IMG/VR virus record: IMGVR_UViG_3300045974_000806
Span: 46,272 to 110,271 of that record
Length of the DNA stretch: 64,000 nucleotides
Strand: one strand, 5' to 3'
Source of the DNA: a virus
Position numbers and translations under genes: made by a program
Shown: piece by piece, positions 1 through 64,000 of the stretch
How the letters are laid out: each line of letters opens with the position of its first letter
Position numbering within the stretch: position 1 is the first letter of the stretch
Notes under the pieces: model-generated
What the model was told of the DNA's origin: nothing
Seen by the model: only the letters and a program-made list of their open reading frames with translations
Databases searched by the model: none

Positions 1-2
1 AG

Positions 3-662
3 GTGGTGCAGGCCACGGAACGCGCCGCGGTGGACTTCTTCCGGAAGCGCGTCCAGGCCCTTGAGTTCTGGAAGGTGGGCTTTGGGGCAAAGGGCCTGAA
101 GTCTTTCCTGCTGGACGGCAAGGTGGCGGAGATGGCCGCGGAGGCCAACCGGTGGGTGTCTTTGCTCACCGGCGGGACCACCTGGGTGGAGTTCAGCACG
201 CAGCGGCAGGTGGGCAAGGGGAAGGCCGCCAAGCTGGTGGAGGACTTCTCCGTGCGCGTGTTCCGGAGCAACCCGGATGGGACCGTCACGCAGCGCAACT
301 ACCGGTCATGGAGCGGCGGGGAGAAGTACCGCGTTGCGTTGGGCGTGGACTTTGGACTGGCCCGCCTGATCGCCAAGCGCGCCCGGTGCTCCTATGACGT
401 GTTGGTGCTGGATGAACTGTTCCAGCGCAGCCTGGACGCGACGGGCAAGGACGCGGTGGCGGAACTGCTGCAAGCCCTGGCCCTGGAAAAGAGTTCCATC
501 TTTGTGATTGACCATTCAGAGAACTTGAGTTACGCCAACCTCTTTGAAACCCGGATGGTGGTGCGGAAGATCGGCCGCCGGTCACGGGTGGTGGATGGGC
601 TGAACTACGGCGTGGAACTCGGACCCGACAATTCGCTCACGGCGCATCCGGCGTTCCCATGA
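3..662 (+). CDS. SbcC/Rad50/gp46-like recombination ATPase, C-terminal part (5' truncated)
   Basis: ABC signature SWSGGEKYRVAL, Walker B VLVLDE, H-loop IFVIDH. Confidence 0.85.
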   Translation: MVQATERAAVDFFRKRVQALEFWKVGFGAKGLKSFLLDGKVAEMAAEANRWVSLLTGGTTWVEFSTQRQVGKGKAAKLVEDFSVRVFRSNPDGTVTQRNYRSWSGGEKYRVALGVDFGLARLIAKRARCSYDVLVLDELFQRSLDATGKDAVAELLQALALEKSSIFVIDHSENLSYANLFETRMVVRKIGRRSRVVDGLNYGVELGPDNSLTAHPAFP

Positions 663-1198
663 GGTTTGTAATGTTTCCGGATGGCGTTGAGTGGCGCACA
701 GTCAGAGGGTTCCCAACCTACCGGGTGACGGCGGATGGTGAGGTGTGGAGCTACCACAAACACTCCGCTGGTGATGGCTGGAAACGATTGACAGCGTGTC
801 CGGATTCCGGAGGTTACATGGTGGTGGGACTGACGCGCGGTGGGCGGTACGGCGAGGCTTCCGGAAAGAAGACCACCTGCAAGGTGCACCGGTTGGTGTT
901 GCAGGCGTTCCGTGGTCCGTGCCCACGCGGTTACGAGGCGCGGCACTTTCCGGACTTTTCAAAGGACAACAACCGTTTGGACAACCTTGCTTGGGCGCCC
1001 CCGGAAGTGAACCAAGCGGAGCGAAAGCTGGCCAGGGGCGAACATTCAGGCCGGGCCAAGCTCACGGAGGCGGACGTGCGGGAGATGCGCCGGCTCCGGA
1101 ATGCCGGCATGCTTTTGCGGGAACTGGCGGAGAAGTTTGGCGTCAACACGCGGACCACATGGTGCGCGGTCACCGGCAAGACATGGAGTCATCTGTGA
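659..1198 (+). CDS. NUMOD4-HNH homing endonuclease
   Basis: EWRTVRGFPTYRVTADGEV (NUMOD4-like), VHRLVLQAF..RH..KDNNRLDNLAW, C-terminal HTH; ATGA overlap with upstream stop. Confidence 0.85.
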   Translation: MRFVMFPDGVEWRTVRGFPTYRVTADGEVWSYHKHSAGDGWKRLTACPDSGGYMVVGLTRGGRYGEASGKKTTCKVHRLVLQAFRGPCPRGYEARHFPDFSKDNNRLDNLAWAPPEVNQAERKLARGEHSGRAKLTEADVREMRRLRNAGMLLRELAEKFGVNTRTTWCAVTGKTWSHL

Positions 1199-1593
1199 AC
1201 AGCGGCATGAACAGGCAGCAACGCAGGGCGACGGCAGCACAGCATCCTACCTATTGGAGATTGACCCCGCTTTTCCAGGGTGAGGACGGCAAGCTGGTGG
1301 AGGGCGGCCAGAACTACGTCATCCACACCGCGCCCAACAACATGGTGGTGGTGCAGGTCCCCACGGATGCATGCACCGTGGAGATGGCCCAGCGCACGGA
1401 GCGGGAACTGATGGACAAGCTGCAACGGGACGTCATTGTGACGTCGGACAACGTGAAGTTCATGAAGGTGGAGCCGGTGGACCGCGCGGAGATCGCGGAA
1501 CTGCTCAAGGCGGACAACGGGGAGGGTGCCATGAAGGAAGCCATGCGCGAGTCCCCCACCCCACCCCAGGGGACGCCGGCGGTGCCCAAGTGA
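1195..1593 (+). CDS. hypothetical protein
   Basis: GTGA overlaps with both neighbours; typical codon bias. Confidence 0.6.
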   Translation: MNSGMNRQQRRATAAQHPTYWRLTPLFQGEDGKLVEGGQNYVIHTAPNNMVVVQVPTDACTVEMAQRTERELMDKLQRDVIVTSDNVKFMKVEPVDRAEIAELLKADNGEGAMKEAMRESPTPPQGTPAVPK

Positions 1594-2189
1594 CCCGCCG
1601 CAGCCGCACCGCTCTTCCGGAACCGTCCGTGATGGTCATGGGCGTGGACACCGCCATTGCCAACGTGGGCTGGTGCGTGGCGCGCATGACGTCCACGGCC
1701 CTGGCGCCCGTGGCCATGGGCGTCATCCGGACGCAGCCCAACGCAAAGAAGCTGGGCATCCGCGTGGGTGATGACGACTGGGCACGTTCCAAGACGATTG
1801 CCCACGCCCTGCGGGAGGTGGTGAAGCAGCACCGCCCGCACATCCTGGCGGTGGAGGCGTGGAGCCCCCCACGCAACGCCGCGGCCGTGGGCAAGATTGG
1901 CCGCGTGTTCGGCGTGCTGGTGGACATGAGCCTCACGGATGACCTTCCGGTGCTGCACGCCACGCCGCAAGAGATCAAGAAGGCGGTGACGGGCAAGGCC
2001 AGCGCGGAGAAGGGCGAGGTGATTGCCGCGTTGGAAGAGATGTTCCCCGGCACCCTGGCCCTGGTGCATCATCTGCCCGCCGGCGTGCATGAACACGCGT
2101 TTGACGCCCTGGGCGCGCTGGTGACGTGCTGGGAGAACGAACCCATGAAGGTGCTGCGGCAGGTGACCGCCATCCGGGCGGGGAGGTGA
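1590..2189 (+). CDS. ruvC: RuvC-like Holliday junction resolvase
   Basis: MGVDTAIANVGW, LAVE, TPQEIKKAVTGKASAEKGEV, HAFDALG. Confidence 0.85.
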   Translation: MTRRSRTALPEPSVMVMGVDTAIANVGWCVARMTSTALAPVAMGVIRTQPNAKKLGIRVGDDDWARSKTIAHALREVVKQHRPHILAVEAWSPPRNAAAVGKIGRVFGVLVDMSLTDDLPVLHATPQEIKKAVTGKASAEKGEVIAALEEMFPGTLALVHHLPAGVHEHAFDALGALVTCWENEPMKVLRQVTAIRAGR

Positions 2190-2192
2190 GCC

Positions 2193-2558
2193 GTGTTGAT
2201 CCTTGTGACCAAACAGACGGTGCTGATGGACGTGAGCCGGCTGATGATTGAGCGGCTTGCCCGCGCGTTGCGCGTGGAGCCATCCCTGGTGAAGGTGAAC
2301 TGGGTGCAGGAAAACGGCAGCATCTCTCCGCGCATTGACGTGGAATTGCCGCCCATCATCCCGCCGGCGGACGTGGACGTGACTGACCCGGTGGCCATGG
2401 CGGCGTGGGAGGCCGGCAACGCGGACCTCCCGGGCATCTATGACTTCCTGAAGGCCCGCGGCATCGACAATCCGGAGGCCATCATCAAGCACCAAGTGGC
2501 CGTGTCCATGGCGGACTTGAAGGCCCGGATGGGAGCGTTCCGGAAGGTGGCGGCATGA
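2193..2558 (+). CDS. hypothetical protein
   Basis: RBS GGAGG upstream; translationally coupled to next gene. Confidence 0.65.
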   Translation: MLILVTKQTVLMDVSRLMIERLARALRVEPSLVKVNWVQENGSISPRIDVELPPIIPPADVDVTDPVAMAAWEAGNADLPGIYDFLKARGIDNPEAIIKHQVAVSMADLKARMGAFRKVAA

Positions 2559-3211
2559 GCCCGGCAAAGAAGAAGGTGGCCCGCAAGGCCATCACGGTTC
2601 CGGAAGTGAAGCTGACCACCGCACAGCGGCGGGAACTGCGCAGCAAGCTGTTGCTGCTCTACATCTCCGCCGTCACCAAGCCCATGTTGCCGGACCTGTT
2701 GCGGCGTGCGGAGTTCCAGGGACTGCCCATCAAAACGGTGGAGGACTGGAAGTACGAGGACCGGTGGGAGGAACAACGCAAGGCGTTCCAGGCCAGCCTG
2801 TTTGCCCAGGTGAAGACCCGCATTGGGGACCGCCTTGCGCAGACCACGTTGCAGATGCTGGAAGAACTGGCCCCCATCAAGGACCGCCTGATTGCCCGCT
2901 TGGCCACGGAGACGTTTGACGACCTGTCCGCGGACAAGCTGTTGAAGGCGTTTTGCACCGTGCTGGAACTCCAAGCGCGGCTCACGGAACAGGCCGTTGG
3001 GCTCATCACCCCGACGCAAGGAACACAAGAGGCACCCCATGATGCAAGCATTCCAAGCCCTGTTGTCGCTTCCGGAATCACCGACCTCACCGTTGACGAA
3101 GCGCGCGAGGCGGCGTTCGCCATCATGCGCCGCCGGCGTGAGGCCGCGTTCAACGCCGCCAAGCCTGCGGGGGGAACGGGACCCAATGGTGCGCCTCACG
3201 GCCCTGGATGA
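2555..3211 (+). CDS. hypothetical helical protein, possibly terminase small subunit or HTH
   Basis: KTVEDWKYEDRWEEQR resembles HTH-type TerS proteins, but the gene is 23 kb from TerL. Confidence 0.35.
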   Translation: MSPAKKKVARKAITVPEVKLTTAQRRELRSKLLLLYISAVTKPMLPDLLRRAEFQGLPIKTVEDWKYEDRWEEQRKAFQASLFAQVKTRIGDRLAQTTLQMLEELAPIKDRLIARLATETFDDLSADKLLKAFCTVLELQARLTEQAVGLITPTQGTQEAPHDASIPSPVVASGITDLTVDEAREAAFAIMRRRREAAFNAAKPAGGTGPNGAPHGPG

Positions 3212-3407
3212 CTTCCTGTGGGCGTCCATGGGTGAGGCCATGAACCGGGCCGCCGCCAAGGGCGCCACGCCGCGGGAACTCATGGTGGCGCTCCACGCGG
3301 TGTTCCTGCGCGCGGCTCACTCCCAGCCGGAGGCCACCCTGGACAGCACGCTGCAAACGGGAATCGAGTACCACCGCGCCGTCTACCTCGCTCCGGAAAG
3401 GGTCTAA
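3186..3407 (+). CDS. hypothetical protein
   Basis: ATG at 3186; fills the gap between coupled genes. Confidence 0.5.
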   Translation: MVRLTALDDFLWASMGEAMNRAAAKGATPRELMVALHAVFLRAAHSQPEATLDSTLQTGIEYHRAVYLAPERV

Positions 3408-3410
3408 CCC

Positions 3411-4532
3411 ATGCTGCTGCGTGAGGCGTTGTTGCGGGCGGCCCCGTTCGCCGCGGAAGAGGGACCCCTGGCCCACGTGGTGGTGGTGCCGGCGGTGTTC
3501 CTGGCCCATCACCCGGTGGAGTTCGTGGGCGCCCACGCGCTCCCCTTTGAGCCGGCCCGCGTCCAGGCCACCAACGGGACCACCGGTGTGATCATCCCGC
3601 TGGACCCGGGCACGGACGTCCCCTACGTGGCCATGCACGCCGGCGCGCTCAAGAAGGTGCTCCAACTGCTGCCCAAGGGCGCGGACTTCACGCTGGCGCC
3701 CCTGGGCCACAACGTGGCGGTGTCCTGGGACGGGACCGGCTGTTCCGTGGCCGCCCTTCCGGACCCTGGCGCCGCGTTGCCGCCCCTCAAGCTGCCCGGG
3801 CAGATGCGCGCGGTGCTCCCCCAGACGCTCCGGAGCATGCACCGCGTGCTGCATTGCGCCATTGAGGACCCGGACAGGCCGCTGCTGGGCAACGTCCACC
3901 TCACGCCCTGGTGGGCGGAGGCCACGGACCAAAACCGCGTGGCCAGGACCACGCATGCTGGACTGGTGCCGCACGGGATGCTGGTGCCCCCGGACCTGTT
4001 CCGGACATGGAAAGACCCGGGCGTCCTGGGCGTGTCCATGGCCACCGTGGGTGACACGCTGTGGGTGCAGATTGGAGAGGAACTGCGGCACGCCAAGGTG
4101 GGCCTGGACGCGGACTTCTTCAACCTTGACCCGTTGCTGGTGGAGGCCCCGTGCTTCCGCGCCCAGGTGCTGGGGCCGGCCATGGTGGATGCCATCAAGC
4201 GCGCGGCAAAGACGTCCCCCATCAACGTGCTTGAACTGGTGTTTGGCCCGGGCGCGTGCAGCGTGGCCGGCCTCACCGCGGACGGTGACCCCAGCGCCCG
4301 GGAGGTGATTCCCACCGTGGGGAACGCCGGGGACGTCACGGTGCGCATGACTCTCCGCGCCAGCTATGTGCGGGACGCGGTGACCGCGGCGGTGGACAAG
4401 GGCAAGGAGTCCATTGTCCTGAAGTACCTGCACGCCAGCGCGCCCCTGCGCGTGGAGCGCGGCCCGTTCTCTGAAATGGTTTGGCCCCTGTTCATTCCGG
4501 AAGTAGGAGGCACCAATGCAAAGGACGCTTGA
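3411..4532 (+). CDS. DNA polymerase III beta sliding-clamp-like protein
   Basis: 373 aa; QATNG and CAIEDPDRPLLGNVHL..EATDQNRVAR resemble DnaN motifs; C-terminal ASYVRDAV..APLRV..MVWPL. Confidence 0.55.
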   Translation: MLLREALLRAAPFAAEEGPLAHVVVVPAVFLAHHPVEFVGAHALPFEPARVQATNGTTGVIIPLDPGTDVPYVAMHAGALKKVLQLLPKGADFTLAPLGHNVAVSWDGTGCSVAALPDPGAALPPLKLPGQMRAVLPQTLRSMHRVLHCAIEDPDRPLLGNVHLTPWWAEATDQNRVARTTHAGLVPHGMLVPPDLFRTWKDPGVLGVSMATVGDTLWVQIGEELRHAKVGLDADFFNLDPLLVEAPCFRAQVLGPAMVDAIKRAAKTSPINVLELVFGPGACSVAGLTADGDPSAREVIPTVGNAGDVTVRMTLRASYVRDAVTAAVDKGKESIVLKYLHASAPLRVERGPFSEMVWPLFIPEVGGTNAKDA

Positions 4533-5034
4533 GGTGGCGCTGACCCAGTTGGACGTGGTGGAGGCCACCGGCAACAATGATGGCGTGCCGGCCGTGCGCT
4601 ACAACCGCGGGGAGTGTGTCCCCTGGTGCGCCGCGTTCGCGCTCTACTGTAACGCCAACAGTATGGACGCCAAGGTGGTGCGCACCGACAAGGAATGGTG
4701 GGCGCTGCGCGCGGTGCAGGCGTTCGAGGACGAGATGCGCAACCGTGGCTGGTGGTTCAGCCGGATGGCCAGCCTGAAGCCCCAGGCCAATGACCTCATC
4801 TTCTTTGGGGACCGCGGCGCATCGGACGCGTCATTCACCGGCCGGCACATGGGCGTGATTGAGCGCGTGGAGACGCACGTGTCCAGCCTCAACCTGCCAT
4901 CCACGGCCTGGATGGTGATCCACACCGTGGAGGGCAACCTGGGCAACCGCGTGCAGCGCGTGGTCCACGACCTGTCCAACCCAAAGACCTCCGCACGCAT
5001 CACGGGCTACGCGCACTTCCCAGCCTCCCCGTGA
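4516..5034 (+). CDS. CHAP-like peptidoglycan hydrolase
   Basis: PWCAAF (catalytic Cys), DLIFF, HMGVIE (His), TVEGN. Confidence 0.75.
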   Translation: MQRTLEVALTQLDVVEATGNNDGVPAVRYNRGECVPWCAAFALYCNANSMDAKVVRTDKEWWALRAVQAFEDEMRNRGWWFSRMASLKPQANDLIFFGDRGASDASFTGRHMGVIERVETHVSSLNLPSTAWMVIHTVEGNLGNRVQRVVHDLSNPKTSARITGYAHFPASP

Positions 5035-5129
5035 TCTTGTGCTTTCTGTCCTTGACGCAATCTTGCCGTATCTGGTAACCCTGACCAACCCGCGTGCGCG
5101 TGATGCGCATGCACCTTGAGGAGTGTCCT

Positions 5130-5996
5130 ATGGCCGCAAAGAAGAGCAAGAAGACTGAAGCCCCCGCCACGTCCCCCGCCGCCGGCTCACCGCCCGCGGC
5201 CACCGCGTTCACCGTTGGCCAGCAGAAGGTGTTGAGCCTGCTCACCGGCGTCCTGTCCAACCGCGCGGCCACCCTGGGTGAACTGCAAACGGCCCTGGCG
5301 GCCGTGGGGGAGGATGCCGGCGCCGTGCTCCAAGGGCTGCAAGCCCGCGGGCTGGTGGTGCCCGCCGCCGGCGGCGTGATGGCCGCCCGGGATGCCGCGG
5401 GGAACTTCTGCGTGATGTCCGGCAACCCGCCGGCGGCTTCCGGAACCCCGGAACAGGCCCCGCCCCCGCCGCCCCCTGCCCAGGTCCCGCCCCCCGCGGC
5501 CGTGGCCCACGTTCCGGAATCCCATCCCTGGGAGGAATCCGCGGAAGAGGAAGAGGAGGGCGGGGACGACCTGTCAGAGGCCCTGTTGGAGAAGATGGAA
5601 GAGCAGACGGAACTGTTGAAGCGCATCTGCACGCTGTTGGAGCGCACGCCGGCAGCGGCCCAGGCCCCCGCGGCCCCGGGCCTTCAGTCCTGGCCGCCGG
5701 CCGTGGCCGCCCCGCCCCTCCCGCCGCCCCCGCCCACGCAGGGGATGGCTCCGCCCCCACCGCCGGCCCAGGTGGCCCAGCAGGCCATGCCGCCCCCGGT
5801 GTTCAACGTCCAGGCCCAGTTCCCCCAGGCCGGCCAGTTCCAGGCCCCCATGATGGCCCAGGTTCCCCCGGGCTACATGATGACCCCCCAGGGCATTGTG
5901 CCCATGCAGATGCAGCAGCAGCCGCAGCAGATGCAGACCATGGCCAACGGTGGCGGGCAGGTGGCCGCCTGGGTTCCCCCTGGTGCCCCGCGCTGA
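5130..5996 (+). CDS. Pro/Gln/Ala-rich low-complexity hypothetical protein
   Basis: RBS GAGGAG then ATG at 5130; poly-Pro and Gln/Met tracts. Confidence 0.65.
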   Translation: MAAKKSKKTEAPATSPAAGSPPAATAFTVGQQKVLSLLTGVLSNRAATLGELQTALAAVGEDAGAVLQGLQARGLVVPAAGGVMAARDAAGNFCVMSGNPPAASGTPEQAPPPPPPAQVPPPAAVAHVPESHPWEESAEEEEEGGDDLSEALLEKMEEQTELLKRICTLLERTPAAAQAPAAPGLQSWPPAVAAPPLPPPPPTQGMAPPPPPAQVAQQAMPPPVFNVQAQFPQAGQFQAPMMAQVPPGYMMTPQGIVPMQMQQQPQQMQTMANGGGQVAAWVPPGAPR

Positions 5997-6008
5997 AAGG
6001 ACTCCGCC

Positions 6009-6350
6009 ATGACCACCACCTCCAAGTTCGTCAAGCATGACGCCGGCAAGAACCTGCTGGGATGCCTGCCACCGCGGGCGTTGATGTCCATTGGCCGCGT
6101 GCTCACCCTGGGCGCGGCCAAGTACAGCCGCGATAACTGGCACAAGGTCCGCGAACGGTCCCGCTATTACGACGCCCTGTTGCGGCATCTGTTCGCGTGG
6201 TGGGCCGGCGAGGACAAGGACCCGGAGTCCGGGGAAAGCCACCTTGCCCACGCCGGCTGCTGCCTGATGTTCCTGCTGGAATTGGAGGAGGTGGGCTTGG
6301 CGGAGGATGACCGCCCGCACTTCCGGAACGACAAGCGGGTGAAGCCATGA
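6009..6350 (+). CDS. dATP/dGTP diphosphohydrolase (DUF5664-type)
   Basis: KHDAGK..GAAKYSRDNW..DALLRHL..GEDKDPESGESHLAHA. Confidence 0.85.
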   Translation: MTTTSKFVKHDAGKNLLGCLPPRALMSIGRVLTLGAAKYSRDNWHKVRERSRYYDALLRHLFAWWAGEDKDPESGESHLAHAGCCLMFLLELEEVGLAEDDRPHFRNDKRVKP

Positions 6351-6646
6351 GTTATTGGTCTGGCGACGAGGACGAGGAAGCGACGGTGGACATCTTCAAG
6401 GGCGTCACCGTCCAGCGTGAGACGGAGAAGGCTGTCCTTGTCACGCTTCCGGAGTTCGGCGGTGACAAGGACGTGCAGGTGTGGGTCCTCAAGTCCGTCA
6501 TCACCGACGACTCGGAGGTGCATGACGTGGAGTGCTACAACGCCAACGGCCCAGGCAAGCTGGTGGTGAAGGGCTGGTGGACGGAGAAGGCCCTGGACAG
6601 CCACAAGAAGGCCAAGGCCATCCGCGCCAAGGGGAGGCCGGCATGA
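6347..6646 (+). CDS. hypothetical protein
   Basis: ATGA coupling; RETEKAVLV..VWVLKS motif common in small phage proteins. Confidence 0.65.
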   Translation: MSYWSGDEDEEATVDIFKGVTVQRETEKAVLVTLPEFGGDKDVQVWVLKSVITDDSEVHDVECYNANGPGKLVVKGWWTEKALDSHKKAKAIRAKGRPA

Positions 6647-6770
6647 CGCGCCCGTGGAGGCCCTGGGGAATCCGCACGCACCCGTTCATCCGGTGGCTGT
6701 GGTTCGTGTTCATGGGCGTGCTGGGACTGGCCACGGGCGTGTTGCTTGACGCCCTGTTCCGGAGGTGGCC

Positions 6771-7409
6771 GTGAGTTCAACAAACAGGGGCGCCACGCGC
6801 CAGGAACTGGACTACTACCGCACGGACCCGGCGGAGATCGCCGTGTTCCTGCGGGAATGGTTCAACGACGTGCCCAGCGCGCGTGAGTTGCTGACCACGG
6901 GCACCGTGCTGGACCCATGCGCCGGCGGGAACGTCAAGCCCGTGCAGTGGGAATACAAGAAGGGCGAGGTGGCCACCATCCAGCCGTCCACGATGTCCTA
7001 TCCGGAGGCCATTGCGGCGGTGACGGGCAACGTGGTGGTGACCAATGACGTGCGCCCGGACTCGCCGGCCATGATGCACCATGACTTCCTGACGGGGGAC
7101 CTGGGCCTGTCAAAGCAGCCGGAGGTGATCATCACCAACCCACCGTTCAGCATTGCCCAGCAGGTGATTGAGAAGTCCCTGACCATGGTCCCCGTGGGCG
7201 GGCTGGTGGTGATGCTGCTGCGCTTGAACTTCTTTGGGAGTGACAAGCGGTTCCCGTTCTTCCAGGGGAAGATGCCCCAACGCGCCTACGTGCATCACCG
7301 GCGCATGGGCTTCACGCCCGACGGGAAGACGGACTCCATTGAGTACATGCACGCGGTGTGGCACCGCGCGCGCGTTCCCAGCCCCGCCACCACCCTGCGC
7401 GTCATTTGA
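6771..7409 (+). CDS. amino-DNA methyltransferase (N6-A/N4-C class)
   Basis: LDYYRT, VLDPCAG (SAM binding), IITNPPF (catalytic motif IV), MLLRLNF. Confidence 0.85.
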   Translation: MSSTNRGATRQELDYYRTDPAEIAVFLREWFNDVPSARELLTTGTVLDPCAGGNVKPVQWEYKKGEVATIQPSTMSYPEAIAAVTGNVVVTNDVRPDSPAMMHHDFLTGDLGLSKQPEVIITNPPFSIAQQVIEKSLTMVPVGGLVVMLLRLNFFGSDKRFPFFQGKMPQRAYVHHRRMGFTPDGKTDSIEYMHAVWHRARVPSPATTLRVI

Positions 7410-7416
7410 GGCAACC

Positions 7417-7743
7417 ATGAAAGAGACAAAGACGGATGACCTCGCGGCCCCTGGTGGCCGGCTCACCACCGACGAGGAAGCGCGCGGATGGCTGCTGGAA
7501 TTGATCACCACCACGCGTGAGGCCCGGGCCGCATGCGACGGTGCAAGCAGCGCCGCGGACATGCGCCGGCTGCACAGCCGCTTTCTGGTGAAGCACGGCG
7601 CGGCCCTGGGCGCGCTGATGACCTGCTACCGGTGCGGCCTGCTGAGTGACGTTGGCTACCATGAGATGCGCAAGGAAGTGCTGGACACCCTGACGCCCAC
7701 CGTCATCACGGTGGTGCCTTTCACCGGAGGAAAACATGGTTGA
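7417..7743 (+). CDS. hypothetical protein
   Basis: RBS GAGG; ATG at 7417. Confidence 0.6.
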   Translation: MKETKTDDLAAPGGRLTTDEEARGWLLELITTTREARAACDGASSAADMRRLHSRFLVKHGAALGALMTCYRCGLLSDVGYHEMRKEVLDTLTPTVITVVPFTGGKHG

Positions 7744-8077
7744 ACCGAAGAACGAGATCCCCCTGGACGCAATGCAGTTCAAGGACCCGCCGGAACTGAC
7801 CGCCGGCAAGGTCCCTCCCATGGTGGGCGAGGGTATCAACGCGGTGATGCGCGTCCTGCCCAAGGTGCGCTCCCCCCTCCCCCAGGGGCTGTCCGATTCG
7901 GACATGATTGGCGTCCTTGAACGCCGCTCCCAGGTGGTGCAGGAACTGGCGTTTGCCCGCGGCATGGTTGAGGGCATGCTGTTGGCCGCGGCCGGCTACG
8001 GGTCCATCACCAAGGACCAGTTCCGTGAGCAGATGACCGTGCTACACACGGTGCTGGCCCAGCGCCCCCCGGAGTGA
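7736..8077 (+). CDS. hypothetical protein
   Basis: RBS GGAGGA; overlapping start. Confidence 0.6.
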   Translation: MVEPKNEIPLDAMQFKDPPELTAGKVPPMVGEGINAVMRVLPKVRSPLPQGLSDSDMIGVLERRSQVVQELAFARGMVEGMLLAAAGYGSITKDQFREQMTVLHTVLAQRPPE

Positions 8078-8080
8078 TGC

Positions 8081-8320
8081 ATGCGCACCCACGCCACAAA
8101 GAACCAGACGTTGGTGGATGAGTTTGGGGAGCGCCTGCTGTCCGCGCTTCTCCGTCGTCACATGACCCGGGCGGACCTGTGCGTGAAGTCCGGGCTCAAG
8201 TACGACTCCGTGACCAAGCTGGCCCGCGGGACCCGCGCTCCCAACCTGCGCACCGTCGCATCCATCGCCACCGCCCTGGGCGTGACGGTGGCCCAGTTGC
8301 TTGAGGAGATGTCCACGTGA
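8081..8320 (+). CDS. XRE-family HTH transcriptional regulator
   Basis: FGERL..MTRADL..SVTKLARGTRAPNLRTVASIATALGVTVAQL. Confidence 0.85.
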   Translation: MRTHATKNQTLVDEFGERLLSALLRRHMTRADLCVKSGLKYDSVTKLARGTRAPNLRTVASIATALGVTVAQLLEEMST

Positions 8321-8552
8321 CGTGTGAACACTGTGGGGAGGTGCCAGCGGAGGGTTCCGGAATCCCGCACCAGAACGTGTGCCCGCGCTTCACGTGCGCG
8401 CTGTGCGGTGCCAAGTTCGCGGTGTTTCCGGAACCCACCAAGAAGCTGTTTGGCACCTCCCCCCGGTGCGTGGCGTGCAAGAACGCGCCGGCCCCCAAAG
8501 GGGCGGCGTGGCGTGATAGTGTTTGACGTCCGTTGGCTTTGGTGGGGTCTGA

Positions 8553-8984
8553 ATGCAGCGCGTGCGGATGACGGAAGAGGAACTGCTGGCCGGCCTGGGC
8601 ATCCTGGGCGTGACCCTGGAACAGTTCCAGCACCCCCTCCGGGCGAACAGCCAGGACGAGGGCGCGCGCCGGCTGGCGGACCTGAAGGCCAACGTGAAGC
8701 GCGCCTTCCGGAAGGCCGCCCTGGACCTGCATCCAGACCGCACGGGCGGTGACGAGGAAAAGGCCGGCCGCTTCAAGCTGGCATCCTCGGTGGCGGAGGT
8801 GGTGGAGGCGTTGACGCTCCACGTCCAGCGGCCCAGGCCCCCACCACCGGTCCCGCGCGGCGGCGTGGTGATCATCAACATGCAGCCCGGCGTCCACGTG
8901 CGCTGGACCACCGGCTCCGCTTCTACAGGCTCCGCCACCACCACCACGACCAATGGTTGGCCGTGGGACGCGGGCGGCTTTTGA
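8553..8984 (+). CDS. J-domain (DnaJ-like) protein
   Basis: VKRAFRKAALDLHPDRTGGDEEKAGRF with the HPD motif. Confidence 0.8.
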   Translation: MQRVRMTEEELLAGLGILGVTLEQFQHPLRANSQDEGARRLADLKANVKRAFRKAALDLHPDRTGGDEEKAGRFKLASSVAEVVEALTLHVQRPRPPPPVPRGGVVIINMQPGVHVRWTTGSASTGSATTTTTNGWPWDAGGF

Positions 8985-8996
8985 GAGGGTGTCACC

Positions 8997-9395
8997 ATGG
9001 ACAAGATCATGAACAAGTTCTCCGTTTCCGACATGGCGTGGGTTCCCAAGGCTCTGAAGGCCATCGACCTGGGCGAGGGTGTTTGCGTGTCCGTCACCGG
9101 CCCGGACGCCAAGCTGATCATGCAGCACGTGCAGGACATCACCGCACGCCTGCCCATCATGAGCCTGTTCAACGCCGTGCAGCGTTTTGTCCCTGCCGTC
9201 GGCGCGGTCCACATTGACCCGCTGGTGGTGGTGCCCGTCCTGGCGTCCCTGGGCGCGCTGGGCGCCGCGGCCGGCTCCGTGGCGTTCGTCGCCGGCGTGG
9301 GCGTGGCGCACGGCATGAAGCTGGCGTTCACCTATGACATGGGCAGCCTGCTGGACCCCATGGATGACGCCCTGAGCATCACGCTGACCAAGTGA
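8997..9395 (+). CDS. hypothetical protein
   Basis: RBS GAGGG; codon bias. Confidence 0.6.
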   Translation: MDKIMNKFSVSDMAWVPKALKAIDLGEGVCVSVTGPDAKLIMQHVQDITARLPIMSLFNAVQRFVPAVGAVHIDPLVVVPVLASLGALGAAAGSVAFVAGVGVAHGMKLAFTYDMGSLLDPMDDALSITLTK

Positions 9396-9644
9396 GCGGC
9401 CCGCACCTTCCCACCGTCGCACGCTGGCACCTCCCGGGCTCTTCCCGCCGGGAGGCGCTGTGCGGCGTCACGCTGCTGCCCTCCGCCAGCGTGCTGATGC
9501 CGGAACTGGTGGCTCACATCCACCACCCGGACTTTGACCTGCCCCTGTGCCCCCTGTGCCAGGAAGCCCAGGCCCCCACCCCACCCGGAACCTGATCACT
9601 TCCGGAACCCAAACCGGTGCAGATCCGCCTACTTGCGGAAAGTG

Positions 9645-9684
9645 TGCTTTTTGTCTTGTCTTCCGGAACCCACGGGCGCAACGT
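9645..9684 (+). promoter_or_regulatory. conserved sigma70-like promoter, copy 1
   Basis: TGCTTTTTGTC-TTGTCT-N17 (begins TCCGGAA)-CAACGT; same element at 14098, 24228, 42526. Confidence 0.7.
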
Positions 9685-9717
9685 CCCATCCCGCAAGACC
9701 AACCACGGAGCCACCCC

Positions 9718-10329
9718 ATGCTGAACTTCGCCGCCCTCTCTGCCGACCCCCACGCCCTGGCCGCCCTGGATGACCTGCTGGCCAGCAACACGGGCTTCCC
9801 CACGTTCCAGGCCCTACTGGACGCCAAGGGCTCCTACCGCCCCACCGTGGACGTCTCCACGCCGGAGATGGCCTTCCTGGCGGATGCGTATGACGCGGCC
9901 ATGACCGCCCGCGGTGACGCCCGCCGCGCCTACCGCACGGGCAACCGCGTTGCGGCCCTGGTGGAGCGCACCGCGTTTGTGCCGGCCGCGGCCCTGGTGC
10001 CCGGGGAGGAGATTGAGGTGGAGGCGAACCAAGGTATGCGCCCCGCCGTGGTCCTGGCCGTCCTGGGCCAGCGCGCCCTGGCGGAATACACCATGCCGGC
10101 TGGCACCACCGCGCTGATGGTCCTCGACCTGGGCAAGAGCGCGCGGATGTTCACGCAGGCCGCCACCTCCCCCTCCTACCGGACCTGCCCGCGCAAGTGG
10201 CTGGTGGCCATGGTGGCCGCCGGCACGCAGTGGGAGGGCAACGGGCAGCAAGGCGGCGCCCTGTCCTTTGCCAAGGCCCTGGAACTGGCCGGCGTGTCCT
10301 CAACGCCCGCCCAGAAGGAGTTGTTCTAA
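9718..10329 (+). CDS. hypothetical protein sharing a domain with the 3021-aa protein
   Basis: RBS GGAG; NQGMRPA..EYTMPAGTT..PSYRTCPRKWL recurs at about 50580-50860. Confidence 0.75.
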   Translation: MLNFAALSADPHALAALDDLLASNTGFPTFQALLDAKGSYRPTVDVSTPEMAFLADAYDAAMTARGDARRAYRTGNRVAALVERTAFVPAAALVPGEEIEVEANQGMRPAVVLAVLGQRALAEYTMPAGTTALMVLDLGKSARMFTQAATSPSYRTCPRKWLVAMVAAGTQWEGNGQQGGALSFAKALELAGVSSTPAQKELF

Positions 10330-10607
10330 TGCGCGGTGACCTGTTGGAGACGGTGCTGGACGATTCCGCGGCCCTGGGTGATTCCGGAAAGCTGCGCCGC
10401 CTGGAAGCCCGGTGGCGCCAGCGCGCGGCCATGATGGCCCAGGACGGGTCCCTGGTGACCTGCCACGCCTGGGAAGAGGCCGCGGACGCCGCCCTGGCCC
10501 GGGCCGTGGCGGTGGAGTCCCGCCTGGGCGGCCGGGTGGACTCCGCCCTGTCCTGGGAGCGTTGGTCTGAGGCCGCGGTGCTGCGCTTCCGCGGAGGTGA
10601 GCCATGA
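10329..10607 (+). CDS. hypothetical protein
   Basis: TAATG coupling to upstream gene. Confidence 0.55.
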   Translation: MRGDLLETVLDDSAALGDSGKLRRLEARWRQRAAMMAQDGSLVTCHAWEEAADAALARAVAVESRLGGRVDSALSWERWSEAAVLRFRGGEP

Positions 10608-10837
10608 ACCCCTCCCACGCTGCCCAGGATGCCCCCAGCGGGCTTCCGGAAGTCCTGGCCTTGCACTGCCCCACCTGCGCCCGTGCGCAGCGCCCTGCGC
10701 CCCTCATGCGCGCTGCAACGCTGCTGTGCCGGCGGACCTGCCCCGGCTGCCGGACCCGGTGGGTGCTGAAGGTGACCGTGATGCGGGTGACCGCCCTGGG
10801 CGCCATGCACCACCTTGAGTGGACCGTTGCCGCTTGA
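10604..10837 (+). CDS. small Zn-ribbon protein
   Basis: CPTC...CPGC; RBS GGAGG. Confidence 0.55.
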   Translation: MNPSHAAQDAPSGLPEVLALHCPTCARAQRPAPLMRAATLLCRRTCPGCRTRWVLKVTVMRVTALGAMHHLEWTVAA

Positions 10838-11538
10838 AGATCACCGTGGGATAAGGCCGGCCCGGAGGTGGTGCTCTGGTACGGGCCGGCCTGACCGAGA
10901 CTGAGGCGGAACTTCTCCGGCTACTCCACCACGCCCGCGGGTGTGATGGGGTCCGGTGCTCTACCTGCGCCCGGATTGACCTGCGGCTGCAAGATGGCCT
11001 GCCCCACGCCACGGATGACCCCACCGCCCGCTTCTACGTGGTGGCCGCCGGCCTGGACCAACTGGTGCGCCATCTGGAAGGCGTCTACGGCATGATGGAG
11101 GGCGCCCTGCTGCCCCCAGGAACCCGCCGGGCCATGCACGTGGCCGTTGAGGGGACCCACCGCATCCTGAGCCTGCTGCGCCTGCCCGCGGGCAAGGAGG
11201 AGAACCCCCTTGACTCAAGCCCCCCAACGCCGCCCCCGGACCCCGTTGCAGACCGCCCAGCGCGAGGCGGCATCCCTCCGCCAGGAACTGGAAGACCTCC
11301 GGCTACGTTTCGCCATCCTGTCACGGGACAAGTCATTGTCCGACGAGCGATTGTCCTCCACTTCAAAGGCCCTTGATCGCCTGGACGCGGAACTGGCCGC
11401 GGTGCGGGCTCAAAGCGCGGCCCTGATGCTTTGGGCCACCGGTGGAATCAAAGGCGCCAAGCAGGTCAACCGGGAGTCCGCTTGAAGTGACGCCGGAGGC
11501 CCAGCGGTGGCATGATTCGCGTGGAAAGGGGAAGACCC

Positions 11539-12150
11539 ATGCGGATGTTCCTGTTGGTGCTGTTCCTGGCGGTGGTGGGTGGCAACGCAAGCGCGCAAAG
11601 TGATGCGTCCGTTCCGGATGCCCAGGTGGTGATGGACGCCGCGGTGGTGAACGTGGTGCCGGACCTGACGGCCCAGGTGGCCATCCCGTTGCCTCCCCCT
11701 GGTGCGATTCCGGAAGCCTCCCCACAAGAGGTGCTGTCCCTGGTGCGCCTGTTCACCAACGCGGTGAAGCACAAGGACTACGCCCTGGCCGCGGCGTTTG
11801 CCCTCATGGTCCTGGCCTGGGGACTCCGGAAGATGTTCCCGCGCCTGCCCCCACAGTTCATCCCGCTGGTGACCCTGCTGCTGTCCAGCGTGCCCACCAT
11901 TGTGGTGGTGCTGAAGAGCCCCACGGTGACCTGGGATGAGGCGCTGACCACGCTCTTTGTGGTGTGGTTCATGAGCGCCGGCCAGTGGGAGAACGCGGTG
12001 AAGGCGGCCCGGGACGGCGTGCCGGTGGTGCTGGCGTGGCTGTCCAAGCTGGCCCCGAAGAAGGAAGCGCCGGCCCCGGTGGACGTCACCGCGGTGGTGC
12101 CCGCACCTGCGCCCCTGCCCGTTCCGGAAGACAAAACGCCCAAGGCGTGA
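11539..12150 (+). CDS. membrane protein (signal peptide plus about 3 TM segments), possibly holin-like
   Basis: MRMFLLVLFLAVVGGNASAQ signal-like start; hydrophobic helices in the C-terminal half. Confidence 0.55.
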   Translation: MRMFLLVLFLAVVGGNASAQSDASVPDAQVVMDAAVVNVVPDLTAQVAIPLPPPGAIPEASPQEVLSLVRLFTNAVKHKDYALAAAFALMVLAWGLRKMFPRLPPQFIPLVTLLLSSVPTIVVVLKSPTVTWDEALTTLFVVWFMSAGQWENAVKAARDGVPVVLAWLSKLAPKKEAPAPVDVTAVVPAPAPLPVPEDKTPKA

Positions 12151-12177
12151 GACGTTTTGGCCCCTGCCCACTACCTA
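12147..12177 (+). promoter_or_regulatory. bipartite motif GTGAGACGTTT-N11-CACTACCTA, copy 1
   Basis: identical arms and spacing at 15333-15363; intergenic, upstream of an RBS. Confidence 0.55.
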
Positions 12178-12198
12178 TGGGAAAGGAGGCACAAAACC

Positions 12199-12771
12199 AT
12201 GCTGCTGAATGACTGCGAGATCGCGGCCCTGGCCGTTGAGCAAAAGATGATCACCCCGTTCTGCCCGGAGAACGTGTCCGAGAAGTACGGGAACAAGGTG
12301 GTGTCCTACGGCCTGTCATCCGCCGGCTATGACATCCGGCTGGCGGATGAGTTCGCCGTGTTCAGCCCAGTCCGGGTGACGGGCGCGGTGGACGTGAAGG
12401 CGTTCAACACGGACGCCCTGGTGCGCTTCAACGCGGATGTTTGTGACATCCCCGCGCACAGCTACGTGCTGTGCCGCAGCCTGGAAACATTCCGGATGCC
12501 GGAGGACGTGGCCGCCACGTGCGTGGGCAAGTCCACCTACGCACGCGTGGGATTGATCGTGAACGTCACGCCGCTTGAGCCTGGGTGGGAAGGCAACCTG
12601 ACGTTGGAGATCAGCAACAGCAGCCCGTGCCCCGTGCGCGTCTACGCCGGCGAGGGCATTGCCCAGTTGCTGTTCCACCGCCTGAGCGGCCGTCCGTCGG
12701 TCACGTACCGTGACAAGGGCGGCAAGTACATGGGCCAGCATGGCGTCACGCCCCCAAAGATGAAAGCCTGA
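12199..12771 (+). CDS. dcd: dCTP deaminase
   Basis: SYGLSSAGYDIRL, GKSTYARVGLIVNVTPLEPGWEGNLTLEISN, YAGEGIAQLLF. Confidence 0.93.
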   Translation: MLLNDCEIAALAVEQKMITPFCPENVSEKYGNKVVSYGLSSAGYDIRLADEFAVFSPVRVTGAVDVKAFNTDALVRFNADVCDIPAHSYVLCRSLETFRMPEDVAATCVGKSTYARVGLIVNVTPLEPGWEGNLTLEISNSSPCPVRVYAGEGIAQLLFHRLSGRPSVTYRDKGGKYMGQHGVTPPKMKA

Positions 12772-12775
12772 GCCC

Positions 12776-12997
12776 ATGGCGGACCCGCTCCGGAATCCTG
12801 GCCGCGGGGACGTGGTGGAATTGACGGATGGGAGCATGCGCGTGGTCCTGCGTGCGGATGAGGTGGCCATCACGTTCTGGGACCTTCCGGCCCAGCGCGT
12901 GTGGACCACATCCATGAAGGGCTGGCGCCAGCGGGCCAAGGGCGGCCGGGTCATCCTGGGCGCGGAGAGAGACAGCTACCAGCACCTGTTGGAGTGA
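12776..12997 (+). CDS. hypothetical protein
   Basis: short ORF in operon. Confidence 0.5.
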   Translation: MADPLRNPGRGDVVELTDGSMRVVLRADEVAITFWDLPAQRVWTTSMKGWRQRAKGGRVILGAERDSYQHLLE

Positions 12998-13162
12998 AGC
13001 CATGGAAGACCCGCGGTGGCTGCAATGGGTGTGGCGCGTGCTCCGGCGCGTGGACATCCACGTGGACTTCATCACCACGGAAGAAGCGGCCCAGGAACTG
13101 CTGGGGCGCGAGGTTCGGTTCATCTGGCGGCCGGTGATCCACACCGGCGAGGAGGAGTGACC

Positions 13163-13798
13163 ATGTATGTGGCTGTTGAGGGAATCATTGGAGCAGGCAA
13201 GAGCACCCTGGCCCAGCATCTGGCCAAACGCATGGACTGGCGCATGCTGGCGGAACCCATCGACGGGAACCCGCTGCTGGGCAAGTTCTACGAGGACAGC
13301 GCGCGGTGGGCGTTCACCATGCAGATCCGGATGCTGCATGACCGCTACCGACTCCAACAGGTGGCCGCGCATGACCACCAACCGTGCGTGCTGGACCGGT
13401 CCCTCCCAGGTGACCGCGTGTTCGCCAAGCTGCAAGTGGACTACGGCAACATGCACCCCTTGGAGTGGGAAACCTACGAACGCTGCTACTACGCCATGAG
13501 CGCCATCCGCCCGCCCATGGTGATGGTCTACCTGCGCGTGAACCCCGACGTGGCCATGCAGCGGATGGTGACCCGCGCGCGGGACGTGGAGCGGCACTTG
13601 CCGGTGGAGTACCTGCGGGACCTCGCGCGTGGGTATGACGACCTGATTGCCCAGATTGAATCCGGAAAGCACGCCTGGGGCCGCGGCATCTCTGTGCTCA
13701 CGGTGAACTGGGACAAGCAGATCACCGGACGTGACTACGTGGACACGCTGGACGCCCTGGTGCCGCAACTCACCGCGGCCATGGAGGGGCGTGTCTGA
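13163..13798 (+). CDS. deoxynucleoside kinase
   Basis: VEGIIGAGKST P-loop, EP..NPLLGKFYED, LDRS, RARDVE lid. Confidence 0.9.
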   Translation: MYVAVEGIIGAGKSTLAQHLAKRMDWRMLAEPIDGNPLLGKFYEDSARWAFTMQIRMLHDRYRLQQVAAHDHQPCVLDRSLPGDRVFAKLQVDYGNMHPLEWETYERCYYAMSAIRPPMVMVYLRVNPDVAMQRMVTRARDVERHLPVEYLRDLARGYDDLIAQIESGKHAWGRGISVLTVNWDKQITGRDYVDTLDALVPQLTAAMEGRV

Positions 13799-14124
13799 TG
13801 CCGGCGGCCCCGCACCTGCGTTCCAGCACGGCCAGGCAACTGCGCACGTCATGGCAGTTGCTGGCCCTGATAGCGGAGCGCCCGCGGACGGAGACGGAAC
13901 TGGCCAAGCACCTGGGGGTGCCCCGCACCCTGGTGTGGCGCCACGTCCAGGCCATGCGCCAAGCCGGCATGCCCTTGGAAGCCGTGCCGGACCCCGCCTG
14001 GGGAGGAAAGCGCCGGCTGTGGCGCCTGTCCGGAATCATTCCCTGGCGGGTTCCGGAACGCGGCCTGGACCCGGAGATCAAGCCTGATCCGGCCGAGTGC
14101 TTTTTGTCTTGCCTTCCGGAATGA
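13798..14124 (+). CDS. HTH DNA-binding protein
   Basis: TETELAKHLGVPRTLVWRHVQAMRQAGMPL. Confidence 0.7.
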   Translation: MPAAPHLRSSTARQLRTSWQLLALIAERPRTETELAKHLGVPRTLVWRHVQAMRQAGMPLEAVPDPAWGGKRRLWRLSGIIPWRVPERGLDPEIKPDPAECFLSCLPE

Positions 14125-14138
14125 AGCCGGACTAGGGT
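14098..14138 (+). promoter_or_regulatory. conserved sigma70-like promoter, copy 2
   Basis: TGCTTTTTGTC-TTGCCT-N18-TAGGGT. Confidence 0.7.
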
Positions 14139-14179
14139 TCCGGGTTGCCGGAAGGACCGGCCACAAAAACGGAGCCACC

Positions 14180-14542
14180 ATGACCACCGCCACGTTCGTC
14201 CCCTCCTGCTTCTTCCTGCGCTCTGACGTCGTTGTCATCGGTTCCAACCCGGAAAGCGCGGACATGGACAACCCGCGCGGGAGCCTGTTTGGCTACGCGG
14301 TCTACGTGGTGGCGGAAGCGTCCAACGGGGAGCGCATGGCGCATGACCACACGTTCACGGCCAGCCGAGAGAAGGATGCCCTGGCCCGCGGGGAGGCCCT
14401 GCTGGCCCGCATCCAGGCCGCGGTCTTTGGTCACGGCCGAGACATTGACCCCGCGTGCTGGACGCCGTGTGAAGCGGCCTACGGCTCCAACGCCTACGTG
14501 GCGGAGGTGGCCATGATGAGCCGGGAAGAGCGCGCCCAATGA
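14180..14542 (+). CDS. hypothetical protein
   Basis: RBS GGAG; directly downstream of promoter copy 2. Confidence 0.7.
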   Translation: MTTATFVPSCFFLRSDVVVIGSNPESADMDNPRGSLFGYAVYVVAEASNGERMAHDHTFTASREKDALARGEALLARIQAAVFGHGRDIDPACWTPCEAAYGSNAYVAEVAMMSREERAQ

Positions 14543-14600
14543 CCTGAGCGGCCGGCATAGCAGGACGGGAGAAGGGCGCCGACTGGGGCGCCCGGACCCG

Positions 14601-17350
14601 TTGAGGAGGTGCCCTGTGAAGCGCGCCAGTTACCGTGAAGGAATCGAGTGCATTGCCCTGAACGATGAGCCCACCAGCCTGGAAGTGGAGGACATGGAGG
14701 CCATGGCGTCCGTGATGCTCCAAGCGGTCCTGTTCGGCGTCACGCAAGAGCGCGTGGCCAAGGACGTGGTGCGCTTCCGGAAGAAGCTGGCCAAGGCGGA
14801 GGCGCGCTTGAGCAAGCTGCACAAGATCCCCACGCCGGTGGTGAGCGGCCCCTGGGTGCTGGTGCATGCCGTGGGCAAGGCGCCCGTGTTCGTGGGGGAG
14901 CAAGTGGCCAGCCGGGCCGGCTTTCCGGACACGGTGCTGGGCGGCACCCCACCGCAGCACCCCGCCAGCACCGGCCGCGTGGCCGTGAAGCACGCCGGCG
15001 AGTTCTTCCCCAGCGTGTTTGGGATGACCTGGGTGCGCAGGGGTGAGGGCACCTCCCATGGGTGACGCCTGCAAGCACATTGGCCAGTGGCGCATGTACA
15101 AGGACACGGAGGGCTCCACGGTGACCCGCCGCGTCCTGTGCCTGGACTGCGGCGCCTGTCTGTACCGGGAGGACTGGCCGCTGGCGGACGTGGAGGAACA
15201 CGTGGCCCAGGTGAAGCGGGCCGCCAAGGCCGCCATTGCCGCCGCCCGCGGCCCCCTCCGCACCTGCATCCACTGCAAGCGCGCCTTGGATGCGGCCGGG
15301 GAATGCAGGGATTGCCCAGCACGCCGCCGGCGGTGAGACGTTTCAGGCCCAGAACACTACCTACAGAAGAGAAGGGAGAAACAGATGAACCCAACGGAGG
15401 CTTTCATGATGCCAGGAACCTGTGACGGATGCGGCGAGTCCCTGTGCCCCACCCACCACGTTTGCCATGCGTGTTCGGAAGGGGAGGCCAGTTTCACCCC
15501 GGACAAGCCCATCACGGAGCAGGTGGAGGAGTTCTCCAAGCTGGTGGTGGCCGCCCAACGGGTCCACGCGTCCCTGACCAGCACGCCGGAGGTGAATTGG
15601 CAGGCGTTCATCCCTGGTGGCCCCGCGCTGCACAAGGCGTGGCGCGCGGACATCACCAAGCTGGCCGGCACCCTGAACCGCGCCATCCGTGACGGCGCCC
15701 CGGGTGAGACGGGCACGCGCGTCCTGACCGTGGCCCTGTCCCTCACGGAACTGAACCTGTCCGCCAAGCAGGTCACGCTGAACGGCAAGCCGGTGGTGGG
15801 CGTGCGCATCCGCGGACCCATCCGCGCGGTGGAGTACGTCATCCTGGCCGTGGTGGCCGCACAACAGACGGCACCGCGCTCCAAGTACCTCCAACGCGTC
15901 CTGGGCGCCCTGATGCGGCTCTACGTGAATGGCGCAGGCCAGGACATCTACCCACCCATGAAGCCGCACCTGATGCACGCCCAAGCGTTTCCGGAAGGCA
16001 CCGCGGAACTGCACATGCGCGCTGGTGACCCGGAAGGGGAGGGGTGAGCCCATGGTGATGCCGCGTGAGACGGTGAAGGGCGGAGCGCCGGCAACGTGCC
16101 CGGAGTGCAACCGCACCGTGGTTCCGGAAGTGCTCCACAGCCCGGCCGGCTACTACGTGGGGACCATGTGCGGGTGCGGCCCGTACAGCCGGGAGTCCAC
16201 CTATTTCGCCACGGAGCCGGCCGCGGCCCAGGCCCAGGCCCTGGCCAGCGGGAGGTATGGACGATGATCACCCGGGAGCGGCTACGCCAGATGACCGCGG
16301 ACTTGGACAGCGTTGGGTTCTTCCGGAACGAGACAACGGAGGAACTACGCGCGCTGGTGTCGAGCGTCGAGTTCGCCAAGGACGTGGCGGAGCAGGACTG
16401 CAACTATGGGGACGGATGCCACGGCACGCACTCCCCGCGGAGCACGCCGGCACGCCACGGCCGTTGCACCGCATGCGCCGCGCGGCTGGCCCTGGGCCTG
16501 CCGGCGTCCGCGGAAGGTGTCTACCCATGACCATGGCCCAGGAAAGCTACGTTGAGCGCCCGTTCGTCATCCAGCACGTGGACCACCCCGGTGACTACGT
16601 GTTGTTCTGGAAGGGCAACCGCGCCGGCTACACGGTGAACTTGGATGAGGCCGGCCGCTACACGGAAGAGGAAGCGCGCAACATTGTGATGGGCCGTCCG
16701 GAAGTGGACGTGGCGCTGATGTTCAAGGACGTGGAGGCGGAAGTCCGGCGCGTGGTGCTGCGGGACCGGGCCTACTTCCTGACCAAGGTCTACGTGCCCA
16801 AGAACATCCACCCGCACACCGTGGTGGTGTCCCGCCGCGGTGGGCCGGATGACCTGTTCACCAACATCACCGTCGGAGGCAAGCCATGAGTGGATGGATG
16901 TTGCCATGTGGCCAGTGCATGGCCTGCAAGACTTCCGGAAGCGCCGCGTGCGAACGGCCGCTGAACTATGAGCCCAACGCCATCAAGTGGCGCCCAGGTG
17001 ACCGCGTGCTGCATGACGCGGACGCCAAGAACGCAGGCATGTTGATGCGCGTCCTGGCCAGGAACCGCAACGGCATGGTGCGCACGGAATACCTCGACCC
17101 CGTGTTGCAGAAGCGGTGGGGCAAGGGCCGGCGCTCCACGCTGATCAACCCGTTGGAGGCGCTGCATGATCCGGAACGGTTCGGCGTGTTCGAGGACCGC
17201 GCCCACGCTGCATGGCACCGGGAGAAGGCCGCCCAGTTGCGCGTGGCCATGGAGGAATCCACCGCGCTGCTGGACCGCGGACAGGTGACCCAGGCCGTCA
17301 AGGTGTTGGAGCGTTCCGGAGTCATGCATTGCCCCCAGTGTGAGTGCTGA
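14601..17350 (+). other. run of small coupled hypothetical genes (about 14601-15065, 15058-15336, 15385-16047, 16052-16267, 16264-16530, 16527-16889, 16886-17350), several Cys-rich
   Basis: ATGA/GTGA overlaps; CxxC pairs; start codons approximate. Confidence 0.55.
15333..15363 (+). promoter_or_regulatory. bipartite motif GTGAGACGTTT-N11-CACTACCTA, copy 2
   Basis: matches 12147-12177. Confidence 0.55.
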
Positions 17351-17372
17351 CCAACCAAAGGAGAGGAAGCCT

Positions 17373-18131
17373 ATGCATGCTCATTCAGAGGTTGTGCGCT
17401 TGAGTGAAGAACTGTCCAAGTATTTTTCAGAGATGCCTCTGCTGCCCCATCGCACGGGCTACACGCTGCACTCATACGGCGTGGCAGCCAATGGTGTTCC
17501 CTGGTGGCTGCTGCTCCACAACCGGGGAAAGTTTTTGCTGCGCCTTGACGGGGATGCCGCGGTGGAATGCTTTGATGACTTTGCAGCGGAAGGTGGGGCT
17601 GCGATTGAGCATATTGAGGACGTGCGCCTGGAAGCCGCGGAGACGGTCATTCGTCGGTTATACGCGCTGCGGTTTGCCATTGAAGAGTTGATGCCAGAAG
17701 CACGCCGGCGAGTGCTCCACAAGGGGAAGGTGTTTGCATCCCATGCGGATGTTGCCCTGGCCGCGGGCACTGGGAAGCGGCTCTATTGGGTGACGGACCC
17801 TTGGCACGACGAGGATTGGTTCGTGGTGGCGCACTCCCGTGCGGAAGCTGAAGCGTTTTACGTGGACTACGAGGGCATGACGTATGGAGACGCGCACGCA
17901 GAGTTCCTGAAGCGCATTCCGGAAGAGGCGTCCGTGCCGCAGGTACCATCCCATCCGGAGGTGGGGACCTTGAGGGAGTGCGGGCTCCGGAACGGTTCCA
18001 AGTCCACCTCTCAGCGGACCTGGGTGGACCCGGTAACGCAGCGTGCTTTTGAAGAGGGTGGGTTGCAGTCCGGCATTGACGGGGCGCTGGCCATGCGGGC
18101 ACGGGACAGCAGTGGGGAGCACATCCAATGA
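17373..18131 (+). CDS. hypothetical protein with atypical, lower-GC3 codon usage
   Basis: RBS AAGGAGAGG; ATG at 17373. Confidence 0.6.
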   Translation: MHAHSEVVRLSEELSKYFSEMPLLPHRTGYTLHSYGVAANGVPWWLLLHNRGKFLLRLDGDAAVECFDDFAAEGGAAIEHIEDVRLEAAETVIRRLYALRFAIEELMPEARRRVLHKGKVFASHADVALAAGTGKRLYWVTDPWHDEDWFVVAHSRAEAEAFYVDYEGMTYGDAHAEFLKRIPEEASVPQVPSHPEVGTLRECGLRNGSKSTSQRTWVDPVTQRAFEEGGLQSGIDGALAMRARDSSGEHIQ

Positions 18132-18563
18132 AGCGCGCGGTGATGCAGACCTGGGAACTGTATTGGAGTCCGGAAGGGAAGCGCATTGCCACCGTGCAGG
18201 CCAAGGACGCGCGCGCGGCAATCCGGAAGGCGCCCATGCCCTGGCGCCGCTACCTGGGGGAGATTTACGCCACCCCCGTGGGAGGTGCGTGATGGTGCAA
18301 GTCCTGACGGGTGACATCCTCTTTGACTTGCTCCAACACGTGCCGGTGCCGGCCACGGGCGGATGGGCCGGACCTGGGCACCTGCAAGCGGCCCTGGACG
18401 CGTTCCGGAACAAGGGCGCCCCTCCGGAACTTGAGGCCGCGGCCCTGTCCCGTGAGGTGGGAAGCTACGCGCTGGAATATGCGCTCATGAGGCCGGCAGA
18501 TCGCATTGACCAAGGGACCTTGTTGAAGGCGGTGCGCGTTGTGCGCGGGAAGGAGTGGCGGGC

Positions 18564-18749
18564 ATGAGTGACCTCAAGGCGCTGTTGCGGGAGTGCTCCA
18601 AGCTGGGCGTCCCGTTCGAGACAACCAACGGAGGGCACATCAAGTTCCTGTGCCCAGGTGGCGTGGTGTTTGCGGCCAGCACGCCGTCCGATTGCCGCGC
18701 GGTGAAGAACATCCGGACCATGCTCAGACGCAAGGGGGTGGCGCTGTGA
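18564..18749 (+). CDS. HicA-like small protein
   Basis: 61 aa; GGHIKF..ASTPSD.RAVKNIRTMLRR pattern typical of phage HicA-like proteins. Confidence 0.6.
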   Translation: MSDLKALLRECSKLGVPFETTNGGHIKFLCPGGVVFAASTPSDCRAVKNIRTMLRRKGVAL

Positions 18750-21700
18750 TGACCCGTGAAGAGGCAGACAGGCTTGTGTGGCGCGTGCTTGACACGTCCG
18801 TATGGACGGAGAGCATGCCCGTCACGCAGGCGGAACGCATGGTGCAGCACGGCGCGGCGTATGACGCGCTCATTGCCGCGCTGACCGCGCCGCCGGCCGG
18901 CTTCCCCCTGCCTTTGCCGGAGGGACAGCTTTTGGCATGGGAAGAAGGCCACCCACCACGGACCCACTACTGCCTGAGCCCCCACTGCATCCCGTGCCGC
19001 CAGCCCTGGCTGCTTCCAGCGGCCAAAGGAGGGGGCAAGTGACCGTGACCCATGATGAGGCCCGGAGGCTGGTGGACCGGTTCCACCGCGCGCTCCACGC
19101 CCAGATGCTGCTGAACATCACGCGCACGTTGAGCCTGCGCCAGGACCATCCGGGTGAGCCGGCGTGGGAAGCCGCGGTGTCAGAAGCGCATGATGCGGAG
19201 GACATGCTGCTGCGCGCCCTGGTGAAGGAGCACACGCCGGCATCCCCCACGCCGCGGCATGAGCCGGGCTCCAAGGGGACCTGTCTGGTGCCCCTGGGCA
19301 ACGGCATGGTGTGCGGTGAAGCCGTCTATGACAGCCGCGGCGGGACCGTGTGCCGTTCCGGACACGGCGGTGGGCCGTTCCTGCCGCCCTGGGGAGTTGC
19401 CGGATGATCATTCCCGCCAACATTCCGGAACTGTGCGCGTCCATCGGATTGCAGGCCCACGTGCTGACCCTCAAGGGTGCCACGGCCACGGACGGAGAGA
19501 AGGCGTTGCTCCACTACTACGAGTGGCGCGTGAGCCAACTGGCGGCCCAGTACGGGCGTGAGCGTGTGTTGCAGTGGATGAAGGGGAGCGTGGCCAATGA
19601 CGGATGACAAGCGGTGCCGCTACTGCGAAGCGCGCCCGGCCATCAAGGTGCCCAAGCGTGCCAGCACCTTCCCCCAGGCCCCGCCCGCCGGCGTGCTGTG
19701 CATGCGCTGCTACCAAGTCATCCGGAAGGGATGGCACCAACGCTACAAGTGGACCGCGGAGCCGTGGAAGTGGCGCGCGTTCCGGAAAGGGATTCCCCAA
19801 TGACGGATGAGACGAAAGAGCAGCACCACGTTGCTTCCCTGTTGGCCCGGGTGAGTTCGGAGAACGCGCAACTGCGCACGGCCAACGCCGCCCTGCTGAA
19901 GGGCCTGGACAAGGAAACCAAGGAACGCGCCGGCGTGGAGGCGGAGTTGGATGGAGTCCGCGCGCACATGGAGAAGGAAGCGGAGGCCCACCGCGTGGAG
20001 CGCAACCAGTTCCACAAGGACTGGGAGGCCCTGCGCGCGGAGAACAGCCAACTGCGCGCGGAACTGGCGTTCCTGGGCGTGGCGGGGACCGCCGCCTGGA
20101 CGCCCCTGGCCGTCAAGTGCCGAGTGCTCCGCACCCATGGTGCGCAGGACCCCACGCAGGACCCGGTGGAGCGCATGCTCACCACGCTGACGCAGGATGA
20201 CGAACTGGATGCCCGCGGCCTGCCCCGCTACCCATGGGACCACACAAGCAGCGGCTACAAGGACGCGCGCGCCACGGTGACCAACCACATCCGCGGCCTG
20301 GAAGCGCAACTGGCGGAGGCCAAGGACCGCTACAGCACCTTTGTGGTGGGCGCTGCCCAGCGTGAAGCGGACCTGCACGCGCTCTACGAGGCCGCGGCTG
20401 CCCCGGACTTGGTGGAACTGGCCACCGTGCGTGAGGTGGTGTCCGCCCTGGTGGAGGACCGCAAGCGGAACACCGCGGAACTGACGGACCAACGCGCCCA
20501 GACGCAATCATGGTTCCGGAAGGCCCGCACCCTGGAAGAGGAGGTGGCCGCGCTGAATGAGGCGCATGCGGCGGAACGGATGCAGACGTCCCTGGAACGG
20601 GACACGCTGTCCACCGCGGTAGCCACCATGGACCGCGCCCTCAAAGCGACGGAGCAGGCCCTGGCGTTTGCCCTGTCCGGCAACCCGTGCCCGGACCCGT
20701 ACTGTGCGCAGAAGGGATGCGAGAACAGCCTGCCCGGATGCTGCACACGCCACGCACGTGAGATGGCAAAGCCCAAGGTCAAGTAAGCATCAAACACCCA
20801 CAGCATTCCGGAAGACAACCGTGGATTCCGGATAGGAGGACAAGACGCATGCATCCCAATGAAGCAAGGTTCTGGGCGTTCCATCACGACAACCCGGACG
20901 TGTTTGAAACCCTCAAGGCCCTGGCCCGGAAGGCCAAGCACGCCGGCGCGGGCCAGTACGGCATTGCCGCGCTGTTTGAGGTGTTGCGGTGGAGCCGGCT
21001 CATGGACGGCAAGCGGGACGGGGAAGAGTTCAAGCTGAACAACAACTACAAGGCGTTCTACGCGCGCCTGCTGATGGCGGAGTGCCCGGACCTCGCCGGC
21101 TTCTTTGAGACGCGGGAACAGGTGGCCGCATGAACCCGGAACCGTGGACGTGGAAGCGCGTGCTGGCCCAGGCCATCCCAATGGCGCTGGTGATGATTTA
21201 CGCGGTGGTGAACATCCTGCTGGGGGCCAAGTGATGCAGACCTGTGAGACGTGCAAGCACTGGGTGGAGCCGGGCGTGGGTGATGGACCCCCTGGCATGC
21301 GGGACGTTGTGCGCCCGGTGGATGGCGCCACCATGGAGCCCATGGCCATGCCCTGGGAGGTGCGGTGGTGCCAGTCCCCGCGGCTGCTGTTCCATGAGCG
21401 GCCCCCGGAACGTGCCGCCGCCACGCTGTTGGATGGCAGCGGCTACATGGCCGGCCTGTTCACCGGCCCAGACTTTGGATGCACGCTGCATGAGGCCGTG
21501 CTGGATGAGGCCGTGCTGGATGAGGCCCGGCTGGTGGACCTGCGCGCGGAGTGCGTGCGGCTGGTGGAGGCCGGCAAGGTGCTCACGGAAGAGTTCAACG
21601 CGTTGCGTGGACCCATCAACGTGGCGCCGCTGCAAGAGCGCCTGCGCAAGGTGGCCGCCATGCTGGGCATTCCGGAAGAGCCGACGGCACCGGTGAGGGC

Positions 21701-24087
21701 GGCCCACGTGGACGTGCTGGTGGTGGACACACTGACCCCGGATGAGATGGCCCTGCTGGGGAAGCTGAACGCGGTGGAGCGCCTGAACGCCGCGGAGGCC
21801 CAGCGCCTGCGCATGTTCCGCCGCGGTGAGTCCCCATGCCTGTGCGCGTGCAATGGGCCGTCCTTTGCTGGCACGTGCGGCTGTGTCTGCCATGCGGCGG
21901 AGGTGGGTCATGGTTGACATCCCACTCCGGGTGTTCACGCTGTCCTTTGAGGAACAGGTGCTGCTGGGCAAGGACCGGAACCGCGCGAAGCTGACGGAAG
22001 AGGAATACCGGGTTCTTCGCGCATCACGGAACCGGGCATGGCAGGTGCTTGAGAAGGAGCGCGCGGCCAAGCGCAAGTGGGGCGTGTGCCGGGAGTGCCA
22101 CGCCAGGGTGCGCCTGCTTGATTCCGGAAAGGCCCGCATCCATGAGGTGCGGGTCTTCACGGAGTTTGCAACCACCGTGCGCCGGAGCATGGCCCGGGCC
22201 ATGACGTGCGCCGGTAGCTACCGCTCCACGCTTCCGGACACCGCGGCCATCCCCAGCATAAGCGTGACGCGCTTGTTTGAGGAGTTGAGTCTCATGCGCT
22301 CCACGCGGCGTGGCTTGGTGAACACGGGTGAATGGTTCCCAGCCCGGAAAGACCTTGAGGCCGCCCTGCGCGCCGCGGGGTATGAGGTGGAGACGTGAGG
22401 ACATCCTGCGCGGTCCCTGTGTGGCGTTGGGAGGGCAACGGCCGGGCCTGGACGGACCCCAACACGCGTGTGTTGGTCCGGACGTACACCGCGGCCCCAA
22501 CCCTGTTGCTGACGGTTGACGTTTGGTGGCTCCGCATGCGCGGATTCACCGTTGTGTGGAGGTGGGCATGTTGAGCGCGCACGCAAAGCTGCTGGACCGG
22601 ATGGAGAAGCTGCAAGCCGCCTACGCGGTCCTGAAGAAACCTCCGGAAGGGCTGTGGCTGACCTGGGATGACGCCCAGGCCATCCTGGCGTTCATGGCCG
22701 GCGTTCCCACCACCACCATCTGCGACCAGTGCCAGCGCGTCCAGATGCTGATGCCCGCCCCTGGTGCCCGCACCGGGATTGTCCCTGTCCAGGCCGGCGG
22801 AGGTGGCATTGCCCTGGCCGTGGTGGAGCAGGACCCGCACGCCCACCTCCGCGGCTGCGGCGTGGCGGCCAACGGCTACCACGCACCGGCGGACGGTGGA
22901 GGCCATTGCGCGCTGTGCGGGACCATTGGCCCCTGGCACGCGACTGGGGGCAACACGTGAGCCCCCTGGACACCCTGGTGGACGCCCTGGTGGCATCCGT
23001 GCGCGCCCAGGCAGTGGCGGACTGGGCAACCGCCTACGGGAATGCGGAGCCGGACCCCAAGGCGCCCGGCGTGGTGGTAACCGCCCGGAAGGCCCTGGTG
23101 GACTACGTGCGGGGTTTGGAGGCCCAGGTGGATACCTGGGACCGGCTGGCCCTGGAAGCGGACGTGGAGGCCGCCCAGGCCCCTTCCGTGGACCCCGCGG
23201 ACGTGCAGCGGGTGGTGGCGCGGGCGGAGCGGCTGGCCCAGAACGCCCAGGTGAGCGGCATGGTGGACCACGCGGTGGCCATGGCATCCGCTATGGCCGG
23301 CCACGCGGGCGTGCGGTCCCAGGAATGCTGGGAGTGCGGCATCCTGCCCGGGATCTTGGACACGGTGGAGGTATGGGTGCGGGCGTTCCTGGCACCGGAC
23401 ACCACCACCGCCCAGGTGCAGTTCCACCTGGGTTGCTACAAGGGCTGCCAGGAATGCCACGTGGTGGAGGGGCACCTTCTCTGGTGCTCACAACGGAGGG
23501 AAGCATGAGCCCAGGACAGATGGCCGCGGAGTGTGCCCGCGTGCTGCAAGGCGGCATGGAGCGCGTGACGTTCGTGGTGGACCGCAAGCCCACGCGTTCC
23601 GGAAGGGTGCGCCTCACGCCCAAGTCCGGACCCTGGGGTGAGGTGGCGTGCGTCAACGCGGATGGCGCCACGGTGGCGTGGTTCAAGGCCCTGGACGTCC
23701 TGGCCTGGATGGGCGCCAACGGCATGGTCAAGATCACCGTGGTGCCCAAGGCGCCGGGCGTGCCGCCCGCGGCCGTGAGGAAGGTTCCGGAACATGCCTA
23801 AGAGCCCCATCCCCGGCGTGACCGTCTACGCGCATCCCAAGCACCGCAAGGAGGTGGCCGCGGAAGTCCGGAAGGGCAACGTGCCCGCGCGCCACGCCTG
23901 GGCCGCCGGCCCGGACATCACCACGCTGACGCCGGCGGAGATGGCCGCGGTCACCTACGCGCTGTTGCAGGCCCAGGGGGAGCGGCTGGCCGCGGAATGG
24001 TGGGGCACGTTCCTGGCCGGCATCCGCCGCGGGCTTGAGGTGACCACCGCGGCCCGCGTGGCCCTGGAACGCTGGGACATCGGATGA
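18749..24087 (+). other. run of small accessory hypothetical genes, including coiled-coil protein 19800-20786 and ORF 20849-21133
   Basis: coupled ORFs; 20849 ORF has FWAFHHDNPDV..FEVLRW..FKLNNNYKAFYARL, a pattern I recognise from other phage proteins. Confidence 0.55.
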
Positions 24088-24227
24088 TCCGGGTCATCTA
24101 CACAACCAGCCCGGACGAGGGCGCGGAGGCGGACGGTTCCCAATGGGTGCGCGCGTCCATGGCCTGGACGGCCGTCAAGCTGTGCTTCCTGGCCGGCGTG
24201 ATGCTTGGCGCCCTGATCCGGAGTGTA

Positions 24228-24267
24228 TGCTTTTTGTATTGACTTCCGGAATGGCCGGCTCTAGCGT
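24228..24267 (+). promoter_or_regulatory. conserved sigma70-like promoter, copy 3
   Basis: TGCTTTTTGTA-TTGACT-N17-TAGCGT. Confidence 0.75.
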
Positions 24268-24309
24268 CCCCCTCTGCCGGAACAAACCGGCCTTGACCCG
24301 GAGCCGCCC

Positions 24310-24657
24310 ATGACCACCGCCACCCTGCCCGCCCTGAAGACCGTCCCCGCCTTTGACGTCATTGAAGCCTGGGTGGATGCCCAGGAACTGGCCGCGGCCC
24401 GCAAGGCCCTGGCGGAGAAGAACGCCACGCTGTCCAGCGTGAAGCTGACGGACGCCCAGGTCCGCACCCTGCGCTACATCCTGGCCAAGGGCGGCGTGAG
24501 CCTGGATGCCCTGCACATGGGCAGCGTGAAGACCTGGGGCGAGTGCCGCAAGACCACGGTGTTCAACCTGTTCCGCATGGGTCTGGTGGAGCGCACCGGC
24601 ACGCTCTACTTCGTGAGCGCCGCGGGCTGCATGGCCGTCAACAAGGCGGAGGGCTGA
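24310..24657 (+). CDS. hypothetical protein (possible winged helix)
   Basis: RBS GGAG; downstream of promoter copy 3. Confidence 0.65.
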   Translation: MTTATLPALKTVPAFDVIEAWVDAQELAAARKALAEKNATLSSVKLTDAQVRTLRYILAKGGVSLDALHMGSVKTWGECRKTTVFNLFRMGLVERTGTLYFVSAAGCMAVNKAEG

Positions 24658-24660
24658 ACC

Positions 24661-24987
24661 ATGGCGCGCTACCTGGGCAAGTGCCGGACGTGCAAGACGG
24701 TGCTCCGCGCGGAGGCCACCGGGCGTGTCCAGGCCGTGGCCGGCAAGCAGCGCACGGTGTTCACGTTCCCCAACGGGGAGCAGGCCCAGGACACCAAGCG
24801 CACGTTCGTGGAGTGCTGGACCTGTACCGCGGCCGGCGTGTCCCGCGGCGGCCTTCCGGTCCACGTGGAACTCCGCCGCGTGGTGGGCGTGAAGACGGAT
24901 GCGCCGTGCAGCGCCAAGTGCCTTGCGTCCACGGGCTTCAACTGCGAGTGCGCGTGCGGCGGTGCCAACCACGGAAGCGGGCACTGA
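24661..24987 (+). CDS. Cys-rich metal-binding protein
   Basis: CRTC, CWTC, CSAKCLASTGFNCECACGGANHG. Confidence 0.7.
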   Translation: MARYLGKCRTCKTVLRAEATGRVQAVAGKQRTVFTFPNGEQAQDTKRTFVECWTCTAAGVSRGGLPVHVELRRVVGVKTDAPCSAKCLASTGFNCECACGGANHGSGH

Positions 24988-25042
24988 CCGCGCCGTCAAG
25001 TGTGGCGGGCGCCGGCCCTTGCCCGTACAGTGGCCGGATGCC

Positions 25043-26040
25043 AATGCCGGACCTTCCGGACATCATGCTGGACGTCACGCCCACCCTGGCCCTGGAACGC
25101 AGGGACGGGATGTGGCGCTACGTGTCCAAGTCCGGCCATGACCTGACCGCAGTGCTGAATGAACTTGAGAAGCAGGCCGCGCGCCTGGACCACCGCAGCA
25201 AGCTGTGCCTGGAAGCGGCTGCCCTTCTCCGCGCCCAGGCCAACCACCAAGGGAGTCATCCATGACGCTTCACCTCGTCCAGGGGGAAGGTTCCCCCGCC
25301 ATGCCCCCGCACGCAGCCCACTATCCGCCCAGGTGCGCCCTGGTGCTCAGGGAGCAGGCCCAGCACGCGGGATACGAGGTGGAAGAGGGATGCACGGATG
25401 ACGGCTGGTATGTGACCCTGGTGCGGCCCGGCCAGGAACTCCACGCCCTGGGGACCACGCCGCACGCGGCCCTGGAACGCGCCCTGGCCATGGCCACCTC
25501 CCACGCGCTCCACAGCCGGCACGCATCCCGGCAAGCCGCACGGTGAGCACCATGGACCCGCAACGCTTGGCCTCCGCCCTGGCGGCCCTGGACGTGGTGT
25601 TGGACCGGACCACGCACGCCGCGGTGTGCGGCCTCTATGACAACCCGCCGGGGGACGCCTGCACGTGCGGGCTCAACACGGCGCGCGTGGAGGTGGAGAT
25701 GCTGGCGCATGAGTTGGACGCCAGCCTGACGCCCCCGCCGGCCCCCACGTTGGAGGCCCTGCGGGAGGAATGGGTGGGCACCGTGCTCAAGGACGCCGGC
25801 CTCACGGACGGGTGCCTGCGCGACATGCCGGACGGCGCCCTGGTGTGCATTGACGGCGGGGAGTTGCTGCACGCCCAGGACTGGCTGAAGCGGGACCATC
25901 TGTGGACGCAGCAAGCGGGCACCAAGCTGTCCAGCAGCACGGCCCTGCTGGCCATGGCCCGCCGCAACAGCGCCACCATCCGGGTGATGGCGGTGCTGGA
26001 CCCGCCCCCGCCCTTCCAAGGCATCCTGGGCCACGGCTGA
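25043..26040 (+). other. three small hypothetical genes (about 25043-25265, 25262-25546, 25543-26040)
   Basis: coupled ATGA/GTGA overlaps. Confidence 0.5.
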
Positions 26041-26084
26041 CCCAACCTTCCGGAAGCACGGCCGCGGTGGTACTGCTGGCCCCC

Positions 26085-27836
26085 ATGGACCTTCCGGAAG
26101 CCACGCCGCCAACCGCGGCCCTGTCCCCGTTTGACGTGCTCTACATGCAGGAGTCCTGCGCCTACTTCGCGCACCAGATGCTGCGCGGCCCCGCGGACCC
26201 GCCCTACAACGGCAAGTTCCTTGTGAGCCAACACCATGAGGCGTGGGACAGGCTGGTGCATGGCAACAAGCGCCTGTGCGTGCTGGCGCCCCGCGACCAC
26301 GGGAAAACCTATTTCTTCGACTTCGCCTATCCAATCTGGAAGGCGGCGCACAACCCGCATGGCCGCGGCTACATCTTCTCCGCCACGCAGGACCAAGCGG
26401 TGCGAATCCTCTCGGACATCAAAGACGAGATCGAGGACAACCCGCGCCTGCGCCACCTCATGCCGCAACCACGTGAGACGTGGAGCAAGACCGCCATCAA
26501 GCTGGCCAACGGCCACCGCATCTTTGCCCGCGGCTACGGCACCAAGATCCGCGGCGCGCATCCCAACTGGATTGTGGTGGATGACGGGCTGAACGACGAG
26601 GACGCCTATTCGGAACTGGTGCGCCAGAAGCACATTGACTACTTCCTGACGGCCATCAGCAACATGATCGTGCCCAACGGCCAGATCGTGGTGGTGGGCA
26701 CGCCCTTCCACGCGCTGGACCTCTACGGCAAGGGCGACGGGCGCCTGGGCGACAACCCGGAGTATGCGTTCCGGAGGTTCCCCGCCCTGGACTCCGCCGG
26801 CAACCCGTTGTGGCCAGACCGGTATGACGCCACCGCGTTGCAGCGGAAGCGCCGCGAGATCGGCAGCGTGCGGTTCACGCGTGAGTTCCTGTGTGAGCCC
26901 ATCTCCGACGACATGAGCATCTTCCCTGGCCGCCTGTTCGTCGGGGACCCGGTGGAGCAGTTCACCGTGCGCCTGGGTGAGCCCATCGCGCGCTGGCGTG
27001 AACTGGGCATCACGTCCGTGTTCATCGGCGTGGACCTCGCAATCAGCACCACCACGTCCGCGGACTATACGGTGGTGGTGGTGCTGGGCGTGGACAAGTT
27101 TGGCAACCGGTGGGTGATGGACATCTTCCGGAAGCGCGGCATGCCCTACCAGCAGCAACTCTCCGTCGTGCAGGCCATGGGCAAGCGGTATGACGCGGAC
27201 CTGATATTCATCGAGTCCAACCAGATGCAGCGCGTGGTGGGTGACGACCTGATTAGGCTCACGGACCTGCCCATCAAGAAGTTCAACACCACGGGCCGCG
27301 GCAAGGGCCTGAAGCATCCAACCACCAACACGGTGAGCGCCAACAAGAACACCCTGGAAGGCGGCGTGCCCGTGTTGCGCGTGCTGTTGGAGAACCAAAA
27401 GTTCCGGATTCCCCGCGGGGACGCACGCAGCGTGGAACTGACGGACCAGTGGATCAGTGAGATGAAGTCCTTCACGTGGCTGGAAGGCAAGCTGAAGGGC
27501 GTGGGCGGGCATGATGACACCGTGATGGCCCTGTGGATTGCTGACCAAGCGGTGCGCTCCGGCGGGTTCTCATTCAGCACGGGCGCGGAGAAGGATGACG
27601 CCGCGTCCCTGGCGGAACTCATGAAGGAGCAGACGGAGGAGCCGGAGGAGGAAAAGGACGCGCCCACGGAGGAGGCCGCGGCCCGGGCCTTCCTTGAGGG
27701 CATTGTGGGGGCGGACGAGGGGGAGATTGACGCGGCCCTGGAAGCAACGCATGCAGCCAACCTTGTGGATGAAGAGGCGGTGGACGCGGTAGGCTCCGTT
27801 TGGTCCCGCTTGCCTGGGCTTTCCGGAAGGTTCTGA
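26085..27836 (+). CDS. terL: terminase large subunit
   Basis: Walker A LAPRDHGKT, Walker B WIVVDD, VVGTPFH, nuclease GVDLA..SADYT, HDDTVMALW. Confidence 0.93.
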   Translation: MDLPEATPPTAALSPFDVLYMQESCAYFAHQMLRGPADPPYNGKFLVSQHHEAWDRLVHGNKRLCVLAPRDHGKTYFFDFAYPIWKAAHNPHGRGYIFSATQDQAVRILSDIKDEIEDNPRLRHLMPQPRETWSKTAIKLANGHRIFARGYGTKIRGAHPNWIVVDDGLNDEDAYSELVRQKHIDYFLTAISNMIVPNGQIVVVGTPFHALDLYGKGDGRLGDNPEYAFRRFPALDSAGNPLWPDRYDATALQRKRREIGSVRFTREFLCEPISDDMSIFPGRLFVGDPVEQFTVRLGEPIARWRELGITSVFIGVDLAISTTTSADYTVVVVLGVDKFGNRWVMDIFRKRGMPYQQQLSVVQAMGKRYDADLIFIESNQMQRVVGDDLIRLTDLPIKKFNTTGRGKGLKHPTTNTVSANKNTLEGGVPVLRVLLENQKFRIPRGDARSVELTDQWISEMKSFTWLEGKLKGVGGHDDTVMALWIADQAVRSGGFSFSTGAEKDDAASLAELMKEQTEEPEEEKDAPTEEAAARAFLEGIVGADEGEIDAALEATHAANLVDEEAVDAVGSVWSRLPGLSGRF

Positions 27837-27839
27837 CCA

Positions 27840-30800
27840 ATGGTTGCAGACCGCATTGCAGGCACCGCAGACCGCATGGGCGCCATGATGCCCCGTGCCC
27901 AGTCCCAGCGGTTCGTGGTGACCCAATACGGCGCCCCGCCGGAGCCCATGACCCCAGGGCAGGTTCCCGGCGTCACGCCCATCCCTGGCCTGTTCAGCCT
28001 GCCGGCCGCGGACCCTACGCCGGCCGCCCTGCTGGATGACCGCCCGGTGGTGACCGTGGAGGGCGTGACGCGGGACCTGGGCCTGGACCCGGCCCAGGAC
28101 AACGCGCTCCGGAAGTACGTGCAGACCATCATCACCGCGGACAATGAGGCGGTGCTGCGCCAGCAGGTGGTGAGTTACGCCATGACCGCCGGCTTTGACC
28201 CGGACACGCGGCGCATCCTGCTGGCCAGGGTGCTCAAGTTCTACGCGTCCAAGGGCAAGAGCCAGGGCAAGCTGGCCATCCTGAAGCAGGCCGTGCGCGG
28301 GCTCCGGAATAAGCCCAGCGGCGCGGAGGCCACCATGGAGAAGGCCGGCCCGTTCATTGGCCCCAAGGGCGGGAAGTGGGCGGACGCGGCCCACAAGGTT
28401 CCGTGGGTGGACCAAGCGGCGGACCTCAAGCCCCATGGGACCATGCAGCCGCATGAAGTCCTGGCGGAACTGAAGGCCCAGGACCGCGCCGGCAAGCACG
28501 GCAAAGAGCAGGACGCCGCCGCCTACCACGTTCCGGAAGAGGAGCACGTGCTGGTGGACGTGCCTGTGGACCACACGCTGGACCATGACGTTTACGACAG
28601 GGACACGGGAGACTCCGGCGGGCTGGACAGCAGGACCGGAACGCACCTGGGGGCGCACAAGAAGGCGCGCGTGGAAGACTACGCAGCGCGCACCACCAAG
28701 GCCCCGCCCATCCACCTCACCTATGGCGCCCGCGCCCAGCAGAAGGCGCATGGTCAAGCCGGCGTGATGCAGGGCAACCACCGCCTGGAAGCGGCCAAGC
28801 AACGCGGGGACGGCACCATCACCGCCATGATGCCCAGGTCGCACTTTGAAGCCTGGAAGGCGCACCGGGAGAAGCGGTTCGTGGAGGGCCATGCCCACTG
28901 GCGGGACGTGGAACTGCCCGCCTTTCGTGAGCGTGATGGGCTGGACAAGTCCCAGTTCGACGAGGATGACACCATGCAGAAGAGCAGCGGCCCGTTCATC
29001 GGTCCCAACGGCGGCAAGTGGCGGGATGCGAAGCACACGCAGCACTGGACCGCGGAGGATGAGCGCGCCCACCGCGGCCCCAACCCGCACGTCCAGCACG
29101 TGCCCTGGGACAGTGGGACGCACGACAAGCCAACCAACAAGCCAATGCCCGCGGGCGCCTCGCATGGCACCTACGCCACCGCCGACAAGCCGGGCTACGC
29201 CACCGTTGTGACTGACCGCGCGGCAGCGGACGCCTGGGACAAGGAGACGCGCGCCGCGGCGGAGGCCGCAGACCGGTCTGCGGACATCCATCGCATGGTG
29301 CCCAGGCCGGTGGGCGTCATGCACTACCCCACCAAGGGTGAGACGGGCAGCGTCCCCATTGCATCCCAGCACGGCCTCTACACGGTGCATCCGGAGACGG
29401 GCGTCATGCCCATTGTGGACCGCGGCTGGACGCAATCCCGCCCAGGCCCACGCAAGCGTGCTTGGACCGTCAGCCACGCGCCTTCGGGCCTGCGCGTGAA
29501 GCAGACCTTGACCTCCCGGGAAGCCGCGGAGGCCCTGGCCCGGCACATGGCGAAGCACGCGCCCACCGCCGGCGCGTCATGGGTGCTGGGGCACACGCCG
29601 GCCAAGGAAGATCCGGAACTGCAACACATTGTGACCACGCGCGCCGCCCACCTCACCCAGGTGAAGGCGGAGAAGGACGCCAAGGAGGCCGTGTCCCGTG
29701 AGGCATCTGACCGGGCCTACCGGGAAGCTGAAGCCCGCGAGAAAGCGGACGAGGAGCGCCTTTTGGTCCCCACGGCCGCGGTGGACTACGCGGTGACGGA
29801 TGCCAAGGCGCACGCCAAGGACGCCCCGCCGGCGTTCCGGAGGGAGCACGACAACGGCGTGGAGTTCGCGGCCAAGATCGTGGCGGACAAGCAGTTCCGT
29901 GACCCGGCGTTCTCGGACACGCGCAAGCAGATGGCCACCACGGACAACATGCACGGCAAGGGCATGGTCCTGGCGGCCCACGTGGCCCACCTTCCGGAAG
30001 ACGAGGCCCATTCCTGGCTGACGCGCATGGCCCAGGACAAGGCCCTGGGGAAGCCCAAGGGCCGCGGTGGCCATGGCGGTTCCGCGGGTGAGCACTTCCG
30101 GAACCTCAAGTCCAACAGCCCGTTCTGGCACGGCGTCTACGCGTTTGGGCACCACCTGCAAGTGGGCGTGGACCCGGAGCGCCGGGCCGGCTTCAACAAG
30201 GACAACAAGGCCCGGCTGGCGGCGGCCCACCCGGGCGTGGTGGAGCAGCGCCTGGAAGCGCCGGCCCCGGAGCGTGACCCCGCGCATGACTACGGCTTCA
30301 CGCCCAACACCGCGGAGGTGGTGCCCGCCGGCGACCCCGGCGTGAACTGGGGTCCGGACGCAGCCACCAAGGACGCATGGTCCCGCGAGGCCCAGACAGC
30401 CCTGGACAACATCAGCGAGATGCACGCCGCCCCGCCCACGTTCACCATTCCGGAACACCCTCCGGAACCCGTGGTGGTGGCCATGCCCACCGCCGCGGAC
30501 GTGGCCCCCACCCGCGCGCCCAGGGGCAAGGCCGCCAAGGCGCCGGCCAAGCAGATGGACCTGTTTGGGAAGGCCACGGCGTTCCACGTGGACCCGCTGC
30601 TGGCACTGGCCACCGTGCTGTCCAAGGCCGCCACCCCGTTCCTGGGGCCGCACGGCGGGAAGTGGGCCAACGCCGCGCACACCATCCCGTGGAGTGACAA
30701 GGTGCATGGGGAGAAGGCCAGCGCCACGCCCCACGCCGCGTTCCACCCGGACATCAAGGCCCTGGGGGAGATGACCCGCACCGGCCGCGCGGACCCGGAC

Positions 30801-31589
30801 CTGCTGGCCCGGCTGCACAAGCTGGCCCAGGACCCCCAGCACACCCAACAGGTGCATGAGGCCGCCAAGCACAGCCTGGGCAACGCCAAGGAACTCCACA
30901 GCGCCATGGAGCCCAACCGGGATGAGGTGCGCGTGAAGTACATGCAGGGCGGCGGCCCAGGTGCCCAGACGGCCATGGAGGACGTGGCCCTGGGCCAGCG
31001 GTCCCTGGACAACCTGTCCGGCCACCTTGAGAAGCTGACCGCGGCCACCAAGCCCGCGGCCGGCGCGCGCAAGCCCAAGGCCCCCAAGGGCCAGGGGGAC
31101 CTGTTTGGTGGAGCCGCGCCGGCCCCGGCACCCAAGCCGGCCGCCAAGCCCAAGGACACCTCCCAGGGGGACCTGTTTGGCGGAGGCACGGAGAAGTCCG
31201 CGCGGTTCGTGGTGGGCGAGGAGTACCTGGGCAAGGCGGACCCGCGCGGTGGGAAGTACCACGCACGCGTGACGGACAAGGAGTCCGGCAAGCACCGCTA
31301 CTTCTACGACGAGGGCAAGTTCAAGCAGAGCGGCCACGCCCCGGTGATGGGCGCCACCGCCATGAGGGACAAGGCGCGCAAGGACATCATGGACGCGGTG
31401 GGAGGAAGCCGGGAGGGCGTGAAGCCTGGGGACCTGAAGCTGGACCCCCGCTATCCGGAAACCCTGGTGACGGACTTGATCAAGGAACTGACCGACGGCA
31501 ACCACCTGAACCTGTCCGGAGACACGTTGAAGCGCCCCGGTGAGCCGGTGACCATCCGTCCGGAAACCGTCCGCACCAGCATGGGCTGA
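27840..31589 (+). CDS. large modular head-associated protein (1249 aa) with a ParB-like domain
   Basis: three GPFIGPxGGKW tags; PPIHL..VMQGNHRLEAAKQRG ParB-like motif; QxDLF motifs. Confidence 0.75.
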   Translation: MVADRIAGTADRMGAMMPRAQSQRFVVTQYGAPPEPMTPGQVPGVTPIPGLFSLPAADPTPAALLDDRPVVTVEGVTRDLGLDPAQDNALRKYVQTIITADNEAVLRQQVVSYAMTAGFDPDTRRILLARVLKFYASKGKSQGKLAILKQAVRGLRNKPSGAEATMEKAGPFIGPKGGKWADAAHKVPWVDQAADLKPHGTMQPHEVLAELKAQDRAGKHGKEQDAAAYHVPEEEHVLVDVPVDHTLDHDVYDRDTGDSGGLDSRTGTHLGAHKKARVEDYAARTTKAPPIHLTYGARAQQKAHGQAGVMQGNHRLEAAKQRGDGTITAMMPRSHFEAWKAHREKRFVEGHAHWRDVELPAFRERDGLDKSQFDEDDTMQKSSGPFIGPNGGKWRDAKHTQHWTAEDERAHRGPNPHVQHVPWDSGTHDKPTNKPMPAGASHGTYATADKPGYATVVTDRAAADAWDKETRAAAEAADRSADIHRMVPRPVGVMHYPTKGETGSVPIASQHGLYTVHPETGVMPIVDRGWTQSRPGPRKRAWTVSHAPSGLRVKQTLTSREAAEALARHMAKHAPTAGASWVLGHTPAKEDPELQHIVTTRAAHLTQVKAEKDAKEAVSREASDRAYREAEAREKADEERLLVPTAAVDYAVTDAKAHAKDAPPAFRREHDNGVEFAAKIVADKQFRDPAFSDTRKQMATTDNMHGKGMVLAAHVAHLPEDEAHSWLTRMAQDKALGKPKGRGGHGGSAGEHFRNLKSNSPFWHGVYAFGHHLQVGVDPERRAGFNKDNKARLAAAHPGVVEQRLEAPAPERDPAHDYGFTPNTAEVVPAGDPGVNWGPDAATKDAWSREAQTALDNISEMHAAPPTFTIPEHPPEPVVVAMPTAADVAPTRAPRGKAAKAPAKQMDLFGKATAFHVDPLLALATVLSKAATPFLGPHGGKWANAAHTIPWSDKVHGEKASATPHAAFHPDIKALGEMTRTGRADPDLLARLHKLAQDPQHTQQVHEAAKHSLGNAKELHSAMEPNRDEVRVKYMQGGGPGAQTAMEDVALGQRSLDNLSGHLEKLTAATKPAAGARKPKAPKGQGDLFGGAAPAPAPKPAAKPKDTSQGDLFGGGTEKSARFVVGEEYLGKADPRGGKYHARVTDKESGKHRYFYDEGKFKQSGHAPVMGATAMRDKARKDIMDAVGGSREGVKPGDLKLDPRYPETLVTDLIKELTDGNHLNLSGDTLKRPGEPVTIRPETVRTSMG

Positions 31590-31645
31590 CGCGCACGCTG
31601 GAACGGAATGCGGTATGAAGGTGGGCAACCCCGTTGGAGACTTCC

Positions 31646-34096
31646 ATGACCGTGACCAAAGAAGAGAAGGCCGCCAAGCTGGCCAAGGCCATTGCAGCGG
31701 CCAAGGCGCATCAGGAAGAGCAGGCCAAGGCCCGCACGCTGGCCAAAGCCGCGCCGCCCCCGCATGCGCCCGCGGAAGGGCACACCATGCCGGAGGACCC
31801 GGGGAGCAAGAAGATTGAGCAGGACGAAACCAAGCTGGCCAACATCCAGGCCGGCGTGGATGAGAAGACCACCACGGAAGCGCGCAAGGAAGGCGACGAC
31901 GAACAGACGGAGAAGGGCTGCGGCCCGTCCGTGGTGAAGGCGCCCCTGTCCAAGGGCCTGGGGGACTGGCTGGCCAAGGCCGGCGAGGAAGGGGACGCCG
32001 GCCCATCATCCGGAGCGGATGACGCGGCGGAGGATGACAAGAAGGAGAAGGCCGCGGAGGACAAGGTGGCCCAGGAAACGGGCGACACCGACCCGGCCCA
32101 GGACGCCGCCAAGGAGAAGATGCAGGAACGCATGGACAAGGCCCGCCACGGCTTCACCGGCACCCCCAAGCTGACCACCGGAACCACGGAGCCGGCGGAG
32201 CCTGGGGAGCGCAAGGAGCCGTCCCTTCCGGAAGCACCGCCGCCCACCAAGGAAGCCCAGGTGCAGCGCGCCACGCCGCCCAGCAAGGTCAACAAGGTCA
32301 TGCCCAACGCCAAGCCCGTCCGCGGCAAGCCCGCGGTGGCCAGCAAGGCGCCACCGGAAGAGAACGGCCAGCAGGGCGCCATTGCCGCCCAGGACAAGCC
32401 GGCCCCCGTGCCCGCCCCGGTCAAGAAGTCCCTGGGCCTGGGCGAGTGGCTGTCCAAGGCGGTTCCGGACATGACCATCCTGCCCATCCCCATGGGGGAG
32501 GACACGGACGACGGCGGCGGGACGGCGGACGGTGACGTGGACGCGGTGACCCTCATGCAGCCGGCGTGGCAGGACAATGAGGCCCAGTGGGACATTGACC
32601 GGCTGGCCGTGGAAGCGGTGGACGAGGAGGAAGGCGTGCAGAAGGGCGTGTTCATTGGACCCAACGGTGGGAAGTGGGACGACGCGGCGCACAAGCGCCA
32701 CCACACAGAAGGGGGCGCACCTTCCGGAACCAGCACCCCCAACCACGTGCTGGGCAAGACCACCTCCGGCAAGGACATCCATCAGGACCACAAGCATCCG
32801 GACCACGCTGCGTTCACCGCCCATGACCATCTGGACGCGGTGAAGGTGCAAGAGTCCCAACGCTCCCAGGCCATCAACCTCGCGCGCAAAGCCCCGGCCG
32901 GCTCCGCCAAGGCCACCGCGCTGTATGGGGAAGCGAACCACGCCGCGGACGCAGCAACGCATCACGCTGACGCGGCGCGTGCGGCGCACCCTGGCACGTC
33001 CGCCGGCGCAAAGGCGCTGCATGACGCGGCCAACGTGGCCACCAAGACGGCGGACAAGAAGGGGACCGCGGACGCGCACTTCAAGGCCGCCCGCGCGCAT
33101 CAGGCAGCCGCGGACGCCCACGCGCCCCTGGACCACGCCGGCCGCAAGTGGCCCGGTGGGTATGAAACCGCGGGCAAGCACGCCGACCACGTGAAGCAGG
33201 CCGCGGAGCACCATGACAAGGGCACCACCATGCAGCGCGCCGCCTTGGCGGCCAACATCAAGAAGAGCGAGGGAGACATGGACGGACTTTCCGGATGGTT
33301 GAAGAAGGCAGGCATTCCTGGCGCCGCGGATGAGAGCGGCGGCGTGGCCCAGCATGATTGGAAAGAGGGCACGCCGGACATTGAGCCCGGGGAGCAGGCC
33401 AACGGGCATTGGATGGGTGGCGACGGAGAAAAGAGCCCGCCCCCGTCTGACGGCACGCACATCCGGAACCAGCGCCCAGGTGGCGGCAAGTCCGAAGGCA
33501 TCCCGGGGACGGAAGGCGCCCCCAGCGTGGACAGCGAGTCCCTGTCCGCGGATGACGGCCCGGTTGGCAAGATGCCCACGGGTGAGCCCGGCGTTGTGAC
33601 CGTGAAGGTCCCGGTTCCGGAAGCATCCATGGAGAAGGGCAACCTCCGGAACGTGGAGGATGAGGTGGCCGCGTCCCGCAATGCCGCGCTCCGGAAGGCG
33701 GCCATTGAGGGCAGCAAGTCCATCCGCGTGGGCCAGGACGGCGTGCGCTTCACGGCGCCGGCGGTTCCGGAAGCCCCCAAGCCGCTGCTCAAGGGCCTGG
33801 GCGCGGCCGTCTATTCGGACGGCGAGGACCAGCAGATTGCGGCCATGCTTGAGAAGGGCCAGGGCTACTACGGTGGCGGGTCCGCCCCCAGCATCCCCGC
33901 GGTGTCCATGCTCCGGAAGTCCGCCTGTGGGAACTGCGGCGCTCCGCAGCCGGCATGGCTCACGCGCTGCGGCAACTGCGGCGTTGACGCCGGTGGCGGG
34001 AACATGGTCAAGGCCGAAGCACCGCGGGGACGCCTCACGCTGCGGCAGGCCAATGTCCTGCGCCTGCCCAACGGCGCCACCATCCCCAAGGTCTGA
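31646..34096 (+). CDS. large low-complexity putative internal head protein (816 aa)
   Basis: RBS GGAG, ATG at 31646; one tag copy; many hydrophobic-x-K-[AGS] sites; C-terminal CGNC..CGNC. Confidence 0.7.
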   Translation: MTVTKEEKAAKLAKAIAAAKAHQEEQAKARTLAKAAPPPHAPAEGHTMPEDPGSKKIEQDETKLANIQAGVDEKTTTEARKEGDDEQTEKGCGPSVVKAPLSKGLGDWLAKAGEEGDAGPSSGADDAAEDDKKEKAAEDKVAQETGDTDPAQDAAKEKMQERMDKARHGFTGTPKLTTGTTEPAEPGERKEPSLPEAPPPTKEAQVQRATPPSKVNKVMPNAKPVRGKPAVASKAPPEENGQQGAIAAQDKPAPVPAPVKKSLGLGEWLSKAVPDMTILPIPMGEDTDDGGGTADGDVDAVTLMQPAWQDNEAQWDIDRLAVEAVDEEEGVQKGVFIGPNGGKWDDAAHKRHHTEGGAPSGTSTPNHVLGKTTSGKDIHQDHKHPDHAAFTAHDHLDAVKVQESQRSQAINLARKAPAGSAKATALYGEANHAADAATHHADAARAAHPGTSAGAKALHDAANVATKTADKKGTADAHFKAARAHQAAADAHAPLDHAGRKWPGGYETAGKHADHVKQAAEHHDKGTTMQRAALAANIKKSEGDMDGLSGWLKKAGIPGAADESGGVAQHDWKEGTPDIEPGEQANGHWMGGDGEKSPPPSDGTHIRNQRPGGGKSEGIPGTEGAPSVDSESLSADDGPVGKMPTGEPGVVTVKVPVPEASMEKGNLRNVEDEVAASRNAALRKAAIEGSKSIRVGQDGVRFTAPAVPEAPKPLLKGLGAAVYSDGEDQQIAAMLEKGQGYYGGGSAPSIPAVSMLRKSACGNCGAPQPAWLTRCGNCGVDAGGGNMVKAEAPRGRLTLRQANVLRLPNGATIPKV

Positions 34097-34114
34097 CCAC
34101 AAAGGGAGCGCCAC

Positions 34115-36109
34115 GTGGGTTTCTTCCGTGACCTCGCAATGGCCACCGCCCGGGTGACCCTGGAAACACTTCAGAAGGCACCACGGGCGGCCCAGGGCGA
34201 GGAAGAAGACGAGGAGGCCCCTCCCAAGGGCGCCGGCAAGAAACCGCCCCCAGGCCCGGCCCAGGAAGCCCAGGGCACGCCTGGGGACGGTCCTGACGGG
34301 CAGGATGACCCGGAACCCCCGGAGGGCAAGGACGCAGAGGACGTGGTGGGGGAGGTGATGCAGCCGGGCTTGCAGACGCCCACGCAGCAGACCCCTGTCA
34401 CGGCCATGGCCAAGCCCCGTTCCATTCCGGAACTGGAAGAGGCCCTGAGTGACCCCAAGTCCCTGTTCTGGGACCCGTTCGCCATTGTGGACGCCCTTGG
34501 GTACAAGGACCGCCCCTCGCCACTGAGTTACCAGACCCTGCAAAGCATGGTGTGGCGCATGCCGGTGGTGCAGGCCATCATCCAGACCCGCATCAAGCAG
34601 GTGGCCAACTTTGCCCGCGTGCAGCAGGACCGCTACACGGTGGGCTTCCGTGTGGCCCAGCGTGACGCCAAGGCCAGCGCCTCCAAGGGCACGGAGCAAC
34701 GCTCCCAGCAGTTGGAGCGGTGGCTGCTCACCACCGGCGTGACGGACAACCCCGCCGGCCGCGATTCGTTCAGCGCGTTCCTGCAAAAGATCGTGCGGGA
34801 CACGCTGACCTATGACCAGATGACCTGGGAGGTGGTGCCGGCGCGTTCCGGAAAGCCCGCGGAGTTCTACGCGGTGGACGCGTCCACCATCCGGATTGCG
34901 GACACCACCAAGCTGTTTGTGGACCCGGAGGACAAGGACGTGGTGCGCTACGTCCAAATCTATGACGGGCTGGTGGTGTCGGAATACAGCAGCCAAGAGA
35001 TGTGCTTCGCCGTGCGCAACCCGGCCACCAACATCCGCTTGCAGCAGTACGGACAAAGCGAATTGGAGATGCTGATCACTACCATCACGTCCCTGCTGTG
35101 GGCCTTCGATTACAACATGAAGGCGTTCAGCCAGGGCACGTCCGTCAAGGGGATCATCAACTTCAAGGGCGCGGTTCCGGAGAAGCAACTCCGCGCGTTC
35201 CGTCGTCAGTGGTACAGCATGACGGCCGGCGTGGAGAACGCGTTCAAAACGCCCATTGTGAACTCTGACGACCTGCAATGGGTCAACATGCAGATGTCCA
35301 ACAGGGACATGGAATACAACGCCTACGTGGACTTCCAGATCAAGCTGGCGTGCGCCGTCTACGGGATTGATCCCATGGAGATCAACTTCCGCTACGGCGA
35401 CAGCGGCGGCGCCAAGTCAATGTTTGAGTCCGGCAACGCCAACAAGCTGGCCGCGTCCAAGGACAAGGGCCTCAAGCCGCTGTTGGAGTTCCTTGAGCAC
35501 CACATCAATCAGTCCCTCATCTGGCCGCTGGACGAGGACTTCACGTTTGAGTTCGTGGGCCTGGAAGCGGACAGCAAGAGCGACGAAGCGGACCTCATCA
35601 CCAAGCAGATCAAGACGTTCAAGAAGGTGAACGAGATCCGCGCGGAAGAGGGCCTGCCGCCGGACCCCAACGGGGACATCATCCTTGACCCCACGTACCT
35701 TCAGCACCTGCAAATGCAGCAGGCCCAGCAGCAGCAGGACGAGATGGCCGCGCAAGGGCTCATGCCTGACGGCACGCCCATGGGCCAGGACCCGACCGCG
35801 GAAGGCGGCGACGGGGAAGACGGGCCTCCGGGCGACGACGGGGAGGACGGCCCGCCCAAGGGCGGCTCACCGTTCGGCAAGCCCCCCGCGGCCAAGGCCG
35901 GCATCACGGACGGCAAGGTGGGCGTGAGCGCCGCGCCCAAGCCTCCCAAGCCGACGGAGAAGAGCATGGAGGCCCGGCGCCTTGACCCATTGTCTGCGGC
36001 CGTGGTCCGGACGCTGACCCGGACTCCGGAAGGCCGGCGTGAACTGGCGGCGCTCCGGAAGTCCATGGGCGAGGAAGACCGAAAGCTGATCATTGAAGTG
36101 GAGGTGTGA
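34115..36109 (+). CDS. portal protein
   Basis: AIIQTRIKQVANF, FLQKIVRDTLTYDQ, FYAVDASTIR, YGQSELE, SKDKGLKPLL resemble SPO1/Twort-like portals. Confidence 0.9.
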   Translation: MGFFRDLAMATARVTLETLQKAPRAAQGEEEDEEAPPKGAGKKPPPGPAQEAQGTPGDGPDGQDDPEPPEGKDAEDVVGEVMQPGLQTPTQQTPVTAMAKPRSIPELEEALSDPKSLFWDPFAIVDALGYKDRPSPLSYQTLQSMVWRMPVVQAIIQTRIKQVANFARVQQDRYTVGFRVAQRDAKASASKGTEQRSQQLERWLLTTGVTDNPAGRDSFSAFLQKIVRDTLTYDQMTWEVVPARSGKPAEFYAVDASTIRIADTTKLFVDPEDKDVVRYVQIYDGLVVSEYSSQEMCFAVRNPATNIRLQQYGQSELEMLITTITSLLWAFDYNMKAFSQGTSVKGIINFKGAVPEKQLRAFRRQWYSMTAGVENAFKTPIVNSDDLQWVNMQMSNRDMEYNAYVDFQIKLACAVYGIDPMEINFRYGDSGGAKSMFESGNANKLAASKDKGLKPLLEFLEHHINQSLIWPLDEDFTFEFVGLEADSKSDEADLITKQIKTFKKVNEIRAEEGLPPDPNGDIILDPTYLQHLQMQQAQQQQDEMAAQGLMPDGTPMGQDPTAEGGDGEDGPPGDDGEDGPPKGGSPFGKPPAAKAGITDGKVGVSAAPKPPKPTEKSMEARRLDPLSAAVVRTLTRTPEGRRELAALRKSMGEEDRKLIIEVEV

Positions 36110-36111
36110 CC

Positions 36112-36507
36112 ATGCGCATGAAGCACAAGGTGAACGTCGTGGTCACGGAGGACGTGAACGGCAAGAACAAGCTGTTCGCTCCGGATGACGCGCTGGCGGA
36201 GGTGACGCTGGACGGCTTCACGGAGGTGTCCATGGGCACGGTGGGCCTGGACGCCAATGCGGCGTTCAACGTGCCCCTGGGCGGCATCAGCAACGTCCGC
36301 GGGCTCTACCTCAAGTCTTCTGGGGACTTTGCCCTGGTGCTCAACGGCGGTGCCCCGGTGAACATCACGCGCGGCGTGGCCACCGCCAACGGCAGCAAGG
36401 CTGCCAGCGCCAAGGTGTTCCTTGAGGCCGCGCTCACCAGCATCAGCCTCACCAACGGTGCCCTGGCCAGCAGTCTAAGCTACCTTGTCTGGGGCGACCC
36501 CCTGTAA
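36112..36507 (+). CDS. putative virion structural protein
   Basis: beta-rich small protein directly after portal. Confidence 0.5.
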   Translation: MRMKHKVNVVVTEDVNGKNKLFAPDDALAEVTLDGFTEVSMGTVGLDANAAFNVPLGGISNVRGLYLKSSGDFALVLNGGAPVNITRGVATANGSKAASAKVFLEAALTSISLTNGALASSLSYLVWGDPL

Positions 36508-36524
36508 CCCATGAGGTGACATCC

Positions 36525-36755
36525 ATGAACGCCACCGCCACGCGCGCGCCGGACGGCTCCGCCCCCAAGTCCGGGGAATGGTGCCTCACGCCGGACAAGC
36601 AGCGCATTCAAGTTGTGTGTCCCATGTGCGTCCCGCCCTGCGTGGCTCACGTGGGCCTGGACCACGTGAGCCACATCAACATGGTGCTCAACGTGTGCGC
36701 CGGCTGTCAGCAGATCACCACCATCACCCTGGAAGGGTATCCGGTTCCGGAATGA
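36525..36755 (+). CDS. small Zn-ribbon protein
   Basis: CPMC...CAGC; RBS GAGG. Confidence 0.55.
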   Translation: MNATATRAPDGSAPKSGEWCLTPDKQRIQVVCPMCVPPCVAHVGLDHVSHINMVLNVCAGCQQITTITLEGYPVPE

Positions 36756-39700
36756 AGCTGCGCCTGGAAGCAGACCCCGCTGAACTCCAAACCCGTGGGG
36801 ACGTGCTGCTCACCAGCCTGTCCCACGCGGTGGAGCCGCACGCCCCGGCCCTGGCGGAGTCCTTGCGCAAGGCCATTCCGGAACGCCCGCCGGTGGTGTC
36901 AAAGCACCGCGCGCTGCGGGAACTCACCCGGGACGTCCAAGGGCTCTACGCGGACACGGTGGAGCGCATGCTGGCGGAGGTGGGGCAGGCCCTGGACCGC
37001 CGCGTGGAAGAGATGACCACCGGCAGCGGGGACGGCTCCCTCATGAAGGGCGGCCCGTTCATTGGTCCCCAGGGTGGCTTGTGGGCAGACCCCAAGCACA
37101 CGGTCCACTGGGACCCGGACGTGCATGGAAGCACGCACCACCCAGTGGCCTGGGCCGTGCCCATCCACGCCAAAATCTCCGGAGAAGAGAACCACGTTGC
37201 CATGTACCACGTGACCCACAAGGGCAACGGCAACGTCATGGTGAGCCGGCACAAGGACGGCCAGTACGGCCAGACCATGCCCGTGGAAAGCCTCAAGCAC
37301 TTCCGGAACGACCTGTCCGCGGTGGTGGACCTTCCGCCTTCCGGAAACCCGGACATTGACGCCGTGACGTCGGGCAAGGCCAAGTTCCTGGGCAAGGGCG
37401 ACGATGGAATGGCCTTCCACGTTGGGGACAAGGTGGTGAAGGTTTCCTCCACGGTCCCCTACCATCCGGACAACCCTGGCCACCGTTCCCCGGAAGGCGC
37501 CGCGGACATGCTCCGCGCCCAGGTGGACGTGGGCAACCATCTGGCGGACCTGGGCGTGCCGTGCATCCAGCGCAGTGAGTTCATCAAGCACGGGGACAAG
37601 GGCTTCCAGATCAAGCCGTGGGTGCGCATTCCGGAGAAGTTCACCCGGGCGCAGTTGGACAAGATCCAGGGTGCCGTCATTGCCATGCACGAGGCCGGCT
37701 ACGCCATGCATGACCAGATTCAGCCGGGCCTGGATGACAAGGGGGAGCCGGTCCTGTTTGACATCGGCAAAGCCGCGCCGCTCGACAAGGAGGGGACGCA
37801 GGGCCGCAAGTGGGCCATCGAAGATGACGTGAGCCACCTTCAGCGTCTCTACGAAAAGAGCGGCGTGGACTTCATCAACCGGAATACGCCGCAGGCCAAA
37901 CAAGACTTTGACAAGGTGGTGGCCATGTCCGTCCCGAAGAAGGACGGAAAGCGCGGTGGGGCCGGCCTCTACGCAGACCTGCTGACGATGCAAGGCAAAA
38001 AGCTGTTGCGCGCCACCGAGGGGACCGACGAGCACATTGGCCACGTGGTGAACTTTGTGGAAGCCCTGCGGGACGTGCGCGACAACCATGGTCCCATCCA
38101 CCCCAAGCTGCTGGACGAGGCCCGCAAGATCATTCCGGAAGACTGGCATGACATGCTGGACGGCCTGGACAAAGAGAAGGCGGCCAAGGCCGGCTACGCG
38201 GACGCGGATGACCTGCACAAGTCCGGGCCGTTCATCGGCCCCAACGGTGGGCTCTGGGCGGACGCAAAGCACACCATCCACTGGGACCCCGCGAAGCACG
38301 GCCCAGGCACGCCCGTCCGCTACGGCATGAGCCTCCGGCCGCCGGGCCTGGGCGCGCTGCCCTCCGGCGTGAAGTGGGACCTTGTGGCCCGCGGGAAGCA
38401 CCCCGCCAGTTCATTCCCTGGCCGGCCTGACCTGCCGGTGTCTGAGCACCACCTGCACGGGGAAGTGGAACTCCCAGGCCACCTTGACCCGGAGCGCGCC
38501 GCGGCCATGGACATGGTGCGCATCAGCCCCGCGCCCGTGGAGGCCCCGCCGGCGCGCGCGGCCAAGCCGGAGCAGTTGGGCCTGTTCAGCATGCCCGCCA
38601 AGCCCCCGGAGCCGGAGGACAAGCCGTCCAGCCGGCGCCTGCTGGCCATTGTGGACAATGACCCGGCCCTCACCCAGGAACAGAAGCTGGCGCCCACCGC
38701 GGAGGTGATGAAGGCCATCCTGGCCAAGCCGGCCAGCGACCCGGGCCAGTGGAAGCTGCCCGCCGGCGCGCGCTTTGACCCGTGGGAGCCCAAGGCCGTT
38801 CCGGAAGACGCGGAGTGGGAGCACCCGGACTTTGGTTCCGGAACCGGCGCCGCACCGTGGCAGCAAGGCGACGACTGGAAGCCGGACTTCCACAAGTATG
38901 ACGTCCTGCTGGTGAACAGCAGCGCCGGCAAGGACTCCCAGGCCATGCTGTCCCACGTGGTGGCCCAGGCAGACGCCGCGGGCTTCCCGCGTGAGAAGAT
39001 CGTGGTGGTGCATTGCGACCTGGGCCGCGTGGAGTGGGAAGGCACCAAGGAACTGGCCATTCAGCAGGCCCAGCACTACGGCCTGCGCGTGGAGGTGGTG
39101 CAGCGCACCCAGAACGACCTGCTTGAGCAGATTGAGGAGCGCCACGGGGACCTGACCCAGCGGCAAGAGGACGTGGGCAAGCTGGTCGCGGCCGGCATCC
39201 GGACCTGGGCGGACCTTGCGGCCATGGACCCGGCCACGGTGCAGAAGCACCTGGGCGAGGGGAAGGGCGCCTCCAAGTGGGAGGCCCAGCACCGGGCGGA
39301 AGAACTGGTGGACAAGGCCCAGAAGAAGCTGGAAGCGGCCCAGGAATGGGAGCCGCTGCACAACGCCCACCAAGCGGCCCTGGCCCAGCACGCGGAGGAC
39401 ATGACGGCCTATGAGGCCCGCGTGGCCGCCAACCCCAAGGACAAGAAGAACAAGCCCAAGGCCCCCAAGAAGCCCAAGGGCAAGCCGGTGTTCGCCGCGG
39501 ACCCGGTGGACTTTGGGAAGGCCATTGCGTGGCCCAGCAGTGATGCCCGGTTCTGCACGTCCGACCACAAGCGCGCGGAGGTGAAGAAACTCATGACGCG
39601 CCTTGCCGACGAGCACCGGGAGAAGAACGGCCCCAAGTCCAAGCCGCGCATCCTGAACGCCCTGGGCCTGCGCGCCCAGGAAAGCGACTCCCGGGAGGCC

Positions 39701-42514
39701 ATGCCGTCCTTTGAGCGCGAGGAAGAGACGGGCAAGCGCACCGTGGACCGCTGGTATCCCATCCACCGGTGGAAAGAGGACCGCGTGTGGAGCACCATCG
39801 CGGAGTCCGGCGTGCCGTTCCACAAGGCGTACAGCCTGGGCATGCGCCGGCTGTCCTGTGCCTTCTGCGTGTTTGCGCAGAAGGAAGACTTGATGATTGC
39901 CGCCAAGCACAACCCGGACCTGTTCCAGTCCTATCTGGACTTGGAGCAGCGCGTGGGGTCCGGCTTCACGGCGGACCTGTCCCTGGCGGACGTGGCGGAC
40001 GAGATCAAGCGCCGGCGCGCGGAGGGCATGGAACTCGACGAGACGGCCAAGTGGGTGAAGAAGGCCCTGGCCCAGTGGGAAGAGGTTCCGGAAGCACTCA
40101 TCAAGGCGGAGTTGGAGAAGGCGGAGCCCGACTTCCACGCCGCCATCCTGACCGCGGCGTTTGCCCGCCTGGGCGCAGACGCCCCGGTGGTGGGCGTCAC
40201 CATCGACTGGAAGACCACGGGCGCCTGCGTGCATCTCGACGACCACGCGGACAGCCACCACGTCCTGTGGATGCCGTATCCGGAAGCGTACAACGCGTCC
40301 ATGACCGTGGCGCAATTCGCCATGGACCACGGCCTGTCCCTGGAAGAGAACAACGCGCCCGCGCCCCTTCCGGAACTCGACGAGGACGCAATGGACAAGG
40401 CCGCGACGGATGCGGATGACCTGTCCAAGTCCGGCCCGTTCATTGGTCCCCAGGGTGGGCTCTGGGCAGACCCCAAGCACACCATCCACTGGGACCCGGC
40501 CCTCCACGGACCCGTGGCCGCCAACCGCAAGGTGGTGGTGCATCACGCCGGCGCGGAACTGCAAGGCAAGGCCAAGTTCGGCCACGGCTACCACGCGGAC
40601 CTGCATTACAAGGGGCAGAAGTACACCGTGAAGTTCAACCACGTGGACGGCAAGTTCTCCGGCGAGGTTCACCTCCCGGGCGGGCAGGTCCACCACGTGT
40701 CCAGCGCAAACCAAGCGGCGGACGCGGTGGTGCTCCACAGCGCCGGCCTGGACCACACGCTGAACAGCACGGAAGTCCGGAAGCGCGGGCTGGCCTATTC
40801 CGCGGACAGGTTGCTCAAGCCCACCAAGGACGTGCCGGCCGCCGCGGAGCCGGAGGCCACGCCGGAACCCGCCAAGGTGGAAGCGCCGGCGCACAAGCCG
40901 CTGCCCCTGCCCCCTGGCGTTCCGGAAACCACCATCCCGCCCCCGGGCACGCACCTGGGCACCATCCACCAAGGGGAACTGGACAACACCGTGGCGCCGG
41001 CACCTGCGCCCGCGGCGGAGCCGTCCCTGTTCGCCATGGACCCGCCCGCCCCACCGCCCCCGCCGCCCCCGCCGGCCAAGCCCGCGGACCCGCGGCGCAC
41101 CGCGCTGGGCGGAATCCTGGGCAAGAAGGCCCCGCTCTACATGGCCGCCACCAAGGGGACCATCCATGAGAAGCAGGCCGCCAAGTACGTGCTGGTGGAG
41201 GCGGAAAGCCTCATCCCCAGCCACCAGCCGCAGAAGGGCTTTGCGGAGCATCCGGCCTACCCCAAGGACGTCCAGACCCGCCCCTATGACCGCGACGAGG
41301 GGGACCAGATGAAGGTCCACGGCGCGGCCGGCGCCATGAACCCGGAGATCGTGTTCACGCCCAGCGTGGACGCCATGCAGGGTCCGCCTGTCATCACGGA
41401 GGACGGCGTGGTGTTGGGCGGCAACGGCCGGACCATGGCCCTGCAACTCCACTACGCGTCGAACGACCCCAAGGCCCAGGAAACCCGGGACTTCCTGGCG
41501 GAGAACGCCGGCACCTACGGCTTCACGGAGGCGGACGTCCGCTCCATGAAGAACCCGGTGGTGGTGCGGCAGGTGGAGACGCCCGACAAGAGCCAGCGCG
41601 CGCTGGCCCTGTTGGTCCACCGGTACAACGAGTCATCCAGCCAGGAACTGCAACCCCTGGCGGAGAGTGTGGCGGACGCCCGGCGCCTGGACGACACCAC
41701 CATGTCCGCCCTCACGGCCATTCCGGAGGACGGCACCCTCAAGGAGTTCCTGGGCTCCGCGGACTCCCGCCCGTTCGTTTCCGCGCTCCGGAACACGGGC
41801 ATCATCAACCAGCGCAACGCCACCAAGTACGTGGAGGGCGACGGGCTGTTGAACACCGCCGGCAAGAACCTTGCGGAGAGCATCCTGACCGCGGCCGTGC
41901 TTCCGGACGTCAAGCTGCTGGAAGACATTGACGGGCAGGTCCGGAACTCCCTCACGCGCGCGGCACCCTACGTCCTGGCCGCGGCGGCGGGGTCTGACCC
42001 GGACTGGGACCTGCGCCCGGCCCTCAAGGCAGCAGCGCGGGACCTCATCACCATCCGCTCCAAGCACCGGGCGGAGGTGGAGGCCGGCACCGTGCAGTCC
42101 GTGGCCAAGCGGGATGCAGAAGGCAAGCCGGTGAAGGTCAACGGCCAGACGGTCATGGTCAACAAGGAACCCACGGTGGACGAGTTCCTGAGCGGCGGTG
42201 CCCAGGGCGCGCTCATTCCGGAGTCCCACGCGGTGGACGGCGTGAAGCACGGGGAGGACGTGCTGCGCCTGCTGTTTGAACACGGGGACCGGCCCACCGT
42301 GCTGGCCCGGGTGATGTCCGGCTTCCTGGCGGAGGCCCGGAAGAACCCCAAGGGCCAGGGCGGCATGTTCGGGTCCCTGTCCGCCGGCGACCCCGGGGAC
42401 ACGCTGCGCAAGCTGGCCGCGGCGGTGGACAAGAGCCAGGACAGCCCGGAGGACCCGCGCCTGTGGCTGGACGCGGCCATTGACGCCCTGGAATCCGGAA
42501 TCCTTACGACCTGA
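36752..42514 (+). CDS. polyvalent protein (1920 aa): kinase-like, DarA-C-like, PAPS-reductase-like and ddrB-like ParB domains
   Basis: ATG at 36752 overlaps upstream TGA; FLGKGDDG..VVK..HD..LFDIG; RYGMSLRPPGLGALP; NSSAGKDSQAML..WPSSDARFCTSDHK..RLSCAFC; GPPVI..GGNGRTMAL; three tag copies. Confidence 0.8.
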   Translation: MKLRLEADPAELQTRGDVLLTSLSHAVEPHAPALAESLRKAIPERPPVVSKHRALRELTRDVQGLYADTVERMLAEVGQALDRRVEEMTTGSGDGSLMKGGPFIGPQGGLWADPKHTVHWDPDVHGSTHHPVAWAVPIHAKISGEENHVAMYHVTHKGNGNVMVSRHKDGQYGQTMPVESLKHFRNDLSAVVDLPPSGNPDIDAVTSGKAKFLGKGDDGMAFHVGDKVVKVSSTVPYHPDNPGHRSPEGAADMLRAQVDVGNHLADLGVPCIQRSEFIKHGDKGFQIKPWVRIPEKFTRAQLDKIQGAVIAMHEAGYAMHDQIQPGLDDKGEPVLFDIGKAAPLDKEGTQGRKWAIEDDVSHLQRLYEKSGVDFINRNTPQAKQDFDKVVAMSVPKKDGKRGGAGLYADLLTMQGKKLLRATEGTDEHIGHVVNFVEALRDVRDNHGPIHPKLLDEARKIIPEDWHDMLDGLDKEKAAKAGYADADDLHKSGPFIGPNGGLWADAKHTIHWDPAKHGPGTPVRYGMSLRPPGLGALPSGVKWDLVARGKHPASSFPGRPDLPVSEHHLHGEVELPGHLDPERAAAMDMVRISPAPVEAPPARAAKPEQLGLFSMPAKPPEPEDKPSSRRLLAIVDNDPALTQEQKLAPTAEVMKAILAKPASDPGQWKLPAGARFDPWEPKAVPEDAEWEHPDFGSGTGAAPWQQGDDWKPDFHKYDVLLVNSSAGKDSQAMLSHVVAQADAAGFPREKIVVVHCDLGRVEWEGTKELAIQQAQHYGLRVEVVQRTQNDLLEQIEERHGDLTQRQEDVGKLVAAGIRTWADLAAMDPATVQKHLGEGKGASKWEAQHRAEELVDKAQKKLEAAQEWEPLHNAHQAALAQHAEDMTAYEARVAANPKDKKNKPKAPKKPKGKPVFAADPVDFGKAIAWPSSDARFCTSDHKRAEVKKLMTRLADEHREKNGPKSKPRILNALGLRAQESDSREAMPSFEREEETGKRTVDRWYPIHRWKEDRVWSTIAESGVPFHKAYSLGMRRLSCAFCVFAQKEDLMIAAKHNPDLFQSYLDLEQRVGSGFTADLSLADVADEIKRRRAEGMELDETAKWVKKALAQWEEVPEALIKAELEKAEPDFHAAILTAAFARLGADAPVVGVTIDWKTTGACVHLDDHADSHHVLWMPYPEAYNASMTVAQFAMDHGLSLEENNAPAPLPELDEDAMDKAATDADDLSKSGPFIGPQGGLWADPKHTIHWDPALHGPVAANRKVVVHHAGAELQGKAKFGHGYHADLHYKGQKYTVKFNHVDGKFSGEVHLPGGQVHHVSSANQAADAVVLHSAGLDHTLNSTEVRKRGLAYSADRLLKPTKDVPAAAEPEATPEPAKVEAPAHKPLPLPPGVPETTIPPPGTHLGTIHQGELDNTVAPAPAPAAEPSLFAMDPPAPPPPPPPPAKPADPRRTALGGILGKKAPLYMAATKGTIHEKQAAKYVLVEAESLIPSHQPQKGFAEHPAYPKDVQTRPYDRDEGDQMKVHGAAGAMNPEIVFTPSVDAMQGPPVITEDGVVLGGNGRTMALQLHYASNDPKAQETRDFLAENAGTYGFTEADVRSMKNPVVVRQVETPDKSQRALALLVHRYNESSSQELQPLAESVADARRLDDTTMSALTAIPEDGTLKEFLGSADSRPFVSALRNTGIINQRNATKYVEGDGLLNTAGKNLAESILTAAVLPDVKLLEDIDGQVRNSLTRAAPYVLAAAAGSDPDWDLRPALKAAARDLITIRSKHRAEVEAGTVQSVAKRDAEGKPVKVNGQTVMVNKEPTVDEFLSGGAQGALIPESHAVDGVKHGEDVLRLLFEHGDRPTVLARVMSGFLAEARKNPKGQGGMFGSLSAGDPGDTLRKLAAAVDKSQDSPEDPRLWLDAAIDALESGILTT

Positions 42515-42525
42515 TCCGGAACCTT

Positions 42526-42565
42526 TGCTTTTTGTATTGCCTTCCGGAACCGGAGGAACTAAGTG
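42526..42565 (+). promoter_or_regulatory. conserved sigma70-like promoter, copy 4
   Basis: TGCTTTTTGTA-TTGCCT-N17-TAAGTG. Confidence 0.65.
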
Positions 42566-42619
42566 TTGGGCTCCACCAAGGACGCGCCTCAAAACAGGGC
42601 GCCCACCAAGGAGAACCCA

Positions 42620-44617
42620 ATGATCATCACCGCGAAGTGGAACAGCGCCTGCCCCGTTTGCACCAAGCTCATCTCCGCCGGCTCCGCCTGCGACTGGCAG
42701 AAGGGCAAGAAGGCCACCCACGTGGCGTGCGCCTCCGCCGAGGCCAAGGAAACCCTGGAAGCCTCACGCGCCAGCGCCCCGGCCGCCAACGCCACCATCC
42801 CGGTCCCTGAAGCCCCCGCCGGCCTGAACTACCTCCCCTTCCAGGCCGCGGGCATCCAGTTCGCGCTGGCCCGGTTCGCCGCCGGCAAGAACGGCGTGTT
42901 GGTGGCTGACGAGATGGGCCTGGGCAAGACCATCCAGGCCCTGGGCGTCTGCAACGGGCTGGCGCCGGCCGCGGAGAAGCCCCTCAATGTGCTGGTGGTG
43001 TGCCCCGCGTCCCTGCGCCTGAACTGGGCACGTGAGGCGTCCAAGTGGCTGGTGGGCCGCTGGGAGGTGACCACGTTCCTGAAGACGGACAAGGTGCTCA
43101 CCGCGCGCTCAGACGTCGCCATCCCGTACGCGCAGCACTCCCTGACCGTGGTGAATTACGACATCCTGAGCAAGGTGCCCTGTGTCCACGGGACGGAGTG
43201 GGACGTCCTGATTGTGGACGAAAGCCACTACGCGAAGAACGGGAAGGCCAAGCGGACCCAGTTCCTGGCGGCCATCAAGTCCACCCGCCGCGTGTTCCTG
43301 ACGGGCACGCCCATCTGCAACCGCCCCTCTGAACTGGTGTCCCTGCTCACCCAGATTGAGCCCAGCGAGTGGGGCGCCTTTGGGGAACAGAAGGCGTTCT
43401 TCAAGTTCGCCTACCGGTTCTGCAACCCCACCAAGGTGTGGACCGGCTTCAAGTACGTCACCGACTTCACCGGCGCATCCAACCTTGATGAACTGCAAAT
43501 CAAGCTGCGCACCGGCGTCATGGTCCGCCGCATGAAGGCGGACGTGCTGAAGGAACTGCCCCCCAAGACCCGGCAGGTGGTGGTGCTTCCGGAGAACGGC
43601 GCCAGCGCCGCGGTGAAGGCGGAGCGCGCCGCGTTTGGTGAGGACATGGCGGAGCGCCTGACCGCGGTGGCGGATGACGCGGACGCCTACGCGTCCCTAG
43701 TGGCGGAACTGACCTCCCCCAAGGCCCCGTCCTTTGAGGCCATCTCCCTGGCCCGGCAGGCCCTGGCCATTGAGAAGGTGCCCTACGTGGTGGACCACGT
43801 GCGGCAGGCCCTGGAAGACAACGACGGCCACAAGGTGGTGGTGATGGCGCATCACAAGGCGGTGGTGGACGCCCTGATGGCCGGCCTGGGCGAGTTCGGC
43901 GCGGTCAAGATCGACGGGTCCATGGGCGCGGAGGACCGCGAGGCCAGCGTGACCAAGTTCCAGACCGACGCGGCCACCCGCGTGTTCGTGGGCAGCATCA
44001 TGGCGGCCGGCGTGGGCATCACGCTCACCGCGGCCCACCACGTGGTGTTCGCGGAGTTGGACTGGGTTCCGGGCAACGTGTCCCAGGCAGAGGACCGCTG
44101 CCACCGCATTGGCCAGCATGACAACGTGCTGGTGCAGCACCTTGTGTTTGACGGCTCCCTGGACGCGCTGCTGGTGCAGACCATCCTGGGCAAGCAGGCC
44201 GTCATCTCCGCCGGCCTGGACACCCAGCAGGCCGTGGTGGATGCCCCCGCGGCCATGGTGGCCCGCAGCGCCGCCAAGCCGGCCCCCAAGACGGCGGAGG
44301 AAGTGGCCGCGGGCAGCGAGTTCACCGCGGAAGTCCGCGAGGCCACCATGCGCGGCCTCAAGTCCCTGTCCGCGGTGTGTGACGGCGCCCACGACGAGGA
44401 CGGGATGGGCTTCAACGGCCGTGACAGCGGCTTTGGCAAGTCCCTGGCCGCCCGCGCGTTCCTGACGGACAGCATGACCCGCGCGGCCATCAAGATGCTG
44501 CGCACCTACCGCAACACCCAGTTGTCCGCGGACGTCACCTCCGTCCTGGCCCCGTTCTGGCCCACCAAGGCCAAGGCGCCCAAGGCCGCCAAGGCGGACG
44601 CGCCCGCCGCGGAGTGA
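42620..44617 (+). CDS. SNF2-family (HARP/SMARCAL1-like) helicase
   Basis: ADEMGLGKTIQA, VVCPASLRLNW, IVDESH, LTGTPICN, AAGVGITLTAA, QAEDRCHRIGQ. Confidence 0.93.
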   Translation: MIITAKWNSACPVCTKLISAGSACDWQKGKKATHVACASAEAKETLEASRASAPAANATIPVPEAPAGLNYLPFQAAGIQFALARFAAGKNGVLVADEMGLGKTIQALGVCNGLAPAAEKPLNVLVVCPASLRLNWAREASKWLVGRWEVTTFLKTDKVLTARSDVAIPYAQHSLTVVNYDILSKVPCVHGTEWDVLIVDESHYAKNGKAKRTQFLAAIKSTRRVFLTGTPICNRPSELVSLLTQIEPSEWGAFGEQKAFFKFAYRFCNPTKVWTGFKYVTDFTGASNLDELQIKLRTGVMVRRMKADVLKELPPKTRQVVVLPENGASAAVKAERAAFGEDMAERLTAVADDADAYASLVAELTSPKAPSFEAISLARQALAIEKVPYVVDHVRQALEDNDGHKVVVMAHHKAVVDALMAGLGEFGAVKIDGSMGAEDREASVTKFQTDAATRVFVGSIMAAGVGITLTAAHHVVFAELDWVPGNVSQAEDRCHRIGQHDNVLVQHLVFDGSLDALLVQTILGKQAVISAGLDTQQAVVDAPAAMVARSAAKPAPKTAEEVAAGSEFTAEVREATMRGLKSLSAVCDGAHDEDGMGFNGRDSGFGKSLAARAFLTDSMTRAAIKMLRTYRNTQLSADVTSVLAPFWPTKAKAPKAAKADAPAAE

Positions 44618-44692
44618 AGCGGCCCCTGGCCCGGTGGCGCCTTCCGGAATGGATGGCCGCCACCGGGTCCCTGCGGTAGTCTCGCGCGCACC

Positions 44693-47600
44693 ATGCCCTT
44701 GCTCACCGCGCGCCTCATCCAAGAGATCAAAGAGATCATCCGGAAGCACCACACGGCGTTCGTGGCCAACGCGTTTGGCAAGGACGTGCTCCCCCCGGAA
44801 GCGGTGGAGAAGCTGCGCGCGGCCGGCCTCATCAGCCAGACACAGGGCAGCAGCCTGGACGACGCCTACCTCTACGGGCAGGTGATGGCCCAGGTGGAGA
44901 AGCCGGAGGTGGCCGAGTGGTCCGCCGCCCAGGTCCGGTCCTACGCGGCCCAGAACCCCGTCCCCCTCACCCAGGTGGAGCGTGAAGCGGTGAAGACGGC
45001 CCGGCTCACCGGCGCGGAGTATTGCCAGGGCCTGGGCAACGTCATTGAGAAGCAGACCGGCCAGTTGCTGATCGAGGCGGACCACGCGCTGCGGGAAGAC
45101 CTGCAGGGGAAGATTGCGGACGCCACTGCGGTGAACATTGCCGCGCGCGGCACGGTGAAGGCGCTCAAGACGGACCTGGGCTGGGCCACGCAGGACTGGG
45201 CCAGGAACTTGGACCGCATTGCCATCACGGAGAAGCAGAACGCGATGCAGCAGGGTGTGGCGGATGGCATCCGGAAGCGCGTGGGGGAGGAAGCCCGCGT
45301 GTCCATCCGGTGCATGCCGGACGCCTGTGGCGCGTGCCGGGCGTTCAGCATTGGCCCGGACGGCGCCCCGCGCATCTACCGCCTGAGCCAGTTGGGGCCT
45401 CCGGGCTCCAACGTCCACCGCAAGCAGAACGCGTGGGTGGCGTGCGTGGGCGCGGTGCATCCGCACTGCCATCCCGCAGGGACCGTGGTTCAGACGCGGC
45501 GGGGGCGCATCCCGATTGAGACGGTGGTGCCGGGGGACATGGTGCTGACGCACCGGGGCCGGTGGATGCCTGTGAGCCACACGTGGGCGTCCCGGTATTC
45601 CGGAATCATGTTGCGCGTGAGGACGGAAAGCGCGGTGGTTGACGTGACTCCGGAGCATCCGTTGTTCCGCTCAAACGGAACCACCGCTTCCGCGCAAAAC
45701 CTCCAACAGGGTGACAACCTTTTGGACCTCCGCTTGGACGGAGAACCCGCGCCGTCGGTCCAAGGTGATGCGGACCACGGACCATCCGCGCCGCTTGAGC
45801 GCGCGCATCTTGCGCGCATCCTGTTTGGCCTTTCTCCCGCTGGCGTGCCAGTTGCCGCCGTCAACTTCCACGGCGAGCTTTTCCTGTGGGAAGGCAATGT
45901 CCACCAGAAACGTGCCCACAATGAAGCCTGGGAGCCCAGCCATTCCGACGGCGCAAAGCGCCTCATGGATGAGGCGTTCACCGGGACTTTTGAGTTGACC
46001 GCTTTGGGCTTGAAGCACCTTGAGGATGTGCCCACGGGAGTTCCGTTTGCCACGTCGGGCTGCATGCGCAGCGTTGGCGCGGGCACTACGTTCCTCCGGG
46101 CTGGACCGGGCGTTGCGGAGGCGTTGGGCTTCCCCCATCCCGCGGACGACGTGTCCAGCACGCTCCAAGCGGAGCACCACGGTCCCACGGGCCACCCCCA
46201 GCCGCCGGGCAATCTCCTGTACCGGGAGCAGTTGGTTGAGGTGCAAGTCTACAAGGACCGCTTCATCAATTTCGCGCCGGTACACCATGAGCCCTCCGTG
46301 GCTTTCAGTGCCCCGACGGTGCGGCAAGCTGCGTCCATTGTCAATGTCAGTTCAAACCAGTTTGATGGGTTGGTGTTCAACCTGACCGTTCCGGAAGATC
46401 ACAGTTACACGGCCAACGGGCTGGCCTCGCACAACTGCCAGTGCCAGTTGGTCCGCTTGCCCGTGGGCTGGGGATACAACGCGGAAGGGGAGATGGAGCC
46501 CGGCGGCCGGTTCGGCGTGGAGGTTCCGGAAGACGAGGAAGAGGCGGAGAAGGCGTTCCGGATGGAAGTGGAGCACCGGGAGGCCATGCAGAAGGGCGGC
46601 ACCCTGGACTTCCAGGGCATGCCCATCCGGATCGAACAGGACGCGGGGGAGGTGCGCCACTGGCGGGACCGTCACGGCGAGTCCGGCAGCACCACCATGC
46701 AACACGCCTACGGGGAGATTGTGGGCACCAAGGGCGCCGACGGTGACCCGGTGGACGTGTTCCTGGGCATGAACCCCAACGCGTCCCACGTCTACGTTGT
46801 CCACCAGCGGAAGAAGCGTGCGGACGGGACGTTTGGTGGCTTTGACGAGGACAAGGCGTTCCTGGGCTTCTCTTCTCCGGAAGAGGCCAAGGCCGCCTAC
46901 CTGTTGCACTACGACAACCCGGAGTTCTTTGGCGGGATGTCCGCGGTGGGCCTGGAAGACTTCCGCGCGCGCGTAGGCGCCCCCGGCCCCCTGGTGGGGG
47001 AACCGGTCCACACTCCGGAACTGACCTTCACCGTGGCGCTTCCGGAATCCGCGGCGGACATGGCCAAGGCCGCCGTCCGCCCGCCGGCCGTTCCGGACAT
47101 GACGTTCACCCTGGGCAAGGCGTTTGGCCAAGCCGCGGCCGGTCACAAGTACATCCGGCGCACGTACACCAAGGGCCATTGGGTCTATGAGTACGCGGAG
47201 CAGCACGGCGGGCACGTGAGTAGCCACGCCACGGACCCGGACAAGGTGATGCTCAAAGTGGAGCCCCACCACGCCAACGCCCTGGCGGCGCTGGCGGAGA
47301 TGCACGGCATCCATCCGGAACTGGTGCATGGGAGCACGCACGTCATGCTGCCCCTCACCCACGCCCAGGCTGATTCCATCCACCACGGTGAGACGGGCAC
47401 GCCCATCCCGGCCGCCATGCTGCCCACGCCGGCCCTGGCCACCGTGCTGCCCTTCCCCACGCCCGCTCAGGTGGCCCCCGTGGCTCCGGCACCCCTGGCC
47501 CCGACCGTGGCGCCTGCGCCGGCTCAGGTGGCTCCGCGGGCACGCCCGGCCCCGGCCCAGCAGATGGGCCTCTTTGACACCATGCCCGCGGCCCAGGCCG

Positions 47601-50600
47601 TCACGCAGTCCCCGGTGACCCATCCGGCCCCCACGCCCCTGGCGGTGGCCGCCATTCCGGAGAAGAAGTGGGGCGTGGTGGGTTCCACCGCGTTCCGGAA
47701 TTGGTTCGGGGACTGGACGGTGGGCCAAGGGTCCAAGGTGGTGAACGCGGACAACACGCCGGCGGAGCAGCACGGAGCCAAGCCGGCAACCATGTTCCAC
47801 GGCACCGCGGTGGGCGGGTTCACGGAGTTCCGGAAGGACAAGGACAAGGGCACCAACATCTTTGGGCACGGCTTCTACTTCACGGCGGACAAGGGCATTG
47901 CCAAGTCCTACACGGAGAAGGATGCCAATGAGGCCAAGGCCGCCGCCACGGGTTTCTTGGACAAGGAAGGCGAGCCCATCACGCACCTGACCAAGAAGCA
48001 GGCCGCGGAACTGGCGGAGAAGGCCGCGGGCAACGCCAACCCCAACTGGGACTACAACATCCTGCACGCGGTGAAGGCCGCCGCGGAGCCGGACGGCCGC
48101 GTCAATGTGGCCACCCTGTTGAAGGAGTTCTGGAACCCCACCGGAGTGGAGACGGACGGCGGCTACAAGCAGCCCAAGCGTGAAGTGATGCCCATGGGCG
48201 GCGTGCGCTTGGTGGGCGGCATCCAGGGCCTCTTTGGGAAGAACCGCGCCGGTGAATACCACGTCAAGCCGGTCATTCCGGAGTCCCAGGTCTTTGAGGT
48301 GTACCTCAACATCCGGAACCCGGTGGACATGGACAAGGCCATGACCCGCGCGGACTTTGCGGAGTACGCGGCGTTCACGCACCGGCGTGCGTTGGAGCGT
48401 CTGAACAAGGAGTTGGAGCAGGACAAGGCCCGCGTGGAGACGAAGCGCGGGGAGATGGCGTCCGCCAAGGTGAAGCTGGCCGCGCTGGCCCCCACGCCCC
48501 CGCAGCCTACGGAGATGCGGGTTCCGGAAGGCAAGCGGAAGGCCGTCCCCATGCCGGTGGAGGAGTGGACCGGTGAGATGCGCCGGGCGATTGATGACCC
48601 CACGCATGGACAGCACGCAATGGCCCAGGCGTTTGCTTCCTGGGAGCACGCAAAGAACGAACGGGAGTTCCTGTCCCAGGCCGCGGCCGGGGAGGGCTAT
48701 GACGGGTTCAACAACGCGGTGGCGCATTCCGTCCGCACCCAGGCCCGCATTGATGCCGTCCGGCGTGAGGTTCCCGGGGAGTTCCTGCACGGCGTGCAGA
48801 TGGATGACGTGGCCCCGCGTGAGCACCGCCTCTCAGACCAAAGTGAGAGCGCCGCCAGCTATGATGACTTTGTGGCGGTGAAGCGCAGCATCAAGGGGGA
48901 CCGCACCAAGCCGGAGATGGTCACCTACGGCGGCACGTCCCGCGCCCGGGCCGGCATCCTCTACGTGGGGGAGCAGAAGCCGGGCGCCATCACCTGGGGT
49001 GAGATGCATTGGTTGATGTCCAACGGGCATGAGGCGTCCAGCCCGCGCGCGGACTTCGACGAGTGGGCGCGCGCCACGGGAAAGGATGGCGTTCACCACA
49101 CCGGCGGATGGAACATTGGCACCCACGCGCATGACGTGTGGATTGCGTTTGAACCCAACCAGATCAAGTCCTCCACGGCCAACACCACGTTTGACCCGGC
49201 CTCCAATGACATGGAGAAGGCCGGCCCTTACGTTGGCCCGCACGGCGGGCTTTGGGCGGACCCCAAGCACACCATCCATTGGTCCGCGGTCCCGCACTGG
49301 GCGCAGAAGATGGCCGCCAGCCACGCCGCGGAGATCAAGCCACACCCCACGGACCCGCACAGCCTGGAAGTGGCCGTGCCGGTGAAGCACGCTCCGGAAC
49401 TGGGCTACCAGCAGGGCCAGCACGCGGTGCCCCACAACGTGAAGCTGTCCGCGGACCTCAAGCAGGCCACGTTGCAGGTCCCCGCCCTCCCGGTGGCGCC
49501 GGACGTTCAGGCGCTTGGACGTCCAGACGTCCAGACGCCCGCCCCGGCTCCCACGCCCCCGCCTGCCCCTGTGGCACCGCCCCCGCCGCCCGCGCCCCTG
49601 GCCGGCGTGGCGCCCACGGGCAAGCCCAAGCGCAAGGGCATCACCGTGGCCCAGTTGGATATGTTTGCGCCCGCTCCGGCTGCGACGGCTCCCGTCGCAC
49701 CGGTGGTGCAGGCGCCGGCAACCCCTGCTACGGTCCCACCCGCACCTGGGCTGGACCGTCCGCCGGCGAACCCCCCCTCACCGGCGCCGGACCCGGCCCA
49801 GGCGCACCAACCCCCCAAAGAGTCTGAACCCGGATGGGACCGCATGCCGGACCCGGTTCCGGAAGCGGCACCCGCGGAGCCCATGTGGGAACCGGACACG
49901 CGCAAGCCGACGCTCACCCAGGCCGGCCTGGACACCATGGTGCGCACCGCGGTGGGCCTGGACGCTCCCGCGGCCCGCGCGCTGATGGTTTTCAGCACGT
50001 CCGACGACCCGCACCTGTCCGTGGTGGCCACCCGCATCTCCATGGGCACCAAGGGCATGACCACCTCTTTTGGGACGGACTACGACAAGCCGGAGGCCCT
50101 GGGCGCCCTGGTGGCGCAAGGGCTGGTGGAGCCGGCCCATGAGAAGCGCGGCGCCACGGACTACCAGCAGTGGCGCCTCACGCCCGCCGGCAAGGCCGCC
50201 CGCGCCGCGGTGGAAGCGGAACGCCAGCGCATGACCGCCGCCCAGGTGGCGGCCACCACGCCCGTGCGCCCGCCCCAGGCTCCGGAAGGTCCCGGGGACC
50301 GCCGCTTGCCCAAGGCCCCCGCCGGCCCGGTGGCGGCGCCGGACATCACGCGCATGACGGTGGACCCCAAGGCCAAAGGCCCGCCCGGCATGACCCCGTT
50401 TGGGATTGCCGCGGCGGACGCCCTGGCGGTGAAGCAGGGACAGCCCCCGCCCAGCGCCGGATTCGACCCCCAGGCCGCGTTCGCGGAAGCGGAGCGGATG
50501 CGCACGGCCCCTGCCACGGTTCCGGAACCCGCCCCGGCCCCCGTGAAGCCGCAACCTGGGCAGCCCGGCGCGCACGTGAAGGTGACCGTGAACCAAGGCC

Positions 50601-53600
50601 AGCGCCCGGCCAAGATCCTGGCCCGCCTGGGGGACAACGTGCTGCTGGAATACACCATGCCGGCCGGCACCACGGGCCTGCTGGTGATGGATGCCGCTCC
50701 GGACGGGAGCCTGAAGCCCAGCAAGGCGGACGCGCCGTCCTACCGGACCTGCCCCAAGAAGTGGCTCCAAGCCATCCAGGCCGCCGGCCAGGAATGGGAC
50801 GGCACCGCCCAGCGCGGGAACGTGTCCTTCACGGACGCCCTGGACCGGGCCGGCCTCACCCCGAAGAAGGGTCCGGATGGTTGGGACCGCATGCCGGAGG
50901 GGCGCATCACCAGCCAGTCCCAGCTTGACCCCAACAAGCGGTATTCCGGATGGACCATGATCGAGGCGGGCACCAAGGCCGCTCCGGAAACCCGGTGGGT
51001 CATCCAGCGCACCATGCCGGGGACCGCTTTCCTGGGAGAGGGTGGCAACGCGTTTCTGGTGCGGGACACCCCCATGGAACACGGCTACGTGGCCCTGTTT
51101 CCGGAAGGGATGGACCCCAACAAGCCGCGCGCCGCGGCCCAGGCGCCCGCCCAGGCCGCGCCGGCCCCGGCCCCCACCCCACCGCCGCCCCCGGCCCCGG
51201 AACCGCCGCCTGAGCCCACCCAGGCCGTTCCGGAAGCACCCCCGGAGGTGCCCGCGGCCATGGCCCCCTCACCCACCCGGACGGAGGCGGAGAACAAGCA
51301 GCGCGCCATGGCGGTGGGCGCGCACATCGCAGGCAGCAAAAAGGACCAAGCGGACCTCCGCAACAAGGTGGCCGCTGGCCGCCTGGATGAAGTGAGTTAC
51401 GCGGACGCGGCCAAGTTCCTGAAGAAGGAAAGCCTGATGCCCGTGATGGACGAGGCGCACTTTGAAAGCCTGGGCGCCACGCCCGGAGCCGCGCACATGG
51501 GCCTTGCCTTGGCGGCCCTGGTGGGCGCCAAGCCCCCGGACAGTGACGCCGGCCGGAAAGCGTACATTGAGGGCGTGCGGCTGGTGGCCGGTGGCATTGC
51601 CAAGCTGCGCACCGTGGCGGACGCGGACGGCTTCCGCCAGGAAGTTCTGGACATGGCGAACAACGCGGGCCGGCACGTGCGGCCCATGACCGCGGAGGAA
51701 CAGGCGCTGCTGGCGTCATTCCACCACCCGGACAGGCCGTATGAGGCCCGCCTCCGGATGAACCGCTACCTGATCGAACAGGCGGCCCCCGGGGAGGCAA
51801 TCCGGAGCATGCGCCAGAAGGACGACGGCCCCCTGGAAGTCTATTGGCTGGACCGGAGCGAGATGGAATCCGTCCATGACGTCTTCCGCGCCCTGGGACC
51901 CCGGTTCATTGCGGGCCTGGACCTGCCCATTGGCACCCGCGGTGAGTTCGGGAGCCGCAAGCGCGCCATGTTTGACCGGGACACCCAGTACGGGAAGGCC
52001 AAGGCCGTGGCCCTCAAGGCGGACGCCGTGGGTTGGGATGCCTGGAAAGCCGCCCAGGCCGCGGTGTCCAAGGACCCTGGCGCGGGCAAGTCCAAGGAGA
52101 AGAGCGCCATCCGGACGCGCTGGGAGAAGAGCCCCAGCGGCACCGTGACGATTGTGGGCGCCAAGAAGATGGTGGACGTGGGCGACCCGGAACGCTTGAA
52201 GGCCGTCCTGGGCGCGGCGGGCATCCAGCGCGGTGAGTCCCTGACCGGTGGCCAAGGTGCGTCTGACTTTGCCCACCACGTGAAGCACATGGAGGTGGCC
52301 GCCTATGACTTGGCGGACATCCTGGGCGTGGAGCCAAAGACACTGAGCCTGAGCGGCCGGCTGGCCGTGGCCATTGCGGCCCGCGGCAGCGGGAAGGCCC
52401 TGGCACACTTTGAAGCCAACGCGCGGGATGCGGACGGCAACCCCATCAAGGCCATCAACATCACCCGGCACGCCGGCGCGGGAAGCGTGGCCCATGAATG
52501 GGGGCACTTCATGGACAACGTGATGGCGGAGGCCCACGGCGGCGCCAACACGTCATCCACCGGCGCCTACGCCAGCGAGGGTGCCGGCCTTTCCGGAATG
52601 GGCTCGGAAGTGGCCACCGCCTTCCGCGGTGTGCGTGAGGCGCTCAACAAGCCGGACTGGGACAGCCGGATGAAGAACGCCCGGGAGCGCACCTCCAAGA
52701 TGGCGGAACTGAAGGGGCGTTCGGAGGACATCAACCGGGAGTTGGCGGCGCTCTACAAGACGGCGCCCGCTAAGGACGGCGTTCCGGATGCGGCGCGCGA
52801 GAAGCGCAAGCAGCGCCTGCTGTCAGAGCATGATGCGGTGCGGGAAGAGTTCGACGTGGTGAAGCGGATTGACCCGGACAAGTCCGACTACGCCAACCAC
52901 GCGTCCGTGCTGGATGACCACAAGCAGGGCAAATACTTCACGCGCGGTCGTGAGATGTTCTCGCGCGCGTTTGAAGCCTGGGTGCAGGACAAGCTGGAAG
53001 CGGACCAAGGCGGGCAGCGCCGGAACACCTATCTGGTGGACAGCACCAAGGGTGTGCAGTTCACCAACCACCACATGCCGGACGGTTCCTCCGCGCAGCC
53101 GTACCCCCAGGGTGAGGAGCGCACGCGCATTGGCGCGGCGTTTGAGAACCTGTTCGCCGCCCTCCGGAACACGGGCGCCCTGGCCAAGGCCATGCGCGCC
53201 ATGCAGTTCACCATCATGCCGGACGCCACGCTCCGGAAGAACGGCCTGTTGAATGACCCCGCGTCCCAAGCTGCTGGTGTTTCGTCTGCCGTGGGCGGCG
53301 TTGTGGTGGAGTCTGACCGCGGCCCTGGGAGGGGTCCCGGCGCTTCCATGCAAACGGCTTCAACCCCAGGTTCCCATGACCGTCCCATCGGGAGCCCCAC
53401 CGACGTAGCCGGCGTGCGGGAGTTCCTGCTCACCGGACAGCCGCGGACGTCCATCATCCGGCGTGACCCGCACGTCTATGAGTTCGACGCGGACAACATT
53501 GACTGGGTGCGGCCCATCAATCTGGAAGAGGGCGTGATGGCCACCAGCCATGACAGCCTGCAAGCCATTGAGCGGGACAACGTGGAACGCCAGACGCTGC

Positions 53601-53758
53601 AAACCACCCTGGTGCCACGCAACACGGTGAACCCGGGCTGGGCCTGGGATTCCGGAAAGTATCCGGACGCCAATGAGCAGGACCCGGTGCAGACCGGGAA
53701 GCCGGAGCCCACCGCGCGGCCCCAGGCCCCAAAGAAGAAGCCCACCAGCAGGTATTGA
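44693..53758 (+). CDS. giant polyvalent protein (3021 aa): Mu gpF-like head-morphogenesis domain with intein, InPase-like, ART-like and LPD1-like domains
   Basis: RIAITE..HPH[intein]CQC; YGEIVGTKGADGDPVDVF..DEDK; FRNWFG..FHGT..GFYFT..YLNIRNP..FEPNQIKS; AHEWGHFMD..EMFSRAFE..PYPQGEER. Confidence 0.82.
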   Translation: MPLLTARLIQEIKEIIRKHHTAFVANAFGKDVLPPEAVEKLRAAGLISQTQGSSLDDAYLYGQVMAQVEKPEVAEWSAAQVRSYAAQNPVPLTQVEREAVKTARLTGAEYCQGLGNVIEKQTGQLLIEADHALREDLQGKIADATAVNIAARGTVKALKTDLGWATQDWARNLDRIAITEKQNAMQQGVADGIRKRVGEEARVSIRCMPDACGACRAFSIGPDGAPRIYRLSQLGPPGSNVHRKQNAWVACVGAVHPHCHPAGTVVQTRRGRIPIETVVPGDMVLTHRGRWMPVSHTWASRYSGIMLRVRTESAVVDVTPEHPLFRSNGTTASAQNLQQGDNLLDLRLDGEPAPSVQGDADHGPSAPLERAHLARILFGLSPAGVPVAAVNFHGELFLWEGNVHQKRAHNEAWEPSHSDGAKRLMDEAFTGTFELTALGLKHLEDVPTGVPFATSGCMRSVGAGTTFLRAGPGVAEALGFPHPADDVSSTLQAEHHGPTGHPQPPGNLLYREQLVEVQVYKDRFINFAPVHHEPSVAFSAPTVRQAASIVNVSSNQFDGLVFNLTVPEDHSYTANGLASHNCQCQLVRLPVGWGYNAEGEMEPGGRFGVEVPEDEEEAEKAFRMEVEHREAMQKGGTLDFQGMPIRIEQDAGEVRHWRDRHGESGSTTMQHAYGEIVGTKGADGDPVDVFLGMNPNASHVYVVHQRKKRADGTFGGFDEDKAFLGFSSPEEAKAAYLLHYDNPEFFGGMSAVGLEDFRARVGAPGPLVGEPVHTPELTFTVALPESAADMAKAAVRPPAVPDMTFTLGKAFGQAAAGHKYIRRTYTKGHWVYEYAEQHGGHVSSHATDPDKVMLKVEPHHANALAALAEMHGIHPELVHGSTHVMLPLTHAQADSIHHGETGTPIPAAMLPTPALATVLPFPTPAQVAPVAPAPLAPTVAPAPAQVAPRARPAPAQQMGLFDTMPAAQAVTQSPVTHPAPTPLAVAAIPEKKWGVVGSTAFRNWFGDWTVGQGSKVVNADNTPAEQHGAKPATMFHGTAVGGFTEFRKDKDKGTNIFGHGFYFTADKGIAKSYTEKDANEAKAAATGFLDKEGEPITHLTKKQAAELAEKAAGNANPNWDYNILHAVKAAAEPDGRVNVATLLKEFWNPTGVETDGGYKQPKREVMPMGGVRLVGGIQGLFGKNRAGEYHVKPVIPESQVFEVYLNIRNPVDMDKAMTRADFAEYAAFTHRRALERLNKELEQDKARVETKRGEMASAKVKLAALAPTPPQPTEMRVPEGKRKAVPMPVEEWTGEMRRAIDDPTHGQHAMAQAFASWEHAKNEREFLSQAAAGEGYDGFNNAVAHSVRTQARIDAVRREVPGEFLHGVQMDDVAPREHRLSDQSESAASYDDFVAVKRSIKGDRTKPEMVTYGGTSRARAGILYVGEQKPGAITWGEMHWLMSNGHEASSPRADFDEWARATGKDGVHHTGGWNIGTHAHDVWIAFEPNQIKSSTANTTFDPASNDMEKAGPYVGPHGGLWADPKHTIHWSAVPHWAQKMAASHAAEIKPHPTDPHSLEVAVPVKHAPELGYQQGQHAVPHNVKLSADLKQATLQVPALPVAPDVQALGRPDVQTPAPAPTPPPAPVAPPPPPAPLAGVAPTGKPKRKGITVAQLDMFAPAPAATAPVAPVVQAPATPATVPPAPGLDRPPANPPSPAPDPAQAHQPPKESEPGWDRMPDPVPEAAPAEPMWEPDTRKPTLTQAGLDTMVRTAVGLDAPAARALMVFSTSDDPHLSVVATRISMGTKGMTTSFGTDYDKPEALGALVAQGLVEPAHEKRGATDYQQWRLTPAGKAARAAVEAERQRMTAAQVAATTPVRPPQAPEGPGDRRLPKAPAGPVAAPDITRMTVDPKAKGPPGMTPFGIAAADALAVKQGQPPPSAGFDPQAAFAEAERMRTAPATVPEPAPAPVKPQPGQPGAHVKVTVNQGQRPAKILARLGDNVLLEYTMPAGTTGLLVMDAAPDGSLKPSKADAPSYRTCPKKWLQAIQAAGQEWDGTAQRGNVSFTDALDRAGLTPKKGPDGWDRMPEGRITSQSQLDPNKRYSGWTMIEAGTKAAPETRWVIQRTMPGTAFLGEGGNAFLVRDTPMEHGYVALFPEGMDPNKPRAAAQAPAQAAPAPAPTPPPPPAPEPPPEPTQAVPEAPPEVPAAMAPSPTRTEAENKQRAMAVGAHIAGSKKDQADLRNKVAAGRLDEVSYADAAKFLKKESLMPVMDEAHFESLGATPGAAHMGLALAALVGAKPPDSDAGRKAYIEGVRLVAGGIAKLRTVADADGFRQEVLDMANNAGRHVRPMTAEEQALLASFHHPDRPYEARLRMNRYLIEQAAPGEAIRSMRQKDDGPLEVYWLDRSEMESVHDVFRALGPRFIAGLDLPIGTRGEFGSRKRAMFDRDTQYGKAKAVALKADAVGWDAWKAAQAAVSKDPGAGKSKEKSAIRTRWEKSPSGTVTIVGAKKMVDVGDPERLKAVLGAAGIQRGESLTGGQGASDFAHHVKHMEVAAYDLADILGVEPKTLSLSGRLAVAIAARGSGKALAHFEANARDADGNPIKAINITRHAGAGSVAHEWGHFMDNVMAEAHGGANTSSTGAYASEGAGLSGMGSEVATAFRGVREALNKPDWDSRMKNARERTSKMAELKGRSEDINRELAALYKTAPAKDGVPDAAREKRKQRLLSEHDAVREEFDVVKRIDPDKSDYANHASVLDDHKQGKYFTRGREMFSRAFEAWVQDKLEADQGGQRRNTYLVDSTKGVQFTNHHMPDGSSAQPYPQGEERTRIGAAFENLFAALRNTGALAKAMRAMQFTIMPDATLRKNGLLNDPASQAAGVSSAVGGVVVESDRGPGRGPGASMQTASTPGSHDRPIGSPTDVAGVREFLLTGQPRTSIIRRDPHVYEFDADNIDWVRPINLEEGVMATSHDSLQAIERDNVERQTLQTTLVPRNTVNPGWAWDSGKYPDANEQDPVQTGKPEPTARPQAPKKKPTSRY
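45671..46288 (-). CDS. HTH plus DUF559/Vsr-like endonuclease, antisense and fully nested in the intein
   Basis: VQEIARRLGVARGTVVLRL HTH; SPGE..FLVDIAF..KLAVEVDGGNWH..QDARK..LKRRGWSVVRI; RBS GGAGG 4 nt before ATG. Confidence 0.85.
   Translation of the reverse strand: MVYRREIDEAVLVDLHLNQLLPVQEIARRLGVARGTVVLRLERAGHVVRGMGEAQRLRNARSSPEERSARANAAHAARRGKRNSRGHILKVLQAQSGQLKSPGERLIHEALCAVGMAGLPGFIVGTFLVDIAFPQEKLAVEVDGGNWHASGRKAKQDARKMRALKRRGWSVVRITLDRRRGFSVQAEVQKVVTLLEVLRGSGGSV
46316..46344 (-). promoter_or_regulatory. promoter for the antisense endonuclease gene
   Basis: minus strand TTGACA (46344-46339)-N17-CACCGT (46321-46316). Confidence 0.65.
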
Positions 53759-53775
53759 CGTACACTCAGGACCCA

Positions 53776-54015
53776 ATGCGCTACCCTCAGTCGTTTGTGG
53801 AGTCTGGTTTGGTTGCTGTGCTCACCTTGGGCACACGGCGCGTCATGGTTGACGTTGCTGACTTGCCGGTGGTCACCCACCAGCGGTGGTGCGTGGATTC
53901 CACGGGCTACGCTGCGGCCGGGTTGCGGCTGGGTACGCGGTACTTGGGGTCATTCACGACGCTGGATGAGGCTGCCGCGGTAGCAGACGCCGCGCGGCAG
54001 GGGTGGTGCCTATGA
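53776..54015 (+). pseudogene. internally deleted HNH-AP2 endonuclease remnant
   Basis: VDVADLPVV..RW..STGYA (N-terminus of HNH-AP2 proteins) joined directly to the AP2 tail YLGSFTTLDEAAAVADAAR; no HNH motif. Confidence 0.55.
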
Positions 54016-54221
54016 GGTGCCCGCATTGTCGCAACCGCCTGTTGCAGAAGTCCGGAACCTCCACCCGCCTGCGTGTCAAAGGCGCGGTGGAGTTCGGCGC
54101 GGACGGCACCGCCAAGGCCCAGTGCTACTGGTGCAACCAGCGCGTGGACCTGCCCGTGCGGTTGGAGAAGTCCGCGGTGGATGAGGAGACGTTCCTGCTG
54201 ACGCAAAAGGCAGGTGCTTGA
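54012..54221 (+). CDS. Zn-ribbon protein, Mu Com-like
   Basis: MRCPHCRNRLL...AQCYWC. Confidence 0.6.
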   Translation: MRCPHCRNRLLQKSGTSTRLRVKGAVEFGADGTAKAQCYWCNQRVDLPVRLEKSAVDEETFLLTQKAGA

Positions 54222-54360
54222 CGGTTTTCCGGAAGATCCGCTACAACGTGAGGGATTCAGTAGGCCCGTTTGGGACTGCAAAGGTCCGGTAGGGGCAAAG
54301 CAAGCGAAGAGGCACCGCGCTGCAAAGCGTGGCCACCCTCCTAGCGGCTTTGCCCCTTTT
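54218..54360 (+). promoter_or_regulatory. promoter (TTGACG-N18-TACAAC) plus structured leader of the head operon
   Basis: two GCAA-loop hairpins; 11-bp stem AGGGGCAAAGC/GCTTTGCCCCT followed by a T run. Confidence 0.55.
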
Positions 54361-54377
54361 CCGTTTTGGAGCGTGTG

Positions 54378-55916
54378 ATGTCTGAGAGGCCGTTCCAGTT
54401 CTATGCCCCGCTCACCTTCTTTGAGAAGGGTGACGCGCCTGCCGGCCAGAAGCGCCGGATTGCCGGCATCATCTCCACGGAACTGCGTGACAAGCAGGGG
54501 GAGGTGCTGGTGCAGAAGGGCCTGGACTTTGGCCCCTTCCTGAAGACGGGATGGTTCAACGACAACCATTCCAAGCGCACCACGGACGTGCTGGGCTACC
54601 CCCAGGACGTGAAGCAGTTCCGGAAGGGTGCGGCCCTTCCGGATGGCAGCACCGCGCCGGCCAACCTGACCTGGGCGGAAGGCTACCTGTTGGAGACTCC
54701 GGAAGCGGACAAGGTGTGGTCCCTTGCCCAGGCCCTGCAAAAGGCCGGCGGGGACCGGCGCCTGGGCTACTCCGTGGAGGGCGGCATTGTGGAGCGCGCC
54801 GGCGCGGACCAAAAGACCGTGGTCAAGGCCGTCGTCCGGAACGTGGCCATCACCAACTGCCCAGTGGGTGAGCACACGCGCTTGGAGGCCCTGGCAAAGA
54901 GCCTGGAAGCGGCCCAGGAAGATGTGGACCGCGCGGAGAAGGGCCTGTCCATGGGCGCCCCCACGCCCGGCGTGAACCCGTCCGCGGCCGGCCCCACCAC
55001 CGGCGAGGGCGCCGGCAAGGTGCTCACGCCCGCCCACCTTGAGTCCGAAGAGGACGAGGAAGCGGCGGAGAAGAAGAAACCCCTCACCAAGTCTTCCGCG
55101 GTGGAGGCCATCCAGAACCGGCTGGCCTGTAACCGCACAACCGCGGAGAGAGCGTTCGCCGCCCTCTTCCAACCAAGGAGCAACACCATGACCGGTATCA
55201 ACCAGACCGAGTTGGAAAAGGGCCTGCGCCGCTTGGAGGCGTCCGCAAAGGCGCCCCAGGCCCGCGCAGCGGACCTGTTCAACAAGGCGCAGGACGGAAG
55301 CATCACTCCGGAAGAGCGGGAAGAACTCATCAAGTCCGTGTCCACGGACCTGGGCCAGCGCGCCACCAACGCCCTGGCGGAATCGGACACCATCAAGAAG
55401 TCCCTGGACGTCTCGGACTACCTGCGTGAGCAGCACCTGGGCGTTGTGACGGGCCTGGAAACCCTGGCCGGCCACATTGAGAAGAGCGAAGCACGGGACC
55501 AAGAGTTCCGGATTGCGCTGGCCTCCACCCTGTTCCAGATGGGTGAACTGGTGAAGTCCCAGGTGGCCAGGGCGGACACCGCGGAAGCCATGCTGAAGTC
55601 CGTCACGGAGCGCCTGGGCATCATCGCCGCCCAGCCCGCCCGCGGACCCAAGTCCGTGGCCGGCGCGCAGCACGCCGCGGCCAACAGCCAGGGGATGAAC
55701 AAGTCCTTTGCCGGCCAGCCCGCGGAAGGGGACCGCCTCTCCAAGGGCCAGATCAATGAGGCCCTGACGGAGATGCTGATGAAGGGCACGGACACGGTTG
55801 GGGGTGAGTCCCTCGTCCTGGCCGCAGCCAAGTACGAGTCCCTGAACGAGATCAGCCCGGACCTGTTCAAGGCCGTGGTGGACCACGTTCGCAGCGGGAA
55901 GACCAAGGCGGCCTGA
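54378..55916 (+). CDS. prohead protease fused to scaffold-like C-terminal domain
   Basis: RIAGIISTELRDKQGE..FNDNHS..LGYSVEG..VAITNCPV; helical C-terminal half; directly before the capsid gene. Confidence 0.85.
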   Translation: MSERPFQFYAPLTFFEKGDAPAGQKRRIAGIISTELRDKQGEVLVQKGLDFGPFLKTGWFNDNHSKRTTDVLGYPQDVKQFRKGAALPDGSTAPANLTWAEGYLLETPEADKVWSLAQALQKAGGDRRLGYSVEGGIVERAGADQKTVVKAVVRNVAITNCPVGEHTRLEALAKSLEAAQEDVDRAEKGLSMGAPTPGVNPSAAGPTTGEGAGKVLTPAHLESEEDEEAAEKKKPLTKSSAVEAIQNRLACNRTTAERAFAALFQPRSNTMTGINQTELEKGLRRLEASAKAPQARAADLFNKAQDGSITPEEREELIKSVSTDLGQRATNALAESDTIKKSLDVSDYLREQHLGVVTGLETLAGHIEKSEARDQEFRIALASTLFQMGELVKSQVARADTAEAMLKSVTERLGIIAAQPARGPKSVAGAQHAAANSQGMNKSFAGQPAEGDRLSKGQINEALTEMLMKGTDTVGGESLVLAAAKYESLNEISPDLFKAVVDHVRSGKTKAA

Positions 55917-55983
55917 AAGCCCGCCAAAACCAAACAGGCCGCCGGGATGACCCGGTGGAACGAACCCACAAGGAGATTCACAA

Positions 55984-57420
55984 ATGCAGAACGTCAGTTG
56001 GCAGGACTACGCGGGCCTGGACGGCTTTGGCGGCGGGGCATTCGGCCCGGCCGAACTTGAAGCCATCAACAAGGCCCTCACCGTTGGGCAGGACATCAAC
56101 AACCCGGGCGCCGCGCCCGGCCAGGGATTCCCGCTCCGCGTGGAAAGCCTGGAAGCAACGCTGAAGAACCTCACCTTCCAGATGAGCCACATCCGGCTCT
56201 GGAAGGCCATCCCCAAGATTCCCGCCGCCAACACGGTGGAAGAGTTCAACGAGATCAGCAGCTACGGCGTGTCTGATCAGGGGTTCGTGGCAGAAGGCGC
56301 GCTCCCCAATGAGGATGACTCGACCTACGCGCGCCGCTACGCGGTCATCAAGTACCTGGGAACCACGCGGAAAGTCTCACACGTGGCCACCATGGTGCGC
56401 AGCGCCACGGGCAACATCATCGCCAATGAGACGGTGAACGGCACCATGCTGCTGCTCCGCATGGTGGAGTCCGCCCTCTTCTACGGCGACAGCGCCCTGT
56501 CGGACCTGCAATTTGACGGCTTCAGCAAGATGATTGCCAGCCGCTCCCCGGCGTCCAACGTGGTGGACCTCCGCGGCCAGCCCCTGGACGAGGACGTGTT
56601 GCAGGACATCAGCCTCATCCTGTCCGACGCGCCCAACTACGGCGTCCCCACGCACATGCACATGAACCCGCGCGTCAAGGCGGACTTGGTGAAGAGCATC
56701 TTCCCCAAGGGCCGCTATGACGTCTTCAACAAGCCCGATTCAGGCATGATTGGACTTGACTCGAAGGGCTACGTGAGCCCCGCCGGTGACGTTGTGTTTG
56801 AGCCCAACACGTTCATCACCGACGGTGGCAGCCCCACCGCGGCGGCCGTGGGTGATGCGTCCAAGATCCCCGGCTCCCCCACCATCTCCACCGCGGCCAC
56901 CAGCCCCGTGGATGCGCTGTCCAAGTTCGGCGCCGACGACGCGGGCAGCTACTGGTACTACATCGTGGCGCACAATGACTACGGGCACAGCGCGCCCGTG
57001 GCCGTCTCCGGCGCTGCCATCGCCATTGCGGCGGGTGACAAGATGACGTTTGGCGTGACCCCCGCCGCGGCCGGCGTGAAGTGGTTCCAACTGTACCGCA
57101 CCAAGATGGGCGTGGCGGCTCCGGCACTGAGTGACTACCGCTTGATTGCCAAGATCCCCAACGCGGCCGGCGCGGGCGCCACCACGGTGAACGACTACAA
57201 CGGCGTGCTGCCGTTCTGCACGGAAGCGTTCCTCTTCCAGCAGAACGTCCAGGCCCTGTCATTCAAGCAACTCTGCCCCATGATCAAGATCCCGCTGGCG
57301 ACGACGGACGCCAACATCCGCTGGATGCAGTTTTTGTATGGAACTCCGACGCTGTACGCGCCCGGAAAGGTGCTCAAGGTCATCAACATCGGCCGTGCGG
57401 CCGGCAGCATCAGCTACTGA
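55984..57420 (+). CDS. major capsid protein (SPO1/Twort-like)
   Basis: INKALTVG..PLRVESLEATLKNLTF..NTVEEF..FVAEG..FYGD..FDG; RBS AAGGAG. Confidence 0.9.
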   Translation: MQNVSWQDYAGLDGFGGGAFGPAELEAINKALTVGQDINNPGAAPGQGFPLRVESLEATLKNLTFQMSHIRLWKAIPKIPAANTVEEFNEISSYGVSDQGFVAEGALPNEDDSTYARRYAVIKYLGTTRKVSHVATMVRSATGNIIANETVNGTMLLLRMVESALFYGDSALSDLQFDGFSKMIASRSPASNVVDLRGQPLDEDVLQDISLILSDAPNYGVPTHMHMNPRVKADLVKSIFPKGRYDVFNKPDSGMIGLDSKGYVSPAGDVVFEPNTFITDGGSPTAAAVGDASKIPGSPTISTAATSPVDALSKFGADDAGSYWYYIVAHNDYGHSAPVAVSGAAIAIAAGDKMTFGVTPAAAGVKWFQLYRTKMGVAAPALSDYRLIAKIPNAAGAGATTVNDYNGVLPFCTEAFLFQQNVQALSFKQLCPMIKIPLATTDANIRWMQFLYGTPTLYAPGKVLKVINIGRAAGSISY

Positions 57421-57472
57421 CCTGAGCCGTGCTGCCCCGCCTGAAACGGGGTGAAGCCGCAGGGTGGTGGGC

Positions 57473-57519
57473 AAGGGCGGGTCCTCAAGCCTCCGGGCGG
57501 GACCCGCCCTTTGTCTTTT
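57473..57519 (+). terminator. intrinsic terminator after the capsid gene
   Basis: stem AAGGGCGGGTCC/GGACCCGCCCTT followed by TGTCTTTT. Confidence 0.65.
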
Positions 57520-57564
57520 CCGGAACCGCGGCTATGTTCCGGAACCCAACCACCGGAGGCCACC

Positions 57565-58014
57565 ATGAAGTTCCAGTGCCGCATCGAACAACGCACCGCC
57601 ATCCACCTCAACGGACGCCTGCTCCCCCTGGACCAACAGGGATGCCTGGAAACGGAGGACCCGGAGGACATCCGGAAGTTGAAGGGCTCCACGGAGTGGA
57701 CCACCGCCATTGCCCAGCGCGCGCTCCCTCCCAGCACCCAGGCACCGGTGCCGGCCATCAAGGGCGCTGGCCTGTTCCTCGACGCGTACAACGCGGACGG
57801 GGACTTCCGCGGGAAGGTGGACGCCCTCCGGAGCCCCATCACGCGCGCGTCGTTCCTGGCCAGCCACGGATTCAAGTTCACGGAGGAGGAACTGACCGCG
57901 GAGATTGCCAAGCGCGCCCCGCCGGTTCCGGAACCCGACGCGGAGCCGGCCCAGGCCGCCCCGCTCCCCTCCACGGAACCGCCCAGCAAGAAGCGCAAAG
58001 GCATCGCGCGCTGA
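57565..58014 (+). CDS. hypothetical protein
   Basis: RBS GGAGG; ATG at 57565. Confidence 0.65.
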   Translation: MKFQCRIEQRTAIHLNGRLLPLDQQGCLETEDPEDIRKLKGSTEWTTAIAQRALPPSTQAPVPAIKGAGLFLDAYNADGDFRGKVDALRSPITRASFLASHGFKFTEEELTAEIAKRAPPVPEPDAEPAQAAPLPSTEPPSKKRKGIAR

Positions 58015-58076
58015 TAGCCAACCAGTCCCGGGCCTTTGTATGATGCCCGGAACGCAACCCCCTGAGGAGCAGTCCC

Positions 58077-58424
58077 ATGGCAACCCTTTCCAAGATGTCT
58101 TCCACCATCCCCCAGGCCCGTGATCAGGGGATTCCCTTCTTTGCTGGCGCCAATCAGGCCGGCGTCTCCGTCCAGGGCGCCCAGGTCACCCAGGTGGGCG
58201 CCACGCCGTTTGCCACCACGTTTGCGGCCATGGGCCTCAAGGACATGGCGGACACCAGCTACGTGGTCATGATCGGCGGCGACAAGCAGGCCGTGGCCAG
58301 CGTGACCCAGGTCAGCAAGACCACCACGGGCTTCTCCATTGTGGGCGGCGCCGCGGCGGACGTGCATGACGTGATGGTGGTGGGACGCATGGCCGGGCAG
58401 GTCAAGAAGAACGGCACCCGCTGA
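58077..58424 (+). CDS. putative virion or head decoration protein
   Basis: RBS GAGGAG; begins MATLSK; small beta-rich protein. Confidence 0.55.
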   Translation: MATLSKMSSTIPQARDQGIPFFAGANQAGVSVQGAQVTQVGATPFATTFAAMGLKDMADTSYVVMIGGDKQAVASVTQVSKTTTGFSIVGGAAADVHDVMVVGRMAGQVKKNGTR

Positions 58425-58471
58425 AGTTCCGGAAGCACTGGCACTGCAACACCCCCAAGCCTTGAGGTGAT

Positions 58472-58801
58472 GTGATGGCGTTCCAACCACGTGGTGGTTT
58501 CCCGTCCGTGATGCGCGTGAGCGCGCCGGCGCCTGCCATTCCCACCGCCGCAACGGACGCGGAGGTGCTGGCAGCGCACCACCGGTTCCCCCAGCCCACG
58601 GTCCACGTGCGCGTGAAGACGGCCACCGCGGCCGTCAATGTGTTCTTCACGGAGGCGGACTTCCGGAAGGGTGCGAACTTCGCCCAGGTGTCCATCACGG
58701 CCGGGGACGTCCTGTCTGAAGCCATGGAACTGCGGGAAGTGTGGCTGGCCGGCTCCGGCGGGACCGCCGCCGTGGAACTCTTTGCCATCCTGAAGGGGTG
58801 A
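58472..58801 (+). CDS. putative virion protein
   Basis: RBS GAGG; position in structural cluster. Confidence 0.5.
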   Translation: MMAFQPRGGFPSVMRVSAPAPAIPTAATDAEVLAAHHRFPQPTVHVRVKTATAAVNVFFTEADFRKGANFAQVSITAGDVLSEAMELREVWLAGSGGTAAVELFAILKG

Positions 58802-58823
58802 GCGGTGGCCGTCTGAAGCACCT

Positions 58824-59165
58824 GTGCTGTACGCTCTGGACGTGCGTTCCCTCCTCCTACTCCTCGCCGGCCAGACCACCGCCCCGGACATGCTGACGGC
58901 CACGGCCAACGCCCTGGAAAGGGGCGGCCTCTACGCCGTGGTGTCAATCCTGCTGGGCGCGGTGGGCACGCTCTTTTGGCTCAAGGAGAAGGAGCGGGAG
59001 AAGCTGCACGCCGAGTTCCAGACGTTGCAGAACGGCTTCCAAAAGGAACTGCTGCGCCTCATTGAAGCCCAGACGGCAGTCATCACCCGGCAGGCCATCT
59101 TGACGGAGAAGGTGGAATCCTTGCTCATCCGGGTCACCACGCGCCTTGAACGAAAAGAGGACTGA
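58824..59165 (+). CDS. membrane protein with coiled coil (holin-like)
   Basis: TM segment GGLYAVVSILLGAVGTLFWL followed by a coiled coil. Confidence 0.5.
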   Translation: MLYALDVRSLLLLLAGQTTAPDMLTATANALERGGLYAVVSILLGAVGTLFWLKEKEREKLHAEFQTLQNGFQKELLRLIEAQTAVITRQAILTEKVESLLIRVTTRLERKED

Positions 59166-59167
59166 CC

Positions 59168-59575
59168 ATGGCACCCACCACACTCCCCGCGGTTCCCAAC
59201 GCCATCAAGGACCCAAGCAACCTTGGCAACGTGCTGTTGGACATGGGGGTGGTGTCGCGGGACCGGCTGAAAGACGCGGTGCTCCACCAGATGGCCGATT
59301 CCGGAAACACGCACCTGGGGCAGGTGCTGGTGTCCATGGGTGCCATCACGCACGTGGACCTTGAGGCCGCACTCACCATGCAAGAGTGCCTGCGCAAGGG
59401 GGACATCCTGGGCGCGCGGATGGTCATGCTGGACTTCCAGACGCGGCGCATTGACCGGAGCGTGACCCGCTCCACCGCGGTGGTGGAGGCCGGCATGAAC
59501 GCCCTGGACCGCCGCTGTGGCGTCTGTCCCCTGGGCCTTCCGGAATGCCTGGGCTGCCCTGAGCACGCCCGCTAG
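59168..59575 (+). CDS. MshEN-like domain protein
   Basis: two tandem LGxxLL/VxxGxV/IxxxxLxxAxxxQ motifs. Confidence 0.7.
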   Translation: MAPTTLPAVPNAIKDPSNLGNVLLDMGVVSRDRLKDAVLHQMADSGNTHLGQVLVSMGAITHVDLEAALTMQECLRKGDILGARMVMLDFQTRRIDRSVTRSTAVVEAGMNALDRRCGVCPLGLPECLGCPEHAR

Positions 59576-59644
59576 CAGGCCAGCGCGGACGCGTGGTACG
59601 TTTCTGGCCCAGGCAGCAACACCCCCTTTTGCGGAGGAAAGACC

Positions 59645-60214
59645 ATGGACAAGGCTTCTGTTGGAGACGCATGCAACGCCGGAATCATCACCCGCCCGAC
59701 CATGGATGAGATCCTGAAGGTCAGTGGCTACTTCGAGTTCCAGTGCTTTGGCCCGGACGGCAAGCTGAAGTGGGAAGACGACATCCGGAACGTCGTCACC
59801 ACGCTGGGCAAGAACGATATTTTGGACAAGTATTTGGGCATCACGTCCGTGGCCGGCATCTTCATGGGGCTCATCTCCAACACGTCCTACGCCGCCGGCG
59901 TGCTGGCCGCGGACACCATGGCCAGCCACACCGGGTGGACGGAAGCAGCCACCAACCAGCCCACCTACTCACAGGCCACGCGCCCGGCCGTCACGTTTGG
60001 CGCCGCGGCCCTGGGCGTGAAGCTGTCCAACACGGTGGTGTTCAGCATCACCGCCGGCTCCGCCAGCATCTGCAAGGGGTCCTTCATCACCACGGACTCC
60101 GCCAAGGCCGGCACCGCCGGCCTGCTGGTTGCCGGTGGCACGTTCACCGCGGGTGACAAGACCGTCTCCAACGGTGACACGCTGAACGGCACGTACCAGT
60201 TGACGCTCACCTGA
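59645..60214 (+). CDS. virion structural (tail-associated) protein
   Basis: GYFEFQC..DGKLKWED..NVVTTLGKN..HTGWTE..F.AGDKTV..GDTL pattern; RBS GGAGG. Confidence 0.65.
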   Translation: MDKASVGDACNAGIITRPTMDEILKVSGYFEFQCFGPDGKLKWEDDIRNVVTTLGKNDILDKYLGITSVAGIFMGLISNTSYAAGVLAADTMASHTGWTEAATNQPTYSQATRPAVTFGAAALGVKLSNTVVFSITAGSASICKGSFITTDSAKAGTAGLLVAGGTFTAGDKTVSNGDTLNGTYQLTLT

Positions 60215-60224
60215 GAGGTGGCGG

Positions 60225-61445
60225 GTGGCTTACGTCCTCGCAGACCGCATCAAGGAAACGTCCACCACGACTGGCACCGGCGCGTATGCCCTCGCCGGTG
60301 CCGTGGCGAACTTCCGCGCCTTTTCGGCAAAGTGCGCGAACGGGGACACGGTTCCGTACTTTGCGGTGGACGACACGTTGGGAAGCTGGGAGTGCGGGAT
60401 CGGGACATGGAACACCGGCAACACCCTGTCCCGCACCCTGGTAGTCGATAGCGCAACCGGGTCCGCCATAAGCTGGGCGGCGGGAACGCGCACCATCTTC
60501 CTGGCCCCCCTCGCATCCAAGAACATGAATCAGGACGCGACGGGCTACGTCTTCACGCCCTATCTGGCGGCGGGGACGGACAATCCCTCCGTCATCCCGC
60601 CGGGAACCATCGCTCAATTCGCCCGCGACCTGTCGGGGCGCACCCTTCCCGCGTGGGTTCCCGAGCACCTTGGCTCTGTAACGCCCACGGGCCGCATCCA
60701 GTCCCCCCAGCCCAACCTGTGGAGCAACAACTACCTGCTATACCGGCCCGCCGGAGGCACCATCGGGACGGGTTCCGGCGCGGGACTCGGACGCGCATGG
60801 ACGTCAGGCGGGACAGTCACGCACCCTACGCCCTCCAACGGCAACGTGTGGCTGACTACTGCAAGAACGCGCTTTGCCAACATCGTCACAACGACGAACC
60901 AGACACTGGGCATCCGCATGAACACGGCGGCGGACCAGATGTTCCAACTGGGGAGCGCGTCCAACCTGGGGGGGTTCTTCTTCTTCTGCCGCTTCGGGAT
61001 CGGCCTCATCCCTGCCGCCACGGTGCGCCTGTTCGTGGGTTTGACAGCGACAGCCACGGGCAGCGTGGTGAGCAGTGACACCGTGCTGGCTAACACCGTG
61101 GGTCTTTGGCACGCCACCACTGACGGGATCACGGTCCTGTCCATGGTGCAGAAAAACGCGACGACGCAGACGATCACTGCCATCCCTGGCGTGGGCACCC
61201 TGGCCGCCAACTCGGCGTTCGACTTCTATATGTACGCGCAGCCTGGGCAGTCCTCGCTGTTCTACCGTCTGGACGACATCAACGCAGGGACCACCATCGT
61301 GGACTCCGCCCTGGGAGGGACCAACCTCCCCGTCCTGACAACCTTCATGCAGCCGCAGGCCATGATGAGTAATGGGACCGCCAATATCACGGTGACCACA
61401 ACGGCTTTTGAACTCATGTCCCTCTACGTGGAAAGTGATTGGTGA
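60225..61445 (+). CDS. tail fibre or structural protein
   Basis: N-terminal ADRIKETSTTTGTG..WECGIGT..TLSRT is a common phage tail-protein module; Thr/Gly-rich. Confidence 0.7.
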   Translation: MAYVLADRIKETSTTTGTGAYALAGAVANFRAFSAKCANGDTVPYFAVDDTLGSWECGIGTWNTGNTLSRTLVVDSATGSAISWAAGTRTIFLAPLASKNMNQDATGYVFTPYLAAGTDNPSVIPPGTIAQFARDLSGRTLPAWVPEHLGSVTPTGRIQSPQPNLWSNNYLLYRPAGGTIGTGSGAGLGRAWTSGGTVTHPTPSNGNVWLTTARTRFANIVTTTNQTLGIRMNTAADQMFQLGSASNLGGFFFFCRFGIGLIPAATVRLFVGLTATATGSVVSSDTVLANTVGLWHATTDGITVLSMVQKNATTQTITAIPGVGTLAANSAFDFYMYAQPGQSSLFYRLDDINAGTTIVDSALGGTNLPVLTTFMQPQAMMSNGTANITVTTTAFELMSLYVESDW

Positions 61446-61448
61446 GCC

Positions 61449-61721
61449 ATGGCGCTCCAACGCACCTTGACGTCAGCAAGCGGCATTGACCTCCCGGCCA
61501 GCTACCACCGCATCCTCTCGTTTTCGGGGACTGCTGACGTGGGGGTTGACGTCGTGGTGGGCGTCTACAAAGACTTTCCGGCGCGTCAGGCGGGCTTGGC
61601 TCCCGTCTACACGGAGAAGCACACGGTGCCCTACGACACGCAGGCCACCGGCACCATCGTGGGGAACCTGTACGTGGCGCTGCGGGAGCTTCCAGAATAC
61701 GCGGACGCCACCGACGCGTAA
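61449..61721 (+). CDS. small tail-associated protein
   Basis: follows fibre-like gene; ends LYVALRELPEYADATDA. Confidence 0.55.
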   Translation: MALQRTLTSASGIDLPASYHRILSFSGTADVGVDVVVGVYKDFPARQAGLAPVYTEKHTVPYDTQATGTIVGNLYVALRELPEYADATDA

Positions 61722-61731
61722 GAGGTGAGCG

Positions 61732-64000
61732 GTGTTTGGGTTCGGCGCATTCGGGCAGCTTGCGTTCGGTGAGCTTCCGGCTGCTGCCGGGCCTGCGACC
61801 TATTCCGTCTCCGTCCAAGACTCCCTGGCCACCAGCGATGCCCTGGACGGGGCGGCTGTCATTCCCGCGCCGCGCGCGGACAGTGCGGCAACGTCGGAAG
61901 TCCTGGGCGGCGGCCTGTCCGTCGCCGCGGCTACTACGGACAGCTTGGCCACGGGGGACACGCCTGCCGCGCTGCTGACGGCAGGCGGCGCGCGTGCTGA
62001 CTCCGCGGCAACGGGTGAAGTCTACGGGGTCCTGCTCACCGCCGGCGGGGCGTTGACGGACTCCCTGGCCACCGGGGAGGCCATCACCGGTGCGGCCGTC
62101 ACCGCCGGCGCCACGGTGGACAGCCTTGCCACCAGTGATGCCCTTGGCGGCGCCGCGGTCACCTCCGCAACGCGTGCGGACTCCCTGGCCACGGGTGAGG
62201 TGCTTGGGGCGCTGCTCACCGCGGCCGGCGCCACGCAGGACAGCGCGTCCACCAGTGATGCCCTTGGCGGCGCCGCGGTCACCACCGGCCCCACCACGGA
62301 CAGCCTGACCTCGGGTGACACCCCTGCCGCATCCATCGCGGCGGCTGGCGCACGTGCGGACTCCCTGACCACCGCGGAAGACTACGGGGTCACCACCGTG
62401 GGCGGTGCCCCGTCCTCCACCACGGACTCCCTGGCGACAGGTGACACGCCGGCGGCGTCCATCCTGGCGGCCGGTTCCGGAACTGATTCGATCACCACGG
62501 GGGACACGCCCGCGGCCACCATTGTGGCAGCCGGGGCCACCACGGACAGCCTGACCACCGGTGACACCCCCGCGGCCCTGCTGACGGCCGGCGGAGCGGC
62601 CCAGGACAGCCTGACCACCGGGGATGCGGCCACCGCCACCCTGGTAGCGGCCGGCGTGGCCCAGGACAGCCTGGGAACCACGGACGTCCAGGGCGGTGTG
62701 GTTGTCACGGCGGCCCAGGAAGCGGACTCCCTGGCGACCACGGACTCCCTGGGCGGCGCTGTGACGGCCCCAGGGGCCACTGCGGACTCCCTGACCACCG
62801 GTGACGTGGAAGCCGCGGTGCTCACCGCCGCGGGCGCGGCAGCGGACTCCCTGGCCACCACGGAAGCGCGGGGCAGCATCCTTGTGGCTGGCGGGTCCGC
62901 GCAGGACAGCGCCACCACGGGGGATGTCTACGGGGTCCTGCTGACGGCCGGCGGAGCGGCCCAGGACAGCCTGGGGGCGTCCGACGCGTTTGGGGGCGTG
63001 GTTGTCACGGCCGCCCAGGTTGCGGACAGCCTGACCACCACCAGCGCCCAGGATGCCACGGTGACCGTGGCGGGCATGAGCGCCACCGCGGACTCCCTGA
63101 CCACTGGGGACGTCTACGGGGCTGCGGTTGTCACGGCCGCGTCCGCCACGGACTCCCTGGCCACGGCCGAGTCCATTGGAGGGGCGGTTGTCACCGCGGC
63201 CACGCGGGCGGACAGCGCCACCACCGGTGACGCCACCACCGGGACCATTCTGGCTGGCGGCGCGCGGGCGGACAGCCTGACCACGGGGGACACGCCCGCG
63301 GCCGTCCTGACCGCGGCCGGTTCCGGAACTGACAGCCTGACCGCCGGCGATGCAGCCGGCGGAGCCGTGGTCACCACCGCCGCCCGGGCGGACTCTGCGG
63401 TCACGGGTGATGCCACCACCGGTGTGACGTCCGCGGCGGGGGACCGCACGGACTCCGCGGTCCTGGGCGATTCCGGAACCGCTGCTGTTGTGGCCGCCGG
63501 TTCCGGAACTGACAGCCTGACCGCCGGCGATGCAGCCGGTGGTGCGGCGGTGATGTCCGCGCCTGCTGGGGACTCCCTGACCTTGGGGGATGCCACCACC
63601 GTGGTGCTGGCCGCGGCGGGCGCTGGGGCAGACTCCCTGACCACCACGGACGCGTTTGTGGCGGACGTGGTGGAGGCCACGCAGTCCGTCACGGACAGCC
63701 TGACCTGCACGGACGGCTTTGACGCCTACGTGGTGACCGCGGCCCAGGTGGCGGACAGCCTGACCGTCACGGACGCCCGCACCTGGGTGAGTGGGACCGA
63801 GGACGTTGCGGACACCATGTCCGTCACGGATGGGACAGACGCCACCGTGTCCTACGCGGTGGCCACCGCGGACTCCCTGGCGGTGGGGGACCTGACCTGG
63901 GAAGCTGGTGCCATCACGTGGTGTGCCGTGGCCATGCCGGTGAGCCACCGCCCCACGGCCCCTCCCCAGCGCGTGAGCCACGCCCCCGACCCGCCCCCCC
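61732..64000 (+). CDS. long Ala/Thr/Gly-rich repeat protein (3' truncated; absent from the ORF track)
   Basis: GTG at 61732 after GAGG; reads MFGFGAFGQLAFGELP..; frame stays open to the window end. Confidence 0.8.
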   Translation, partial: MFGFGAFGQLAFGELPAAAGPATYSVSVQDSLATSDALDGAAVIPAPRADSAATSEVLGGGLSVAAATTDSLATGDTPAALLTAGGARADSAATGEVYGVLLTAGGALTDSLATGEAITGAAVTAGATVDSLATSDALGGAAVTSATRADSLATGEVLGALLTAAGATQDSASTSDALGGAAVTTGPTTDSLTSGDTPAASIAAAGARADSLTTAEDYGVTTVGGAPSSTTDSLATGDTPAASILAAGSGTDSITTGDTPAATIVAAGATTDSLTTGDTPAALLTAGGAAQDSLTTGDAATATLVAAGVAQDSLGTTDVQGGVVVTAAQEADSLATTDSLGGAVTAPGATADSLTTGDVEAAVLTAAGAAADSLATTEARGSILVAGGSAQDSATTGDVYGVLLTAGGAAQDSLGASDAFGGVVVTAAQVADSLTTTSAQDATVTVAGMSATADSLTTGDVYGAAVVTAASATDSLATAESIGGAVVTAATRADSATTGDATTGTILAGGARADSLTTGDTPAAVLTAAGSGTDSLTAGDAAGGAVVTTAARADSAVTGDATTGVTSAAGDRTDSAVLGDSGTAAVVAAGSGTDSLTAGDAAGGAAVMSAPAGDSLTLGDATTVVLAAAGAGADSLTTTDAFVADVVEATQSVTDSLTCTDGFDAYVVTAAQVADSLTVTDARTWVSGTEDVADTMSVTDGTDATVSYAVATADSLAVGDLTWEAGAITWCAVAMPVSHRPTAPPQRVSHAPDPPP
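61819..63890 (+). repeat. about 35 degenerate 60-nt (20-aa) tandem repeats with core DS[LA][AT]T[GS][DE]
   Basis: GACTCCCTG/GACAGCCTG recurs once per 60-nt line. Confidence 0.85.

Follow-up and report, generated by a model that had tools for sequence, protein, structure and literature searches.

A palindromic octamer dispersed through a phage genome

The window, the whole stretch of DNA analyzed here, is the final 64 kb (GC 67.4%) of a 110,271-bp virus record. The record is an uncultured tailed phage with terminase, portal, capsid, sheath and baseplate genes, and it encodes a replication and recombination set that includes PolA, DnaB, a RecA-like protein and an Mre11/Rad50-like pair. Shine-Dalgarno sites are found at 29% of the phage starts, compared to a background of 4%. 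Dispersed through the window are 89 exact copies of the octamer TTCCGGAA (Table 1), whereas dinucleotide-preserving shuffles yield 0.49 +/- 0.70 copies (maximum 3); the mean spacing is 721 bp and the largest gap 2937 bp. Across the 110,271-bp genome, 155 exact copies were counted (1 per 709 bp) against a zero-order expectation of 1.0, an enrichment of ~150-fold, while a control word has no copies in the same genome. The hexamer core TCCGGA is also abundant, with 205 copies in the window (21.6 expected) and 364 in the genome (37 expected, 9.7-fold). These values agree with the original prediction, in which the octamer had been counted by hand at 85-90 copies, about one per 700 bp, with fewer than one copy expected from base composition and many one-mismatch TCCGGA variants; exact copies are present at all eight positions that it gave as examples.

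Table 1. Features of the window, in window coordinates; promoter roles are predicted from sequence.
Feature	Position	Strand	Remarks
TTCCGGAA, 89 dispersed exact copies	39..63508	.	core TCCGGA, 205 copies
Orphan compact amino-methyltransferase	6765..7409	+	motif I DPCAGG, motif IV TNPPF; phrog_799
Promoter-like element 1/4	9645..9668	+	predicted role
dCTP deaminase-like gene	12157..12771	+	relevant to the thymine-modification alternative only
Promoter-like element 2/4	14098..14121	+	predicted role
Promoter-like element 3/4	24228..24251	+	TTGAC immediately precedes the word; predicted role
1978-aa polyvalent head-region protein	36578..42514	+	PAPS_reduct aa 1029-1097, ddrB-ParB aa 1532-1666
Promoter-like element 4/4	42526..42549	+	21 nt upstream of the SNF2 helicase gene
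SNF2 helicase gene	42563..44617	+	0 TTCCGGAA inside; one in each flanking spacer (42542, 44642)
Antisense ORF, HTH + DUF559/MTES_1575 (Vsr-fold) nuclease	45671..46288	-	in the intein of a 3021-aa protein
TTGACGGTT-TTCCGGAA, candidate promoter	54218..54234	+	upstream of protease/scaffold and major capsid genes; predicted role
Major capsid gene	55984..57420	+	0 TTCCGGAA, 0 TCCGGA

The enrichment of TCCGGA increases with its flanks, from 2.2-fold without the flanking T or A to ~15-fold with one of them and 150-fold with both. Single-mismatch variants of TTCCGGAA are 7- to 23-fold over expectation when the mismatch is at position 1 or 8, while those with mismatches at positions 2-7 number 30 in total (20 expected). 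The octamer is a perfect palindrome whose two heptamers are balanced (TCCGGAA, 237; TTCCGGA, 225), and sequence conservation around it is at background out to +/-40 nt. TTCCGGAA is therefore a symmetric 8-bp word with a type-II-like 6-bp core, and its symmetric, multiplicative anatomy, together with the background flanks, points to a dimeric 8-bp site rather than a repeat family.

Coding context and palindrome content

Inside genes, the word is read in all three frames, as F-R-K/N (29 copies), [VLI]-P-E (52 copies) and x-S-G-Axx (36 copies), and its density is 1.33 per kb in genes compared to 1.71 per kb in non-genic DNA, as anticipated from the claim that it occurs in every frame and between genes. 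The 118 genic copies were compared to three models of coding sequence: a synonymous shuffle yields 8.9 +/- 2.7 copies, a codon-order shuffle 1.5, and a codon-pair model 22.5 +/- 5.5. The enrichment thus outlives the codon-pair-preserving model, which had been named beforehand as the refuting test.

Permissive sites are occupied at high frequency: the word is carried by 29/29 F-R-[KN] sites, 53/69 [VLIF]-P-E sites and 36/70 x-S-G-Axx sites, and the rare codons GTT, CTT and GGA are used where it is carried. The tripeptides themselves are enriched (FR[KN], 7.2-fold, z 12.5; [VLIF]PE, 3.1-fold; SG[IMTNK], 2.3-fold), while for eight control tripeptides the values lie between 0.72- and 1.91-fold, none of them significant (|z| <= 1.5). 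These findings show that TTCCGGAA is a DNA-level signal, independent of coding, and that the proteome of the phage has been reshaped to accommodate it. A trivial origin is hardly credible, be it in a recurrent protein motif, a family of repeats, a bias in codon pairs or an assembly artefact. A few copies towards the end of the window (63321, 63471 and 63501) do fall within a G-S-G-T-D coding unit that is repeated there, but the word occupies three frames plus spacers, its flanks are at background, each copy is in frame inside a long open reading frame, and none of the shuffle models reproduces its count.

The remainder of the genome is poor in palindromes. Half of all hexamer palindromes (32/64) are absent from it, 44 palindromes other than TCCGGA are either absent or depleted to <=0.45-fold, and neither of two type IIS sites, GGTCTC and CTGGAG, occurs in the phage genome. 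TCCGGA aside, the genome takes the restriction-site avoidance known from phages to an extreme, whereas TCCGGA, at 9.7-fold enrichment, is the opposite. That a genome purged of palindromes makes this one exception indicates that TTCCGGAA is tolerated or protected rather than overlooked.

Such a purge might itself suggest that the word is a footprint of restriction evasion, in which CCGG-type sites persist only beside T because hypermodified thymines shield them. The SPO1-like phage group includes some members with modified thymine, and the capsid of this phage is SPO1-like (36% identity); a dCTP deaminase-like gene is present, and TGGCCA and TGATCA are also elevated, at 3.6- to 3.7-fold over expectation. 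However, CCGG is not purged (1692 copies, 1370 expected; GCCGGC, 399; CCCGGG, 80), sites with T on just one side show no excess (TCCGGC, 80 copies, 83 expected), and mere retention yields a ratio of ~1 instead of 10- to 150-fold. As this explanation also leaves the rare-codon saturation and the tripeptide enrichment unaccounted for, and the proteins scanned included no product of a thymidylate-synthase-like or modification gene, we regard it as highly improbable.

Distribution of the word and its promoter-like settings

Copies of TTCCGGAA are spread along the window with striking evenness. Every 5-kb bin holds between five and eight of them. The variance-to-mean ratio of counts is 0.25 in 5-kb bins and 0.11 in 10-kb bins; a value as low as 0.25 did not arise in any of 5000 random placements (P < 0.0002), and the ratios of control 6-mers, with 1.14 as their median, go no lower than 0.51. 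Successive spacings are anticorrelated (lag-1 autocorrelation, -0.23), and shuffling their order raises the ratio to 0.76 (P = 0.0012); a check of spacing regularity had been suggested at the outset. Cellular genomes rich in the word, in contrast, were near Poisson in our sample (0.68-1.29). The density of TTCCGGAA is homeostatic and regionally equalized, and the SNF2 helicase gene, with a copy in both of its spacers, is an example of local compensation. The word-free gap at 54618-57518, which spans the major capsid gene, is among the three longest such gaps.

Four copies in the window are embedded in conserved 24-nt elements, TGCTTTTTGTMTTGNNTTCCGGAA, in which the word starts 2 nt after TTG. 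The pattern can be written TGCTTTTTGTCTTG-NN-TTCCGGAA, and the word occupies the would-be -35/-10 spacer; at 42526..42549 (+), the element is followed by a GGAGGA ribosome-binding site. The original prediction had placed the word beside the -35 box of four conserved promoters and in two further candidate promoters, of which the four elements and the pair at 54218 were found as promoter-like sequences, while the copy at 57518 lies within a called ORF. It is conceivable that TTCCGGAA is the operator or promoter site of a transcription regulator and that its intragenic copies are secondary. This would fit its fixed place beside the -35-like TTG(A/C/T)C of the four promoter-like elements and the further TTGACG-word pair upstream of the capsid operon. 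Nevertheless, promoter association covers only ~5/89 window copies, ~95% being intragenic or without promoter context, in three frames and with unconserved flanks. In addition, density is uniform over early and late regions, and a promoter role needs no protein change, yet proteins have changed to hold the word; an operator function is accordingly quite improbable.

Related words, possible hosts and candidate partners

What highly iterated palindromes (HIPs) do has been an open question for ~30 years, with nearly all studies devoted to the chromosomes of cyanobacteria; our full-text literature search found no paper describing a phage-borne word of the TTCCGGAA kind. For comparison, we used the descriptions of Elhai 2015 (PMC4390886) and Xu et al. 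2018 (PMC5861425). HIP1 (GCGATCGC) and TTCCGGAA are both palindromic octamers with a 6-bp methyltransferase-type core and an enrichment of 15- to 300-fold; both occur about once per kb (for HIP1 together with alternate HIPs, PMC4390886), in all frames and in spacers, such that codon use is no explanation; and both show a non-random large-scale distribution and near-misses biased to the first or last base (for HIP1, Elhai 2015, PMC4390886). They differ in that HIP1 is a word of cyanobacterial chromosomes and is distributed periodically at tens of kb, whereas TTCCGGAA is a different word in a 110-kb lytic-type phage, under-dispersed and evenly spread. While HIPs co-occur with cognate methyltransferases (PMC4390886), the phage has only a candidate orphan methyltransferase, and its saturation of permissive sites and reshaping of proteins are very strong. 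The analogy to HIP1 that had been drawn is supported by the shuffles, site saturation, near-miss bias and even density, and the overall interpretation as a selected HIP1-like signal with named partners is supported in part. With nearly full permissive contexts, altered proteins, equalized density and a sole exception to the palindrome purge, the phage sharpens the question posed by HIPs. A phage is also small and recodable, which would allow the effect of gaining or losing sites on fitness, fidelity, methylation and protein binding to be measured.

The repair ratchet of Elhai likewise predicts saturation near one site per kb (PMC4390886), and even density alone is therefore no proof of functional selection. 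The main rival to selection is that the word is a neutral by-product of the DNA metabolism of a host that has the same word. A repair ratchet, directed by methylation or biased in some other way, would convert near-misses in whatever DNA replicates in that cell, and the phage would have drifted to the signature of its host. The same octamer is indeed iterated in two Bacteroidota MAGs, OH_PBB_261 and UBA1952 (3692 copies in 2.9 Mb and 3349 in 2.7 Mb), at 1 per 785-806 bp, which resembles the phage density. In these MAGs, however, the unit is the 10-bp TTTCCGGAAA (T before in 76%, A after in 80%), the near-miss profile is flat, spacing is near Poisson, and GC is 52-54% compared to 67% in the phage. 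The TTTCCGGAAA version was restricted to one lineage among 300 genomes sampled from its order, and no relatives of the phage capsid protein or methyltransferase were found in TTTCCGGAAA-rich Bacteroidota. Shine-Dalgarno use is not typical of Bacteroidota. Given the GC gap, the TTTCCGGAAA unit with its flat near-miss profile and the Shine-Dalgarno use of the phage, the two MAGs are unlikely hosts. No high-GC genome or contig with dispersed TTCCGGAA was found among the matches listed in two collections, and no close phage relatives by capsid, terminase or polymerase were found in viral or metagenome contigs. Although the bias of near-misses to positions 1 and 8 and the ~1 per kb density match the ratchet prediction, the phage brings its own replication and recombination genes, most copies needed amino-acid changes of several mutation types, and spacing is much more even than in the sampled cellular genomes. 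Together with the lack of a fitting host among these matches, this makes a host-repair origin somewhat unlikely.

We tentatively favor the reading of TTCCGGAA as a highly iterated palindrome of a phage, under selection as the word that a site-specific DNA protein recognizes, possibly in connection with methylation. A directional force on the DNA itself would have written the word into the genome and would hold it at ~1 per 700 bp, with selection for a copy within ~1-3 kb of every position, and a putative site-specific, probably dimeric, protein would read or mark it genome-wide. It might serve as a methylation-linked self- or strand-discrimination mark, as has been proposed for cyanobacterial HIPs, or as a site at which a protein of the phage or its host loads or confers protection. 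A protein reader, selection over a repair ratchet and the link to methylation are the three parts that we infer. A more specific version, which we consider unlikely, is a phage-autonomous, spacing-controlled self-mark, in which a phage-encoded protein would act at TTCCGGAA by loading onto, modifying or protecting the genome as it enters and replicates, and selection would ensure that no base lies out of reach of a site. Two candidates for that protein are the orphan methyltransferase and the polyvalent protein, which is virion-associated and includes ParB-like and PAPS-reductase-like (Dnd-like) modules.

A functional analogy can also be drawn to Chi, the regulatory octamers of RecBCD and AddAB, which are likewise short and over-represented genome-wide, in some phages too, and whose usefulness depends on having a copy within range of any DNA end; as a Chi analogue, the palindromic TTCCGGAA would work from either end of a linear phage genome. 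The known Chi octamers lack symmetry, are skewed between strands and show much weaker enrichment. TTCCGGAA was rejected as a Chi-type word on account of its perfect palindromy and balanced heptamers.

The methyltransferase is a candidate writer of TTCCGGAA. Its best matches are not significant (E-value 0.13 in Pfam, 0.16 in PDB), its relatives are <40% identical and occur in phages of unrelated hosts, and it is the sole methyltransferase found among the proteins scanned, which took in part of the small ORFs. A single polyvalent head-region protein contains both the ParB-like and the PAPS-reductase-like domain as modules. Going by domain type alone, it is a candidate reader or modifier, and its gene (36578..42514) contains 10 copies of TTCCGGAA. 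All three partners named in the original prediction are present, but their proposed role is not confirmed beyond that presence. The antisense ORF at 45671..46288 is the only Vsr-fold candidate, and it is more likely a homing endonuclease.

Abundance and anatomy of the word

The palindromic 8-mer TTCCGGAA (core TCCGGA) occurs 89 times in the 64-kb window, compared with 0.49 +/- 0.70 copies in dinucleotide-preserving shuffles. The original prediction of many exact copies was therefore borne out, with the word present at every coordinate it quoted. The whole 110,271-bp record holds 155 copies against a zero-order expectation of 1.0, and a reversed control word has 0 copies there. Together with GTTCCGGA and CTTCCGGA, TTCCGGAA makes up the top three 8-mers of the genome; among palindromic octamers it ranks by far first, the runner-up having 63 copies versus 17 expected. 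Trivial causes are poorly supported, and we consider them exceedingly improbable.

Enrichment of the core (364 observed versus 37 expected in the genome) depends on its flanks, rising from 2.2x with no T before or A after it to ~15x with one of these bases and 150x with both, such that the enrichment is symmetric and multiplicative. A single change at position 1 or 8 gives variants that exceed expectation 7-23x, while the 18 one-base variants of positions 2-7 have 30 copies between them versus 20 expected. As bases around the word (+/-1 to +/-40) are at background level and the enrichment is symmetric, the unit is a bare 8-bp symmetric word, neither a repeat family nor a longer element. A directional force is shown to act on this 8-bp symmetric word. 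Two other descriptions were discarded: a 12-bp lattice or other extended flank pattern is not supported for the phage given its background flanks, and the half-word CCGGAA is near expectation when the preceding T is absent.

Highly iterated palindromes are a known kind of sequence (PMC4390886, PMC5861425), and near-misses of HIP1, the highly iterated palindrome of cyanobacteria, are biased to the first and last positions (Elhai 2015, PMC4390886), just as those of the phage word concentrate at positions 1 and 8. The present case differs in that it involves another word, resides in a phage, saturates its contexts more strongly and is distributed along the genome in a distinct, even manner. Full-text literature searches turned up no account of a phage carrying such a word.

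Palindromes are otherwise depleted in this phage. Across the whole genome, 32 of 64 hexamer palindromes have 0 copies, among them GGGCCC (153 expected), AGCGCT, AGGCCT, CAGCTG, CGATCG, CTCGAG, GAGCTC, GGATCC, GTCGAC and TCGCGA. When 6-mers with four G/C were compared, 15/24 palindromes fell below 0.1x expectation versus 5% of non-palindromes; the type IIS sites GGTCTC and CTGGAG are among the small number of non-palindromes that have no copy. Restriction-site avoidance is evidently a survival route of this phage, and TCCGGA is the sole, extreme exception to the purge. A shield formed by thymine modification would be a very unlikely explanation of this exemption, since CCGG is not purged and T on one side only gives no excess, which does not support a general T-flank shield. 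All ANNNNT palindromes are missing but ACCGGT, ACGCGT, ATGCAT and AATATT (1 copy).

Coding contexts and protein change

Gene calls were GC3-based and cover 80% of the genome, so that ~20% of the sequence is missed. By these calls, TTCCGGAA lies in frame 0 (F-R-K/N, n = 29), frame 1 ([VLI]-P-E, n = 52) and frame 2 (x-S-G-Axx, n = 36), with a further 37 copies outside called genes; its density is 1.33/kb in genes versus 1.71/kb in non-genic sequence. The 118 genic copies compare with 8.9 +/- 2.7 in synonymous-codon shuffles that keep proteins and codon usage, and with 1.5 +/- 1.2 in codon-order shuffles. Codon-pair preference, which the original prediction had named as the explanation that could undo it, leaves the enrichment standing (22.5 +/- 5.5 under a first-order codon model), and this model is conservative because the pair frequencies that it inherits are inflated by the word itself.

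Permissive codon contexts are close to saturated. The word is used in 29/29 F-R-[K/N] contexts, 53/69 [VLIF]-P-E contexts (65/69 with TTCCGGA) and 36/70 x-S-G-Axx contexts, and the codons that it requires are rare (GTT, 6% of Val; CTT, 7% of Leu; GGA, 9% of Gly). Relative to within-protein residue shuffles, the corresponding tripeptides are themselves in excess: FR[KN] 7.2x (z 12.5), [VLIF]PE 3.1x (z 10) and SG[IMTNK] 2.3x (z 7), while eight controls, tripeptides either reversed or of similar chemistry, ranged from 0.72x to 1.91x, none significantly (|z| <= 1.5). As this tripeptide excess (~107) is near the number of genic copies, phage proteins seem to have been altered to carry the word, with an amino-acid change required by most copies. 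The most constrained genes are poor in the word (major capsid 0, DnaB 0, SNF2 helicase 0, PolA 1). A simple C/T ratchet of the Vsr type is not supported as the only driver, most copies having needed transversions as well as amino-acid changes.

Even regional density and rival origins

Spacings between neighbouring copies are approximately exponential (CV 0.88, KS P = 0.50), but word counts by region are much too uniform, with a variance-to-mean ratio that falls from 0.52 in 2-kb bins to 0.25 in 5-kb bins and 0.11 in 10-kb bins; the 5-kb bins of the window hold 7, 8, 7, 8, 7, 6, 8, 7, 5, 8, 7 and 7 copies. A ratio of 0.25 was reached by 0/5000 random placements, and among 112 control 6-mers of like abundance the median ratio was 1.14 and the lowest 0.51. 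Each spacing is negatively correlated with the next (lag 1, r = -0.23), so that long gaps are offset by nearby copies, as at the SNF2 gene, which lacks the word and has one copy in each adjoining spacer. Shuffling the order of spacings alone raised the ratio to 0.76 (P = 0.0012). Even regional counts point to a density-dependent force.

The genome is that of a contractile-tailed phage, with terminase, portal, protease/scaffold, SPO1-like capsid (36% identity), sheath and baseplate J. Proteins for a DNA metabolism of its own are also encoded: PolA, DnaB, a RecA-like protein, an Mre11/Rad50-like pair, a clamp-like protein and a dCTP deaminase; no tRNA genes were found in it. In this phage with an SPO1-like capsid, a T4-style recombination set adjoins PolA and DnaB.

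Selection within the phage, for a genome-wide recognition site of a putative and probably dimeric DNA protein, is the reading that we tentatively favour. Such a reader might use the word for methylation-linked self or strand discrimination; alternatively, its site might serve in the loading or protection of DNA. Somewhat less plausibly, the word would have arisen neutrally, as a side effect of DNA repair in the host through a ratchet such as Elhai proposed, in which near-misses are converted to the word. This ratchet agrees with the first- and last-position bias of near-misses and with the existence of cellular lineages carrying the same octamer, and it, too, would reach saturation at around one site per kb (PMC4390886). 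What favours selection in the phage over the ratchet is the amino-acid cost of the copies, spacing much more even than that of the sampled cellular genomes, the fact that the phage brings replication and recombination genes of its own, and the exemption of the word from an otherwise ruthless palindrome purge.

The original prediction also tied the word to promoters. Its conservation next to a -35-like box holds, in ~5/89 copies, at elements whose promoter role is putative; the 24-nt element had no match in viral_contigs. A promoter or operator role as the origin of the word is poorly supported and appears improbable. In three of the four 24-nt elements (whose preceding stretches are window 9625-9644, 14078-14097, 24208-24227 and 42506-42525), CTGATCCGG(A) lies ~8 nt upstream, providing each such unit with a second TCCGG(A) half-word.

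Coordinates and loci of the features discussed
Feature	Location	Strand	Remarks
Four 24-nt elements, TGCTTTTTGTMTTGNNTTCCGGAA	window 9645, 14098, 24228, 42526		putative promoters, judged from sequence
TTGACGGTT-TTCCGGAA	window 54218		word adjoins -35-like box; putative promoter
Methyltransferase, 214 aa	window 6765-7409		motifs DPCAGG, TNPPF
3021-aa polyvalent protein hosting intein	window 44693-53758	+	also pyrophosphatase, ART-PolyVal, LPD1 domains
HTH + DUF559/MTES_1575 (Vsr-fold) ORF	window 45671-46288	-	antisense within intein
T4-style recombination set	genome 41651-46933 (L252:1651-2808, 3346-4317, 4849-6933)		RecA-like, Mre11/SbcD-like phosphoesterase, Rad50/SbcC-like ATPase
Bacteroidota MAGs with the word	G002 = JAEWBT01, L230-L239; G003 = DDEO01, L240-L249		
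Actinomycete TTCCGGAA clusters	L015, L018, L034, L041, L049, L126 and others		

Candidate partners, host and relatives

The methyltransferase is the only one found among the ORFs scanned and, by its presence, a candidate partner of TCCGGA. Its motifs indicate an amino-methyltransferase, and NPPF is commoner in N6-adenine enzymes. Searches of Pfam and PDB gave nothing significant (best E-values 0.13 and 0.16). The relatives of this enzyme are <40% identical and come from phages whose hosts are Clostridioides, Vibrio and Pseudoalteromonas. Giant polyvalent head-region proteins carry PAPS_reduct, ddrB-ParB, ART-PolyVal, LPD1 and pyrophosphatase domains and an intein. Likeness of the ParB-like and PAPS-reductase-like modules to DndB and DndC goes no further than domain type. 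The HTH-DUF559 ORF is more likely a homing nuclease. A 'DUF2924/H1-like reader' at genome 36445-37464 was dropped, having no Pfam or PHROG hit.

Shine-Dalgarno cores (GGAGG, AGGAG, GAGGA) precede 29% of longest-ORF starts versus 4% background, a level that speaks against a Bacteroidota host. In codon use, TTA is almost absent (3 occurrences), and both TCG and CGA are uncommon. Together, these features hint at a high-GC, Shine-Dalgarno-using host. In atlas look-ups, the portal protein matched viral clusters only, and the dCTP deaminase fell near Gemmatimonadota and Pseudomonadota clusters, a weak lead. Megablast of 12 kb of the phage against the phage collection gave no match, and searches of viral_contigs and metagenome_contigs with capsid, terminase and PolA found no close relative; the sole relative was an AT-rich phage, 35% identical, with 1 word in its 93-kb record and 0 in the stretch examined. 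The terminase is nearest to those of Bacteroides phages (31% identity).

Among the matches listed, a triple-word scan of genome_contigs returned two Bacteroidota MAGs (OH_PBB_261 and UBA1952) and many local tandem arrays, and five high-GC genomes among these matches had no dispersed word. The same scan of viral_contigs, with a pattern insensitive for ~100-kb genomes, yielded local clusters or arrays only, and a GC-flanked pair scan of metagenome_contigs gave no dense high-GC contig among the matches listed. Among the matches listed across these scans, the word was not seen in dispersed form in any high-GC cellular genome, viral contig or metagenome contig. The MAGs contain 3692 and 3349 copies of TTCCGGAA (1 per 785-806 bp), and none of 40 family and 300 order representatives related to them carries the word. 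Their unit is really TTTCCGGAAA, with T before the word in 76% of copies and A after it in 80%; unlike the phage, they show a flat near-miss profile, a GC content of 52-54% and near-Poisson spacing. Neither MAG has relatives of the phage capsid protein or methyltransferase.

The word also occurs in local clusters elsewhere. An AT-rich 111-kb viral contig (IMGVR_UViG_3300044959_000237, G349) has ~45 copies of TTCCGGAA at ~24-nt spacing in a terminal 3-kb array (L182, ~108400-111250) that looks like an operator, with ~17 more copies dispersed. Many genomes of actinomycetes (Streptomyces, Nonomuraea, Kitasatospora, Amycolatopsis) possess one cluster of three TTCCGGAA within ~50 nt, spaced ~21 nt apart, which may be the operator of some conserved regulator.

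Follow-up and report, generated by a model that had tools for sequence, protein, structure and literature searches.

The window analysed in this study is a 64,000-nucleotide stretch from the genome of an uncultured phage of ~110 kb with an SPO1-like head (virus record of 110,271 bp). The upstream edge of its head cluster is formed by the gene of the large terminase (25902..27836, + strand; Pfam Terminase_6C/6N), whose closest cultured match, at 31% identity, is found in Bacteroides phages. Further downstream lie the genes of the portal protein (34115..36109, +; Pfam Phage_portal, E=1.4e-28), an SNF2-family helicase (42563..44617, +; Pfam), a protein in which the prohead protease (residues ~1-185) runs on into the scaffold (residues ~275-516) (54366..55916, +; phrog_1028 and phrog_15087) and an SPO1-like major capsid protein (55984..57420, +; phrog_752, E=1.7e-84; PDB 9vel, SPO1 Gp6.1, E=6e-77). 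Placed among the TerL, portal, protease-scaffold and capsid genes, i.e. within a portal-terminase packaging neighbourhood (as defined with Pfam and PHROGs), are giant genes whose products carry a common short tag. The phage represents a separate, uncultured clade of high-GC genomes (~100-110 kb) with SPO1-like heads; its SNF2 helicase is untagged, but tagged SNF2 fusions occur elsewhere in the clade (P0066, P0104 and P0182).

The main tag (type 1) is a peptide of ~25 residues with the pattern [LM]-x-K-[AGS]-G-P-[FY]-I-G-P-x-G-G-x-W-A-D-x-x-H-T-x-x-W. The eight copies in four ORFs listed in the original prediction are all present at their positions once a leader of 5-7 residues is counted; all are in frame, and each lies directly 3' of a predicted head-protease cut site (marked below by an arrow). 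The first of these ORFs (27840..31589, +) encodes a 1249-aa protein for which no Pfam or PHROG family was matched. It contains three Q-x-D-L-F motifs, three type-1 tags, namely MEK↓AGPFIGPKGGKWADAAHKVPW (28335..28406, +; profile score 70.7 bits), MQK↓SSGPFIGPNGGKWRDAKHTQHW (28974..29048, +; 74.7 bits) and LSK↓AATPFLGPHGGKWANAAHTIPW (30618..30692, +; 69 bits), with F/Y anchors at nt 28353, 28995 and 30639, and a tag of a second type, LGK↓ADPRGGKYHARVTDKESGKHRYFY (GGKYHARV...GKHRYFY; 31224..31307, +). The next ORF (31634..34096, +) specifies a low-complexity protein of 816/820 aa, probably an internal or core protein that undergoes extensive processing. It holds 17 hydrophobic-x-K-[AGS] sites as well as three GLG[DE]WL-x-KA repeats, and its single tag, VQK↓GVFIGPNGGKWDDAAHKRHH (32636..32704, +; anchor at nt 32651; 63.9 bits), is degenerate.

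The two largest products are polyvalent proteins, each with at least two unrelated effector domains per polypeptide. The 1920-aa protein (36752..42514, +; 1978 aa if read from 36578, from which the frame is open) has the order tag, kinase-like domain, tag, PAPS-reductase region, tag, ddrB-ParB; its tags are LMK↓GGPFIGPQGGLWADPKHTVHW (37040..37111, +; 71.2 bits), LHK↓SGPFIGPNGGLWADAKHTIHW (38213..38284, +; 75.1 bits) and LSK↓SGPFIGPQGGLWADPKHTIHW (40421..40492, +; 76 bits), anchored at nt 37058, 38231 and 40439. In the 3021-aa protein (44693..53758, +; Pfam, PHROGs and sequence), an intein-interrupted N-terminal part (Hint present) is followed by InPase (E=5.9e-33), a type-2 tag, LGK↓AFGQAAAGHKYIRRTYTKGHWVYEY (GHKYIRR...GHWVYEY; 47108..47194, +), ART-PolyVal, the type-1 tag MEK↓AGPYVGPHGGLWADPKHTIHW (49211..49282, +; anchor at nt 49229; 72.7 bits), an HEWGH zincin-like region and LPD1. 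A MuF-like N-terminus was also considered for this protein and rejected, as the HMM search gave no confirmation. Among the domains originally named beside the tags, PAPS_reduct and ddrB-ParB (E=1.2e-18) were recovered with Pfam in the 1920-aa protein, and the kinase-like fold with AlphaFold and Foldseek; the DarA_C match is weak (E=0.084), and the "ParB-like" assignment in the 1249-aa protein was not confirmed by any HMM. InPase and ddrB-ParB, like DarA, are signature domains found only in the phage-type group of polyvalent proteins.

Searched against the whole 110,271-bp record, a profile of the eight copies matched exactly these eight places (63.9-76 bits each) and no further type-1 tag. Pairwise DNA identity between the copies is just 46-83%, and the tag is therefore conserved at the peptide level; recent duplication or gene conversion was ruled out as the origin of the repeat by the same values and by differences at synonymous sites. 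The second tag type, also anticipated (after LGKA), proved to be real: it occurs 17 times in the 150 best tag-bearing proteins (including the copy in the 1249-aa protein), mostly after L-E-K-[AG]. It was absent from cultured phages and plasmids, which is weak evidence because the tblastn queries were short.

A putative prohead-protease site ahead of the tag

The hydrophobic-x-K-[AGS] motif had been proposed as the cut site of the prohead protease, and its predicted abundance in head proteins was borne out. There are 18 such sites in the protease-scaffold protein, with 6 in the protease domain (0.8 expected) and 12 in the scaffold part (1.5 expected), and 17 in the 820-aa protein (3.3 expected); in each case none of 2000 shuffled sequences equalled the observed number. 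No enrichment was found in TerL, the portal, the SNF2 helicase and 27 other ORFs. A scaffold rich in K-[S/A/G] is also present in SPO1, A511 and a Staphylococcus phage.

The capsid protein contains a predicted maturation site, INK↓ALT, after Lys30 (56065..56082, +; based on conservation and on alignment with A511), which is kept as L-N/R-K↓A-L in 19 of 20 relatives and in SPO1. The cps protein of the Listeria phage A511 has an annotated mature end (mat_peptide) at ...EDALK↓SFTTG; its ALK↓S aligns with ...EAINK↓ALTVG of the window phage, both being located 21 residues from a conserved LR(R/V)E motif. This agrees with the premise that SPO1/Twort-type capsids are cleaved after Lys, and makes the putative Lys site of the window phage a conserved position aligned with an annotated mature end. 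The cut specificity of Herelleviridae is taken here from the GenBank annotation of A511, a literature search having given no usable paper.

The same type of site precedes the tags, as had also been predicted. K-[AGS] is found within 8 residues upstream of the tag in 309 of 331 instances (with Lys at position -4 in 146, at -5 in 89 and elsewhere in 74), while ~7% of tags have no K-[AGS] nearby. In the tag-linked sites, P3 is Leu in 65% (hydrophobic in 92%), P4/P5 are acidic and P1' is A/G/S; in 215 K[AGS] sites from the scaffolds of 14 relatives, P3 is Leu in 52%, P4/P5 are again acidic and P1' is S/A/G. The P5-P1 pattern of the L-x-K↓[AGS] ahead of the tag is thus the same as that of the ~15 sites present per scaffold protein. 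Moreover, the junctions are polar: the 10 residues before a tag contain 0.97 hydrophobic-x-K-[AGS] sites per tag, whereas the 80 residues after it are depleted of them (0-0.03 per 10 residues, against a background of 0.05-0.08).

These features support the reading of the large proteins as cleavable tagged polyproteins, as far as this can be judged from sequence. In another interpretation, which we consider unlikely, no cleavage takes place, the giant proteins stay intact and the whole 26-residue element with its Lys serves them as a linker mini-domain or repeat, e.g. an interaction motif that spaces their domains. Some packaged giants, such as the N4 vRNAP, do remain intact according to Iyer et al. 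(2017, PMC5512222), and K-[AGS]-G-P is conserved jointly with the core of the tag; the junction Lys could be a structural part of the motif. However, the spacing between this Lys and the core is variable and the leader is predicted to be disordered, while the P5-P1 pattern shared with the scaffold sites and the depletion of such sites after the tag also speak against a mere linker.

The position of the tag within proteins is informative in this respect. In 38 of the 331 instances, no more than 25 residues separate the tag from an N-terminus, and the short leaders of these tags (as short as 3-8 residues; 3-10 for the N-terminal tags) still retain hydrophobic-x-K, which a linker role leaves unexplained. 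In viral loci, 8 of 126 tags have an in-frame stop within 40 codons upstream. No tag was found at a C-terminus, the closest being 48 residues away from one. Because N-terminal tags exist but C-terminal ones do not, we rejected the view that the tag serves the domain ahead of it as a C-terminal signal.

The same short leaders bear on the idea that the tag is an exosite, recruiting the prohead (or a scaffold-bound) protease to the junctions of large folded polyproteins and having no later role. A conserved fold placed directly on the P' side of the cut site would suit such a function, and as plain hydrophobic-x-K-[AGS] sites occur elsewhere without a tag, the latter could mark obligatory cuts. 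Nevertheless, cutting presumably takes place in the scaffold and the capsid in the absence of any tag, and N-terminal tags with leaders of 3-10 residues would gain nothing from efficient cutting; we find this explanation highly doubtful. Least credible of all is that the junctions are cut by another protease, either the zincin-like (HEWGH) domain encoded upstream of LPD1 in the 3021-aa protein or a host enzyme. Processing driven by MPTase domains was indeed predicted by Iyer et al. (2017, PMC5512222), but the other three tagged proteins of the window have no zincin-like domain, no peptidase family except Hint domains is listed among the 120 best tag-bearing proteins, and the pattern of the junction sites matches the sites that the prohead protease is predicted to use in scaffold and capsid.

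Predicted fold, putative cargo and distribution of the tag

In the AlphaFold model the tag core has a pLDDT of ~90 and the leader of 54, i.e. the core is predicted to form a mini-fold of ~22 residues preceded by a disordered leader. We found no counterpart of this fold among known domains: there was no match in Pfam (60-77-residue pieces, E<=10), none better than E=0.55 in a profile search of PDB sequences and none at E<=0.001 when the model was compared with PDB folds using Foldseek. PHROGs and the ESM Atlas gave nothing usable, and no paper containing the motif was retrieved from the literature searched.

The sequences on both sides of the tag are highly diverse, as expected from the original prediction. 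The 160 residues following tags form 178 BLAST clusters among 323 segments, and the residues preceding them 142 clusters among 278. Nine of 25 cargo families are found after both internal and N-terminal tags, and the kinase-like cargo of relatives is tagged in 4 of 7 cases and untagged in 3 of 7. The tag is therefore not the start of a larger conserved domain, a possibility ruled out by the mostly unrelated downstream sequences and by the occurrence of the kinase-like cargo with and without it. Domains flanking the tag include kinase-like, InPase (in 28 of the 120 best tag-bearing proteins), ddrB-ParB, ART-PolyVal, DarA_C, LPD1, zeta-toxin-like, GGDEF, RelA/SpoT, GNAT and topoisomerase IB, which are kinds of effectors seen in the polyvalent proteins of phages (Iyer et al. 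2017, PMC5512222).

A search of 1.84 billion proteins with the eight-copy profile yielded 760 representatives at E<=1e-3 and 247 at E<=1e-10; the recurrence of the tag is not due to chance. The tag-bearing clusters from metagenomes comprise mainly proteins of 500-3000 aa with 2-5 tags each. In IMG/VR, the SPO1-like capsid phrog_752 is encoded on 23 of 26 tag-bearing contigs, including all ten of the contigs with a completeness of 90% or more. The tag had been expected to be confined to head-cluster genes; this proved to be so, in phages with one type of capsid and protease, and in 12 genomes all 42 tags share the strand of the capsid gene and precede it by 5-30 kb. This restriction to a single capsid family may simply reflect the common ancestry of the clade. 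Type-1 tags were absent from 50,697 records of cultured phages and from 72,556 plasmids, plasmid polyvalent proteins included, and a scan of bacterial genomes with a narrower tag pattern gave only 3 MAG loci. A small ORF adjoining the portal gene, considered as a partner of the tag, is detectable in only 8 of the 12 genomes.

A further explanation accepts the proposed cleavage, but takes the tag for a small module that binds nucleic acids or is directed at the host, not for a packaging signal. With its R-G-G-K-W, His and Trp residues and a Lys-rich linker, the tag could hold the fragments on packaged DNA for co-ejection, or direct them to a target in the infected cell. The tag is slightly basic and the following 10 residues are rich in Lys (14-22% per position). 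Its extreme conservation in phages whose capsids are 42-60% identical would suit a universal ligand such as DNA, and clamp-binding-like Q-x-x-L-F motifs in the tag linkers point to targeting on the host side. The presence of several tags per polyprotein also suits a function that each fragment needs after cleavage. On the other hand, the tag resembles no known DNA-binding domain, and a generic ligand need not limit it to head-module genes of one capsid lineage and exclude it from plasmids. We regard this explanation as rather improbable, albeit the strongest of the alternatives.

A model of cargo loading and its relation to known systems

The reading that we prefer, to which we give slightly better than an even chance, is that each junction is resolved by the prohead protease and leaves an N-terminal tag on the cargo, docking it inside the procapsid. 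The junction would have two parts. The first, a flexible leader, has [D/E]-[D/E]-L-x-K↓[A/G/S] at its end, the same site by which the prohead serine protease would also remove the capsid propeptide and cut the scaffold at ~15 places. The second is the predicted mini-fold of ~22 residues, G-P-[YF]-I-G-P-[RK]-G-G-K-W-A-D-[PA]-x-H-T-I-P-W, after which come a basic linker and the cargo domain. The procapsid would take up each giant protein as a polyprotein, with cleavage at every junction while the head matures; the released effectors (kinase-like, ParB, PAPS-reductase-like, ART and others) would retain the tag as their new N-terminus. Most likely, the tag would dock the cargo to a conserved component of the procapsid interior and so act as a packaging signal. 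Since one tag should be enough to target a whole polyprotein, the multiple copies fit post-cleavage roles, such as retention, ejection or a host-side function, at least as well as docking.

As the protease would resolve the junctions, cassettes composed of a tag and its cargo could be freely fused, split and shuffled. A broader proposal is tentative, and we judge its chances as somewhat less than even: the tag would be portable and signal capsid loading (and possibly ejection), and in combination with a junction resolved by the protease it would let the phages of this clade plug any enzyme into the head. If this proposal is true, cargo genes could be fused or split at no cost, which would explain the origin and processing of giant polyvalent proteins, and the clade would have at its disposal a modular kit for cargo delivery, of natural origin and different from the capsid targeting sequence (CTS) of T4.

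For the entry of polyvalent proteins into the capsid and their cutting into working units, the sole earlier proposal is self-processing by embedded metallopeptidases. In one large uncultured clade, a prohead-protease site combined with a retained ~22-residue tag would offer a concrete alternative. About 760-900 protein clusters carry the tag, so that hundreds of segments without annotation can be regarded as probable effectors for injection. Together with the kinase-like, zeta-toxin-like, GGDEF, RelA/SpoT, GNAT, ART and topoisomerase IB domains, these segments would form a catalogue of early host-takeover and counter-defence functions.

The window phage resembles Herelleviridae (SPO1, A511 and Twort-like phages) in its homologous capsid (35% identity) and protease (36% identity to SPO1 gp3.2), in the K-rich pattern of putative cut sites in the scaffold and in the predicted capsid site after Lys; cultured Herelleviridae, however, have neither the tag nor tagged polyproteins. 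The plasmid-borne polyvalent proteins searched also differ from the phage-borne ones of the window in being untagged. Encapsulin cargo-loading peptides are short and Gly-rich, occur on unrelated cargo proteins and bind the interior of an HK97-fold shell; they are C-terminal (or N-terminal) extensions with another consensus, and no protease is involved. The tag has no sequence similarity to them.

Phage-type polyvalent proteins were predicted by Iyer, Burroughs, Anand, de Souza and Aravind (2017, PMC5512222) to be packaged and injected. The proteins described here are similar to those treated there: they are giant, combine multiple effectors, lie beside portal and terminase genes and share the InPase, ddrB-ParB, ART-PolyVal, DarA_C, LPD1, RelA/SpoT and SNF2 domains. 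The route of processing proposed in that paper relies on embedded zincin-like peptidases, and text searches within it revealed no junction peptide. In the giant phages phiKZ, 201phi2-1 and SPN3US, the prohead protease recognizes a short consensus and cleaves numerous internal head proteins there, some of them more than once (PMC10052503). The parallel lies in inner-body or head-ejection proteins that are processed by this protease and then delivered to the host. Cleavage in the giant phages occurs after A/S/G-x-E and sheds long N-terminal propeptides, whereas a Lys site and a retained tag are predicted here, and neither a common retained tag nor multi-effector polyproteins have been described for them.

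A further analogue is the CTS of T4, which is carried by the internal proteins IPI-III and Alt, is removed by the prohead protease gp21 and is regarded as a means of loading varied proteins (PMC9026906). Like the CTS, the tag would be a short portable peptide that brings diverse, fast-evolving cargo into the procapsid core for ejection with DNA, with a prohead-protease cut adjacent, and the same tag stands ahead of unrelated cargo (the 178 clusters among 323 segments). The CTS, however, is an N-terminal propeptide of 10-19 residues removed after L/I-x-E by a gp21-type protease, while the tag follows a predicted Lys cut (L-x-K↓[AGS]) of an SPO1-like protease and, with no cut site within the next 80 residues, would stay on the cargo. 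Unlike the CTS leader, it is a predicted mini-fold that also occurs internally, where it would resolve polyproteins into several cargos. If the tag is sufficient for packaging, foreign proteins could be loaded into phage heads by a natural system other than the T4 CTS, the second of its kind.

The head-morphogenesis cluster

The virus record comprises 110,271 bp and is rated 100% complete by CheckV; the window is its final 64 kb, with a GC content of 65-72%. A head-morphogenesis cluster occupies the plus strand from terminase through capsid. It begins with the large terminase gene (25902-27836), followed by a 1249-aa ORF, an 816/820-aa ORF (31634-34096), the portal gene (34115-36109), a 133-aa ORF, a 1920/1978-aa ORF (PAPS_reduct and ddrB-ParB), an SNF2 helicase gene (42563-44617), a 3021-aa ORF (Hint/intein, InPase, ART-PolyVal and LPD1), a prohead protease gene continuous with the scaffold (54366-55916) and the major capsid protein gene (55984-57420). 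The capsid is SPO1-like (phrog_752, E=1.7e-84); it matches the structure of SPO1 Gp6.1 (9vel, E=6e-77) and is ~35% identical to the capsids of Bacillus SPO1-group phages, while the protease shares 36% identity with SPO1 gp3.2. The closest cultured terminase, supplied by Bacteroides phages, is only 31% identical; this phage thus belongs to an uncultured lineage.

Protease and scaffold form a single continuous ORF of 516 codons, in which Met275 may serve as an internal start; each of the 19 relatives that gave a protease match has the two as separate ORFs. Listeria phage A511, like some of the relatives, repeats the capsid cut site and the ~30 residues that follow it in the C-terminal part of its protease. 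The 187-aa ORF directly downstream of the capsid gene (57451-58011) matches the Nif11 domain at a score above the gathering threshold (Pfam, E=5.5e-6), unexpected in a head/neck module since this domain is best known from the leader peptides of ribosomal natural products. The SNF2 helicase, which lies between two of the giant proteins considered below, carries neither their tag nor a leader site; elsewhere in the clade an SNF2 domain is fused to the tag (proteins P0066, P0104 and P0182).

Distribution of the tag and accompanying motifs

The original prediction placed eight copies of a shared peptide tag in the 1249-, 816/820-, 1920/1978- and 3021-aa proteins, and all eight are present and in frame. 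A profile built from them matches exactly these places (63.9-76 bits) and nowhere else in the 110,271-bp genome. The copies are 46-83% identical at the DNA level and differ in synonymous codons, which points to selection acting on the peptide.

Scored against 1.84 billion representative proteins, the profile had 760 matches with E<=1e-3, of which 247 reached E<=1e-10; most of the 150 best are 500-3000 aa long, with 2-5 matched stretches apiece. The 331 tag instances located in these 150 proteins give the consensus L-x-K-[AGS]-G(G)-P-[YF]-I-G-P-[RK]-G-G-K-W-A-D-[PA]-x-H-T-I-P-W-[KDE]-E, whose G, P, G, G, W, D, H and W are conserved at 84-100%. A repeat search with a 61-sequence alignment yielded 912 proteins, and the longest contigs of many are 90-113 kb. 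No tag was found in 50,697 cultured-phage records or 72,556 plasmids, and a scan of prokaryotes (one genome per species, narrower pattern) gave three MAG loci. The motif string did not appear in the literature searched, nor is the tag apparently mentioned in the portion of Iyer et al. 2017 (PMC5512222) covered here.

Genomic context was taken from IMG/VR contigs, in which 133 tag stretches were confirmed at 70 loci. The phrog_752 capsid is encoded on 23 of the 26 longer tag contigs, among them all ten with a completeness of 90% or more; the remaining three are fragments (35-41% complete). Twelve genomes contain 42 tags in total, every one of them on the same strand as the capsid gene and 5-30 kb upstream of it, and the tags therefore belong to the head module. 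These genomes carry 1-6 tags each; the eight of the present phage are the highest number.

A second tag type, predicted at two places, was recovered at both (31224-31307 and 47108-47194). Its consensus is [LF]-x-K-[AG]-x(3-8)-G-[GH]-K-Y-[ILV]-[RK]-R-x-P-x-x-G-G-x-Y-x-Y-[FY]-Y, and it occurs 17 times in the 150 best tag-bearing proteins, including the copy in the 1249-aa protein; short tblastn queries, which are weak evidence of absence, found none in cultured phages or plasmids.

The Pro/Ala-rich linkers of the giants contain Q-x-x-[LM]-F pentapeptides (QMDLF, QGDLF twice, QLGLF, QMGLF and QLDMF), located in the 1249-aa (30552-30566, ~31092-31106, 31164-31178), 1920-aa (~38571-38585) and 3021-aa (~47561-47575, ~49652-49666) proteins. 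They fit the QL[SD]LF consensus of bacterial beta-sliding-clamp binding. The 150 best tag-bearing proteins contain 72 such motifs (17.8 expected), most commonly QLGLF, QLSLF and QLDLF. In the enlarged set of 186 tag-bearing proteins, with 88 motifs, the Lys of a predicted cut site comes directly after the motif in 16% of cases, versus 1.5% for random positions; a fragment cut there would carry the motif at its C-terminus. The pieces bearing it may be effectors that, once injected, dock on the clamp of the host.

Within the 3021-aa protein a Hint/intein (45464-46435, residues ~258-581; Pfam Hint_2 and Intein_splicing) splits ...AVHPH|C...SHN|CQCQLVRLP. The spliced product would read HPHCQC, resembling the HPxCRC motif of MuF/SPP1 gp7 head proteins; no HMM supports a MuF assignment of this region.

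Predicted processing at the leader

Each tag is preceded by a leader that is quite probably a prohead-protease site, a prediction based on comparative evidence from the conserved capsid site, the A511 mature end, the enrichment of similar sites in scaffolds and matching sequence logos. The capsid N-terminus reads [D/E]-x-L-[N/R]-K-A-L-x-A-G in 19 of 20 relatives and in SPO1. The premise that SPO1/Twort-type capsids are cut after Lys is borne out by the GenBank record of A511, whose mature peptide is annotated from codon 24 (...EDALK|SFTTG, i.e. ALK|S); a spacing of 21 residues separates this Lys from the conserved LRRE downstream, and equally Lys30 of the present capsid from LRVE. The 439-residue deposited chain of a Staphylococcus phage capsid (463 full-length) is consistent with similar trimming.

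The enrichment of K-[AGS] proposed for the scaffold was also recovered: the scaffold part, the protease domain and the 820-aa protein contain 12, 6 and 17 hydrophobic-x-K-[AGS] sites, respectively, where shuffled sequences predict 1.5, 0.8 and 3.3. The terminase, portal and SNF2 helicase do not exceed background, and 27 other ORFs are near it (21 versus 13.7 expected). x-x-K-S is likewise abundant along the scaffolds of SPO1, A511 and a Staphylococcus phage. At the 309 tag-linked Lys sites, P3 is L in 65% and hydrophobic in 92%, P4 and P5 are acidic, and P1' is A/G/S. Among 215 K-[AGS] sites from 14 scaffolds of relatives (~15 per 315-residue scaffold), P3 is L in 52%, P4 and P5 are again acidic, and P1' is S/A/G.

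The 820-aa protein has 2.07 hydrophobic-x-K-[AGS] per 100 aa, approaching scaffold density, and may be a sacrificial core protein. A predicted cut site closes each of its three G-L-G-[DE]-W-L-x-K-A repeats, and its C-terminal part has a CxxC...CxxC zinc-ribbon-like motif with a weak Pfam DZR match.

The tag probably stays with the cargo downstream, of which it would form the N-terminus, as argued by four features of its position. Sites average 0.97 per tag in the ten residues before it and 0.27 in the preceding ten, falling over the ~80 residues after it to 0-0.03 per ten residues (background 0.05-0.08). For 38 of the 331 tags, of which 35 follow a Met, an annotated N-terminus is no more than 25 residues away, and even these short leaders keep hydrophobic-x-K at their end. 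An in-frame stop occurs within 40 codons upstream of 8 of 126 tags in viral DNA. The distance from tag to C-terminus is never under 48 residues (median 394).

Cargo modules, the proposed role of the tag and related systems

As anticipated, the domains downstream of the tag are variable: 323 segments of the 160 residues after it form 178 BLAST clusters, 135 of them singletons, and 278 segments from before it form 142. Homologous tag-plus-cargo cassettes start anywhere between residues 6 and 2799, and both N-terminal and internal positions occur in 9 of 25 families. The kinase-like cargo of the 1920-aa protein (predicted fold, mean pLDDT 81.6; the top Foldseek matches listed are all kinase domains, nearly all protein kinases, probability 1.00) follows a tag here and in four of seven relatives; in the other three it is preceded by an untagged helical segment. 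Cargo in the 120 best tag-bearing proteins includes InPase (28), zeta-toxin-type (9), ART-PolyVal (8), topoisomerase IB (7), GGDEF (6), ddrB-ParB (6), SNF2 (3) and RelA/SpoT (2), as well as GNAT, DarA_C, LPD1 and PAPS_reduct; numerous proteins match no family.

In the 3021-aa protein, predicted cut sites without a type-1 tag flank the InPase (residues 634, 792 and 809): AMQK|GG at its first residue (46592-46597), and DMAK|AA (47066-47071) and TLGK|AF (47117-47122) after it. From this bracketing, the site appears to be used on its own at some domain boundaries.

AlphaFold, given the 61-sequence alignment, predicted the 20-residue tag core with pLDDT ~90 (54 for the ten-residue leader), with short beta bridges from F-I to L-W around the G-P-x-G-G turn; sequence and fold searches of the PDB found nothing alike. 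The best-supported account would combine a protease-resolved junction with a retained N-terminal cargo tag on capsid-carried proteins. Docking of the cargo to a conserved procapsid component would be the most economical role of the tag, which we put forward only tentatively. Docking would need only a single tag per polyprotein, yet several are present, and a function of the tag in each fragment after cleavage (packaged-DNA binding, tail exit or a host-side role) fits equally well. This multiplicity might be explained without extra assumptions by a history in which every cargo was formerly a separate, N-terminally tagged gene and fusions were neutral because the protease resolves them; such a history would agree with the cassette families found at both N-terminal and internal positions.

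Judged by their sequences, the tagged giants appear to be bona fide phage-type polyvalent proteins (PMC5512222); the only processing route known to have been proposed for such proteins is self-processing by a metallopeptidase. They resemble the processed ejection proteins of phiKZ-like phages, for which no shared tag has been described (PMC10052503). The predicted system would work like the capsid targeting by the CTS and gp21 of T4 (PMC9026906), but the T4 CTS is a propeptide that is removed, whereas the conserved tag described here is predicted to be retained, and the T4 site follows Glu while the predicted site follows Lys.

Follow-up and report, generated by a model that had tools for sequence, protein, structure and literature searches.

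The plus strand of the window (the whole stretch of 64,000 nucleotides that was analysed) carries at 44693..53758 a gene for a 3021-aa phage polyvalent protein, assigned by its Pfam domains. From the N-terminus, this single ORF comprises a Mu F-like region recognised by motif only, an intein, and then InPase (E 6e-33), ART-PolyVal (8e-14) and LPD1 (7e-19). The presence of these last three domains together marks the product as a polyvalent protein, a term which in the sense of Iyer et al. 2017 reportedly denotes a very large phage protein with several effector domains (ART-PolyVal, LPD). The gene is flanked by portal and helicase-like genes on one side and by protease and major head genes on the other, and the neighbours identified by PHROGs are terminase, portal, protease and major head protein. 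The source is an uncultured pond phage of 110 kb that lacks close relatives in culture, and a blastn search of the intein region against cultured phages returned no match.

The intein spans 45467..46435 on the plus strand and is a class-1 element of 323 aa. It opens with Cys1, contains block B (T61-x-x-H64, here TPEH) and blocks F and G (VFNLTV ... ANGLASHN), closes with HN and is directly followed by the C+1 cysteine codon (46436..46438, plus strand), the first residue of the extein motif CQC. The canonical intein proposed in the original prediction is borne out, as a class-1 element, by its intact catalytic residues and by matches of the sense frame to Hint_2 (31.5 bits, cut-off 28.4) and Intein_splicing (E 1.7e-7) in Pfam, and to intein_Cterm TIGR01443 in NCBIfam (27.4 bits, cut-off 15.6). 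C1, T61, H64, H322, N323 and C+1 are invariant in the 11 aligned inteins (the window and 10 relatives, alignment A2). It is the single intein of the record, a search of the whole phage record having returned no second one. Protein splicing is suggested by these intact catalytic residues together with the need for an intact head/polyvalent protein.

In the AlphaFold2 model both Hint parts (residues 1-96 and 280-323) are beta-rich with pLDDT values of ~90. The N-terminal Hint subdomain (residues 1-96, 45467..45754, plus strand) is confidently folded, with pLDDT 89-95 over residues 1-90, and the C-terminal one (residues 280-323, 46304..46435, plus strand), which contains blocks F and G and is also recognised by TIGR01443, reaches 79-94. 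Between them, residues 97-279 (45755..46303, plus strand) form a linker predicted to be disordered (pLDDT <50), which mirrors the nuclease gene described below. An interior devoid of LAGLIDADG or HNH motifs had been expected from the letters, and neither family matched the sense frame of the intein in Pfam.

The opposite strand of the same element, from an ATG at 46288 to a TGA at 45671, carries an intact gene for a protein of 205 aa, predicted from profiles and fold to combine a helix-turn-helix (HTH) with a Vsr-like/EDxHD nuclease. Its DUF559 score of 28.8 bits exceeds the cut-off of 20.6 and it also matches MTES_1575 (E 7e-9, Pfam), so that HMM searches returned Hint on the plus strand and DUF559 on the minus strand, each above cut-off. 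The HTH + DUF559/Vsr-like gene first proposed was therefore recovered in known nuclease families and, beyond them, in a solved homing endonuclease, I-Bth0305I: hmmsearch of the nuclease profile against the PDB gave I-Bth0305I (3r3p) at E 3e-6 and the DUF559 protein 3hrl at 1e-4, and tblastn reached the I-Bth0305I gene of phage 0305phi8-36 at E 1e-3. The AlphaFold2 model of the nuclease (pLDDT 88) retrieved with Foldseek the structures 3r3p (probability 1.00, TM (target) 0.72), 1vsr (0.99) and 3hrl (0.97).

The putative DNA-binding region lies at residues about 5-45 (46154..46276, minus strand), where Pfam matches to HTH families are weak (E 0.002-0.02) and PDB profiles match DeoR/TyrR-type HTH (E 0.002-0.003). 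The model contains three helices there (9-18, 23-30 and 34-43), i.e., a separate N-terminal module of residues 9-43 that is a three-helix HTH instead of NUMOD motifs. The nuclease core covers residues about 100-178 (45755..45991, minus strand), as delimited by alignment A1, hmmsearch and Foldseek. Catalytic positions were mapped by aligning the protein to 3r3p and by reference to the motif as published, with residue roles taken from PMC2677866 and PMC3239194. D130, E141, D143, W147, H148, D157 and K160 are invariant in the 11 sequences of alignment A1, as are the equivalents of Vsr D51, F62 (Glu here), W68 and H69; the stretch EVDGGNWH aligns with Vsr F62-H69 and D157 is probably, judging from the alignment, the equivalent of Vsr D97. 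A search of the nuclease against 5.8 billion predicted proteins gave 0 of 1674 candidates at E <= 0.001, which probably reflects antisense ORFs that were never called and not the absence of homologues.

The sense interior is free of stops as claimed, a property that is unremarkable in a 67% GC window taken alone. Long antisense ORFs are found everywhere in it, and the chance of both frames being open is about 0.5, so the two open frames of the window prove nothing by themselves, and the significance rests on the nuclease homology and on the relatives. For low-GC relatives, the probability that both frames lack forbidden codons by chance is 1e-5 to 1e-7. The many antisense ORFs and the value of about 0.5 in the window would favour a minus-strand ORF that is only fortuitously open, or a decayed pseudogene, in GC-rich sequence, the sense interior being then a real novel intein domain. 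We consider this extremely improbable in view of the DUF559 score above the curated cut-off, the PDB profile match, the confident Vsr-like fold and the presence of every family-invariant residue, all opposite a sense interior that is disordered and less conserved. Composition is also consistent with the claim that this is the only credible minus-strand gene, every other long minus-strand ORF in the window having the GC pattern of a shadow frame (GC1 about 0.45-0.5, GC2 about 0.7).

Nuclease and sense codons share the same base triplets on opposite strands, and it is because of this register that both frames stay open. A sense stop corresponds to TTA, CTA or TCA in the nuclease, each of which can be replaced synonymously, and the reverse applies likewise. 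Conservation follows the antisense frame, as the original prediction required, with amino acid identity among relatives of 38.6% in the nuclease frame vs 24.7% in the sense frame. Counted by nuclease codon position, the base differences amount to 0.51 (first), 0.40 (second) and 0.64 (third), and changes silent in the nuclease frame exceed those silent in the sense frame by 2224:692 overall (3.2:1) and by 49:12 in the closest pair. GC3 within the overlap fails to separate the frames (0.71 vs 0.73). A different regime is found at 45674..45748 (both strands), ~25 codons in which the C-terminal helix of the nuclease (181-205) lies opposite Hint residues 70-94 and both products are folded with high pLDDT in their models. 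There the nuclease-silent to sense-silent ratio falls from 4-6:1 to ~1:1 (132:146 and 11:20), which indicates that this overlap is under two-sided selection, conservation elsewhere following the nuclease frame. Some 600 bases would in this way encode two opposite-strand proteins, with selection that switches measurably where both products are folded.

The expression signals suggested for the antisense gene were recovered in part. The GGAGG ribosome-binding site exists as a Shine-Dalgarno-like GGAGGG at 46297-46292 (minus strand), four bases separating GGAGG from the ATG, in the linker just 5' of the C-terminal Hint part. Inside the Hint coding part itself lies the putative promoter, TTGACA-17 nt-CACCGT (-35 at 46344-46339, -10 at 46321-46316, minus strand). 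It had been described as perfect, a word that suits the -35 box and goes with a 17-nt spacer that also stands, and which has to be restricted to the -35 because the -10 is weak (2/6 TATAAT positions) and a sigma-70 consensus scan of 45400-46700 called no promoter. The element has 8/12 matches, a score equalled or exceeded by 3% of background windows, and plus-strand terminator-like hairpins number two vs 1.1 expected by chance. Moreover, TTGACA is the reverse complement of the conserved intein I-V-N codons and may therefore exist for coding reasons. Among relatives, a start codon occupies the alignment column of the window ATG in 8/10 (seven ATG, one GTG), and a promoter-like -35/17 nt/-10 arrangement precedes the nuclease in 9/11 loci. 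These signals are consistent with independent transcription of the nuclease, and the antisense RNA may regulate the 3021-aa gene.

The search for other inteins with antisense nucleases that the initial claim called for was productive. The nuclease gene runs antisense within the intein, and in an identical triplet register, in 10/11 IMG/VR relatives (GC 34-64%) and in Jerseyvirus SGPC; the relatives' inteins are all Pfam-confirmed and sit at a common HP[HN]-C...HN-CxC site. The same intein, at the same HPx-CxC site and with a same-register antisense nuclease, is found too in Jerseyvirus phages and in Gordonia phage Sampson, where it is at an HN-CRC site and the antisense ORF is 28.6% identical to the window nuclease over 96% of its length. 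The Jerseyvirus homologues keep the HTH and an open frame and have lost the Asp/His equivalents, and therefore not every member of the family is an active nuclease. A free-standing homologue of the nuclease occurs in locus L014, adjoining a portal gene and not inside it.

These last two cases, together with the N-terminal HTH of the window protein, are what speaks for an antisense product acting chiefly as a DNA-binding regulator or as a nuclease directed against the host or a competitor (including superinfection exclusion or takeover), which uses the intein as a safe harbour and is not its homing enzyme. This seems to us very unlikely, given that its closest relative among characterised proteins, a homing endonuclease, has the same two-part design and that the gene recurs in the same intein, at the same site, across widely differing phages, which marks a unit whose parts travel together.

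The nature of the interrupted gene is less clear-cut. The original prediction identified it as gpF, and the motif, the gene order and the related inteins found within genuine Mu F proteins are in favour, the profile searches being negative or marginal. The window N-extein had no Mu F match in Pfam or PHROGs, and hhalign against Mu F-type relatives gave a probability of 0.1. One polyvalent-type relative matches Phage_Mu_F PF04233 marginally (E 0.024), and the Jerseyvirus and Sampson hosts match PF04233, the intein being inserted directly after profile position 107 of 112. With these Mu F hosts the window has in common a CxxC...HPx-CxC motif and gene order. Drawn from motif, gene order and homologous inteins, a Mu F assignment for the window N-extein appears only partly supported.

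Taken together, we propose, with a probability of roughly 0.8, that the locus is a selfish composite in which the insertion loop of a class-1 intein harbours a homing-endonuclease gene in reverse orientation. The first interpretation is upheld in its core: a real intein, a homing-type nuclease with a gene of its own on the opposite strand and a sense strand that contributes a passive peptide. The host gene would be translated straight through the element, the ~183 residues opposite the nuclease gene behaving as a disordered linker around which the two Hint halves fold, and splicing would remove the whole intein and join HPH to CQC. The nuclease would be made separately from the minus strand with start signals located within the intein, towards the 3' end, probably a ribosome-binding site in the window phage and leaderless promoter layouts in most relatives. 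During co-infection it would cut intein-free alleles near the HPx-CxC codons, and recombinational repair would copy intein and nuclease gene into the cut allele. Present-day mobility and cleavage specificity are both what we infer for the element.

The search for an intein-free allele, also part of the checks first suggested, found L015, which reads VHPN-CQC uninterrupted and whose N-extein is 48% identical to that of the window, as close as the intein-bearing alleles. It is the one intein-free relative found and a distant one, which counts against showing recent homing. The Hint parts of the window are closer to those of L004/L007 (47%) than to those of loci with far more similar exteins (41-43%), a contrast that could reflect different constraint rather than transfer. 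In the pond metagenome that is probably the source, the only sequencing run listed as containing this stretch, there was one identical contig, with no intein-less joint and no variants.

An immobile relic, inherited vertically, would carry an intact nuclease that no longer drives homing (e.g., if every target allele within reach is already occupied or resists cleavage) and persists undecayed or with a secondary role. The polyvalent-type relatives all carry the intein but one, the Jerseyvirus copies are open frames without the catalytic Asp/His equivalents and, according to a 2025 preprint, most VSR-like cases look vertically inherited (bioRxiv 10.1101/2025.01.02.630785). Nevertheless, we regard such a relic as unlikely, since purifying selection on the nuclease frame and catalytic positions that stay invariant in 11 loci at 33-46% identity are hard to reconcile with a functionless gene, an empty-site allele exists, and the divergence of the inteins is not paralleled by that of the exteins.

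That composite layout has been described already. Gosselin, Arsenault and Gogarten reported full inteins in which a LAGLIDADG or a VSR-like nuclease is encoded antisense, the VSR-like homing endonucleases (HENs) being found in minor capsid (Mu F-like) proteins of actinobacteriophages (bioRxiv 10.1101/2025.01.02.630785). Like the window, these actinophage examples have a complete intein with an unstructured sense interior and an antisense HTH/VSR-like nuclease, in a head-morphogenesis or minor capsid gene; Sampson, whose gp16 element is homologous to that of the window, belongs to their data set. With its contiguous intein, opposite-strand nuclease and unstructured sense interior, the window falls in this class and is a new example and not a new kind. 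What differs from the published actinophage layout is the host gene, a 3021-aa polyvalent protein, and the uncultured 110-kb pond phage. The preprint covers PhagesDB only and, in its accessible text, neither enterobacterial (Jerseyvirus/Kagunavirus) or metagenomic members nor the shared-triplet register and the two-sided selection at the Hint overlap are described. The antisense LAGLIDADG inteins (Gorbalenya 1998; Gogarten et al. 2002, both as cited in the preprint) also have the endonuclease on the strand opposite the intein, and differ in nuclease family and in hosts, i.e., Synechocystis dnaX, a Chloroflexus SpoVR-like gene and actinophage minor capsid genes.

Regarding the nuclease itself, the prototype of the EDxHD/Vsr-like homing endonucleases is I-Bth0305I (Taylor et al. 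2011, PMC3239194; 3r3p), the best profile and structural match to the window protein. In both, a DNA-binding module at the N-terminus precedes a Vsr-like catalytic domain with conserved Asp, Glu, Trp-His and Asp positions; I-Bth0305I is encoded by a group I intron within recA and contacts DNA via NUMOD motifs, whereas the window protein is predicted to use an HTH and is antisense in an intein. In the "fractured genes" a free-standing Vsr-like or GIY-YIG endonuclease gene lies between the halves of a split intein (Dassa et al. 2009, PMC2677866). As in the window, a free-standing Vsr-like gene occupies the endonuclease insertion point, mostly in phages, and it has its own control elements. However, there host gene and intein are split into two ORFs that need trans-splicing, while the window intein is contiguous because a reverse-oriented gene leaves the sense frame open. 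Finally, canonical bifunctional inteins such as PI-SceI share with the window a Hint domain that is interrupted by an endonuclease between blocks B and F, and they too are presumed to home into empty alleles; they differ in that their endonuclease is a domain of the intein polypeptide and not a separate opposite-strand protein.

More speculatively, the same-triplet reverse orientation could be a design of ancient origin that was favoured by selection, and not an insertion accident, which we hold to be possible although somewhat doubtful. If true, any nuclease sequence could coexist with a stop-free sense frame, its start signals would be built from intein codons near the 3' end of the element, two-sided selection on ~25 codons would be tolerated, an early-acting nuclease would be uncoupled from a late structural gene, and the host gene might in addition be expressed at a lower level owing to the antisense transcript. 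Such a lineage would extend over enterobacterial, actinobacterial and uncultured high-GC-host phages, polyvalent proteins included, far beyond the actinophage cases of the preprint (bioRxiv 10.1101/2025.01.02.630785).

The architecture having been reported in 2025, the rank of the finding as a discovery is modest. A polyvalent protein is now seen to house a presumably mobile intein and, with the L014 homologue beside a portal gene, the finding supports the acquisition of endonucleases by inteins through invasion of free-standing genes. Gene callers miss antisense nuclease genes, and homing endonucleases in phage head genes are consequently under-counted. The phage records in which inteins of this type are annotated omit the antisense gene.

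The intein (45467–46435, plus strand) reads VHPH/CHPAGT...TPEHPL...VFNLTV...ANGLASHN/CQC, with Hint_2 and intein_Cterm profiles both above the curated cut-offs and, as the original prediction had it, no LAGLIDADG or HNH family match in the sense frame by profile search. C1, T61, H64, H322, and N323 are unchanged across an alignment of this intein and ten relatives. In an AlphaFold2 model built from the eleven-intein alignment, pLDDT is about 90 for residues 1–96 and 280–323 and below 50 at every residue from 97 to 279, so that the sense interior is predicted to be a disordered linker, in keeping with the passive, uninformative sequence supposed at the outset.

The antisense gene (ATG 46288 to TGA 45671, minus strand) encodes 205 aa that match DUF559 (28.8 bits vs. 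a cut-off of 20.6), MTES_1575 (E 7e-9) and, weakly, HTH profiles at the N-terminus. A profile of 11 nuclease homologues reached the catalytic domain of I-Bth0305I (3r3p, E 3e-6) and the DUF559 structure 3hrl (1e-4), and the I-Bth0305I gene itself was also reached by tblastn with the window nuclease. The top structural matches of its AlphaFold2 model (pLDDT 88) are 3r3p (probability 1.00, TM 0.72) and Vsr (0.99). E141-V-D-G-G-N-W147-H148 aligns with Vsr F62–H69, and D130, E141, W147, H148, and D157, all invariant in the alignment, match positions named as catalytic or intercalating (PMC2677866, PMC3239194). The minus-strand ORF reads, as proposed, as an HTH plus a DUF559/Vsr-like nuclease. Composition agrees with its being the only credible gene on that strand: long minus-strand ORFs are plentiful in the window, but the remaining ones all have the composition of shadow frames (GC1 about 0.45–0.5, GC2 about 0.7, compared to 0.65/0.45 in real genes).

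Positions 46286 and 45467 differ by a multiple of three, so sense and antisense codons share identical triplets. TTA, CTA, and TCA are the mirror images of the sense stops, and the probability that the nuclease avoids them given its codon usage is about 0.5 in the window alone, the converse holding likewise; GC3 does not separate the frames within the overlap (about 0.72 in both). That both frames are open in the window alone is not beyond chance, and the weight for a real antisense gene comes from nuclease homology and the related sequences. For each low-GC locus among the relatives, both frames would stay open by chance with a probability of 1e-5 to 1e-7. The shared register would let a contiguous intein survive a reverse-oriented gene: the mirror of each sense stop is a Leu or Ser codon, for which synonyms exist, and neither protein sequence would then be limited by the open-frame need of the other.

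Conservation followed the nuclease frame. Across the 193 codon columns free of gaps, amino-acid identity averaged 38.6% in the nuclease frame vs. 24.7% in the sense frame, with base differences of 0.51/0.40/0.64 at nuclease codon positions 1/2/3. Codon differences silent in the nuclease and changing the sense frame outnumbered the converse by 2224:692 over all pairs and 49:12 in the closest pair, ratios that are descriptive and not P values, sequence pairs being non-independent. The ratio is 4–6:1 across nuclease residues 21–180, opposite the disordered linker, and about 1:1 (132:146 and 11:20) across residues 181–205, opposite folded Hint residues 70–94, leaving about 25 codons (45674–45748) under constraint on both strands.

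Eleven IMG/VR loci carry a nuclease homologue (33–46% identity). In ten of them (GC 34–64%) it lies entirely within a Pfam-confirmed intein, antisense and in the same triplet register as in the window, with a common insertion site, HP[HN]/C...HN/CxC. The exception is L014, where a free-standing homologue (L014:3875–4528, plus strand; MTES_1575 E 1e-13) is convergent with the portal gene (L014:4509–6962, minus strand) and overlaps its 3′ end by 20 nt. The C-terminal tail of that portal has HPQGTI at the place of HPxCxC, and the free-standing gene may be an ancestor or an escapee adjoining the usual target site. The search for intein-free alleles yielded one, L015 (VHPN-CQC), whose N-extein is 48% identical to that of the window, no farther than any intein-bearing allele. 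No nuclease homologue was found at E ≤ 0.001 among 5.8 billion predicted proteins, probably because gene callers leave antisense ORFs uncalled.

Against cultured phages, tblastn with the nuclease matched 67 records, most of them from Jerseyvirus and Kagunavirus; identity is about 30%, coverage of the query 82–97%, and the frame was confirmed open for Salmonella phage SGPC only. In all three records with annotation examined (SGPC, PK2, and Snoke) the match is inside a head morphogenesis gene, on the opposite strand; in SGPC the host gene has Phage_Mu_F and then an intein at AHPN/C...AHN/CRS. In the record of Escherichia phage Snoke (L018, MK931441), both the intein and its spliced host product, a capsid morphogenesis protein (CPT_Snoke_004), are annotated, and the antisense gene is not. 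In SGPC (L001:2920–3729, plus strand) and >60 Jerseyvirus/Kagunavirus records, EVFGGGWA replaces EVDGGNWH, so the equivalents of Asp and the general-base His are lost from these antisense ORFs. Their product may be an inactive nuclease retained for DNA binding, or it may act by a different mechanism.

A start codon stands at the position of ATG 46288 in eight of ten relatives (seven ATG, one GTG), and GGAGGG precedes it in the window. The TTGACA-17 nt-CACCGT elements first described as a "perfect" promoter are present, although the -10 matches at only 2/6 positions, and a consensus scan called no promoter in the window element. This TTGACA mirrors the intein's conserved I-V-N codons. Our scan found -35/17-nt/-10 elements in 9/11 loci, several of them strong (10–11/12 matches, reached by ≤1% of background windows) and ending 6–9 nt ahead of the start codon, a leaderless layout from which the window differs in its 27-nt leader with a ribosome-binding site. 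Independent antisense transcription is therefore plausible for the nuclease family and unproven for the window element. In the 40 nt that precede the nuclease start, five of the comparison loci (L004, L007, L008, L009, and L013) have a TACAAT or TATTAT -10 ending exactly 9 nt before the start, separated by 17 nt from a TTGACA-like -35, a leaderless layout made from intein I-V-N/S codons. Part of this element, AATAGCGCTATT, forms a palindrome in L004 and L007 and could be an operator for the HTH.

The observation of an intein with an antisense nuclease gene is confirmed, and the core of the initial interpretation is supported. The element belongs to a recently described kind. A preprint (Gosselin, Arsenault and Gogarten, bioRxiv 10.1101/2025.01.02.630785) describes full inteins with anti-sense LAGLIDADG and VSR-like endonucleases from the minor capsid proteins of actinophages, with unstructured sense interiors and an HHpred link to 3R3P, and proposes invasion by a free-standing endonuclease gene as their origin; Gordonia phage Sampson, named there, has a homologous element at the window's insertion site. 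The Vsr-like family was reported in split inteins by Dassa et al. 2009 (PMC2677866). New with the window element are its polyvalent-protein host gene and uncultured phage lineage. The quantitative points, namely a register kept across GC 34–67%, frame-specific selection that switches where nuclease and folded Hint overlap, and the layouts of the promoters, do not appear in the passages of that preprint consulted.

The host gene (44693–53758, plus strand) encodes a 3021-aa polyvalent protein with InPase, ART-PolyVal, and LPD1 domains, and its order of N-domain, intein, and InPase recurs in L005, L006, L010, and L011; in five IMG/VR loci the host is an ordinary head-morphogenesis protein (L004 matches phrog_1657, E 2e-35). 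The source IMG/VR virus record, rated complete, is 110,271 bp long, and the window takes up its right-hand 64 kb; a pond metagenome is the only sequencing run that contains this stretch. No cultured phage is closely related: the major head protein shares 36% identity with SPO1-like phages and the terminase 31% with Bacteroides phages. The head module runs terminase, two unknown large proteins, portal, 1978-aa protein, helicase-like protein, 3021-aa ORF, protease/scaffold, and major head protein. Neither large ORF between terminase and portal (1249 and 820 aa, 27840–34096, plus strand) has a PHROG match at E ≤ 1e-5. The second giant ORF (1978 aa, 36578–42514, plus strand), between the portal and polyvalent protein genes, contains a region resembling PAPS reductase (phrog_424, E 3e-30), along with matches to unknown large phage proteins.
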